Part shown: positions 1 to 42,312 of the stretch, in pieces
Position numbering within the stretch: position 1 is the stretch's first letter
Layout: each line of letters begins with the position of its first letter
From: Planctomycetota bacterium
GTDB lineage: Bacteria; Planctomycetota; UBA8108; UBA1146
Length of the DNA stretch: 42,312 bases
Direction: 5' to 3'
Assembly (NCBI GenBank): GCA_036338595.1
Contig: JAYZBV010000102.1
Location: forward strand, 1 to 42,312
The notes under the pieces: model-generated
Database searches by the model: none
What the model was told of the DNA's origin: nothing
Seen by the model: the letters and a program-made list of their open reading frames with translations, nothing else
Program-made: the position numbers and the translations under genes

Positions 1-28
1 ATGATTCCGGAGAAGGGCTCTGGATAGC

Positions 29-499
29 TTGCGAATACTCTCTGCACGGGAAACTGCCTGGTTCAACATCAGCCCCGACTCCACCTGGGATTCGATCCAG
101 CGCCTCGAGGACTGGCCGAGGTGGTGTGACGGCCTGATGGACGCGCGCTGGAGACTTGGCGAGCCGTGGACAGTGGGTTCCAGGTTTTCCCTCGACTGGG
201 GCGTCGCAACGGATTCTCCTCTGGCAGGGGGAGTAATTCTGGAGGTCGATGCGGCCCCGGCGGAGGAACAAGCTTCATTGCGGAGTATCTCCTGGGTTGC
301 TGGCATCGGGCCGGCCCGCAGTGAGGCGCGACTGATGGTCTTGCAGGACGGATCAGGCTCACTGGTCGAGTTCGTGACATCCTGGAAGGGCTGGGCATCG
401 CCACTGTTTCGAAATCGTGCATCCCGGTGTGCAAATCGACAGAGAGACTGGCTTGCCAGTCTCAGGGAAATCCTTGAACGGGTGGGTAGCAGCGGATGA
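29..499 (+). CDS. SRPBCC/polyketide cyclase (START-like) family protein
   Basis: 156-aa ORF with TTG start after GGAGAAGG. N-terminal 'SPDSTWDSIQRLEDWPRW' and C-terminal helix 'WLASLREILE' fit the SRPBCC pattern. Stop overlaps the next start (ATGA). Confidence 0.65.
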   Translation: MRILSARETAWFNISPDSTWDSIQRLEDWPRWCDGLMDARWRLGEPWTVGSRFSLDWGVATDSPLAGGVILEVDAAPAEEQASLRSISWVAGIGPARSEARLMVLQDGSGSLVEFVTSWKGWASPLFRNRASRCANRQRDWLASLREILERVGSSG

Positions 500-1887
500 C
501 CAGAGAAGCAACCCGGCTGAAAACGCTCTGGTACATGGGTGCCAAGACCAGACTGTGCGAGGAATTTCTCGACGGTGCAGTCCGGGACCTGCTATCACCA
601 GGGGGAACACTTCTGGACGCGTGTTGCGGAACAGCTGCAGTGGCGCGCTGGTTTGCCCCGGGTTACAGGATCCTCGCCAATGATTCGCAGCAGTTCTCCT
701 CTGTCATTGCCAGAGCTCATCTCGAAGGAGATGGAGAGTGGACTCAAGAACTGGATCGTCTGGATCCGCAACAGGATCTCGGACTTGCCATCAGCGAGAA
801 TCAGCGACTTCTCGACGAGCTGGTTCCGAAGGCACTGGAACTGGAAGATTCAATGCTCTCCCGGGTAATCGATGCGGTGACCGGGCCTGACGAGTCCCCA
901 GAAGTGCTGGATCGATACAGAGCTTTCGTCTCGGAAGCACCTCTCCCTGATGGGTCAGTTTCTGACAAGAAGTTCTCATCGCTTCACCAACCGCTCGCCA
1001 GGCGAATGCCGGAATTGCTGGAGCAGCGGATGCAGGATCCTGGTAAGGCTCCAGCGCTGATGTGCACGGCGTACTGGGCTCATGTTTACTTCGGGATCCG
1101 TCAGGCTACGCGGATCGATTCGATCCGCCATGCGATCGATCAGATTCCCATCGATGACCCGCATTGCTGCCGTAAGAAGACACTCTATCTGGCGGCACTC
1201 CTGCACGCAGTTTCAGTCAGCACATCCGGAACCAGCCACTTCGCCCAACCTCGATCCATCGCAAGGGATTCGGAACTGGTTGCGGTAGTAAAGCGCCGCA
1301 TGGTCGACATCGATGATCAATTTGAACTCGCCCTCGATGCGATCCGTACAGAATGGTTAGAGTCACCGAGACTCGATGGGAACAAGGTTTACTGTTCTGA
1401 CATCCACAGGCTGCTCGAGGCTGGTAGTCCACTGGACGAGGAAGATGTGGACCTTGTCTACCTCGATCCTCCTTACACCGCCGATAACTATTCTCGCTTT
1501 TATCATGTGCTGGAAACTCTCGTGGAGTACGACTATCCGCAGCTGCAGACCAAGGGAGGCGAGTTGACGCGAGGGCGGTATCCAGGCCAGGAGAAGAGAT
1601 TTACTTCCGACTTTTGCAGCAGCGTCAGGGCAGAGGATGCTTTTCGCAGTGTCGCCAGGTCCACCAAGGAGCGTGGTGCCAGTCTGCTGATCTCGTACTC
1701 CACCGATACAGGATTGTTGACTCGAAAGTGGAAAAAATCGGGAGACGAAAATCCCGCCCGTCGTTTTCGAGAGTTGCTTCTTGAATATTTCAGCAGTGTC
1801 GAGATCCGAGAAAAGGCCCTGATGCATTCCGGTCAGGGGGATTCGAACCGATCGGTTCGAGAACTCCTGTTGCTCTGCGAGGATTGA
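496..1887 (+). CDS. N6-adenine DNA methyltransferase (D12/alpha class), copy 1
   Basis: Motif X 'WYMGAKTRL', motif I variant 'LDACCGTAAV', motif II 'ANDSQ', catalytic motif IV 'VYLDPPY...YSRFYHVLETL'. Confidence 0.9.
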   Translation: MTREATRLKTLWYMGAKTRLCEEFLDGAVRDLLSPGGTLLDACCGTAAVARWFAPGYRILANDSQQFSSVIARAHLEGDGEWTQELDRLDPQQDLGLAISENQRLLDELVPKALELEDSMLSRVIDAVTGPDESPEVLDRYRAFVSEAPLPDGSVSDKKFSSLHQPLARRMPELLEQRMQDPGKAPALMCTAYWAHVYFGIRQATRIDSIRHAIDQIPIDDPHCCRKKTLYLAALLHAVSVSTSGTSHFAQPRSIARDSELVAVVKRRMVDIDDQFELALDAIRTEWLESPRLDGNKVYCSDIHRLLEAGSPLDEEDVDLVYLDPPYTADNYSRFYHVLETLVEYDYPQLQTKGGELTRGRYPGQEKRFTSDFCSSVRAEDAFRSVARSTKERGASLLISYSTDTGLLTRKWKKSGDENPARRFRELLLEYFSSVEIREKALMHSGQGDSNRSVRELLLLCED

Positions 1888-1888
1888 A

Positions 1889-3085
1889 TTGCGCTGGCTT
1901 GGTAACAAGACTCCGCTGCTGGAAGAGATATTGCGCGCTGCAGAGCGCGCTGGATTTCAGGGCGGTACCGTATGTGACCTCTTTGCAGGAAGTGGTGCGG
2001 TGGGGCGTTTCTTCCGGTCGAGGGGGTTTCATGTCGTTTCCACTGACCTGATGCACTGCTCCCTGGCCTTTCAGAAGGTGTATCTGGAGTGCCCGGGTCC
2101 ACCGTCTTTTCCTGGTGTTCAACAATTCTGGGACCAGCTGGAGCCAGCCGATGTCAGCAGGATTCACGATGCAGAGCCAAAAGACACTGCATCGTGGATT
2201 CCGTTTCTGAAGCTCATCCGATACCTCGAGGAGGCACTTCCAGCAAAAGAGGGAATCCTGGTCAGGCAATTTTCCCCCGCTGGTGCGGCAGGTAGAGGCT
2301 ACCTGACCCCGGAAAACGCAGCGCGTCTCGATGCGATCATCCATCAGATTCGCTCATGGCGTATCTCGGGTCTGCTCGATGAGTCAGAGATCTGGTTACT
2401 GATCGTCAGCGTCATCGATGCGGCGGATCGGGTCGCCAACATCTCAGGAACCTATGGGGCGTATCTCAAGAGCTGGCAGCAGAACTCACTCCATGACCTG
2501 AAACTGCGCATTCCGTCCACCGTCGAGGGCCCGGTTGGACAGGCCCATCGATGTGACGCCAGCGATTGGATCGAGCAAGTGGAGTGTGATCTTCTTTACA
2601 TTGACCCGCCTTATAATCAACGACAATACGGTGCCAATTATCACCTCCCCGAAGTCCTGTCCTTGTTGCCGATGGAAGAATCCGATGATGCCATCGAAGC
2701 GCAACTGTACGGAAAGACGGGTCTATTGCCCTGGAAGGATGTGGCATCGCCTCTATGTAGCCGGCGCGGTACCGAGTGTCTGGATTCGATGGAGAGAGTC
2801 ATCGAGAGAGCTCGAGCCAGAGGAATAGTGTTCTCGTACAGTGAGGAAGGCATCCTATCGAGGGACCAGATCGAGCAGATGCTGTTCAGGTGGGCCGTGC
2901 CAGAGCACGAGAGCGATCCCCCGGTGGCAGCCGAGACGGATATTCTCCACGAGATCCCCTATCGAAGATTCAAGAGCGATCGGAGTGGCTCAGCGCGCAA
3001 TTTTCGTCCAGCAGCAGGCCGAACTGAAGACGAGGTTCACGAGTGGCTCTTCGCCATCCGCAGGGTTCAGGAGCAGCCGGGGTAG
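1889..3085 (+). CDS. N6-adenine DNA methyltransferase (M.NlaIII / M.FokI N-domain-like), copy 2
   Basis: 'RWLGNKTPL', 'CDLFAGSGAVG', 'LYIDPPYNQRQYGANYHL', 'YGKTGL', 'FSYSEEG'. TTG start lies 1 nt after the upstream stop. Confidence 0.92.
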   Translation: MRWLGNKTPLLEEILRAAERAGFQGGTVCDLFAGSGAVGRFFRSRGFHVVSTDLMHCSLAFQKVYLECPGPPSFPGVQQFWDQLEPADVSRIHDAEPKDTASWIPFLKLIRYLEEALPAKEGILVRQFSPAGAAGRGYLTPENAARLDAIIHQIRSWRISGLLDESEIWLLIVSVIDAADRVANISGTYGAYLKSWQQNSLHDLKLRIPSTVEGPVGQAHRCDASDWIEQVECDLLYIDPPYNQRQYGANYHLPEVLSLLPMEESDDAIEAQLYGKTGLLPWKDVASPLCSRRGTECLDSMERVIERARARGIVFSYSEEGILSRDQIEQMLFRWAVPEHESDPPVAAETDILHEIPYRRFKSDRSGSARNFRPAAGRTEDEVHEWLFAIRRVQEQPG

Positions 3086-3168
3086 TTGCCTGCTGGCTGT
3101 TGCTAGATGTGATAAAGGAGCGGATAAGGCCAATAGCAGGCCGATAGAGCGGTTTCTGCGCCTTGAAA

Positions 3169-3196
3169 TTGTCATTCCAGTCACATTTGGTATCTT
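3169..3196 (+). promoter_or_regulatory. Candidate sigma70 promoter for the protease pair
   Basis: TTGTCA-16 nt-TATCTT with a TGn extension, inside an AT-rich intergenic stretch. Confidence 0.3.
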
Positions 3197-3394
3197 TGGG
3201 ACAAACCCTTACTATCGGCCCTCAGTTGTGTACCATTACATGGTTAATGTACGGCACATATGGTCATTACAAGCGGTTCTTTGTTATGACTCTGGTGCGG
3301 TGCGTCTATTACACATTTGAGCGGCCAGGAGCAACGGGATCAGGCAGCGAGGAAGCTGATTATTTCTGATTCTGCATCATGGAGATGCCACGTT

Positions 3395-6214
3395 ATGACA
3401 GGTTCGGACTTGAATTACCGGTCGCTTTCACCACTTCCCCCAATTGTCTGCAAGAGGACCTGCATCCGAACTGCAACGATGATCTTCATCGTGAGTCTGT
3501 TCGCTCAGATAGCTGCCCCCCTGTACCCGGCTGATATTTACGATGGGAGTCGGCGTGGGCCAGCGATGGAGACTGTTCAGGGAGCCCTCACGAGGGACCT
3601 TGAATCGGTGCTGGGAGATGAAACCGCTGCCACCATGACCCTTTCATGGGTTCGCCAGCCCTCAGAGAACAGGGTATTTGCAGGATGGGTACAGGAGATC
3701 GATGGGATTCCGGTTCGTGGAGGCTTGGGCCGAAGCATGGCTCTCAAGGATCCGATGACGGGTCAATGGTCAGTCACCTACCGAGCGTTCAGATATTCAG
3801 TTCCTGAAGAAGTTCCGCAGCCGGTGCTCGAATCTGGGGCTGCGCTGGAGATCGCCAGTGTAGGCCACTCGAAACGACAGTGGTCTATTCCGCGACTGGA
3901 ACTCGCTCCTGGAAAAGATGGCGATCCGACCCTGTGCTGGGTCATCGATGGCACATCGACCATCCCGGGACATCACAGTAGCATCCGGATCGATGTCGAT
4001 GCCCGTATCGGGTTGGTGGTCGCTGTCGAGGAGCAGATCTGTGAGATCGACATTCCAGGGTCCGTGGACACCTTCCGGACCGAGGGAACGGGTCCTCCGG
4101 CTACCACCACAACGGTGAGCTTTCCCCTCGGGGGTGCACAGGTCAGCGGAGCGGGAGTCAGCACCATTACTGCTCCCGATGGTTCCTTCTTGCTTGCTAA
4201 CGTGCCCGATAGCAACTTCACCGTGCTGGCAGGCTTGCAAGGAGAGTGGGGGCTGATCAGCAGCGCCATCCCACCCGATGTCGTGGACTCTGCCGCAGCA
4301 GATCCCGCTGGCGTGTCGCTGGTCATCAACGATCCACCCACCATCGATGGTACGGCTCAGGCAAATGCGTTTCATTACATGGATCAAGGGGTTCGATTTT
4401 TTGTTGAATCCCCCGGTGGCTTCCCGGCAATGGTGACACCGGTCACCGCCACCACATCTCTTGCAGGCAGCTGCAACGCCTTCTATGACCCAGCTCTGAC
4501 GATGCTACGTTTCCTCAGGGCTGGAGGAGGATGCGTGAATAGCGCCTATTCCTCGGTGGTGCTGCACGAATTTGGCCACCATGTGGTCGCATCCCTGGGG
4601 CTGGCGCAGCAGGCTTTTGGTGAGGGGTACGGCGATTCCCTATCGGTGATATTACTGGGCGAAGGAATCATCGGCAGGGATTTCAGTGGTCCGGGAACTT
4701 CCGTCCGCAATATTCAGAATTCCGGCGTGACGATCCCCTGTTCCGGGGGCATACACTTCTGTGGCCAGGCCCTGGCAGGATTCTGGTTTGACCTGCGGGA
4801 GACGATGATTTCGCAACTTGGACCGAGCGAAGGCGCGGCCATGATGAGGGAACTGTTCGTGGACTGGAGTAGTTTGACCCTGGGTGCTTCCGGTTCGCAG
4901 CCCTTCCATTTCAATATGCTCACGGAGATTCTCACCGTCGATGACACCGATGGGACTCTGGCCAATGGATCCCCGAACTTCGGTGCGATCTGTGCTGCAG
5001 CCCTGGCCCATGGCGTGGTGTGTCCAGAGTTGACGACCCTGGTCTTGACCCTGGAGGTTGGACCAGGCGAAGCAGTTCCTCCATCACCAGCGATCCCGGT
5101 CAGGGTGCTTGTTGAAGAGATCCTTGCCAGCCCTTTGCCCAACGGTGCCACTGTAATTTATCGCTTTGAAGGAGGGCCGTGGCAATCGTTCCTGCTGGTC
5201 GAGACAACGCCAGCGATCTATGAGGGTAATTTCCCACCAACAGCCTGCCTGGATTCCTTCGAATGGTTCGTCAGTATTCAGGACGATGCTGGAATCACCA
5301 CCACGCTTCCTCCCGATGCCGTCACACTTCCCTACTCGACCGTTGTCGTGACAGAGATCACCACGACGATGCAGGAAACCATCGCTCAGGATCCCGGCTG
5401 GAGCATCGCTGAGCCTGACGATACGGCGACTGCTGGAAGATGGGAGTGGGGGGATCCCTACGCTTCCGTTGCACAGCCGAGCGCAGGTGTCCCGGGACCG
5501 CAGGGGGACCTGACCTGCTACATGACGGGGCTCGGCGGAATCGGTCAATCACAGGGTGCTCACGATGTAGACGGAGGGGATACGACCCTCACCAGCACCT
5601 CATTTCCGATTCAGAATAGTGGCCTGCACAGGGTTTCATACTGGCGCTGGTTTTCAAATGCGACCTCTGTCACGACACCGGACGATTCACTATTTGTCTA
5701 CAGAAGCCTCGATGAAGGAACTTCCTGGCAGCTGGTCGAGGAGATTGGCAGAGGCCATCCGGAGGCTCTTGGAGGCTGGTACGAGAGTTCCTTCTGGATC
5801 CCCGAGGGGAGTTCTCCGACAGGGAGCGTGATGTTGCGTTTCCACACTGGCGACGAGGGTGCTGGCAATGTGGTCGAGGCGGGAGTGGACCTGATCTTGA
5901 TCGAGCAATTGACCTGTTCTGGAACGCCGCCACCTCCCGTTGCCGAGAACGATTTCATCAGAGGAGATTGCAATGTGGACGGCAACCGCGATCTCAGCGA
6001 TGCGATTCAGATGCTGGATGTTCTCTTTGGCAGTGGCACCGACTATCCCTGTGAGGATGCCTGCGATATCGATGACGGCGGGCAGGTGAATCTCGCCGAT
6101 GTGATCGGGTTCTTGAATGAACTGTTTCTGGGAGGACCGGGAAGTTCAACGGCCTGCGGCGCCGACACCACCTCAGATACCATAGGGTGTGAACAGGGGC
6201 TGATCTGTCCCTGA
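3395..6214 (+). CDS. Secreted M36/M4-like (gluzincin) zinc metalloprotease with propeptide, beta-sandwich domain and C-terminal dockerin-like module
   Basis: HEFGH plus downstream 'GEGYGD' third ligand. FTP/PepSY-like propeptide ('QEIDGIPV', 'VDARIG'). Hydrophobic N-terminus. C-terminal 'FIRGDCNVDG...CP'. Start placed at ATG 3395 after GGAG; the ORF track starts at 3317. Confidence 0.8.
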   Translation: MTGSDLNYRSLSPLPPIVCKRTCIRTATMIFIVSLFAQIAAPLYPADIYDGSRRGPAMETVQGALTRDLESVLGDETAATMTLSWVRQPSENRVFAGWVQEIDGIPVRGGLGRSMALKDPMTGQWSVTYRAFRYSVPEEVPQPVLESGAALEIASVGHSKRQWSIPRLELAPGKDGDPTLCWVIDGTSTIPGHHSSIRIDVDARIGLVVAVEEQICEIDIPGSVDTFRTEGTGPPATTTTVSFPLGGAQVSGAGVSTITAPDGSFLLANVPDSNFTVLAGLQGEWGLISSAIPPDVVDSAAADPAGVSLVINDPPTIDGTAQANAFHYMDQGVRFFVESPGGFPAMVTPVTATTSLAGSCNAFYDPALTMLRFLRAGGGCVNSAYSSVVLHEFGHHVVASLGLAQQAFGEGYGDSLSVILLGEGIIGRDFSGPGTSVRNIQNSGVTIPCSGGIHFCGQALAGFWFDLRETMISQLGPSEGAAMMRELFVDWSSLTLGASGSQPFHFNMLTEILTVDDTDGTLANGSPNFGAICAAALAHGVVCPELTTLVLTLEVGPGEAVPPSPAIPVRVLVEEILASPLPNGATVIYRFEGGPWQSFLLVETTPAIYEGNFPPTACLDSFEWFVSIQDDAGITTTLPPDAVTLPYSTVVVTEITTTMQETIAQDPGWSIAEPDDTATAGRWEWGDPYASVAQPSAGVPGPQGDLTCYMTGLGGIGQSQGAHDVDGGDTTLTSTSFPIQNSGLHRVSYWRWFSNATSVTTPDDSLFVYRSLDEGTSWQLVEEIGRGHPEALGGWYESSFWIPEGSSPTGSVMLRFHTGDEGAGNVVEAGVDLILIEQLTCSGTPPPPVAENDFIRGDCNVDGNRDLSDAIQMLDVLFGSGTDYPCEDACDIDDGGQVNLADVIGFLNELFLGGPGSSTACGADTTSDTIGCEQGLICP

Positions 6215-6425
6215 TCCTGTCGCAGTTCGAATTGAGAAGGTCGATGATGGCGCCCCCCTCGTCATCTCCCATCCGGTGAGAGCCCACTCGCTGACCCAGG
6301 CTTCATGGAATATGATGAACACGGGTATCTTGCCATCGAGCAGTTGCATGGATTTCACCGATTCTGGCAAGAGGATCCATCATGGAAATCAGGCGTGATC
6401 CGAACATCTCATCAGGGGGAGTTTG

Positions 6426-9323
6426 ATGTCAAAAATGCATTGTTGGTGGCTCTCCGGGGCACTTCTCATTCTCCTGGGTTCCCCGGTATCCGATCTGGTG
6501 GCGCAGGAATGGTCGGATCGCCCATACGAGCAGGAGATCACCTCGGCGCTTGCCAGTTTCTCAGAGCAGTATCCGGCGGTCAGGCAACACCGGGACAGAC
6601 TGGGAAGAACCTATCTCTTTGGGGCCCCCATCACCCGCGGTGTTAGCGAACTGGATGCGGTGCAACTGTTCTTGCAGCAGAACGCGCCATTGTTTGGCAT
6701 CTACAACAGCGATCTGGAATTGATCTATGAGACGGAGTTGCTCGACCAGGCAGCCACGGTTTTTGCATATCGTCAGATGATAGACGGTGTGCCGGTTGAG
6801 TTTTCAGCGTTCCGCATCCTGGTCAGGCCGGACCTGATCACAGGGGATCATGTGGTTGTCTACGCAGCCGGCCATCTGGCACTACAACCACTGAGAGGGT
6901 ATGCACCGGTCCAGTTGACACCTGAACAGGCGACCAACATTGCACGTAGAGAACTGCCTGAAATCGATTCTTCCCTGTGGTCACACGGCGATCTGGTGAT
7001 CCAGGCGAGTGCGAATCTGGGTATCGATTCTCGACTCGTCTATCGGGTCAAGGCGATCGATCCCGCGCGTGCCATTGATTTGAGTGTGATCATCGACCCG
7101 GAAACAGGACAGCTGATCGAGATCCGCGACGACATCATTCATGTGGATGTAGAGGGAGTGGTGCGCGGCAGGATCAGCCAGAATAATCGCCCCGATACCG
7201 CCTCCAATCCTGCTGTAGAGCAGGGAGTGGGAGCCGTCCCCGTCTCCATCTCAGGAAGTGGATCCACCCACTCTGCACTCGATGGTTCTTTCACCTGTCC
7301 CCATGGCGGCACAGCCCCGGTGAATCTGGGATCATCACTGGTAGGAACCTGGGTCAGGGTTGAAAACGATGCTGCAGTCAATCTCACGGTGACCACTCCA
7401 GCAACTCCTCCAGGGCCAGCGACTGTACAGTTGAATCCGGTTTCAGATCCGCTGATCCAGGCGCAGGTGAATGCTTTTCATTACACCAATATCACTCACG
7501 ATTTCATCAGAGACCGGACCGCCTCTGGTATTGCTGGTATCGATGTGCCGATCCAGTGCAACGTCAACATCTTGGATACGTGCAATGCATTCTTCAGTCC
7601 TGGCGCACAGAGCATCAACTTCTACCAGGCGGGAGGTGGCTGCGTGAATACAGCTTACTCCAGCGTTGTTTCTCACGAGTATGGACACTTCATTGTTGAC
7701 CGCCTTGGGCTGGGACAGGGGGGATTCGGTGAGGGGTACGGGGATCTGATGAGTATGCTCATCTACGACGACCCCATCATCGGCCACGACTTCGCAGGAC
7801 CGGGAACTCAGGTGAGAAATCCTGTAGCTGCCAACATCCAGTACCCCTGCCCGTCGAGTTCGGTTCACACATGTGGCCAGATTCTTGGAGCCTGTTTCTG
7901 GAAAATTCGCGAAAACTTTGGCGCTGTTTTCGGATCAGCAGAGGGCCTGACTCAGGCGCAGCAACTGTTCGTGGACTGGAGCCTGGTCACTCTGGGTGGT
8001 TCTGGAGACTCCAGTGCTCACCCACAAACAGTGATCGAGGTGCTCACTGTCGATGATGACGACACCACTCTCGATAACGGAACACCCAACTTCACCGAGA
8101 TCTGCGCAGCATTTGAAGAACACTCGATCAGTTGTCCGATTTCCCCCGCTCTCCTGATCTCCGTCCCGATCGGGCTCCCCGGATTCATTCAACCCCAGAC
8201 CGAACAGTCGGTCCGGCTTCAGGTCCTGGCGGGGACGCAGGAACCAGATCCGAGTTCAGGGCAGATGTTCCTTCGCCAGGGGCCGGGGCCCTTCACCCCG
8301 TACCCGGTAGAACTGATCTCTCCCGACGAGTATGAGTCCATCATTCCAGGTATTCCGTGTGGCGAGATGGTCGAATACTACTTCAGCTTTGGTGACCTCT
8401 CGGGCGGAGTTCACACGGCACCCCCTGCGGGTGCGACAGCCGCGTTCACGGCCCCCGTGCTGACAGAGCAGTTGATCCTGATCGAGGACCCGTTCGAAGA
8501 TGACCTGGGTTGGACTGTCGGTGCGCCTTCGGATACGGCGACGACCGGTGTCTGGACCAGGGTGACGCCGATCGGAACCGTCGCGGCACCCGGTGCGGAC
8601 CACTCCAATTCGGGTAGCCAGTGCTGGGTGACTGGCCAGGGATCGGTCGGAGGCTCGCAGGGAGAGAATGATGTCGATGGCGGTCCCACCACCTTGTTTT
8701 CACCGATTCTCGATCTGACAGCCGCTTCCTCTTCAGGATCGACCGCATATTCGATCGAGTACTGGCGCTGGTATGTCAACGGTACCGGTGCGACGCCTTA
8801 TACCGATCCCTTCATCGTTGCGATCAGCAGTGATCTGGTGAACTGGGTCACAGTGGAGCAGGTGGGGCCACAGAACGGCCCGGACACCAATGGCGGCTGG
8901 ATCCGGCACTCCTTCGATCCGTCTGATCTGGTGTCCCTCACCAGCACGGTCCAGTTGCGATTCGTCGCTGCGGATCTCAATGATGGGTCGATTGTCGAGG
9001 CAGGAATCGACGACTTCTTGGTTCAGTCCAATACCTGTGAAGATGGACCTACATTCAGAAGGGGAGATCCCAACGGAGACGGAGGCACAGATATCTCCGA
9101 TACGGTGGCGATCTTGCAGTACCTGTTCGCAAGTGCCACGCTCGACTGTCTCGATGCTGCAGACATCTTTGATACCGGTACGATCAACATCTCCGATGCC
9201 ATCGCACTGGTCACTTTCCTGTTTGCAAATGGAGATGCTCCCGCTGAGCCATTTCCGGCCTGTGGCGTTGATCCTGGAAGCGACACTCTGGACGAGTGTA
9301 TCGGTGCAGGATCCTGCCCCTAG
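6426..9323 (+). CDS. Secreted M36/M4-like zinc metalloprotease, paralog of the upstream gene, with C-terminal dockerin-like module
   Basis: Signal peptide, 'YRQMIDGVPV', 'IIDPETG', HEYGH...GEGYGD, and 'FRRGDPNGDG...CP'. RBS GGGGGAG. Confidence 0.82.
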   Translation: MSKMHCWWLSGALLILLGSPVSDLVAQEWSDRPYEQEITSALASFSEQYPAVRQHRDRLGRTYLFGAPITRGVSELDAVQLFLQQNAPLFGIYNSDLELIYETELLDQAATVFAYRQMIDGVPVEFSAFRILVRPDLITGDHVVVYAAGHLALQPLRGYAPVQLTPEQATNIARRELPEIDSSLWSHGDLVIQASANLGIDSRLVYRVKAIDPARAIDLSVIIDPETGQLIEIRDDIIHVDVEGVVRGRISQNNRPDTASNPAVEQGVGAVPVSISGSGSTHSALDGSFTCPHGGTAPVNLGSSLVGTWVRVENDAAVNLTVTTPATPPGPATVQLNPVSDPLIQAQVNAFHYTNITHDFIRDRTASGIAGIDVPIQCNVNILDTCNAFFSPGAQSINFYQAGGGCVNTAYSSVVSHEYGHFIVDRLGLGQGGFGEGYGDLMSMLIYDDPIIGHDFAGPGTQVRNPVAANIQYPCPSSSVHTCGQILGACFWKIRENFGAVFGSAEGLTQAQQLFVDWSLVTLGGSGDSSAHPQTVIEVLTVDDDDTTLDNGTPNFTEICAAFEEHSISCPISPALLISVPIGLPGFIQPQTEQSVRLQVLAGTQEPDPSSGQMFLRQGPGPFTPYPVELISPDEYESIIPGIPCGEMVEYYFSFGDLSGGVHTAPPAGATAAFTAPVLTEQLILIEDPFEDDLGWTVGAPSDTATTGVWTRVTPIGTVAAPGADHSNSGSQCWVTGQGSVGGSQGENDVDGGPTTLFSPILDLTAASSSGSTAYSIEYWRWYVNGTGATPYTDPFIVAISSDLVNWVTVEQVGPQNGPDTNGGWIRHSFDPSDLVSLTSTVQLRFVAADLNDGSIVEAGIDDFLVQSNTCEDGPTFRRGDPNGDGGTDISDTVAILQYLFASATLDCLDAADIFDTGTINISDAIALVTFLFANGDAPAEPFPACGVDPGSDTLDECIGAGSCP

Positions 9324-10615
9324 CTTTCTAACGCCGATTCAGTGTGGTCTTGCCGCAACAGGGACCGTGCGCAGCTCGATCCCGCAATGAAACCCGTTGT
9401 CCACGCCCACTGGAAGTTGAATCCGCCGATCCTTCCCTCGCAGTCGAGAATTTCCCCGGCGAGGTAAAGCCGATCGTGGATGCGAGATTGCATCGTCTGA
9501 TAGGCGATTTCATCGAGTGGGACTCCCCCCGCCGTCACCTCGGCAAGTGCCCACCCGCGATGCCCACAGATGGGTAGCAGATGCGAGGTCAACTCGGTGA
9601 CCAGTTGACGACGAGCCTCCTTCGTGAACTGCGCCATCTTGCAACCGAGATCGAGTCCAGCACGAGAGCCGATGAACTCCGCCACCCGGCGGGGGAGTTT
9701 TCCGGAGATCTGCTGGAGAATCGACCTGTTTGGCGTTTCCTGGGCGCCATCGATGAGCCAGCGGTCCACATCCTGCCTGGTATGGCCCGGCAGTAGATCG
9801 ACGTGCATCTGAGGTTCGTGACCCAGATCGTTGTGACGCACCCATGTGCGACTGATGTCCATCGCCGCAGGTCCACTGATGCCGGTGTGAGTCCAGAGCA
9901 TCTCTCCACCTGTGGCCTCGATGGTCTTGCCATCGACGTTGACCGACAGTCGAGCCGGATGGGAAATTCCAGAAAGGGACTGATGCCCGTGATCTTCCTG
10001 GATCAGTAGGGCGACGAGCGAGGGCCAGGTATCCGTCACGCTATGCCCGAGACTCTGGATCATCTTCCAGCCGTGGCCGTCGCTACCACTCTTGGGGAGA
10101 GACTTCCCGCCGGTGGCGGCGATGAGCCGTCGCGAGTGCAACTCTCCACCTGATCCGTTCAGCGTCCAGCCCTGATCATCTCCAATGATCGTCTCTACTC
10201 GCCACTTCTGCAGCAATTCGACGCCGAGGTCCTGGCAGCGTTGTAGCAGTGCGTCGAGGACGGTCCTCGCCTTGTTTGTAACCGGAAACAACTTTCCAGT
10301 TTCTTCCTGTTTCAGTTCGACACCGAGTGTGCGAAACCACTCCACGGTTTGGCGCTGATCAAAGGCGTTCAGGATGTTGCGAACGATGTTCTTCTTGCCG
10401 TGGAAGTCACCTGGCAAGACCTCATGGTGGGTGACATTACAGCGGCCACCACCCGAGACGAGGATCTTTGCACCCGGCTTCCGGGCTGTTTCCAGCAATA
10501 CGATCCGGAGAGTGCGATGAGGATCGTGCTCGGCAGCAAATATCGCTGCTGCCAGGCCTGCTGCTCCTGCGCCGATGATGACGATATCTGCATCGTCACG
10601 ACTGTCATCCATCAC
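9320..10615 (-). CDS. HI0933/YhiN (BaiN-like) NAD(P)/FAD-dependent oxidoreductase
   Basis: 'IIGAGAAGL', 'KILVSGGGRCNVT', 'ATGGKSLP..GSDG.G', 'VTAGGV', 'GE.LD..G.IGGFNFQWA'. Confidence 0.93.
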   Translation of the reverse strand: MMDDSRDDADIVIIGAGAAGLAAAIFAAEHDPHRTLRIVLLETARKPGAKILVSGGGRCNVTHHEVLPGDFHGKKNIVRNILNAFDQRQTVEWFRTLGVELKQEETGKLFPVTNKARTVLDALLQRCQDLGVELLQKWRVETIIGDDQGWTLNGSGGELHSRRLIAATGGKSLPKSGSDGHGWKMIQSLGHSVTDTWPSLVALLIQEDHGHQSLSGISHPARLSVNVDGKTIEATGGEMLWTHTGISGPAAMDISRTWVRHNDLGHEPQMHVDLLPGHTRQDVDRWLIDGAQETPNRSILQQISGKLPRRVAEFIGSRAGLDLGCKMAQFTKEARRQLVTELTSHLLPICGHRGWALAEVTAGGVPLDEIAYQTMQSRIHDRLYLAGEILDCEGRIGGFNFQWAWTTGFIAGSSCARSLLRQDHTESALES

Positions 10616-11004
10616 TCGCCGGCGTCCTGGATGCTTCTGGCGAGAGGCTCGAACTGCGACTCATCGAAATCACAGGGTGCCGGGATCGGGAAATCGCCCA
10701 TTTCATCCGTCGGGATCAGATGAACATGTACATGAGGAACCTCCCAACCGACCACGGAGATGACCACTCGTGAGCATCCTGTAGCGAGTCGCAGTTTTTT
10801 CTCCACCGTCCTCACCGCATTCCAGAGCGCAGAGTATTCCGAATCACTCATGTCGAAGAGGTAGGACACTTCTCGTTTGGGAATGACGAGGCAGTGGCCT
10901 GGCTGGAGCGGTCGAATGTCGAGAAATGCCAGGTGAAGATCGTCTTCCCACACCCTGTGACAGGGAATTTCCCCCTCGATGATGGAAGTGAAGATGGTCC
11001 CCAT
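10612..11004 (-). CDS. HIT family nucleotide hydrolase
   Basis: 'TIFTSIIEGEIP', 'AFLDIRP..PGHCLVIPK', histidine triad 'VPHVHVHLIP'. Confidence 0.93.
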   Translation of the reverse strand: MGTIFTSIIEGEIPCHRVWEDDLHLAFLDIRPLQPGHCLVIPKREVSYLFDMSDSEYSALWNAVRTVEKKLRLATGCSRVVISVVGWEVPHVHVHLIPTDEMGDFPIPAPCDFDESQFEPLARSIQDAGE

Positions 11005-11468
11005 CAGGATTGGTCCTTCCAGCCCTCATAGCGACAGATCGTTTCTCTGAAATTCTCGGGCACCTCGATCGGTTTGAAATCCTCATCGATGGCACAGTGG
11101 GTGGTGTGGCCGAGTGCCACGACTCTGTTCTCTTGCTTGTGGCGAATCTTGAATCCGAATGTGAACGAACTGGAACCGATCTCTCTGGTGCAGACATCGA
11201 TGCGAAGTAGGTCATGAAGTCTGGCCGGAGACTTGAAATCGAGGTGGGCGCTGACCACGACATTTTCAAAGTCACGGATGGGCCTACCACCCTCTGCAAG
11301 GTCGAGGTTGAGCAGGTAATCGACACGGCCCACTTCCAGAAAGGTGAAGTAGTTGCCGTGAAACACGATTCCCATGGCATCCGTCTCGGGGAGCCTGACC
11401 TTGACCTCGGTATTGAAGTGAAAGGTGTCGGCGGTGGAACTGACCGCTTCCTGGTCTGCTGGGTTCAA
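11004..11468 (-). CDS. Acyl-CoA thioesterase (YbgC/FadM, hot-dog fold)
   Basis: 'VRLPETDAMGIVFHGNYFTFLEVGR'. Start placed at the TTG after GGAGG rather than at 11630. Confidence 0.88.
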   Translation of the reverse strand: MNPADQEAVSSTADTFHFNTEVKVRLPETDAMGIVFHGNYFTFLEVGRVDYLLNLDLAEGGRPIRDFENVVVSAHLDFKSPARLHDLLRIDVCTREIGSSSFTFGFKIRHKQENRVVALGHTTHCAIDEDFKPIEVPENFRETICRYEGWKDQS

Positions 11469-11644
11469 TGGACCTCCGGTTTTCCTGACAGGGGCGCAAT
11501 CTGGACGTTTCCGATGCGAGACCAACCCGCTGGCAGCACCGCAACTCGCCCCGGTTGTCGCTCCATCTCCACCAGTCGTCAAGCCTGAGAGCCAACGATG
11601 GTGTAGTATCGTCTTGAAGTCCGTGGGCACCTGCAGGAGGTTCC

Positions 11645-12316
11645 TTGCCGAGCGAGTCCGAGGAAAACTATCTGAGGGCGCTGTGGAAACTCACCAGAGG
11701 GCCTGAGCAGTGGATAGCCACCGGGAAACTGGCAGATCGTGTCGGGGTGTCGCATCCTTCCGCAACACGAATGGCCGGTCGCCTCGGGGATCAGGGCTGG
11801 GTCGAGCATGAGCCGTATCGAGGAGTTCGTCTGACCGCCACCGGTAGAGAACTCGCCATCCAGACCGTCCGGCGCCATCGAATCCTCGAATCATACATCT
11901 CCACGATTCTCGGCGTTCCCTGGGATCAGGTCGATGCAGAGGTGGAACGCCTCGAGCATGCAGTCAGTGATGATCTGATCTGCAGGATGGAGGAGGCACT
12001 CGGATTTCCAGTTCGCGATCCACACGGTTCGCCGATTCCCGATCGGGATGGTCGCTTGCCGGCGACCGTCGAGGAAATCCCTCTCACGGAGGCACCCATC
12101 GCAGTGGCCCTCGAAGTGGTTCGAGTCATCGACGCTCAACCCGATGTGCTTCAATGGCTCGGCGAGCGAGGAGTGACTCCAGGGTCAAGGATTACCATCG
12201 AGGCGAGAGAACCTGGTGGTGGTCCGTTATTACTGATGTCGACCGGTACCGACCGTCCAGTGGCTCTCAGTGGAACACTGGCCAGCAGTATCGAGGTGAT
12301 CCAGGTCGAGAGTTAG
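11645..12316 (+). CDS. mntR: DtxR/MntR family metal-dependent repressor with C-terminal FeoA/SH3-like domain
   Basis: 'SEENYLRAL', HTH, 'PYRGVRLT..G...A....RRHRILE', 'EVERLEH', 'DPHGSPIP'. RBS AGGAGG. Confidence 0.9.
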   Translation: MPSESEENYLRALWKLTRGPEQWIATGKLADRVGVSHPSATRMAGRLGDQGWVEHEPYRGVRLTATGRELAIQTVRRHRILESYISTILGVPWDQVDAEVERLEHAVSDDLICRMEEALGFPVRDPHGSPIPDRDGRLPATVEEIPLTEAPIAVALEVVRVIDAQPDVLQWLGERGVTPGSRITIEAREPGGGPLLLMSTGTDRPVALSGTLASSIEVIQVES

Positions 12317-13581
12317 GATTCCTCGGAGTCCAATCCCGATTCAATTCGCCGGGTGAACTCATCATCCAGGTGATGTTCGATCCTGTGTGCCGGATCATCG
12401 AGATGGTCGGAAGCCAGGCCCAACCGCTCTGCGGCGAAGCGTCGCCACAGCCCACGCTTCTTCAGAAGCGCCCGGGCAATCCGCTTCCCTCTCCCCACGG
12501 GAACCCCATCTCTGAGGTAACCCCTGACCCCGAGCAGCACTCTTGAACTGCCTCGAAGAAGCCTCGCGGATAAGGGCAATGGAGCAGGGGGGAGGGCTTC
12601 ACTTGGCTCGGCTGCTTCGATGTTCCCCGTCTCATCGGTGCCTTCAGCGAGCAGATATGATTCTGCCAGGATGTCTTCCATCTCGACTCGAAGTGCCCAG
12701 ATGAGACGCCTCGCCGTTGCGGGGATCAGTCCCCTCGACGGAGCGAGCAGGATGGCGCCCATCAGCAACAGTCCAGAAGATGAAGCCATCATTCCGGGTA
12801 CGCCGGTATTGAATCGCTCAGCACCGATGGTGCCCAGAACAGCAGAGAGAATTCCTGCGAGAGTCGAGACGATCACCATCGTGCTCATCCTGTTACAGAG
12901 CAGGTGAGCGATGGTTGCGGGGACCGCGAGCATGGCGATCACCAGTATCGACCCTACAGCCTCGAAGCAGGCCACGGAGGTGATGGCGACCAGAATCAGA
13001 AGGCCTTGCTCCAGTTTTCTGAAGGGAAGTCTCGATGCCCGTGCGAGTTCGGGGTCAAAGGCACAGAGCTTCCACTCCTTCCAGAACAGCAGGGATGCAA
13101 TGATGTTGATCACAAATGCTCCCAGCACGGGTGTCAGCGACCGGGGAAGTGATTGTCCAAACCACTCGACCTGATGAATGGGTGCGAGTTCGACCATTCC
13201 GTAGAGAACACACCCGGGGTCGAGGTCAACATCACGAGCAAAGATCTCGACGAGGATGATACCGAGTGCAAACAAACTCGTGAAAACGACACCCAGAGCT
13301 GCACCGGCATCGACGCCAGCTCGATCCCGCAGCCATTCAGCGACGGTGGAAACGACAATTGCAGCGACCAGAGCCCCCACCATCATCGGCAGCAGATCCC
13401 TGGAACCACTGAGCACGAATCCGATGACAAGGCCTGGCAAGACTCCGTGAGCGATGGCATCTCCGAGCATCGCTTTTCGCCTGAGAACAAGTTGTGCACC
13501 GAGGATGCCACAGGCTCCTGCTGCGCAGGCTGCAACCGAGAGGATCTGCCAGCCGACCGGAGAGAGGATGCTATCGATCAT
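12313..13581 (-). CDS. Mn/Zn/Fe ABC transporter permease (TroD/MntD-like) with C-terminal DtxR-like tail
   Basis: ABC-3 motifs 'LGDAIAHGVLPG', 'DLDPGCVLYG', 'FDPELA', 'VGSILVIAML'. Soluble tail contains 'DDPAHRIEH'. Confidence 0.9.
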   Translation of the reverse strand: MIDSILSPVGWQILSVAACAAGACGILGAQLVLRRKAMLGDAIAHGVLPGLVIGFVLSGSRDLLPMMVGALVAAIVVSTVAEWLRDRAGVDAGAALGVVFTSLFALGIILVEIFARDVDLDPGCVLYGMVELAPIHQVEWFGQSLPRSLTPVLGAFVINIIASLLFWKEWKLCAFDPELARASRLPFRKLEQGLLILVAITSVACFEAVGSILVIAMLAVPATIAHLLCNRMSTMVIVSTLAGILSAVLGTIGAERFNTGVPGMMASSSGLLLMGAILLAPSRGLIPATARRLIWALRVEMEDILAESYLLAEGTDETGNIEAAEPSEALPPAPLPLSARLLRGSSRVLLGVRGYLRDGVPVGRGKRIARALLKKRGLWRRFAAERLGLASDHLDDPAHRIEHHLDDEFTRRIESGLDSEES

Positions 13582-14798
13582 GGCATCTCTCGATCATCGA
13601 TGGATCGCTGGAGAGTTTCGATCAACTCTGGCGACAGTATCTTTTCAATCTCGACCTCGTCGAGGTCGATGAGGTCCCTGTCGATCGACGCCTCCGAGGT
13701 GAGCCACTCGCGCCAGATCTCCAGAGCCTTGCGAGCTCGTGTGGCCCGGATATGGCCAGTTTCTGTGAGACTGATCAGATCCCCTTCACGGCGTACCCAG
13801 CCACTCTGGACAGAATGCTCGAGGGATCTGAGATCGATGCTGGAGGCACTCCCAGGAATCTGGTCGATGGCGATCTGCATCTGTCCCTGGAGTTGCGCTT
13901 CGAGAATTGCGTCGAGGAGGTGACGAATCGTACGCTTGCGGCTGCGAGACCGCGCCAGTAGATGACGGCTCAGCAGCCCCCGTCTCGGTGCTAGAAGAAG
14001 TGAACCAACGAAGAAACCGGTAGCACTGAGGACGATGACGGGGCCAGCTGGAAGATCCGGGTGTGAAGTGCTGATCAGGGTGCCGAGGATTCCAGATCCA
14101 GCGCCCAGTAGCGCAGAGATTCGCAGCAACGGATCGAAGCGATCGGTCCAGAATCGAGCAGACGCTGCCGGGATCACGACAAGTGCTGCAGTCAGGACCA
14201 CGCCCACTGCTGGGAGTGCAATCACGATGGTCGCTGCCAGCAGGGATGTCTGCAGCAGGTCGATCGACCTGGTGGGTATTCTGGAAGATGTGCCGAAGCG
14301 GGGATCGAAGCAACTGACCAGCAGTTCCTTGCGCAACAAGAAGACGATCAAACTCATCACGATGGCTGCACAGCCGAAGGTGATCGCCTCGGATCGGAGC
14401 ATGCCAGCAGTTCTTCCCAGTAGCAGTCCATCGAGCCCTGCAGCGGACCCCCCGCTCCCGGAGCGCTGGATCAGGCCGACCAGTGCAATCCCTGCTCCAA
14501 ACATCACGCCCAGCACACACGCTGTTGCTGCGTCCTTTCGGATTCGAGAGACTCGGGGTAACCAGGCGACGAGCGCTGCGGCCACCAATGCGCTGACGAG
14601 GGCTCCGGCGCCGAGAGCGAGTACCGAGCGGCTGTTTGCCAGCAGAAAGGCGATACAGATCCCCGGCAAGGTCGAGTGTGCGATCGCATCTGCCAGCAAT
14701 GCTCGCCTTCGCAGCAGCATCAGGGCCCCGATGATGCCACAACAGGTGCCCAGCGCAGTGGTCCCCAGCAAGATCACCAGGGTGTTGGGGGAGATCAT
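13578..14798 (-). CDS. Mn/Zn/Fe ABC transporter permease (TroC/MntC-like) with C-terminal DtxR-like tail
   Basis: '[13 protein letters not shown]', '[10 protein letters not shown]', '[22 protein letters not shown]'. Tail contains 'LTETGHIRA...IWREWL'. Confidence 0.9.
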
Positions 14799-15586
14799 TC
14801 CAGGTCCCTGCCGATGCGAGTCCTGCCGGTTCGGATGCGTCGGACAGCCTCGGCAGCTTCATCGAGAAGTGTCAGGCGGCCTCCGTAGGTTCGCATCAGG
14901 TTTTCTCTGGTGAAGGTCTCCGAGGTGGGGCCAGCAGCGACCAGGCGCAGGTTCAATAGCAGGACATGGTCGAAGAACTGTTCGATGGTCTGTAGATCAT
15001 GGTGGACCAGCACAACAGTTCGACCTTTTTTCTTCAGGTCCTCGAGCACAGTGCGGATCGCCTCCTCGGTTGCGGCATCGACACCGGCAAATGGCTCGTC
15101 CATCAGGATCAGTTGTGAGTCCTGAGCCAGTGCTCTGGCGATGAACACTCGCTGCTGCTGGCCACCGGAGAGTTCTCCGACCTGCCTGTGTCGCAGGTCG
15201 GTCATCCCCACCGATTCCAGGCACTCCATCGCCCAGTCTCGCTGAGCCTTGCCAGGTCTGCGGAACCAGCCGAGCTGGCTGTATGTTCCCATCAACACCA
15301 CGTCGAGGACTTCGACCGGAAAATCCCAATCGACACTCTCGCGCTGGGGCACGAAGCCGATCAACTCTTCAGATCGGTCCAGCGGTTTGTCGAAGATCTT
15401 CAACCAGCCGCTCGCGGGGCGAATGGTACCGAGGATTGCGGAGAGCAACGTGCTCTTGCCGGCACCATTGGGACCTACGATGGCACAGAGCGATCCGACT
15501 GGAATCACCGCATCGATGTCCCAAAGCACGGGTTTTTCCCGGTAGGCGACCGTCAGGTCGTGAATCTCGATGGCGGGGCGCGTCAT
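14795..15586 (-). CDS. Metal ABC transporter ATP-binding protein (TroB/MntB)
   Basis: Walker [10 protein letters not shown], '[12 protein letters not shown]', LSGGQQQR, Walker B LMDEPF. Confidence 0.95.
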
Positions 15587-16509
15587 CGAAGCGCCTCGGA
15601 GATCACCCGTGCGTCGTGAAGCACCATGTCACGCCACCTCGCTGCTCCAGACCCGGCTGGTCCCGGTGCATCACTGTAGAGCACTCCGCCGATTTCAAGC
15701 GAATGGCCCAGCGATGAGCAGCCCTCGATCAAGGCTCTGATATTGCGTTCCGGGACCGTCGATTCGACGAAGACGGCAGGTACACTCCGCTCGCTGAGAG
15801 TGGCGACGAGTGTGTTGACTCGATCGATGGATGCCTCGGATTCAGTACTGATGCCCTGGATTCCCATCACCTCGAGACGGTAGCGCCTACCGAAATAGCC
15901 GAAGGCATCATGTGCAGTCACAAGGATTCTTCGCTTCTCTGGAATCTTGGCCAGCATCTGCATCACCTGCTCATCGAGCAGTACCAGTTCTTCGTCGAGA
16001 TGATCTGCAGCGGATCTGAAATAATCCCGGTGATCAGGGTCGAGTTCGGAGAGTACGAGTTCCATCTGCTCGATCACATCTTGCCAGAGAGAGATGTCCA
16101 TCCAGAGATGCGGATCAATCGTTCCTGCAGAGGATCGGATCAGCCGCTGGTCATCGATTCGCTCGCAGATGGCAATGAAACGACGGTTCGCTACTTCGCG
16201 ATGTTCGCCACCGTGACCCCCCAGAATCTGACCCATCCTGCCTTCGAGGTGGTGGCCATGAAACAACACGAGATCGGCATCGAGGATCCGCTGAACATCG
16301 CCTGGAGACGGCTTGTACAGATGAGGATCGACTCCGGCGCCCATCAGCGAGGTGACATCTGCGTGTGGACCACAGAGTGTGCGCATCGGTCCGGCCAGCA
16401 TCTCGGTGGTGCAGAGAATCTGGACCGCGGTCTTCGGCGAGAGAGTGCCGGGAGACTCGCAGCCGAAACCGAGCATCAGGAGTAGAAGCGAGCAGGTGAA
16501 GGTACGCAT
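15583..16509 (-). CDS. Metal ABC transporter substrate-binding lipoprotein (TroA/MntA)
   Basis: Lipobox-like 'LLMLGFGC' and His3-Asp site motifs 'VDPHLY', 'DPHLW', 'TAHDAFGYF', 'LYSDA'. Confidence 0.93.
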
Positions 16510-16559
16510 ACCCCAATTCTGTCGCCGGGAGTGGACGCAGGCAACGATATTTTTATCTC

Positions 16560-16588
16560 AGTATAAGAAAATCTTTAGCCCACGCTAA
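16560..16588 (-). promoter_or_regulatory. troA promoter (-35 TTAGCG, 17 nt, -10 TATACT) overlapped by a DtxR/MntR-type operator TTAGC-CCAC-GCTAA (16575-16588)
   Basis: Read directly from the sequence. The 14-bp palindrome resembles DtxR/SirR-type TTAG-N6-CTAA boxes and covers the -35. Confidence 0.65.
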
Positions 16589-16714
16589 TACTGAGTTCTC
16601 ACCATGCTGTCATGCCTAACTGAACTCTTTATTCCTTCGGAACTATCGCTAGAATGAACATCTGGAGCCTTATTCGAAGCGATTTATTCAACAAGACCGA
16701 TAAGGGGCAATCCC

Positions 16715-18334
16715 TTGATCAGATCATCTGGACTCGAGACGTCGCTGTTGCGAGGCGTCTGGACGCTGTTATTGCTTTCTGCAGGCCCGGGCCTGCTGGC
16801 AGTGGATATTCTCGTTCCCGCCGATGTACCGACCATCTCAGGAGCCATCTCGATCGCCGTCGATGGCGATCAGATCCTCGTTTCTCCGGGTACCTGGAAC
16901 GAGGCGATCGATCTCGATGGCAAGGAAATCGTGATCCGGTCTCAAGATGGTCCAGCTGTGACCATCATCTCCGGCACTCTCGATAATCCGGTGGTTCGCA
17001 TCAACTCGGGCGAAACGGAACTCACCGGCCTCGAAGGATTCACGATTCGCGGTGGTGGAGGGATCCTGCTCAATGGAGTTCGCAAGGGCGGTGGCATCTA
17101 TATCAACGATGCGTCACCTCGAATCACCAATTGCATCATCGAGGAGAACCAGGCGACGGTCGGTGCTGGCATCGCCATCGATGGGGGTAACACCAGTACC
17201 CTTGTTCTCGAACAAGTCGTGATCAGGATGAATACAGCGCTCGACTCTGGCGGTGGGCTTGCGATCACCGGATCAGCGACGGGAATCTCGATGACGGAAT
17301 GCACGCTGGAGCAAAATCATGCAAACATCGTTGCGGGAGGACTCTACTGCGAGGCTTCCAGCATCGAGCTCCAATCGTGTTTGATTCTCGACAACACCTC
17401 AGACCTCCTGGGCGGTGGCATCTGGCTTTACAGTCAATCCGATTGCATCTTTCAGGATTGTGAAATCGCCGGCAACACGACCGTGGTTACGGGTGGAGGT
17501 CTGATCGTCTCCGACTTATCGAGGGTGACACTCGATCACTGCCTGGTGCGCAACAACATCGGCGGAACCAGCGGTGGTGGCATGTTGATCGACTCTGGCG
17601 ATTCGGGAGAGACTCAGGTCATCCGGTTCTGTGTCTTTCTGGGCAACTCCGCGGTCTCCAGCGGTGCCAATCTTGGAGTCAGTGTCAACCAGGCTGATAT
17701 TTACCTCGAGAGGTGCACCTTCGGGCCTCCAGCGGCGAATTCACCGCTGAATGTCACCATCAATAACAACAATCCGGAGGTCGTCGTATTCGATTCCTGC
17801 ATCGTGGTCGGAGGATCGTTACAGGCGATCCAGGCCCAACCAGGTTCCACGATCGCTTTCTACAGTTGCATCGAGGGCCTCGCAAATTCAGGAGTGACCC
17901 CGATCGCATGCATCGATGAAGACCCACTCTTCATCGATCTTGCCGCCGGCAATCTTGGACTCGGAGTGGGATCTGACTGTATCGATACCGGCAACCCCAT
18001 GCTTCCTGCAGATGAAGACGGGTCACCTGCTGATATGGGCGCACTGGGGCCGGATGGCGTCGGCTATTTCCGTCGTGGCGATGCAGATGCCAGCTCTACT
18101 GCAAATCTGGCCGACGCCGTGCAGATCCTCGCGATGCTCTTCATCCCCGGGAGCAATGTGGTCGGTTGTGCGGATGCGGCAGATTGCAATGACGATGGAG
18201 TTCTCAACATCACCGACGCTGTGCTGCTGCTCGACAACCTGTTTGTCACGGGAATTCCCTTGCCGGATCCCGTCAATGACTGCGGTGGGGACCCCACTCC
18301 GGATTCTCTGGACTGCAGCAGCGTCTGCCCCTGA
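16715..18334 (+). CDS. Secreted right-handed parallel beta-helix repeat protein with C-terminal dockerin-like module
   Basis: Signal peptide, 'VPADVPTISGAI..A.DGD.I.V.PGTW.E.I', repeated 'N.A..GGG(I/L)' beta-helix turns, 'CIDTGNP', and 'FRRGDAD...CP'. Confidence 0.8.
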   Translation: MIRSSGLETSLLRGVWTLLLLSAGPGLLAVDILVPADVPTISGAISIAVDGDQILVSPGTWNEAIDLDGKEIVIRSQDGPAVTIISGTLDNPVVRINSGETELTGLEGFTIRGGGGILLNGVRKGGGIYINDASPRITNCIIEENQATVGAGIAIDGGNTSTLVLEQVVIRMNTALDSGGGLAITGSATGISMTECTLEQNHANIVAGGLYCEASSIELQSCLILDNTSDLLGGGIWLYSQSDCIFQDCEIAGNTTVVTGGGLIVSDLSRVTLDHCLVRNNIGGTSGGGMLIDSGDSGETQVIRFCVFLGNSAVSSGANLGVSVNQADIYLERCTFGPPAANSPLNVTINNNNPEVVVFDSCIVVGGSLQAIQAQPGSTIAFYSCIEGLANSGVTPIACIDEDPLFIDLAAGNLGLGVGSDCIDTGNPMLPADEDGSPADMGALGPDGVGYFRRGDADASSTANLADAVQILAMLFIPGSNVVGCADAADCNDDGVLNITDAVLLLDNLFVTGIPLPDPVNDCGGDPTPDSLDCSSVCP

Positions 18335-18341
18335 GGGTCGT

Positions 18342-18839
18342 TCAGGAAAGTTGTTTGAACCCGTCGGGCACGTCGCCAAGCAATCGAACCGACTCCCCGA
18401 TGGTCAGCATCGAACCGGGGAACCTCCACCCCGAAGCGATGGAGGCAGCCGGAACCGCTGCGTGGTGAAGAGAGTTCAGAGCAGGATCTAGCGGCCAGTC
18501 TCCGATGATTCTCTGCTCCCGATCAGCCGCAGCGAGGATATCCAGATCGATCGTACGGGGTGAATTGGGAACATCGGTGCGAAGCCTGCCGAGTGAACTC
18601 TCTATCACTCGTAACTGCTGGCGAAGTTGATCGGATTGTATTCGAGAGCAGATGATCACTGCCTGGTTGAGATAGTCCGCAGTGCCGGGAGCGTCGATCG
18701 GTGGCGTCTGAAAAATAGGAGAGTGGGCGACCACACTCATCTGGTCCATCAATCTGCCCAGCGCAGCATCCATGTGATGATCGGGGCGGATGTTGGATCC
18801 CAGCAGCAGTAGTACCTGGACAGGCAGCGAGTGCATCAA
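18342..18839 (-). CDS. folK: 2-amino-4-hydroxy-6-hydroxymethyldihydropteridine diphosphokinase
   Basis: 'LLLGSNI', 'SPIFQTPP', 'YLNQAV', 'IESSLGR', 'PRTIDLDIL'. Confidence 0.88.
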   Translation of the reverse strand: MMHSLPVQVLLLLGSNIRPDHHMDAALGRLMDQMSVVAHSPIFQTPPIDAPGTADYLNQAVIICSRIQSDQLRQQLRVIESSLGRLRTDVPNSPRTIDLDILAAADREQRIIGDWPLDPALNSLHHAAVPAASIASGWRFPGSMLTIGESVRLLGDVPDGFKQLS

Positions 18840-19219
18840 GATCGTGTCCGCAGGATCTCAACGCCAACACTGCTCGAATGTCGAAGTGCACCTGGTTTTT
18901 CTATTTTGACCAGCACCGCCTCGATGGCCCTGTTTTCCAGTACCAGTGTGGAGACTTCCTCGACGAGGCGTTCGAGCAGCAGGCAATTGGATGCGGCGAC
19001 ATGATCGATGATCTGCTTCGTGAGGTGTCGGTAATCGATGGCATCCTCGATCCGGTCGCTGCTGGCTGCATCCCGAGTATCGGTCCACAGGGTGATATTG
19101 ATCTTCACTTCCTGACAGCGATCCCTCTCGCGATCGAAGATCCCGATGATGGTCCGGACGGTGAGATCCTCGATCATGATCCGGTCCAGGGATTGGAGGT
19201 GTGTTGGAAATTCGATCAT
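18836..19219 (-). CDS. folB: Dihydroneopterin aldolase / FolB-FolX family protein
   Basis: 'DRIMIEDLTVRTIIG...ER...Q', 'IDYR', 'LLERL', 'EKPGALR..SVGVEI.R'. Confidence 0.8.
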   Translation of the reverse strand: MIEFPTHLQSLDRIMIEDLTVRTIIGIFDRERDRCQEVKINITLWTDTRDAASSDRIEDAIDYRHLTKQIIDHVAASNCLLLERLVEEVSTLVLENRAIEAVLVKIEKPGALRHSSSVGVEILRTRS

Positions 19220-19938
19220 GACAGGGTTTTCCCTCCATTCACGGGGATGATACGCCCAGTTGTACTATCCGCTTCCTTGACCAGATAGATCAAGGCATCC
19301 GTCAACTGGCGCATCGCATCGGTCTCCTCGGTGGAGTCGTGAGGAGAGCATCCTTCATCAGGTAGAGAGTTCGGCGGCAGGATCGATCCAGGAGAGATCG
19401 CATTGACCGTCGTGTTCGGAGCCAACTCTGCAGAGAGAAGTTTCATCAGATGCAGCAGTCCTGCCTTTGCCAGGCCATAGCTGAAGTGATCGGGATCCGC
19501 AATCGAGGCGCGCCAATCGAGCAGTTGCACGATTCGACCCTCGGCTCCGCTCGGCAACTGCCTGGAAAACTCACGGCTCAACAGGGCAGGTGAGACGACA
19601 TGAATGAGGTGATCCTGTTCAAGTTGCTCGCGGTCGATCTCCTCGAGGCGATTGGGAACGAAGCGAGACGCATTGTTGATCAGCACCTGTACAGGGCCGA
19701 GTGTTGCCGCCTGGGACATGATGGCGGCGGCGCAACCTGGATCGGACAGGTCTCCCTGAATCTGCAATGCACTGACCCCTCGTTGCTGACACTCTGCAAC
19801 CGTTCGATTCGCATCGCGGGCAGAAGTATTCCAATGAACCGCAATGTTCATTCCTTCGTCTGCCAATCGGATCGCAATCGCCCTCCCGATGCGCCGGGCA
19901 GCACCGGTCACGAGAGCTACTTTTCCGGTGAGTTCCAT
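19216..19938 (-). CDS. Pteridine reductase-type SDR (FolM/PTR1-like)
   Basis: 'ALVTGAARRIGRAIA', 'LINNAS', catalytic YGLAK, 'VNAISPG'. Start at ATG 19938; the longer ORF overlaps fpr. Confidence 0.85.
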   Translation of the reverse strand: MELTGKVALVTGAARRIGRAIAIRLADEGMNIAVHWNTSARDANRTVAECQQRGVSALQIQGDLSDPGCAAAIMSQAATLGPVQVLINNASRFVPNRLEEIDREQLEQDHLIHVVSPALLSREFSRQLPSGAEGRIVQLLDWRASIADPDHFSYGLAKAGLLHLMKLLSAELAPNTTVNAISPGSILPPNSLPDEGCSPHDSTEETDAMRQLTDALIYLVKEADSTTGRIIPVNGGKTLS

Positions 19939-20100
19939 GGCAGCCCTTTCCACAGCGATCAGCCCACAGCATCGAGAGTTCCATTTTGCGCACCAGCGGG
20001 CTGCGAGTCCACTTGCACTCCTTGGCCTTGACCCGAGGACCACCCCCGCTGAGACTCTCCGGGTCCGAATCAATCGAACAGGAGAGAGGGAGGGACTGGA

Positions 20101-21024
20101 TTGGCCAAGGTTCTGGAACCAAACGCAACGATAGTGGACAGAATTGACCTGTCCGAGGAACTGGCCATCTTCAGGGTCGCCCTGGACGATGAGTTGCCAG
20201 AGGGGGACTGGTTCGTTCCCGGTCAGTACATGGTGATCGGCGTCAACAATGCTGTGGAACCTGAACTGGGGTCGGTTCAGCGTCCGATGTCGATCGCCTC
20301 TGAACCCGCAGAACGAGGCCATGTCGAGTTCTACATCCGTCGAGTAGCACAACCTGAATCGAAGAATCCTCTCACTCACAGTCTGTTTCGATTGCCCGAG
20401 GGAGCGCGTGTCTTTCTTCGTCCCAAGCCCAAGGGGCACTTCACCGTTCCCGGTACGATGGGGATCGATGATAATCGCTGGCGTATCTATGTCAGTGCGG
20501 GGACGGGGCTAGCCCCCTTCGTTTCCATCGTGCGAGATGATCTCACCCATGGTCGTTCTGTCGCCAGGACCTGTATCATTCATGGAGTTTCAAGATCCGG
20601 AGATCTCGGCTATCGCGAAGAACTGGAACAGATGGAGAAGGATCACGGCCTCTTTTACCTTCCGACAGTGAGCAGGCCCGCAGAGTGCCCCGATTGGCAA
20701 GGGCGAAGTGGAAGGGCCGAGGATTGCTTCAAAACAGATGGCCTGGAACTGCTCGAGACGAGGATGTCGCTGGCAGCCGGTTCCCTTTCTCCGGATGATG
20801 CAGTGGTGCTGGTGTGTGGACTTCAGGGAACGATCGGCGAATCGATTCTGAGGCTGGCAGGACGAGGATTCGTGCCAGCGGAAAAGAAGATTCGAAAGGC
20901 ACTTCAGATTCCGGAAGATCGAACAGCCTCACTCTTTTTCGAACAGTACGACTCCGATCCCGTCATCGATCTCGAAAACGAAGAAATTGTAGCAAGATTA
21001 CGCTCAGATCTCGGGCTCGAGTGA
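20101..21024 (+). CDS. Ferredoxin/flavodoxin-NADP+ reductase family protein
   Basis: 'FVPGQY', 'RPMSIAS', 'EFYI', 'SAGTGLAPFVSI', 'HGVS', 'YLPTVSR', 'VCG'. Strong RBS before the TTG. Confidence 0.85.
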   Translation: MAKVLEPNATIVDRIDLSEELAIFRVALDDELPEGDWFVPGQYMVIGVNNAVEPELGSVQRPMSIASEPAERGHVEFYIRRVAQPESKNPLTHSLFRLPEGARVFLRPKPKGHFTVPGTMGIDDNRWRIYVSAGTGLAPFVSIVRDDLTHGRSVARTCIIHGVSRSGDLGYREELEQMEKDHGLFYLPTVSRPAECPDWQGRSGRAEDCFKTDGLELLETRMSLAAGSLSPDDAVVLVCGLQGTIGESILRLAGRGFVPAEKKIRKALQIPEDRTASLFFEQYDSDPVIDLENEEIVARLRSDLGLE

Positions 21025-21090
21025 CCCGCAGGGAGGGGTGAAGTGTGGTGTTCGCAGGCTTTCTTCAAGGGAATGACATGGAGATGACGG

Positions 21091-24000
21091 ATGGCTAGAT
21101 CGCCCAACCCGTCATATCGCATCTATCTCACCCTCGATGGAGTCGAGACTGAAATCTCCACAGATGAGACCAACCTCATCAGTTTTGGCAGATCTGATGA
21201 GTGCGATGTGATTCTCGATATCCCGAGGGTGAGCCGTCTTCACGCCGAGATCCGCATCGAAGAAGGACAGTACCGTCTCGTTGACAAGCGTTCCTCCAAC
21301 GGTACTCAGCTCAATGGAGAGCTGATCGACTCGGCTGCTCTCCGGGCTGGAGATCAGATCATGATCGGGTCTGCGAAAATCGAAGTCAGATCTGCTGACA
21401 CTCGAGCAGCACCTCGAAGTCAGAAGTCTGTCGCAGGGAAGTCAACATCGGATTCCGTGGAGGGCAAGAAGAGCGGTGTGACTGCTCAGGATCGCAAGCC
21501 TTCACTCGTCAGGCGCAGGCAAACTCCACTCGCGAGATTGACGGATGTGTCCCTGATGTTGTTGCTGGCCTTGATGGTGGTTCTGGTGGCTCGGGAATAT
21601 TCTCAGGGTCCGAAGAAGATCTATCGGGCCCCAGGATCGGGTCCGGATCCAGGCGATCCGGTGACCTCGGCCGTCGATTCCATCCCGATAGCAGCCCCCC
21701 CGGACGATGGGGAAGTGGAACTGGCATTGCTCGAGCAGGAACTGGCGGCTGCTGAGATCACCTGGGATTCCATCGATGCTCTCAAGGGCATTGCACGAAG
21801 GTATCCTACGAGCCGAGCCGCAGTCATGTGCAGTGACCTTGCCGAGGCGCTCGAAGGGTTGAAACTGGCAAGCGAAATCGAGAGGAGGCAGGCGCTCGAT
21901 GAGTTGCTGGCTCCACTGATCCTCGACAATCGATTCGGGGAAGCAGATGCCATCGCACGATTTCTCTCAGAGGTCGAGGGATCTGCATCGAACAGGGAGT
22001 ACTGGAAGCGCCGAACTGCCGAGATCACTACGCTTGCTCGAGATGGATTGAGGACGGTTCAGGAACAGGTCACCTCACTTCTGGATGCGCGACAGCCGGG
22101 GGAGGCATTACGCGTCATCGCTGCTGCGCGCGATCGCTTTGGTGGAATCCCCGAATACGAGCAGGTGTTTTCCGAGCTGGTCGAGGGTGTAGCGGATGTA
22201 CGGTTGCGCGATACACGGCGGATGGACCGGCCTCCCAGGGAGTGGGCTTCCTTGCTCTCGCTCGCTCGCAGACTGATGGAAGAGTGCCGCTATCTGGAGC
22301 TTCCGCCTGTCTTGCACAGAGCCGTCGCTCTGGATCTACCCACCGAAGATCGCATCGAGGCGCTGGAGATGTTGGTCAGGGGAGGTTCACTTGCGACGAT
22401 GTTCAGCGAGTTCCTGGAAGGAGCCTCGGGCGGGGAGTTGAAGGTGGAACTCTCGAGTGGAACCACCCGCGTTTTCCAGGCGACCAGAGAAGGGTTGACG
22501 CTGGAAAGGGAAATTGCCGGCGGAAAGCTGATCGACAATCGACCCTGGCCCAGAGTCAGTTCGTCAGAGAGAGCCATCCTGTTTCGGGCAGTACCACACT
22601 CGCTCGATGGCGTCATGGGCATGGTATTTCTGGCAGAGGCTGCCGGGGATGATGATGGCTTTCATCGAGCGCTGGTCAATCTTCACCGGCGTTCAAGGGG
22701 CAAGGTGCTGGCAGAAGCGATACTGGAGCGGAGCCGTGGCGGGAGCCTCGGCACGGGAGGATACGAGGAGTTTGGTGGTCGACTGGTGACTTCGCTCGAG
22801 AAGGAACAGATCATCGAAAATCGTAGGCTCAGGAAAGAGCGTGAACGCGAGGCGATCGCTCAGGCGAAACGTCTCAAGAAGTCCAACATGATCGAGGCCA
22901 TCATCGAATTTGTCCTGATCCTCCGTGAGCAGGGCTCATTCTCACTGGCAGATCGGATGCTCCGTGAAATCGTTGCCGAGTCTGACGATGCAGAGCAATC
23001 CTCGGAAGCTCGAGAACTTCTGGCAAGTTCGTATCTCGCAGAAGTCCCTCTGAGAGAATCTGGAGAGGCGGCCAACCGTATCGACTTTTTCATCCTCGGA
23101 GATGGATATCAGGTAGAAGATGAGCAGCAGGAGATGTTTCTCAACCACGCTCGCACCTGTGAAAAGTTGCTCTTCTCAGTCGATCCATATCGGGAGTACG
23201 AACAGTATTTCAATGTCACTGCAGTGCACCTGCAGTCGAAAGATATGGGAGTCTCACGAGAGCCGGGAGATGTCGTAAAGGACACCGCTCTCGGCTGCAC
23301 TGTTCGATACGATGTTCTCACGACGAATGGTTCGAGAGTGTTCGACTTGCTGTCTCGTATGGGTGATGCAGGTAAAGACAGGCAGACCGTGGTGATTGCC
23401 AACGATTCTGCTGGAGTGGCCACCGGTGGCGGAGGCGTTGCGAGTCTTCCGAAGGGCGCTCTGGGCCTGGTGAATCATGAAGTGGGGCATTCACTCGCAG
23501 GTTTGCATGATGAGTACGATTACGAACCGGGGCAGGATCCGGACAAGGCGCCGCCACCATCTCGGGATGACATCGTTGCGACGAGAGCCGCTCCTCCCAA
23601 TCTGATGCATGGCAGTAACAAGCAGGAGGTGGAGGAGAGAGTCTTCTGGCGCCAGTGGATCGATGCCGAGGACCGCTGGTGGAATGGTAGCCAGGTGGGA
23701 CTCTTCGAGGGTGGCGACCGGAAGCCGTTTCATGTCTGGCGACCTCAGGTGTCCTGCATGATGAGGGACAACAGCGGATTCTGCGTCGTTTGCATGGAGC
23801 ACATGGTCAAGGTGATCTACTCACGTGTGCGGCCGATCGATAGAGTTGACCCGGAGCCCGGCGACCTGATGCTCGAGAAGAGTTCTGAAGACGAGGTCAT
23901 CCTGAAGGTGTGGACACTCCAGCCTCGCACACACGATCTCGAGGTGGCGTGGCATGTTCTCTCATTCGGACTTCAGCGGCCCGATCAGGGCAGAGATGCG

Positions 24001-24237
24001 AGCGGTAGTGGAACTGCCGTGGTGGACAACAGGCCTGGAGAACCAGTGAGACGCGCACAGAGTGGCACGGATCCGACCGGGAAGACTGTTCAAGCGGCCC
24101 AGATTCGCGCCAAGGATCTGGAACCGGGCTGGCACCGGGTGCGTTGTGCGGTGAAGGATCCGACCCGGTGGGTACTTCGAGATGACCAGGGGCTATTGCA
24201 GCAGCAGCTGGAATGGTGGGTAGAAGTGCGCCCCTGA
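21091..24237 (+). CDS. FHA-domain, single-TM protein with C-terminal M64 (IgA peptidase-like) metallopeptidase
   Basis: FHA 'FGRSDECDV....VSRLHA...D..SSNGT.LNG'. TM 'VSLMLLLALMVVLVA'. M64 motifs 'ILGDGY', 'DPYREY..YFNV.AV', 'HEVGHSLAGLHDEY', 'FEGG...WRP..SCMM...FCVVC'. Confidence 0.85.
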   Translation: MARSPNPSYRIYLTLDGVETEISTDETNLISFGRSDECDVILDIPRVSRLHAEIRIEEGQYRLVDKRSSNGTQLNGELIDSAALRAGDQIMIGSAKIEVRSADTRAAPRSQKSVAGKSTSDSVEGKKSGVTAQDRKPSLVRRRQTPLARLTDVSLMLLLALMVVLVAREYSQGPKKIYRAPGSGPDPGDPVTSAVDSIPIAAPPDDGEVELALLEQELAAAEITWDSIDALKGIARRYPTSRAAVMCSDLAEALEGLKLASEIERRQALDELLAPLILDNRFGEADAIARFLSEVEGSASNREYWKRRTAEITTLARDGLRTVQEQVTSLLDARQPGEALRVIAAARDRFGGIPEYEQVFSELVEGVADVRLRDTRRMDRPPREWASLLSLARRLMEECRYLELPPVLHRAVALDLPTEDRIEALEMLVRGGSLATMFSEFLEGASGGELKVELSSGTTRVFQATREGLTLEREIAGGKLIDNRPWPRVSSSERAILFRAVPHSLDGVMGMVFLAEAAGDDDGFHRALVNLHRRSRGKVLAEAILERSRGGSLGTGGYEEFGGRLVTSLEKEQIIENRRLRKEREREAIAQAKRLKKSNMIEAIIEFVLILREQGSFSLADRMLREIVAESDDAEQSSEARELLASSYLAEVPLRESGEAANRIDFFILGDGYQVEDEQQEMFLNHARTCEKLLFSVDPYREYEQYFNVTAVHLQSKDMGVSREPGDVVKDTALGCTVRYDVLTTNGSRVFDLLSRMGDAGKDRQTVVIANDSAGVATGGGGVASLPKGALGLVNHEVGHSLAGLHDEYDYEPGQDPDKAPPPSRDDIVATRAAPPNLMHGSNKQEVEERVFWRQWIDAEDRWWNGSQVGLFEGGDRKPFHVWRPQVSCMMRDNSGFCVVCMEHMVKVIYSRVRPIDRVDPEPGDLMLEKSSEDEVILKVWTLQPRTHDLEVAWHVLSFGLQRPDQGRDASGSGTAVVDNRPGEPVRRAQSGTDPTGKTVQAAQIRAKDLEPGWHRVRCAVKDPTRWVLRDDQGLLQQQLEWWVEVRP

Positions 24238-24285
24238 GCGGTGCATCATGCGCCTGCGCCGGAGTATTGAAAGCGAGCGAGCCCC

Positions 24286-25137
24286 TTGTCCCAATCTCGT
24301 ATGATCACCGTCAGCAGCGGTAAGGGTGGTGCTGGGAAGACCTTTGTTGCCATCCTGTTTTGTCGTGAACTTGCGCGCCTCGGAAAACGGGTCGCACTGA
24401 TCGATGTCGACCTGGGAACACCCAACGTACACCTCAAACTACGCCAGAATCCGCCCAAGGGCCTCAAAGATGTTCTGCAGCACGGTTGTTCCCTTTCCTC
24501 GGCTTTCGTCGAGATTCCTGCAGATCAATGGCGACCGGCGGTCACCTCCGGAGGCCAGTTCCGCTATCTCAAGGGGATCAGTGGGTCGGCAGAATTCGAC
24601 AACTGGAACGAAGAGGCGCAGGATAAATTCTTGTTGGCTTTTGCGGAGCTGATCACTCGGCTTGAAGACGAGGTGGATCTGATCGTCCTCGATACTGGAG
24701 CCGGAGTGAAATTTGATGTGATCCACTTCTGCATGATGGCTCAGGACCTGCTGGTCGTGACCAGCGATGACGAGTCATCCCGCAGCGACGCCTGGGAACT
24801 GCTGGCGATGGTACAGGGACTGAAAAATCCTCCGCAAAGTTGGGTGATCGCAAACCGGGTCAAGGACGAGAAGATGGGAAAGACGGTCAGCAACTATCTT
24901 GTGAAGATGCTGAAGAAGTACTGTCGCTCCACGACTGCATTGCCGGAATACCTCGGCTGGATTCCTGATTCTGTCGCGTCGAATTCCTCTGCGAAGAAAC
25001 AGTCCAGTTCACTCGATCTCATGGATACAGAGTCGGATGCCTCTCGAGCGATTCATCAACTGGCCGCATCGATTCTGAAGCATCACGGCGATGGTGAAGA
25101 GTACCACGAGCGGGTGCAGAGTATCCTCAACTCCTGA
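24286..25137 (+). CDS. FleN/FlhG-like MinD/ParA family ATPase
   Basis: Deviant Walker A 'SGKGGAGKT', 'IDVDLGTPNVH', 'LDTGAG', 'SRSDAW', 'IANRV', 'YLGWIP'. Confidence 0.85.
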   Translation: MSQSRMITVSSGKGGAGKTFVAILFCRELARLGKRVALIDVDLGTPNVHLKLRQNPPKGLKDVLQHGCSLSSAFVEIPADQWRPAVTSGGQFRYLKGISGSAEFDNWNEEAQDKFLLAFAELITRLEDEVDLIVLDTGAGVKFDVIHFCMMAQDLLVVTSDDESSRSDAWELLAMVQGLKNPPQSWVIANRVKDEKMGKTVSNYLVKMLKKYCRSTTALPEYLGWIPDSVASNSSAKKQSSSLDLMDTESDASRAIHQLAASILKHHGDGEEYHERVQSILNS

Positions 25138-25161
25138 TCGAGAGCGTCACTGCAACACGGA

Positions 25162-25199
25162 ATCCAGATGCCAGTGAGTGACAGCAGATGCATCTGGAT
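25162..25199. terminator. Inverted repeat between convergent genes (possible bidirectional terminator)
   Basis: ATCCAGATGC (25162-25171) pairs with GCATCTGGAT (25190-25199). No U-tract. Confidence 0.35.
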
Positions 25200-25260
25200 A
25201 TATCCATCGGGTGCAGGATGTGGGAATCTCGGGAACACTCAATTTGGGTTTCTGAGATGA

Positions 25261-25290
25261 AGTGCGGGTCTCTGAGTGCGGGTCTCTGAG
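25261..25290. repeat. Tandem 14-bp direct repeat AGTGCGGGTCTCTG x2
   Basis: Exact copies at 25261-25274 and 25275-25288, with a related GGGTTTCTGAG just upstream. Confidence 0.8.
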
Positions 25291-25333
25291 AAGGATGTTG
25301 GGGCTGCGGCTCGATCCGTGGAAACCAGTTCGG

Positions 25334-25471
25334 CTAGCTCCAGGCGGTCATGCGAGAACTGCCGCGACGTCGGCGCGCATTGATCTGCTTGCGTCCGGCC
25401 TTGGTACGCATGCGGGCACGGAACCCTTGCTTCTTGCGCTTGATGCCGCTTTTGCGAATCTTGACCTTCAT
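25334..25471 (-). CDS. rpmH: 50S ribosomal protein L34
   Basis: Translated by hand (not in the ORF track): MKVKIRKSGIKRKKQGFRARMRTKAGRKQINARRRRGSSRMTAWS. Matches the L34 core 'GFRARM.TK.GR....RRR.G'. RBS GGAGG. Confidence 0.93.
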   Translation of the reverse strand: MKVKIRKSGIKRKKQGFRARMRTKAGRKQINARRRRGSSRMTAWS

Positions 25472-25503
25472 GGCGTCCTCCGTGTTATTGCACCGAAGCC
25501 AGG

Positions 25504-25532
25504 AGTCTACCGGGGACCATTTTGGGGTGCAA
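25504..25532 (-). promoter_or_regulatory. sigma70 promoter of rpmH
   Basis: Minus strand TTGCAC-17 nt-TAGACT, about 30 nt upstream of the ATG. Confidence 0.6.
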
Positions 25533-25545
25533 CGGCTTCCGTGGT

Positions 25546-26661
25546 CTACTCTTGCGGCTTTTTGCCCGGTTCGGGGCGCAGGCGGGCCATCAGCACCTCA
25601 AATCTCTCTATTCTCGATCGGCGGCCACTCAGCAGGATCCTGGTCGCTGATAGTGGACCAGGGCACTCCCAGCGAAGCCGTGACGATCCATCTCCGAGGA
25701 CCAGAGTGGTGGAGGTCTCATCGCCGCTGAAAACCTGGAATCGACCTTTGAACCCGGTACCGCCGCCGCCACCGGAAGACTCGCCGGTCAGTTCTCCGGT
25801 CGGTTTGAACTCACCCTGGTAGGAGTAGCGAACGTCATCGTTGGTGAACTCAACCTCGTTTTTATTCCAGTTGAACTGGACAGCCGCAGCATCATCGTCG
25901 CGGGAGAGATCGACCCGGAAGGTGCGACAATCCTCGGGCAAATTTATTTGTGCGACCCAACCGTTTTGGGGTGGAAGGGTCATCGGGCTCCAGTAGTGCG
26001 ATCCGAGATCCCGGATGCGCAGTCCGCGCCAGCGAATCTCCAGTGGTTCCTTGCGGTTTCCAACACCATGAACCTGAAGCCCGATGAAACCACTGAGGCG
26101 ACGGGTGTCGAACACTTCTGCTGCGGGTACGCCGTTGAGCCAGGTTTGCATATGGGCGCCGACCGCCATCACCCGAACATGGTTCCAGTCGAGCGGTTTG
26201 TGAGCGGCACGGGCTTCGGGGTTGTCCTTGAGATCATCGATCCAGCCGCGGTCTCCCTCTTCGTAGAGACCGGCGCTCCAGAATCTTTTTCGTTTGTCGT
26301 CTACATCGATCTCGACCTGGAACCCACGGGCGCTGCCACCTCTGGCCTCGCTGCGGATCTGTACCCCGGAATTGAGCGATGTGTCACAGAGGAACTCGTA
26401 CTCCAGTTCGAAATCTCCAAACTGGCGATCGGTGGTGAGCCAGGTATTGGGGCTGCCTGCGGTCGTCTGTCCAATCACCACCGAGTCCTCGACGCGGAAG
26501 CGGGCGGTGCCACCGAGGATCTTCCAGCCGGCCAGGTCTTCCGGGGGAACCAGTGATTCCCATGGCGTTTTCAGGGGCGGCTCATCCCCGGGAGTGACCG
26601 GAGTCGATGAAACGACAGGAATCGCAGTCAGCAGCATGCCGACCAGCAGCAGAAACCTCAT
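25546..26661 (-). CDS. Secreted DUF1080 (3-keto-disaccharide hydrolase-like) protein
   Basis: Signal peptide 'MRFLLLVGMLL', 'LAGW', 'FGDFELEYEF', 'NSGVQIRS', 'GFQVEID', 'WNHVRV', 'GFIGLQVH'. ATG overlaps the upstream stop. Confidence 0.88.
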   Translation of the reverse strand: MRFLLLVGMLLTAIPVVSSTPVTPGDEPPLKTPWESLVPPEDLAGWKILGGTARFRVEDSVVIGQTTAGSPNTWLTTDRQFGDFELEYEFLCDTSLNSGVQIRSEARGGSARGFQVEIDVDDKRKRFWSAGLYEEGDRGWIDDLKDNPEARAAHKPLDWNHVRVMAVGAHMQTWLNGVPAAEVFDTRRLSGFIGLQVHGVGNRKEPLEIRWRGLRIRDLGSHYWSPMTLPPQNGWVAQINLPEDCRTFRVDLSRDDDAAAVQFNWNKNEVEFTNDDVRYSYQGEFKPTGELTGESSGGGGGTGFKGRFQVFSGDETSTTLVLGDGSSRLRWECPGPLSATRILLSGRRSRIERFEVLMARLRPEPGKKPQE

Positions 26662-29252
26662 TGTGGGTCTCCCTTCAGTGTCTCGACGGTCCACGGTAGG
26701 ATTCGGCCTGCAGTCGAGCGGCGTAGCTCGCTCACCTTCTGCGGATCGATGGGGTCGCCCGCATGGCCCCACTGGCGTCGGGCCCAGGTCAACACCGCGG
26801 CGATGCCCTCATCATCGAGCAGCGGGTTCTCGCGGTGTCCCGGCATCGTGATGTCCCACGTTTCCCCGTCGACTTCCACCGGGCCGGTGAGCCCATCGAG
26901 AACCAGGCGGATGGGAATACTCTCCTCACCCAGCAGCCAGCGGCTGTCGATCAACGACGGCCCGAGCCCGGGTTGCCCCTTACCCGACGGGCCATGACAG
27001 AGTGCACAGGAGGAGGCGAACGCCACCGCACCCCGACTGGCGAGTCGGCGCTGGGATTCGGTCCATGGCGTGACTTCGGGCAACGACGAGGGATCGAAGG
27101 TGAGGCGGGTGATGATGGCCTGCGCATCCTCAGTCACTGCAGCGGGTAGATCCTCTCGCTCCAGTACTGGCGGGATGATGGCGAGCACCGGCGCCTTCCA
27201 GCGCTTGTCAGCCGCGGTCACCTGGATACCCCCGAGAATCGCGGCAAGGCGCGGATCGGAAGATTCGAGATCATCGAGCGAGTCGAGCAACAAGCCGAGA
27301 GAGGAGGGGTGGGAACGCAGTGCGGATCGGGTGGTTTCCTTGAGCAGAGCTTCGCGGCCCTCGAAAGGGTCGATGTGGTTGCCGAGAAAACGTCCGATCC
27401 GCTCGATCTGGTAATTCTTCCAGCCGCTCAGTGCCGCCATGCGGATGTTGGCGTTGGTTCCATCTCGTCGGAGGATGTCGAGCATCGCAGCGAGGGCGTC
27501 GGGGTGGTCGGGGAAGCTTCCGAGTGCCATGACTCGGTGAATCTTTTCGATCTCGGAGAGTTGAGCCGTGTTGGCAGCGAGAGCCGCGACCAGTGGGGCT
27601 ACTTCGGCTTCAGCGATCGGCGTGGGTTCGGCGATGATCCGACAGGCGGTACGGCGAACCAGTTCTTGATGATCCTGGAGAGCGCTGGTGAGGAGTTCGC
27701 CATCCAGTGCCCCCAGTCCACTCAGAGTCCAGAGCGCATGGAGTCGCCCGGTCGCCATCGAGTCGATGGAGCTGGCGAGTTGCTTCAATTCATTCACCGG
27801 TGCCGAACTTCCCGCCTCGACCAGCAGCCGCTGCGCCGTATCACGGACCCAGCCGACCGGATGGTCGAGTGCCCGGATGCGCCCCGCTTCCCCGGACAGC
27901 AACCCCAGTGGTTCGATCTGGGCCTGTTCGTCATCGGCGACGATTCGCCAGATTCTGCCGAGGCCGATGGGCTGTTCCAGTTTTCGCTCCTCGACCTGCT
28001 TGCGTAGATACGAGGTGACGAACTGGCGGTGCTGGACGACGCCGCGATAGATGTCGACAACGTACAGGTTGCCATCGGGGCCGACCTCGACATCGACGGG
28101 TCGGAATCGTTCATCGGTGGAGGCGAGGAATGCCTGCTTGACATACTGGTCGTGGGGGAAGGTCAACTGCTCCCCCGTGAGCCTTGCGCCCTGCTCCTGC
28201 ATCCTGAATGCGCCGACCAGATTACCTGTGGTCTCGGCGACGAAGGCAACGCCATTCCAGTCATCACCCCAGCGATGGCTGCGGAAGATGGTCAGGCCGG
28301 CGGCGGATGTGTTGCGACGCAGTCGTCCATCCTCCCTCAGCATGCCCGGCTGGTACCCGCGGTTGATTCCGGTATTCATCCGCACCGGCCAGGTCGACTC
28401 GTCGGTGATGACCCGATGACCGGAGCGACCCGGTTGCCCCACCGGTTTGCCGCAATTGGGATTACGAAGCAGCAATTCGGTGGGCAGTGGATCGCACTGT
28501 ACCCAGGTCGAGTTGTGATTGAAGAAGAGCCGTCCGAGGTCGTCCTGAGCGAGGCCCCACTGGCCGCGGAAGGCTGTGGTAGCCATCTCGATGGTCGGTT
28601 TTCCATCGACCACATCGAAACGAAATCTGCGTCTGCTCTTTGAATTGTAGTACCAGTTGTCGACGGTGCGAAGCAGTGCACTTTCTGTGTGCTCCACCAC
28701 ATCGGGATTGGCATCGCCGTAACGTGCCACTTCTGTTCTCAGGTCAGAACGAAGATCGCCGTCGAGATCTCGGCAGTACCACAGATGCGGCGGTTCGGCG
28801 ATCAGCACTCCACCCTCGACGATGGAGATGGCGCGTGGGCTGACCAGGCCGTCGAGAAACACGGTGCTCTGCTCGTAGCGACCGTCCCCATCGAGGTCTT
28901 CCAGTACCACGACCTGCCCCAGGGGATCCGTCTCGCCATCGCCATCGACGGTTCTCATGTAGGCTCGAAGTTCCACGGCCCACAGGCGCCCCTTCTCATC
29001 CCAGGCGATGGCGATGGGATCGACCACGTGTGGCTCACAGGCAGCCAGTTCGACATGAAAACCGGGGGCGACCTGGAAGGACGCGAGCGCCTGCTCGGGA
29101 GAGAGCACCGGAGCCGGTGGAACATCCCACTGTCGCCAGTTCTCATTCTGTGTTTCGCCGGATCGATCGCCGTTTTGACCCGGCAGCGTTGGTCCAGTCA
29201 GAACCAACACGGCCATCCAGCAGCACGAAAGAAACTTGTGGGGAATGCTCAT
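26658..29252 (-). CDS. PVC-type membrane-bound dehydrogenase domain (beta-propeller) + HEAT-like repeats + cytochrome c protein
   Basis: 'SPEQALASFQVAPGFHVELAACEP..VDPIAIAWDEKGRLW', 'FRPVDVEVGPDGNLYVVD', 'RIWRI', heme motif CALCH, 'TMPG'. Start placed at MSIPHK. Confidence 0.88.
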   Translation of the reverse strand: MSIPHKFLSCCWMAVLVLTGPTLPGQNGDRSGETQNENWRQWDVPPAPVLSPEQALASFQVAPGFHVELAACEPHVVDPIAIAWDEKGRLWAVELRAYMRTVDGDGETDPLGQVVVLEDLDGDGRYEQSTVFLDGLVSPRAISIVEGGVLIAEPPHLWYCRDLDGDLRSDLRTEVARYGDANPDVVEHTESALLRTVDNWYYNSKSRRRFRFDVVDGKPTIEMATTAFRGQWGLAQDDLGRLFFNHNSTWVQCDPLPTELLLRNPNCGKPVGQPGRSGHRVITDESTWPVRMNTGINRGYQPGMLREDGRLRRNTSAAGLTIFRSHRWGDDWNGVAFVAETTGNLVGAFRMQEQGARLTGEQLTFPHDQYVKQAFLASTDERFRPVDVEVGPDGNLYVVDIYRGVVQHRQFVTSYLRKQVEERKLEQPIGLGRIWRIVADDEQAQIEPLGLLSGEAGRIRALDHPVGWVRDTAQRLLVEAGSSAPVNELKQLASSIDSMATGRLHALWTLSGLGALDGELLTSALQDHQELVRRTACRIIAEPTPIAEAEVAPLVAALAANTAQLSEIEKIHRVMALGSFPDHPDALAAMLDILRRDGTNANIRMAALSGWKNYQIERIGRFLGNHIDPFEGREALLKETTRSALRSHPSSLGLLLDSLDDLESSDPRLAAILGGIQVTAADKRWKAPVLAIIPPVLEREDLPAAVTEDAQAIITRLTFDPSSLPEVTPWTESQRRLASRGAVAFASSCALCHGPSGKGQPGLGPSLIDSRWLLGEESIPIRLVLDGLTGPVEVDGETWDITMPGHRENPLLDDEGIAAVLTWARRQWGHAGDPIDPQKVSELRRSTAGRILPWTVETLKGDPQ

Positions 29253-29257
29253 CGAGG

Positions 29258-29593
29258 TCAGTCCTTCGCCGGCGGGGTCGATTTCCCTGTCAACTTTCGG
29301 AAGCCCTCCTGGATGATGAAGAGTGGGCCGATCAGCAGGAATCTTGGATCCTTCATGAAGGATGGTTTGTTTCCCTCGATTCCGTGGCCGATGAACTGGA
29401 GGATCCAGCCACCGACGAACAGACCGACACCCCATTGCCAGTTGAAGAAGACCACGACGAGCGAGGCGACGATGGCGGGGATCCCTATGAAGTGGGTGAG
29501 GTGGTTGAGCGGGTGGTTGTGGTCAGCGCGGTAGCGATCGATCCATTTGCTGACGGCGCCTGGACCATCCGGCGATGGTGCTGCTTCGGGCAT
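29258..29593 (-). CDS. DUF962 / Mpo1-like membrane protein
   Basis: 'Y..DHNHPLNHLTHFIGIP', 'GWILQFIGHGIEGNKPSF'. GGAGG precedes ATG 29593. Confidence 0.88.
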   Translation of the reverse strand: MPEAAPSPDGPGAVSKWIDRYRADHNHPLNHLTHFIGIPAIVASLVVVFFNWQWGVGLFVGGWILQFIGHGIEGNKPSFMKDPRFLLIGPLFIIQEGFRKLTGKSTPPAKD

Positions 29594-29730
29594 CTCGAAC
29601 CTCCGTCGAGATTGTCCATCCATTTCGGTTCGGGTTCCATCTTCACTTCCATCTACAGGGCCGACTTGCGCCCCTGCGGTGAGGGGGCGATGCTGGACGC
29701 TGCCGGGGACGATTTCCGGTCTGGAGGGCC

Positions 29731-30678
29731 ATGGCAGTTCCATTTTTCACAGGGCTGGATCTCGGTGGAACCGAGGTGAAGGTCGGGCTCTGCAGCGCCA
29801 CCGGGGAAGTCGTCTGGTCAGATCGACGTCCCAGTGGCGCACATCTGGGTCAGGAAGCGATCCTCCAGGCGCTTTCCGAGGCGGTCGATGGAGCGCTCCT
29901 CGAGGCGAAGAGCAGAGGCGGGTCCGTGGCGGCCATCGGACTCGGGACACCGGGGGTGGTCGATCCGGGAAGCGGCATCATCCTGCATCCTGTTGCAAAC
30001 CTGGGCGGCTGGCACGGCACCGATATCGTCGGGTTCTTTCGTGATCGATACCAGGTTCCCGCCGTCGTCGAGAATGATGCCAACTCGGCCGCATGGGGCG
30101 AATACTCGACAGGTGCAGGTCAGGGTGCTCGCATTCTGCTGGCCGCCACCGTCGGCACCGGAATCGGTGGTGGGGCGGTCATCGACGGCGAGTTGCTGAG
30201 GGGAACTTCCGGAGGGGCGATGGAACTGGGACACATCGTGCTGGAGCGAGCGGGCTTGCCCTGCAATTGCGGTCTCGTCGGTTGCGTGGAGGCCTACGCC
30301 GGCGGCTGGGGGATGGCTGCAGAGTGGGCTCGCAGAAGATCCATCGAAGACGCACCCACGGTGTCCGAGTTGATCGGGGCAGGTCTGGATGGAGATGAAC
30401 TGGCGAACGAGGTGCTGGACGATGGTGCGCGTGCGCTGGGATCGGGCATGATGAGTGCGCTGCATCTGCTCAATCCGGATGTGGTCGTCATCGGTGGTGG
30501 AATCATCGATGCACGTCCTCGACATCTGGAATTGATCGAGGAGACGCTTCGATCAAAGGTGTTACCGAAGGCTGTGGCCAGTCTGAAGGTGGTACAAGCT
30601 CAGCACGGCAATCGCGCCGGCCTGATCGGAGCTGCGATGTGTGCAGAAAAGGCCGTCCGTGAAGGGAACTGCGGATGA
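29731..30678 (+). CDS. ROK family sugar kinase (probable GlcNAc/glucose kinase)
   Basis: 'GLDLGGT', 'ENDANSAAWGE', 'GTGIGGG', 'ELGH', Zn motif CNCG..GCVE. Confidence 0.92.
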   Translation: MAVPFFTGLDLGGTEVKVGLCSATGEVVWSDRRPSGAHLGQEAILQALSEAVDGALLEAKSRGGSVAAIGLGTPGVVDPGSGIILHPVANLGGWHGTDIVGFFRDRYQVPAVVENDANSAAWGEYSTGAGQGARILLAATVGTGIGGGAVIDGELLRGTSGGAMELGHIVLERAGLPCNCGLVGCVEAYAGGWGMAAEWARRRSIEDAPTVSELIGAGLDGDELANEVLDDGARALGSGMMSALHLLNPDVVVIGGGIIDARPRHLELIEETLRSKVLPKAVASLKVVQAQHGNRAGLIGAAMCAEKAVREGNCG

Positions 30679-31868
30679 GCAACCCCGAGGATTCTCTCGA
30701 TCGGATCGTTCTCAGAGATATAGAGGCTGTGCTGCCCGATCGGGTACTGCGAGCAGATCTGGTGATCGAAGGTGCCGTCATCGTGGCTCTGGCAGCACCC
30801 GGAACCGCCACGGGAGATGAGATCTGGGATCTCGGCGGTCGCAGGGTCACCCCCGGACTGATCGATGCGCACATCCACGGCGCACACGGCACCGACTTCA
30901 CCAGTGGGGATGCAGAGACGATCGCCTCCTGTGCCGAGGATCTGGCAGCACGAGGGATCACTACCATCTATCCGACCATCATCCCTGGCAGCGAGCAGCA
31001 GATGCTCTCTGCCATCCGGGAGTGCTTGCGAGCGAGTGAACTGAGTCCCTCCATCCTCGGCATTCATCTCGAGGGCCCTTTCGTATCAACTGGCCGGATG
31101 GGAGCGTTGCCGGAGGCGGGTATCCATTCCTGGGATGAATCACTGTTCGGAAGATTGGTAGAGGCGGGCTCGGGACAACTGAGGATCATGACCTTCGCAC
31201 CCGAGGAGATTCCACTCAAGGCGCAGGAGAAGTTCAGCCTGGTCGGAGTTCGTGGATCGATCGGTCACACCTGTGCCGATGCGAATCAGACAAATGCTGC
31301 CATCGCTGCAGGAGCCAGAAGATGTACGCACCTGTGCAATGCCATGGCACCGATCCATCATCGTGATCCTGGACCGGTAACAGCATTGCTTCTCGATGAT
31401 CGAGTGCGCTGCGAGGTGATCCTCGATGGACATCACCTCGACGATGAAACCGTACGGATGGCTCTTCGAAGGAAGGGGGCAGGTGGCTTGATGGCGGTCA
31501 GCGATGCGATGCCGCTGGCAGGGTTGGGAGTGTCGTCGGGAGCTTTCTGTGGTCAGGAAGTCTGTTCCGATGGTTCGCGAGCGACTCTCAAGGATGGAAC
31601 CCTTGCAGGCAGTGTGACGCTCTTGCCCGCAGCGCTTGCTCGAACTGCCGGTGAACTCGGATTGGATGACTCACTGATCTCTGCCATCGGCTCAGCTAAC
31701 GCTGCAGATGATCTCGCTCTTCCGAGGCGCGGCAAGATTCAGTCAGGCTTTCGAGCGGATCTGGTCATCCACGACAAGGACGGGGAGGCCACGGTGCTCA
31801 GGGGAGGAGTATCCGTGCAGGATCCTGCGGGACCGCGTCTTCCAGATGAGATGGAGAGGATCCAATGA
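30675..31868 (+). CDS. nagA: N-acetylglucosamine-6-phosphate deacetylase
   Basis: 'PGLIDAHIHG', 'GIHLEGPF', 'GHT', 'THLCNAM', 'DGHH', 'VSDAM', 'LAGS'. Confidence 0.92.
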   Translation: MSNPEDSLDRIVLRDIEAVLPDRVLRADLVIEGAVIVALAAPGTATGDEIWDLGGRRVTPGLIDAHIHGAHGTDFTSGDAETIASCAEDLAARGITTIYPTIIPGSEQQMLSAIRECLRASELSPSILGIHLEGPFVSTGRMGALPEAGIHSWDESLFGRLVEAGSGQLRIMTFAPEEIPLKAQEKFSLVGVRGSIGHTCADANQTNAAIAAGARRCTHLCNAMAPIHHRDPGPVTALLLDDRVRCEVILDGHHLDDETVRMALRRKGAGGLMAVSDAMPLAGLGVSSGAFCGQEVCSDGSRATLKDGTLAGSVTLLPAALARTAGELGLDDSLISAIGSANAADDLALPRRGKIQSGFRADLVIHDKDGEATVLRGGVSVQDPAGPRLPDEMERIQ

Positions 31869-33319
31869 CCGTCGACCAACTCACGGATGCTGCCGAGATG
31901 CTGGCGCGAATCACGCCCAGGGGAACATGGTGTAGTTTACGGGTCGTTCGCAACATCGAGGAGTCTTACTCGGTACGTGACGATGTCTTGCTACCGCCGT
32001 CGAACTCTGAAGACAGCGGCGCCATGGTCACCGTCGTCGATGGCGCAGGTCTGGGGCTCGCAGCCACCAGCGATCTCACAATCGGTGGGCTGTATCAGGC
32101 GGCTCGAGTCGCCCAGGAGTGGGCGCGCGCCACCGGCAGTCAGGGTGTGACGGATTTTTCGACAGCTCCAAGGCCCCGGAGTTCTGGCCAGTGGACTCAT
32201 GCCATCGCCGAGCCGTGGCAGGATGTATCGAAGGGGCAGATCATCGATCGGGTTCGCGCTGCCTGCGGCAAGATGAAGACCGATGATCGAATCGTGCAGA
32301 GGACCGCATCGGTGAAGAGAGTGCGAACCGAGACGACCATCGTGACCAGCGATGGGATCCGGATCGAGCAATCCCACGATCGAGTGATTCCATGGATGCA
32401 AGTGGTGGCCACAGACGGTGAGGATGTTCAGAAGCGAACCAATGGTGGCCGTAGCGATGCGCAACTGGGCGGCTACGAGGTGCTCGATCGAACCGGATTC
32501 GACGACCTGCCCGCGTCGATTGCCGCCGATGCGATCGAAACCCTGTTGTCTCCCATCTGCCCCACAGGCGTGATGGATGCGGTGATCGGCCCGGCACAGA
32601 TGGTCTTGCAGGTGCACGAGTCGATCGGCCACGCCCTCGAACTCGATCGGATCCTCGGAGATGAGCGGAATTATGCAGGCACCAGTTTCGTCAAGACCGA
32701 TGACTTTGGCAGCCTCCGATGGGGTCCAGAAATCCTCAATGTGGTCATCGATCCGACCATCGAGGGAGAGGTTTGCAGCGCAGGATTTGACGATGATGGA
32801 CTGCCTGCAACAAAGACTCACCTGATCGAAAGAGGTCTGCTGGTGCGTGGCATCGGCGGAGCGCTCAGTGCGCAGCGGATGTCCCGTGCCGAGGATGCGA
32901 TCGCGGTCTCGCGAGCGTGTTCCTGGAATCGTCCACCGATAGACCGCATGGCAAATCTCAACGTCGAACCGGGTCAGACCAGTCTTGAGGAGCTGATTGG
33001 AGGCGTCGAGAAGGGCGTCTGGCTCGATGTGAACTCATCCTGGTCGATCGACGACCACCGCTGGAAGTTTCAGTTCGGAGTCGAGGATGCGAGATTGATC
33101 GAGAATGGCGAACTGGGGGGAAGGGTCAAGGACGCGGGGTACCGCAGCACCACGACACCCTTCTGGAGGTCGCTCGATGCAGTGGGTGATTCGGATACCT
33201 GGCAGGTGCGAGGGACTCCCAACTGTGGCAAGGGGGAGCCGAACCAGATGGTCTTCGTCGGACATGCCATGCCTGCGTGTCGCTTTCGAGGTCTCGAGGT
33301 GTTTGGTCGGGAGGGCTAG
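31865..33319 (+). CDS. tldD: TldD metalloprotease
   Basis: 'HESIGHALELDRILGDERNYAGTSF', 'PIDRMANLN', C-terminal 'CGKGEPNQ'. Confidence 0.93.
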   Translation: MTVDQLTDAAEMLARITPRGTWCSLRVVRNIEESYSVRDDVLLPPSNSEDSGAMVTVVDGAGLGLAATSDLTIGGLYQAARVAQEWARATGSQGVTDFSTAPRPRSSGQWTHAIAEPWQDVSKGQIIDRVRAACGKMKTDDRIVQRTASVKRVRTETTIVTSDGIRIEQSHDRVIPWMQVVATDGEDVQKRTNGGRSDAQLGGYEVLDRTGFDDLPASIAADAIETLLSPICPTGVMDAVIGPAQMVLQVHESIGHALELDRILGDERNYAGTSFVKTDDFGSLRWGPEILNVVIDPTIEGEVCSAGFDDDGLPATKTHLIERGLLVRGIGGALSAQRMSRAEDAIAVSRACSWNRPPIDRMANLNVEPGQTSLEELIGGVEKGVWLDVNSSWSIDDHRWKFQFGVEDARLIENGELGGRVKDAGYRSTTTPFWRSLDAVGDSDTWQVRGTPNCGKGEPNQMVFVGHAMPACRFRGLEVFGREG

Positions 33320-34642
33320 ATGCAGTCCTGGTTTCACGATATTGCGGATCACGCAGAATCTGTCACGGGCGCGGGAGAAGAGATCTCTCTCGGGCTTGCG
33401 GCCGAGATCACCGGATTCGCAAGAATCTCATCGGGGCGTGTCCGGCAGAGCGGATCGGTCGAGCAGCGACATCTCTTCATCGCATTGCGAAAGGACGGCC
33501 GCGAGGTGTGCTCGGGTCTGATGCTTTCCGGTTCCCTGGCGGCAGATAAGGAGCCGCTGCGAGCGACCATCTCGAACCTGTCTGAAATGGTCTCCCAGTT
33601 GCCGAAGGATCCCCATCTACCTCGGTTGCCCGAGGCGATCCGAGATGAGCACCGGGGCGATGGGCAGATCCCGGACCCTCAACAGGTGATCGCATCGCTG
33701 GCGGGGGAGGCTGCTGATCTGGAAACGTGTGGAATCGCCATCACGGGCACGATCTATCGAGCCGCTGCATCCAGCACCGGGTTGCGTCGCTGGTACGAAG
33801 CTCCTCGAACGGTGATCGACGGGTCGATGCACCTTCGGGGCGGTGGAGCGACGAAGTGGGCGTGGGCGGGAGAGAGCTGGGATCCGATCAGTGCCGACAG
33901 GCGACGGCAACACGCCCATTCGATGGCCGAGATCCTGGCTCGTCCCGTCGAAACACCACCTGTCGGGAAGTACCGTGCATGGCTGGAGCCTGCCGCGGTA
34001 GAGGATCTATTCGGACCGGTGCTCTGGTCTGGTGCTTTTTCAGCGCGTGCGATCCACACGGGAGCCAGCCCCCTGGCGCCGCTCTACGATCAGACGCAAC
34101 TCGATCCGCGCGTCGTCATTCGCGACAACCCCGGTGCCATCGGCGCTCCTGCATTCAACGCAAGTGGCCACACGATTCCGGCGCCGGTGGAACTGGTCAC
34201 CTCAGGGGCAGGTCGAGGCCAGCTGATCAGTCCGAGGACCGCCATGGAATTGGGTCTCGAACAGAACGGTGCGTCTGCCGCCGAGATGCCTGGGTGTCTC
34301 GAGATGGGGCCCGGGACCATCGATCCGGAGACTTCCCACGAGCAGGTCGGCGATGGCTTGTGGCTGTCGCACGTTCACTACACCAACCTGGCTGCGCGCG
34401 AGGGTGCGCGGATCACCGGGGTCACGCGCTGGATCGCACTCAGGGTCAAAGATGGCAGCCCCGTGGCTCCCATCGGTACGGTGCGCATCGATGATTCTCT
34501 GATCCGTCTGCTGGGAGAAGGGCTGGTCGATCTGGGATCCAGAACGGAGGTCCTGCCCGATCTATCGACCTATCGCCAGCGAAGTCCATCCGGTTCGAAA
34601 TTGCCCGGTATCCTGGTCGAAGACCTGCGAGTCGTGGGCTAG
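33320..34642 (+). CDS. TldE/PmbA family protein
   Basis: Directly follows tldD. 'GKYRAWLEPAAV', 'LWLSHVHYTN', 'ITGVTR'. No HExxxH motif, as expected for the non-catalytic partner. Confidence 0.85.
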   Translation: MQSWFHDIADHAESVTGAGEEISLGLAAEITGFARISSGRVRQSGSVEQRHLFIALRKDGREVCSGLMLSGSLAADKEPLRATISNLSEMVSQLPKDPHLPRLPEAIRDEHRGDGQIPDPQQVIASLAGEAADLETCGIAITGTIYRAAASSTGLRRWYEAPRTVIDGSMHLRGGGATKWAWAGESWDPISADRRRQHAHSMAEILARPVETPPVGKYRAWLEPAAVEDLFGPVLWSGAFSARAIHTGASPLAPLYDQTQLDPRVVIRDNPGAIGAPAFNASGHTIPAPVELVTSGAGRGQLISPRTAMELGLEQNGASAAEMPGCLEMGPGTIDPETSHEQVGDGLWLSHVHYTNLAAREGARITGVTRWIALRVKDGSPVAPIGTVRIDDSLIRLLGEGLVDLGSRTEVLPDLSTYRQRSPSGSKLPGILVEDLRVVG

Positions 34643-34669
34643 TTGTTGCGGACCACGATCGGTCCCGGC

Positions 34670-35707
34670 TCAGATCCTGAAACTGTCGTTGATCCGCTCG
34701 AGAACTCCGTTAGCGGGTCGTAACTCCTGTTGAGTCAGCATCGAGAGTGGTTTTTCCGTGATCCCGGTAGAAGCCGACAGAGACTTTGCTTCGACATCGA
34801 TGTGGATCAGCCCGGTCAGCACCTCGCCCTTGTTCCGTGTCCGCTGGATTGCATCGAATGAGGCATTGCGGTCGGTGGGGTCGAAATCGTGCTCCAGTTT
34901 CCTCAGCAGTATCTTCGAACCGTCGTGGAGAGTGACTTCCTGTAGCTCTCCTTGCTCGTATTCGATGTCGATGGGCTCCTGAGGGCTGACATAGTAGGGG
35001 TCGTGAAAGGTGACTCCCATTTCCTTCTGATGAGTGTAGGACTTTGTTGAGCGTTCATGATTATTGAAGGTGACGCAGGGAGAGATGACATCGATGAAGG
35101 AGAGTCCGTCGAAGGAGAGTGCCGCCTTCAGCAATGGAACCAGTTGCTTCTTGTCACCACTGAAGGAGCGACTGACAAAGGTCGCACCCAGTTCCAGCGC
35201 CAGTCCACAAAGATCGATCGATTCCTCGCGCGGGTAGGCGCCTCGTTTGGACGGGCTTTGACGATCTGCGGTGGCTGAAAACTGTCCCTTGGTCAGGCCG
35301 TAGACGCCGTTGTTCTCGACGATGTAGACCATCTTTGGATTGCGCCGCAGGATGTGAACGAACTGGCCCATTCCGATGCTCGCGGAATCACCATCGCCAC
35401 TGACTCCGATCGGTGTCATCGAGGTGTTGGCGATGTGGGCTCCCGTGGCAAAACTGGGCATCCGGCCATGGGTAGAGTTGAGGCCCATCGCATTACCGAG
35501 GAAGTATGCCGGGGTCTTGGAACTGCAACCGATGCCACTCATCTTCAAGATGTTCGTGGCGTCGAGTCCAAGGTCGTAGGAAGCCTGGATGATCGCCTCC
35601 GAGATGCGGTCATGACCGCAACCCTTACACATCGTCGAAGGACCACCCTTGTAATCGGATTTGGTCAATCCGAGGGCATTTGTCGCTGGTTTCTTGTCTT
35701 CGCTCAT
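34670..35707 (-). CDS. korB: 2-oxoacid:ferredoxin oxidoreductase beta subunit
   Basis: 'CKGCGH', 'SGIGCSSK', 'HGRMP', TPP motif 'GDGD...NNGVYGLTKGQ', 'SPCVTFN'. Confidence 0.93.
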   Translation of the reverse strand: MSEDKKPATNALGLTKSDYKGGPSTMCKGCGHDRISEAIIQASYDLGLDATNILKMSGIGCSSKTPAYFLGNAMGLNSTHGRMPSFATGAHIANTSMTPIGVSGDGDSASIGMGQFVHILRRNPKMVYIVENNGVYGLTKGQFSATADRQSPSKRGAYPREESIDLCGLALELGATFVSRSFSGDKKQLVPLLKAALSFDGLSFIDVISPCVTFNNHERSTKSYTHQKEMGVTFHDPYYVSPQEPIDIEYEQGELQEVTLHDGSKILLRKLEHDFDPTDRNASFDAIQRTRNKGEVLTGLIHIDVEAKSLSASTGITEKPLSMLTQQELRPANGVLERINDSFRI

Positions 35708-37491
35708 CGGGTCTCCACTCCGAGATGCTTCTCCATCGCTTCCCTGACGATCTGTGTCGTCAGTGGCAGACCTCCATAGTAGGTTTCTGATTCGATTCGA
35801 TCAGCGTGTTGTGGGAGGTGCATTCGCAGTAACTGAGCCATCTGGCCCTGTTGGTTCTGTTCGATGACGAGAACCTGCTGATGTTCTGCGAGGAAGGCTT
35901 CGACCTCCTCGTGGAACGGATATGCGCGAATGCGCAGGTAAGCAGGCTTGCTGTCGAGAGCAACGAGCGCCTCTTGCATGGCGAGGTCGGTGGTGCCGAA
36001 AGCGATGACACCCAGTGCTGCGTCTCCCTCGGTGAGTACGGGAGCGGGAAGATCCACCACCATGCCGTCGATTTTCCTGGAGAGCCTATCAAGGTTGTTC
36101 TTGTAGACCTCAGGTGATTCGCTGTATTCCGCATCTTCGCTATGTCCAGATCCTCGAGTCAGGTGTGCAGCATCTGGATGCATGGTCAATCCGGGGATGG
36201 TGCGGTAGGGGATTCCATCTCCATCGACATCGCGATACCTGCCCCAGTTTTCAAGCCGCGCCATCACCTCGTCGGTTGCGATTTTTCCTCGTTGCAAGTC
36301 GCCGGTGGGTTCGGGCAAGGGATCGGAAATCCAGGTGTTCATGCCCAGATCCAGATCGGAGAGGAAGAGTACCGGGGTCTGATACTTGTCGGCAAGATCG
36401 TACGACTGGCAGGAAAATTCGAACGCCTCAAGAGCGTTGGCGGGAAGCAGGAACGGGAATCGAGTGTCGCCGTGAGATTGGAATGCGACCTGGAGCAGAT
36501 CACTCTGCTGGGTCCGGGTCGGTAGACCCGTCGAAGGGCCGACGCGTTGCACATCGTAAACAACGGTGGGGATCTCTGCGAAGTAGCCGAATCCCAGGTT
36601 TTCACCCATCAGTGAGATCCCCGGGCCACTGGTCGAGGTCATCGATCGAACTCCTGCCCAGCCGGCTCCGAGTGCCATGCCGATGGCGGCCAGTTCATCT
36701 TCGGCCTGGATCACTGCGAACCGCTTTCCACCGTCGGGATCATCGTCGCGGCAACTCCCGATGTGTTTCTCCAGTGCCTCGGCCAGTGAAGACGCCGGAG
36801 TGATGGGATACCAGGCGACGACCGAGACTCCGCCCCAGATGGCACCCAGTGCGGTGGCCTCATTGCCCTCGATCAGAATTCGGTCCTGGATCTGGTCGGC
36901 GGGTTCAAACTTCCATCGGTCCTGTTTTTCGAGGTTTTCGGAAGCGAAATCGAAACCGATCTGAGCTGCATTCACATTCAACTCGATGACCGTTTCCTTC
37001 CCCGGGAAAACGGATCCAAGAGCCGCGCGGATCGCATCGATCGGGATACCAAAGAGCTGGGCCACGACGCCGACATAGATCAGGTTCTTGAGTCGGGGAC
37101 GCAGTTTTGCGTCGCTGATTTCTCGGGCGAGTTGATCGAAGGGAACAGAGTATCGACAGAGACCTTCGAACTCGCTGTCGGCGGTCTTCATCGCGCTGTT
37201 TTCTATCACCACGGTGCCGGGTTCGCTCTCTCGAAGATCGCGACCGATGGTCGCAGGGTTGAGAGGAAGCAGCACCTGCCACTGTGGAGCCATCGTCTGC
37301 CAGCCGCCTGGGCTGACCCGGATCTGAAACCAGGTCGGAAGGCCAGCGATATTGGAGGGGAACAGGTTCTTCGAACTCGCCGCCAGCCCCATCTTCATCA
37401 GGGCTCGCTGGATCACGATATTGGAAGTCTGGCTTCCGGTGCCATTGGCGGTGGCAATTCGGATCGAAAAATCGTTGATCACCGGATCCAT
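35704..37491 (-). CDS. korA: 2-oxoacid:ferredoxin oxidoreductase alpha subunit (gamma-alpha fusion)
   Basis: 'ATANGTGSQ', 'FPSNIAGLPTW', 'WYPITPAS', 'QAEDELAA', 'TSGPG', 'QRVGPSTGLPT'. Start placed at MDPVIN after GGAGG. Confidence 0.93.
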   Translation of the reverse strand: MDPVINDFSIRIATANGTGSQTSNIVIQRALMKMGLAASSKNLFPSNIAGLPTWFQIRVSPGGWQTMAPQWQVLLPLNPATIGRDLRESEPGTVVIENSAMKTADSEFEGLCRYSVPFDQLAREISDAKLRPRLKNLIYVGVVAQLFGIPIDAIRAALGSVFPGKETVIELNVNAAQIGFDFASENLEKQDRWKFEPADQIQDRILIEGNEATALGAIWGGVSVVAWYPITPASSLAEALEKHIGSCRDDDPDGGKRFAVIQAEDELAAIGMALGAGWAGVRSMTSTSGPGISLMGENLGFGYFAEIPTVVYDVQRVGPSTGLPTRTQQSDLLQVAFQSHGDTRFPFLLPANALEAFEFSCQSYDLADKYQTPVLFLSDLDLGMNTWISDPLPEPTGDLQRGKIATDEVMARLENWGRYRDVDGDGIPYRTIPGLTMHPDAAHLTRGSGHSEDAEYSESPEVYKNNLDRLSRKIDGMVVDLPAPVLTEGDAALGVIAFGTTDLAMQEALVALDSKPAYLRIRAYPFHEEVEAFLAEHQQVLVIEQNQQGQMAQLLRMHLPQHADRIESETYYGGLPLTTQIVREAMEKHLGVETR

Positions 37492-37634
37492 CCGGTTCCT
37501 CCCATCGTGGTCGACTGGCGAAGTGGAACGCCAGCGCGGGTGCAAGGATCGATGGATCGGCTTCGGGAATCAAGCCAACCCACCTGTATTGATCGGTTCT
37601 GGCGTGCGAAAGTAGCCCCGGGAGGGGCATCGCC

Positions 37635-38411
37635 GTGGATCTAGACTGGGCTCTGATCGTCGCTGCAGGGGTCGTGGGGGGAGCCGTGAATACTCTCGTC
37701 GGTGGCGGCACGATGATCGTGCTTCCGCTGCTGGTGTTTCTCGGCATCGATCCGCTCGTCGCCAACGGCACCAACAGGATCTGCGTTGCCTTCCAGGGTG
37801 CCGTGGCTGGTTGGACGATGAATCGGGGGCTGAGGAGACAGGCGGATCCGAAGCAAAGAGTACTGACGGTGGGTTGGAAACCGATTCTTCTGGTCGGTTT
37901 GGCAGCGATTCCGGGGGCGTGGGGGGCCATCGAGATCGAGAGCATCGATGCGAGCATCTTCCGGCAATTGATGGGGTGGGTGCTGTTGATTGCGGTGGGT
38001 GCCTTTCTGTTACCGAGGCCGAAACAAGCTCAGGACTCAGATGATGGGATGAAGCCAGGAGTTGTTTTCTACGGCGGTTGCATACTGTGCGGACTTTACG
38101 GCGGCTTCATCGGCGCCGGAGTGGGAGCCTTCATCGTGTTGCTGTTGACCACCTCGTTACGGTTGACCGTGGTGGATGCGGTGCGCTGGAAGGTCTGGTG
38201 CGTGATGGCGATGTCAGCGGCTTCCGGAACATGGTATCTGGCGAGCGGCGTGATCGATGCCCGAGTGGCGATCCCACTGATCCCGGCCTATGGCGTCGGA
38301 GCCTATCTGGGAGGTCGGATGGCTCTGAGGGGGGGAGACCGCCTGTTACGCCCGTTGGTGGCGCTCCTCAGTGCTGGTTTGGCCCTCTCGATAATTTTCG
38401 GTGGAATTTGA
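37635..38411 (+). CDS. TauE/SafE (TSUP) family membrane transporter
   Basis: 'GAVNTLVGGG', 'VANGTNR', 'GLYGGFIGAGVG', multiple TM segments. Confidence 0.9.
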   Translation: MDLDWALIVAAGVVGGAVNTLVGGGTMIVLPLLVFLGIDPLVANGTNRICVAFQGAVAGWTMNRGLRRQADPKQRVLTVGWKPILLVGLAAIPGAWGAIEIESIDASIFRQLMGWVLLIAVGAFLLPRPKQAQDSDDGMKPGVVFYGGCILCGLYGGFIGAGVGAFIVLLLTTSLRLTVVDAVRWKVWCVMAMSAASGTWYLASGVIDARVAIPLIPAYGVGAYLGGRMALRGGDRLLRPLVALLSAGLALSIIFGGI

Positions 38412-38721
38412 GGGGAAGAAACTGGCATCGGGCGCGGCAAGAAGAGTGACCTGCAATTTGCCCTGAATCGCCAACTCCAGGCTATTGAATACCTGGATGA
38501 AGGGGTAAAATCGCTGATACGGCCCACAGTGAAGAGGAATGGGTCCGGAATAGGCTGTGTTTCCGCTATCGGCAACTACTGATCCACATTTCTACCAGGC
38601 GCGGATGATATTCGTGTACTTCGAATCGCCTGGAACAGTGTCGAGCGGCAGATCCAGCACTGCGACCAGATACCGTAATTGTTCAAAATTTGGGCGACCC
38701 ATAGCCCTCAGGAGGTGGACG

Positions 38722-40200
38722 ATGACCAGGTTCCCGATCTCACTGATTCTCCTGCTCATGCTGTGCCTGGCAGGCACCAGCGATGCTCGAGATTTTCAGA
38801 GAGGGGATGTCAATGAGGATGGAAACTTCGACATCGCCGATGGCATCCAGATGCTGGATTACATGTTCGTCGGTGGAACCGTCGTTTATTGCAAGTCTGC
38901 TTACGACCTCGACGACGATGGTTCCCTCGATCTGTCAGACGCCATCTATGGTTTCATCTACCTGTTTCAGAATGGCCCTCCTCCAGAGGCCCCGTTTGGA
39001 TTCTGTGGTGAGGATCTGACACCGGATTCGCTCGGCTGTGAGTCCTATGCCACATGCACCATCGGGGATGCGATGCAGGGTCTTGATCAGGCGACTTTTG
39101 ACTCGTTCCTGCGAGGCAGGGACCTGATGCATAAAGAGTTCACTGCGGAAGAGGGTCTGGGCCCGTACTACAACGCAACCAGCTGCGTCGCGTGCCACAG
39201 CACTCCGGGCGTGGGAGGATCTTCTCCGATCTACAGGAACTTTTTCTTCGCCGCTATCGGACCTCCTGGCAATCAGGGACCGATCTGGGATCCGGACGAT
39301 GTGCCCAGCATCGTGATGCCCTCCTATACGATTCCAGGTGGGGTGCGGGGTGGTTCGCGACCCTCGATTCCGGATTCCTCTCAGGTGGGCGGACTTCAGG
39401 TCACTGTTGCGCAACGGAATGCGCCTCCTGGTCTAGGAGTTGGACTCTTCGAACTGATCTCTGATGTCGAGATCATCTCGAACACCGATCCAGATGACGC
39501 CGATGGAGATGGAATCAGCGGGCGGTATAACACCGATGGATTGGGCAATATCGGCCGATTTGGATTCAAGTCGCAGGCGAACTTTCTGGAGGCTTTCCTT
39601 CGCGGTGCCTTCAACAACCAGATGGGAATCACGACCGATCCCTTCCAGGGATCGGACGGTCTCGTCAGTGCGGCGATGATGCAAGTTGGAGCCGGGCCTG
39701 ATGATTCCACCGAAGACCTGGACGGCGTGGCAGACCCGGAAATCTCGGTGGAGGACCTCGGCGACATCGTGATCTTCAGCAAGTTTGTTGCACCCACGCC
39801 TCGCGGAACGATGGGTTCCGAGGAGATGCTGGGTGAAACGCATTTCTTTCAGATGAGTTGTAACAAGTGTCACATTCCTGATCTGCAGTCGTCGGTAGGA
39901 CCGGTCAACGCCTACACAGACCTGTTGCTCCATGACATGGGGCCAGATCTGGCAGACGGAATCTCGCAGGGGATGCCACAGTTCAGTACCATCTCACCTC
40001 TTCTCACCTCGAATGAGTTCAGAACCCAACCCCTCTGGGGAGTTCGACATCACGGGCCCTGGCTCCACGATGGAAGAGCCGACACCATCAGTGACGCGAT
40101 CTTGATGCATGGAGGCGAGGGCCAGGCGTCGAGAGACGCTTTTGATTTACTGAGCCCTTCTGAGCAAGAAGCGGTGATCCGATTCCTGGAGGCGCTGTGA
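38722..40200 (+). CDS. Secreted di-heme oxidoreductase (DHOR/DUF1111) family protein with N-terminal dockerin-like module
   Basis: Signal peptide, 'FQRGDVNEDG' module, 'GLGPYYNATSCVACH', 'DPDDADGDGISGR', 'GRFGFK', CNKCH, 'YTDLLLHDMG', 'FRTQPLWG...LHDGRA'. GGAGG precedes ATG 38722. Confidence 0.9.
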   Translation: MTRFPISLILLLMLCLAGTSDARDFQRGDVNEDGNFDIADGIQMLDYMFVGGTVVYCKSAYDLDDDGSLDLSDAIYGFIYLFQNGPPPEAPFGFCGEDLTPDSLGCESYATCTIGDAMQGLDQATFDSFLRGRDLMHKEFTAEEGLGPYYNATSCVACHSTPGVGGSSPIYRNFFFAAIGPPGNQGPIWDPDDVPSIVMPSYTIPGGVRGGSRPSIPDSSQVGGLQVTVAQRNAPPGLGVGLFELISDVEIISNTDPDDADGDGISGRYNTDGLGNIGRFGFKSQANFLEAFLRGAFNNQMGITTDPFQGSDGLVSAAMMQVGAGPDDSTEDLDGVADPEISVEDLGDIVIFSKFVAPTPRGTMGSEEMLGETHFFQMSCNKCHIPDLQSSVGPVNAYTDLLLHDMGPDLADGISQGMPQFSTISPLLTSNEFRTQPLWGVRHHGPWLHDGRADTISDAILMHGGEGQASRDAFDLLSPSEQEAVIRFLEAL

Positions 40201-41372
40201 TGAAAACAGTTAAATTTCTTCTCACTGGATTGCTGATGCTTGTCTCGACGCTGGTCGTGATCACTGCGGTGAATGCGGAGATTATCGATGACGACACTCC
40301 AGTACCACCGGTAGGTGCGATGGGAGGTCCTGATCGAGAGCTCGACCCCGCCGAACTTGAACAGTGGATTCGCGGTCGAAAGGTGTTCGATCGCGATTGG
40401 ACTCAGGCGGAAGGCCTGGGGACTCCCGATCTCAACGCGGATTCCTGTCGGTCCTGTCACCAGACTCCCATCATCGGAGGTGCCGGCGGACTCGATGTGA
40501 ATGTCATGCGTTTCGGCATGGACAACGACGGTGCGGGGCCTTTCCAGGATCTTCCCGGCGGACAGGTGGCCAGCAAGTTGCGGCGCCCCGACACGCCGGG
40601 TCGAGAGGATGCGGATCCTCAGGCCGATGTCTTCGAACAGCGCCAGACTCCGAATACGCTCGGGCTGGGCCTGATCGACACGATTTCAGATGCAGAGGTC
40701 CTCTCCCACGAGGATCCCAACGACAACGATGGCGACGGCTGCAGAGGTGTGGCTCGGATGATCGACATCGCCGGCGTCCCCGAGGTGGGTAAGTTGGGCT
40801 GGAAGGCTCAGGTGCCTACCGTTTCCGATTTCCTCAGGGATGCGCTCGGTGGCGAGACTGGAATCACTGTTCCCGACGATGGTCGTGGTTTCGGAATGCT
40901 GACCGATGCAGATTCCATTGCCGATCCCGAGATCTCGACGGATGACTTCTCGGACATGTTGTTCTTCGCAGTTCATCTGGCGTACCCCCCTCGAGGTGGC
41001 AATACCGACCCCCAGGTGCTGGTGGGAGAGGCGCTTTTCAATGAAGTGGGTTGTGCGGTTTGCCATGTTCCTGTCTTGCAGGGATCGGGCGGTCCAGTGC
41101 CGCTCTACTCCGACCTCCTCCTTCACGACATCCACCCGGAAGACTTCCGGGGCACCGCGGATCTGGGAACTCCGGCTGGCGTTGGGTTCTACAAGACGCC
41201 ACCTCTGTGGGGAGTCCGGACCACCGCCCCGTATCTCCACGATGGCCGCGCCACGACTCTGGAGGACGCCATCCTGCTCCATGAAGACGAGGCGATACAG
41301 ATGAGGGATGCTTTCGAGGCACTCGATGCAGCAGATCGAGCGGCCCTGCTGTTGTTCCTCTCGGATCTGTAG
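40197..41372 (+). CDS. Secreted di-heme oxidoreductase (DHOR) family protein, second paralog
   Basis: Signal peptide, CRSCH, 'GKLGWKA', CAVCH, 'YSDLLLHD', 'TPPLWG...YLHDGRA'. GTGA overlap with the upstream stop. Confidence 0.9.
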   Translation: MMKTVKFLLTGLLMLVSTLVVITAVNAEIIDDDTPVPPVGAMGGPDRELDPAELEQWIRGRKVFDRDWTQAEGLGTPDLNADSCRSCHQTPIIGGAGGLDVNVMRFGMDNDGAGPFQDLPGGQVASKLRRPDTPGREDADPQADVFEQRQTPNTLGLGLIDTISDAEVLSHEDPNDNDGDGCRGVARMIDIAGVPEVGKLGWKAQVPTVSDFLRDALGGETGITVPDDGRGFGMLTDADSIADPEISTDDFSDMLFFAVHLAYPPRGGNTDPQVLVGEALFNEVGCAVCHVPVLQGSGGPVPLYSDLLLHDIHPEDFRGTADLGTPAGVGFYKTPPLWGVRTTAPYLHDGRATTLEDAILLHEDEAIQMRDAFEALDAADRAALLLFLSDL

Positions 41373-41395
41373 AGACCGGATCAAACTGACTTCTG

Positions 41396-41442
41396 ACCGC
41401 CCGCTGACCCGTGCCCTTGCGCCGGCTCAGCGGGCGGTTTTT
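41396..41442 (+). terminator. Rho-independent terminator after the DHOR pair
   Basis: 12-bp stem ACCGCCCGCTGA / TCAGCGGGCGGT followed by a T-run. Confidence 0.7.
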
Positions 41443-41621
41443 CATCCAGCGGCCATCTCCGGTGGGAACCTGTACACGGCAGAAGCCAGCGCTCGGTGCT
41501 GCCGCCCGCCCGCTGACCACCATCGGATTCGGTGCGTCCGGTTCAGTGGTTGCTAGTGTGGCCCCGATTCCTCGCATAGAATTTCCTCAGGCCAATTTAC
41601 GTTCTTGACCTGGAGATTCTC

Positions 41622-42312
41622 ATGGCACCTGTGCCCTTCCCTTCTGCGGCGTGGCTGCTCGCGCTGCTCCTGTCTGCCAGTATCTGCCCGATTGGCCAGG
41701 CAGCCGAAAAGCCCAACATCATCTTTTTCCTCGCCGATGATCAACGCTGGGACCAGATGGGGTGTGCCGGGCATCCGGTGATCCAGACTCCCCACGTGGA
41801 CCAGCTGGCGCGAGAGGGCGTCCGATTCAGGAACATGTTCGTCACGACATCTATTTGTGCAGCCAGCCGCGCCTCGATTTTCACGGGCCTTTATGAACGA
41901 TCCCACCGTTACACGTTTGGAACCGTGCCGATCGCAAGGCAGCAGACGTCCCTCAGCTATCCCGCGCTGCTCAAGCAGAATGGATACCAGACGGGATTCG
42001 TGGGCAAGTTCGGAGTGCGGGTGGAACGTGGTGTCACTGACGAGATGTTCCATTATTTCAAACCACTGAACACCAACCCGTACCACAAGCCGCAGCCAGA
42101 TGGTTCGACTCGCCATGTAAGCCAGATTGCCGGTGACCTGGCCATCGAGTTTATCTCCCAGCAGGTGAAGGACAGGCCGTTTTGCCTGTCTGTCAGTTTT
42201 AACGCTCCGCATGCCGAGGATAGTGACAAGCAGAATCACTACCCGTTCCCGAAGGGTGTCGCGCATCTTTACGAGGATTCCACGATCGCTCCGCCTCGAA
42301 TGGCGGCTCCGG
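41622..42312 (+). CDS. Secreted sulfatase (formylglycine-dependent), truncated by the window end
   Basis: Translated by hand: signal peptide, 'KPNIIFFLADDQRWD', 'TPHVDQLAREGVRF', active site 'SICAASRASIFTG', 'GYQTGFVGKF', 'SFNAPH'. RBS GGAG. Confidence 0.93.
   Translation, partial: MAPVPFPSAAWLLALLLSASICPIGQAAEKPNIIFFLADDQRWDQMGCAGHPVIQTPHVDQLAREGVRFRNMFVTTSICAASRASIFTGLYERSHRYTFGTVPIARQQTSLSYPALLKQNGYQTGFVGKFGVRVERGVTDEMFHYFKPLNTNPYHKPQPDGSTRHVSQIAGDLAIEFISQQVKDRPFCLSVSFNAPHAEDSDKQNHYPFPKGVAHLYEDSTIAPPRMAAP

Follow-up and report, generated by a model that had tools for sequence, protein, structure and literature searches.

A type I dockerin is a tandem duplication of a segment of about 22 residues, each consisting of a calcium loop (D-x-N-x-D-G...D) and the helix that follows it. 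X-modules adjoin type II dockerins, and non-cellulosomal systems of cohesins and dockerins range in size from a handful of modules to a few dozen. T9SS C-terminal domains, which are beta-sandwiches, and PEP-CTERM tags, which are transmembrane, lie at the very C-terminal end of numerous secreted enzymes and adhesins that are otherwise unrelated, and a genome can hold tens to hundreds of them. In the type I cohesin–dockerin pairs of clostridial and ruminococcal cellulosomes (PF00404 and PF00963; PDB 4uyp, 2ccl, 5m2o and 6kge), the dockerin lies mostly at the C-terminus of secreted proteins, the cohesin partner is a beta-sandwich, scaffoldin-like genes form arrays and adaptor scaffoldins combine both modules in a small protein. 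The abstract of PMC5590126 reports 78 cohesin modules for Pseudobacteroides cellulosolvens; the Ruminococcus bromii amylosome is an example of a non-cellulosomal cohesin–dockerin system (PMC4611034), and the ScaA dockerin of Ruminococcus flavefaciens carries an intramolecular clasp that ties its termini for stability (PMC3821032). Here we describe a dockerin-like module that shares the listed features of the cellulosomal pairs, although their hosts are Firmicutes and it belongs to a diderm lineage of the Planctomycetota.

The window, that is, the whole stretch of DNA analysed, comprises 42,312 nucleotides of contig JAYZBV010000102.1 (assembly GCA_036338595.1) and comes from a marine planctomycete. 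A preliminary description had placed one cysteine-rich module on four secreted proteins of the window, and translation of the four intervals (Table 1) indeed yields modules of about 90 amino acids (87–90 each). An alignment of the four has 22 invariant columns, with 38–47% identity to copy 1. The four conserved cysteines are kept in every copy and the CP-stop ending is seen in copies 1, 2 and 3, both as previously described; among the four, only copy 1 has an extra loop-to-loop Cys pair, at profile columns 7 and 38. When the genome was searched with a profile of the four copies, they were recovered at E-values of 2e-44 to 3e-38, so their resemblance is not due to chance.

Table 1. Module copies, module carriers and a module-free paralogue in the window.
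Feature	Coordinates	Strand	Remarks
Module copy 1	5951..6214	+	dockerin-like core and Cys tail, CP-stop; profile E 3.4e-38
Module copy 2	9051..9323	+	CP-stop; profile E 3.5e-39; copy used for the AF2 model
Module copy 3	18065..18334	+	CP-stop; profile E 6.9e-39; first calcium loop partly degenerate (D-A-D-A-S-S)
Module copy 4	38791..39060	+	N-terminal, ends CT, followed by the catalytic domain; profile E 2.2e-44
Carrier 1, putative zinc metalloprotease, 965 aa	3317..6214	+	HEFGH at residue 417; module C-terminal
Carrier 2, putative zinc metalloprotease, 966 aa	6423..9323	+	HEYGH at residue 418; PepSY; module C-terminal
Carrier 3, right-handed beta-helix protein, 539 aa	16715..18334	+	PF13229 E 4.6e-16; module C-terminal
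Carrier 4, di-haem DHOR-family oxidoreductase	38557..40200	+	PF06537 E 5.7e-35; two CxxCH; module N-terminal
DHOR paralogue without module, directly downstream of carrier 4	40197..41372	+	PF06537 E 3.5e-32

Motifs and Pfam matches bear out the earlier account of the carriers as two proteases, a beta-helix protein and a di-heme protein. The two proteases are paralogues (33% identical). Peptidase matches of carrier 1 in the Pfam search are all sub-threshold, and its true start probably lies downstream of the first TTG. Carrier 2 has a signal-peptide-like N-terminus, a PepSY propeptide-type domain (E 3.7e-5) and sub-threshold M36 matches, and a PDB sequence search found no relative of it. Carrier 3 also matches NosD (E 6.4e-5) and has three paralogous module carriers elsewhere in the genome. 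Copy 4 occupies residues 79–168 of the DHOR protein, numbered from the most upstream start, just past a signal-peptide-like stretch. A paralogue of carrier 4 on another contig (C92) has its module at the C-terminus instead, so DHOR paralogues differ in the end that bears the module; the paralogue downstream of carrier 4 is absent from the module profile matches in the genome.

Profiles and predicted structures identify residues 1–60 of the module as a divergent type I dockerin. In a comparison of a profile of 35 genome copies with the PDB, dockerins ranked at the top (2y3n_B, E 4.8e-6; 1daq, E 1.2e-5), with profile positions 4–59 aligned. The AF2 model of copy 2 (pLDDT 91.4) has helices at residues 15–26, 34–37 and 47–58. 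Its Foldseek ranks 1–31 are all dockerins, with TM-scores of 0.52–0.83 normalised by target, and VIA gave Z-scores of 7.1–10.3, the highest at an rmsd of 1.3 Å over 67 residues. The dockerin-like structure expected from the first reading of the sequence is thus upheld, and so are its two EF-hand-like repeats. Self-similarity of the module is highest at a shift of 33 columns, indicating an internal repeat, and 124 or more of the 145 copies keep calcium-ligand positions 1, 3, 5 and 12 in each loop. The repeats have the consensus RGDxNxDGxxDIADxIxxLxxLF and AxDxNDDGxxNIADAIxLLxxLF, respectively. The module thus has the tandem loop-helix duplication of a type I dockerin, and its model has the dockerin fold, in which two helices run anti-parallel, joined by a short helix, next to a pair of calcium loops. 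At E<0.1, Pfam Dockerin_1 matches 27 of the 35 genome copies (best 5.1e-7), and 14 of the 139 carriers outside the window pass its curated cut-off, with 23.4–33.4 bits. None of the four window copies reaches this cut-off (best 18.8 bits against 22.9 bits), and Pfam Cohesin at E<0.1 matches only 5 of 67 copies of the cohesin-like domain described below; the case for homology consequently relies on profiles together with predicted folds.

The module extends far beyond the window. There are 145 copies in 143 frames of the 2.9-Mb genome, about 10% of its DNA, and all 41 related genomes counted have more than 60 copies apiece. Among carriers with a complete 5' end, 121 of 126 have a signal-peptide-like N-terminus, compared with 700 of 1688 control frames. 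The N-terminal copy of the DHOR protein had been taken to argue for an interaction module, and this argument is reinforced genome-wide: 8 of the 145 copies are separated from the C-terminus by more than 60 residues, in N-terminal or internal positions; two proteins have two modules each, flanking a cohesin; and two ECF anti-sigma factors bear one module each as their periplasmic end and sole extracytoplasmic domain. As regards cellular location, periplasm or surface, the copies on anti-sigma factors speak for the inner membrane, on its periplasmic face.

Carriers match more than 35 Pfam families, with peptidases, phosphatases, a nuclease, haem enzymes, lectins and adhesin repeats as cargo. No glycoside hydrolase or CBM family occurs among the Pfam matches of the 143 carriers, taken at E<=1e-4 and the top five families per protein for 139 of them and at E<=1 for the four of the window. 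The assembly had been proposed to be non-cellulolytic; this agrees with the matches, among which no plant-cell-wall glycoside hydrolase or CBM is found, unlike in a cellulosome, where dockerin-borne hydrolases of this kind gather on a scaffoldin with a cellulose-binding module.

No cohesin had been seen in the window, and none of the genome's 46 cohesin-bearing frames lies on its contig (C102). Elsewhere in the genome, an iterative HMM search uncovered a domain of about 157 amino acids in 73 copies. Its profile (67 copies) matched cohesins in the PDB at 4.5e-6 to 9.3e-6 (best 4uyp_A, 4.5e-6), and 16 of 19 matches were cohesins. Two whole proteins pass the Pfam Cohesin cut-off, with 26.3 and 25.8 bits. 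The AF2 model (pLDDT 97.5) is nearly all beta-strand and has the nine-stranded beta-sandwich fold of cohesins. Foldseek places cohesins at every one of its ranks 1–49 (best E 2.2e-7; TM-scores reach 0.79); ranks 22–25 include an Archaeoglobus fulgidus cohesin (2xdh) and Clostridium perfringens glycosidase cohesins (2vo8, 2w1n), which belong to non-cellulosomal systems that, like this one, use the two folds outside cellulose degradation. The module is also present in 43 of the 46 cohesin-bearing frames, and 28 proteins are made up solely of a signal peptide, one to three cohesin-like domains and one module. Three is the maximum per protein in the genome. The five proteins that reach it all have one distinct dockerin tail variant, and a metagenome relative has five tandem cohesins plus the module, a sequence pattern that gives a hint of hierarchy. 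A lipoprotein on contig C84 has a lipobox, two He_PIG domains and a terminal cohesin, and is without the module; full-length orthologues occur in five genomes of the same genus, and the lipobox is kept in the two that were read.

With 145 dockerins and 73 cohesins, the numbers are comparable to those of cellulosomes. In contrast to cellulosomes, however, cohesin-bearing proteins here are nearly always dockerin-bearing as well, cohesins are few per protein, and a tenth of the genome is involved. The system also differs from the non-cellulosomal ones: its modules number in the hundreds in each genome throughout a class, its dockerin is a cysteine-stapled variant and most of its cargo is non-carbohydrate.

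The module further differs from solved dockerins in an invariant Arg before loop 1 and in residues 60–90, a Pro/Cys tail of about 30 residues that has no counterpart among them. That disulfides stabilise the module had been suggested, and the paired gain and loss of cysteines across copies supports this. The cysteines at columns 7 and 38 co-occur (both in 33 copies, neither in 99 and one only in 13 of 145), and C72 and C89 are lost jointly in 24 of 140 full-length copies; these counts include paralogues and hence non-independent copies. The predicted disulfides are C34–C83 and C72–C89, which would hold the tail against the core of the dockerin, and an optional third one that would join both calcium loops. 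The tail would then be a covalent version of the ScaA clasp, with predicted disulfides in an added tail in place of non-covalent contacts.

Taken as a type-I-like dockerin that has diverged and bears a disulfide-stapled tail, the module is predicted from these sequences and models to dock its carriers, in a calcium-dependent manner, onto the cohesin-like domains that other parts of the genome encode, a reading that we consider probable. The predicted assembly is likely a large, non-cellulosomal cohesin–dockerin system unrelated to cellulose. Carriers would be exported by Sec and then folded oxidatively, C34–C83 and C72–C89 clamping the tail on the core and the optional third disulfide tying the calcium loops, after which the module would bind cohesin-like domains. 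The 28 small proteins would act as connectors, branching or polymerising. Ninety-four cargo proteins that end in a dockerin and lack a cohesin, including the proteases and beta-helix protein of the window, would plug in, as would the di-haem enzyme through its N-terminal copy. Conserved lipoproteins with a terminal cohesin and without a dockerin could tether the network to a membrane, and the ECF anti-sigma factors could report on it. The common scaffold of the preliminary description is upheld insofar as the genome has candidate cohesin proteins, but these resemble many small cohesin–dockerin connectors rather than one large scaffoldin.

Position within the carriers could instead suggest that the main role of the module is that of a C-terminal tag for sorting or attachment in the manner of T9SS C-terminal domains or PEP-CTERM, with a dedicated machine reading it, and perhaps the terminal Cys-Pro, to export or covalently anchor cargo, the cohesin-like domains being another cargo family. 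Indeed, 129 of 145 copies end within five residues of the stop, the last Cys lies 0–2 residues from the protein end in 129 of 143 carriers and 74 of 143 end in 'CP'. Proteases, adhesin repeats and lectins as cargo, together with the GBD_T9SS_assoc domain on seven carriers, resemble T9SS cargo architectures, and the genome encodes five secretins, so outer-membrane export routes exist. We nevertheless regard this as unlikely. The predicted module fold is a helical EF-hand pair, the module is not strictly C-terminal but has N-terminal and internal copies, two copies in each of two proteins and a place at the periplasmic end of two anti-sigma factors, no exosortase was found in the 88% complete genome, and a pure signal leaves unexplained the co-expansion of the cohesin-like domain in the same class. 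The helical model and the eight distant copies do not match a T9SS C-terminal sorting domain proper, which is strictly C-terminal and comes together with T9SS machinery. SprA_N was not found in the genome by a search that gave no match in control genomes either.

The module might also bind a target other than a cohesin, such as a cell-envelope glycan, peptidoglycan or an S-layer-type protein, and so retain exported proteins at the cell. The cohesin-like domain lies 0–3 residues before the module in 33 of 43 proteins, so it could, like an X-module, be a structural partner that stabilises its own dockerin rather than a receptor for others; it is absent from 100 of 143 carriers, and residues 69–90 of the tail, unmatched in solved dockerins, could form a new binding face. 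However, the proteins made of cohesins and a module only, the array of five cohesins in a relative and the conserved lipoprotein, whose cohesin has no dockerin to stabilise, fit receptors and not chaperoning neighbours, which makes this decidedly unlikely. That the module has no partner at all and is a calcium- and disulfide-dependent unit aiding the folding or proteolysis resistance of large exported proteins outside the cytoplasm would suit its calcium loops, its two to three predicted disulfides, its confident model as a compact unit and its very diverse cargo, but is very improbable, as it leaves the connectors, the module-only anti-sigma sensor domains and the joint class-restricted expansion unexplained. 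The signal-peptide-like N-termini of the carriers (121 of 126) make an RTX-like role in type I secretion unlikely.

Across 151 sampled genomes of the phylum, the module is abundant in seven, and so is the cohesin-like domain in these same seven; they belong to the window's class, and every sampled genome of that class shows the expansion. This co-distribution covers one clade and is effectively one evolutionary event. Outside this class there are single matches only, to the module in two genomes and to the cohesin-like domain in one. Both have thus expanded in one class of Planctomycetota and are nearly absent from the remainder of the sample.

Docking onto cohesin-like domains, our preferred reading, leads to a wider and more tentative suggestion. 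Since nearly every cohesin-bearing protein is also a dockerin plug, connectors, proteases, redox enzymes, nucleases and adhesins might polymerise into a calcium- and disulfide-locked network, tethered by cohesin-tipped lipoproteins and monitored by anti-sigma factors tipped with the dockerin variant. An uncultured marine class of Planctomycetota would then devote about a tenth of a small genome to a protein mesh that assembles itself and lacks a master scaffold. If true, this would be a new organising principle for the diderm cell envelope and not a copy of the cellulosome.

Translation of the four stretches that the preliminary description had read as a shared, Cys-rich dockerin-like docking tag on secreted proteins of a non-cellulolytic assembly gave 87–90 residues each. 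All four are copies of one module, a dockerin-like core of about 90 residues with a Cys/Pro tail, and they share 22 invariant alignment columns, with 38–47% identity to copy 1 (n = 4). Three copies close their protein with Cys-Pro-stop, while the fourth, on the di-haem protein, is close to the N-terminus, right behind a signal-peptide-like stretch; both placements, and the carrier identities obtained from a Pfam scan and motifs, agree with that description. A PDB sequence search with the second protease carrier returned zero matches. The di-haem family has a third paralogue on contig C92 of the same genome, in which the module is C-terminal.

Locations of the module, its carriers and other genes in the window and on further contigs of the genome
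Location	Strand	Feature
Window, 496-3085	+	Two adjoining D12-class N6-adenine DNA methyltransferase genes (PF02086)
Window, 3317-6214 and 6423-9323	+	Carriers 1 and 2: paralogous putative proteases, 965 and 966 aa, HExxH motifs; PepSY match in one
Window, 5951-6214 and 9051-9323	+	Module copies of carriers 1 and 2
Window, 11645-16509		Metal-uptake cluster: DtxR-type repressor with FeoA domain, ZnuA-type binding protein, ABC ATPase, two ABC-3 permeases, one of them fused to a DtxR C-terminal domain
Window, 16715-18334	+	Carrier 3: beta-helix protein (PF13229)
Window, 18065-18334	+	Module copy of carrier 3
Window, 21091-24237	+	1048-aa protein, N-terminal FHA domain and Peptidase_M64 (IgA peptidase-like), an unusual pairing
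Window, 26658-29435	-	925-aa protein, DUF7133, HEAT and cytochrome c domains; adjoining gene 3-keto-disaccharide hydrolase-like (PF06439)
Window, 38557-40200	+	Carrier 4: di-haem oxidoreductase, DHOR family (PF06537)
Window, 38791-39060	+	Module copy of carrier 4
Window, 40197-41372	+	Second DHOR di-haem paralogue, directly 3' of carrier 4, without module
Contig C15, 21370-42559	+	Ten consecutive genes, module at the end of each; nine encode nothing but a signal peptide, 2–3 cohesin-like domains and the module. Similar runs on contigs C19, C40 and C57
Contig C33, 5300-6139	-	zf-HC2 anti-sigma factor with module
Contig C33, 5989-6723	-	ECF sigma-70 factor
Contig C84, 4405-5808	+	Lipoprotein with C-terminal cohesin-like domain
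Contig C93, 2227-2895	+	zf-HC2 anti-sigma factor with module

Pfam Dockerin_1 scored the window copies at 18.8 bits at best, under its cut-off of 22.9, and matched 27 of 35 genome copies at E<0.1. When a profile of these 35 copies was searched against the PDB, the top matches were cellulosomal type I dockerins (E 4.8e-6 and 1.2e-5), with dockerin matches spanning profile positions 4–59. An AlphaFold2 model of one window copy (9051-9320) had a mean pLDDT of 91.4. Using this model, Foldseek placed dockerins at ranks 1–31 (rmsd 1.4–2.8 Å; best E 6.8e-3, for a small domain), and VIA-align gave Z up to 10.3 at an rmsd of 1.3 Å over 67 residues. The two halves of the module form an internal repeat, and both loops keep the Ca-ligand positions 1, 3, 5 and 12 in 124 or more of the 145 copies. 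Profiles and predicted fold together settle the question of a dockerin-like structure, which the preliminary description had left to be checked, in favour of a dockerin homologue at residues 1–60. Beyond this region, residues 69–90 have no counterpart in any dockerin matched by VIA-align. In the model, residues 60–80 are without regular secondary structure at pLDDT 87–96, and the last ten residues average 67. The tail has the consensus GGxxPPAPxPxCGxDPTxDxLDCxxxxxCP. Overall, the module is a homologue of dockerins that is extended by a putatively disulfide-stapled tail and has an invariant Arg ahead of the first loop.

Cys34 is present in 142 and Cys83 in 137 of 145 copies, and 101 of 140 full-length copies have Cys34 together with three tail cysteines. 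In a further 24 of the 140, Cys72 and the final Cys are lost jointly and Cys83 is retained. Because the former two vanish together while Cys83 stays, the pattern fits putative disulfides Cys34–Cys83 and Cys72–Cys89. Each calcium loop can hold a further cysteine (columns 7 and 38): 33 copies, window copy 1 among them, have both, 99 have neither and 13 have one. These counts overstate significance, since paralogues are not independent, but the pattern is nonetheless clear: the cysteines are gained and lost in pairs.

Searched with a profile built from the window's four copies, the genome (2.9 Mb, 88% complete, 114 contigs) gave 147 matches, and a six-frame search yielded 145 module domains in 143 frames. 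The carrier frames add up to 94,632 residues, or about 9.8% of the genome; this figure is slightly too high, as each frame was taken to begin at its most upstream start codon. At most two copies occur per chain here; protein P0019 and other metagenome proteins have 3–7 full copies. The copy ends within five residues of the stop in 129 of 145 cases and more than 60 residues from it in eight; 'CP' forms the final residues of 74 of 143 carriers. Of the 126 carriers whose 5' end is complete, 121 have a signal-peptide-like N-terminus by a permissive heuristic, whose printed examples resemble classical signal peptides; among control frames the count is 700 of 1688. Since such N-termini are near-universal on carriers, an RTX or type I secretion route was rejected.

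The C-terminal bias and the 'CP' end would also suit a sorting or attachment tag. The T9SS component SprA_N had no match in the genome, nor in the control genomes, and no exosortase was found in this 88% complete assembly. Two carriers are zf-HC2 anti-sigma factors. In the one on contig C33, whose gene directly follows that of an ECF sigma-70 factor, the module is the sole domain past the transmembrane segment, so that some modules, at least, face the periplasm from the inner membrane. This layout argues for a protein-interaction role over a secretion signal, and we consider a sorting or attachment tag unlikely.

As the preliminary description had noted, no cohesin lies in the window; a search of the genome, which it had proposed, found many cohesin-like domains elsewhere. 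Pfam Cohesin gave six weak matches, mostly within carriers, with one over the cut-off. Single-linkage BLAST clustering of carriers fused 102 proteins via shared repeats, and an iterative HMM seeded from the ten-gene array on contig C15 was used instead. At convergence it had collected 73 copies of a cohesin-like domain of about 157 residues in 46 frames, 43 of them carriers; 0 of 73 fall in the window. Of the three frames lacking the module, two are cut by contig ends and the third is the lipoprotein on contig C84. A PDB search with an alignment of 67 copies returned cohesins at E 4.5e-6 to 9.3e-6 (16 of 19 matches). The AlphaFold2 model (pLDDT 97.5) is nearly all beta-strand, and with it cohesins fill Foldseek ranks 1–49 (best E 2.2e-7). 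Pfam Cohesin recognises only 5 of the 67 copies singly, which is why the domain goes unannotated.

Both domains are combined in a few architectures. A signal peptide followed by one, two or three cohesin-like domains and then the module makes up 8, 15 and 5 proteins, respectively, and 15 proteins combine other domains with cohesin-like domain and module. Without the cohesin-like domain, 94 proteins are cargo with a C-terminal module, and six have it N-terminal or internal. A distinct tail variant, found in all five three-cohesin proteins (paralogues), recalls the separate dockerin types of scaffoldins. A metagenome protein of 1676 residues has five tandem cohesin-like domains and then the module; larger scaffoldins therefore exist among relatives. 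The module follows the cohesin-like domain after 0–3 residues in 33 of 43 proteins. Such closeness would also suit a module that binds a non-cohesin ligand, with the cohesin-like domain as a structural neighbour; we consider this reading unlikely. That the module is a stability unit with no partner at all is, in our view, very improbable.

A scan of all 143 carriers gave more than 35 Pfam families, and 74 carriers, Dockerin_1 aside, matched zero families at E<=1e-4. The cargo includes M4 and M12 peptidases, P-domains, purple acid phosphatases, endonuclease I, CCP/MauG and DHOR haem enzymes, arylsulfotransferases, penicillin amidase, glucose/sorbosone dehydrogenase, DUF1800, one cupredoxin, C-type and legume lectins, and FG-GAP, HYR, PKD, cadherin, TIG and Calx-beta repeats. 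Glycoside hydrolases are absent from the Pfam matches listed for these carriers, so the system is not a cellulosome.

The lipoprotein on contig C84 has a lipoprotein-type signal (…LIIGGC), a Gly-rich linker and two He_PIG Ig-like domains, and it ends with its cohesin-like domain, without a module. Five genomes from the same genus have full-length orthologues, 473–483 residues long; in the two that were read (L201 and L202), the lipobox is kept and the cohesin forms the protein end. From its sequence, this lipoprotein is a candidate membrane anchor.

Among relatives (41 genomes of 19 genera and seven families in one class, the window's own genome included), all 41 have at least 60 module matches at E<=1e-8, counted among the best 129 scored of 77 to 626 first-look candidates. 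In an evenly drawn phylum sample (151 genomes, 137 genera), only the seven genomes of the window's class are rich in the full module (E<=1e-12); two others have a single match each and 142 have none. Spread beyond the window genes, on which the preliminary description had made its proposal depend, is thus borne out within one class. The cohesin-like domain occurs in the same seven genomes, with a single match in one other; this co-distribution is effectively that of one clade and therefore represents one event. Related public contigs, searched with a four-copy sub-alignment of the module, are titled 'Planctomycetota bacterium' MAGs. Records titled Bacillota (L046, 146 copies), Proteobacteria (L050, 136 copies) and Eisenbacteria (four copies) are no evidence of spread outside the class; the first two titles look like mislabels, as their match coordinates coincide with those of genomes of the window's genus and family, respectively. 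Against 1.84 billion cluster representatives, the module profile gave 46,175 proteins at E<=1e-3, some with several copies; 25,386 of them pass E<=1e-10 and 691 pass E<=1e-30. Ordinary dockerins will be among the weaker matches. A word-indexed homologue search with the module region returned nine matches, the sole named one a 'hypothetical protein'. In the accessible parts of published work on dockerins in Planctomycetes/Planctomycetota or on non-cellulosomal cohesin/dockerin (PMC11557425 included), no paper on the module was found.

The data establish the homology and folds of both domains, with their numbers, positions, architectures, distribution and export signals and the paired changes of cysteines. 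The system is predicted to work like the cohesin–dockerin assembly of cellulosomes. We consider it probable, from sequence and models, that the module docks calcium-dependently onto cohesin-like domains. Through such docking, connectors and cargo would join into a branched network, which cohesin-tipped lipoproteins would tether and dockerin-tipped anti-sigma factors would sense. The module on the anti-sigma factors may be a sensor of assembly state, which would suggest a feedback loop between assembly state and gene expression.

Cohesin–dockerin assembly is best known from cellulose-degrading Firmicutes. In this class of abundant, uncultured marine planctomycetes, a cysteine-stapled variant of the two folds seems to structure a large share of the exported proteins, with cargo targeting proteins, nucleic acids and phosphate esters as well as redox chemistry. 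Should binding be confirmed, the module would represent a domain family without a dedicated model, with about 25,000 cluster representatives (E<=1e-10), and there would be a disulfide-locked docking pair that may serve protein engineering. Binding would also explain how cells with small genomes hold on to costly exoenzymes in dilute seawater.
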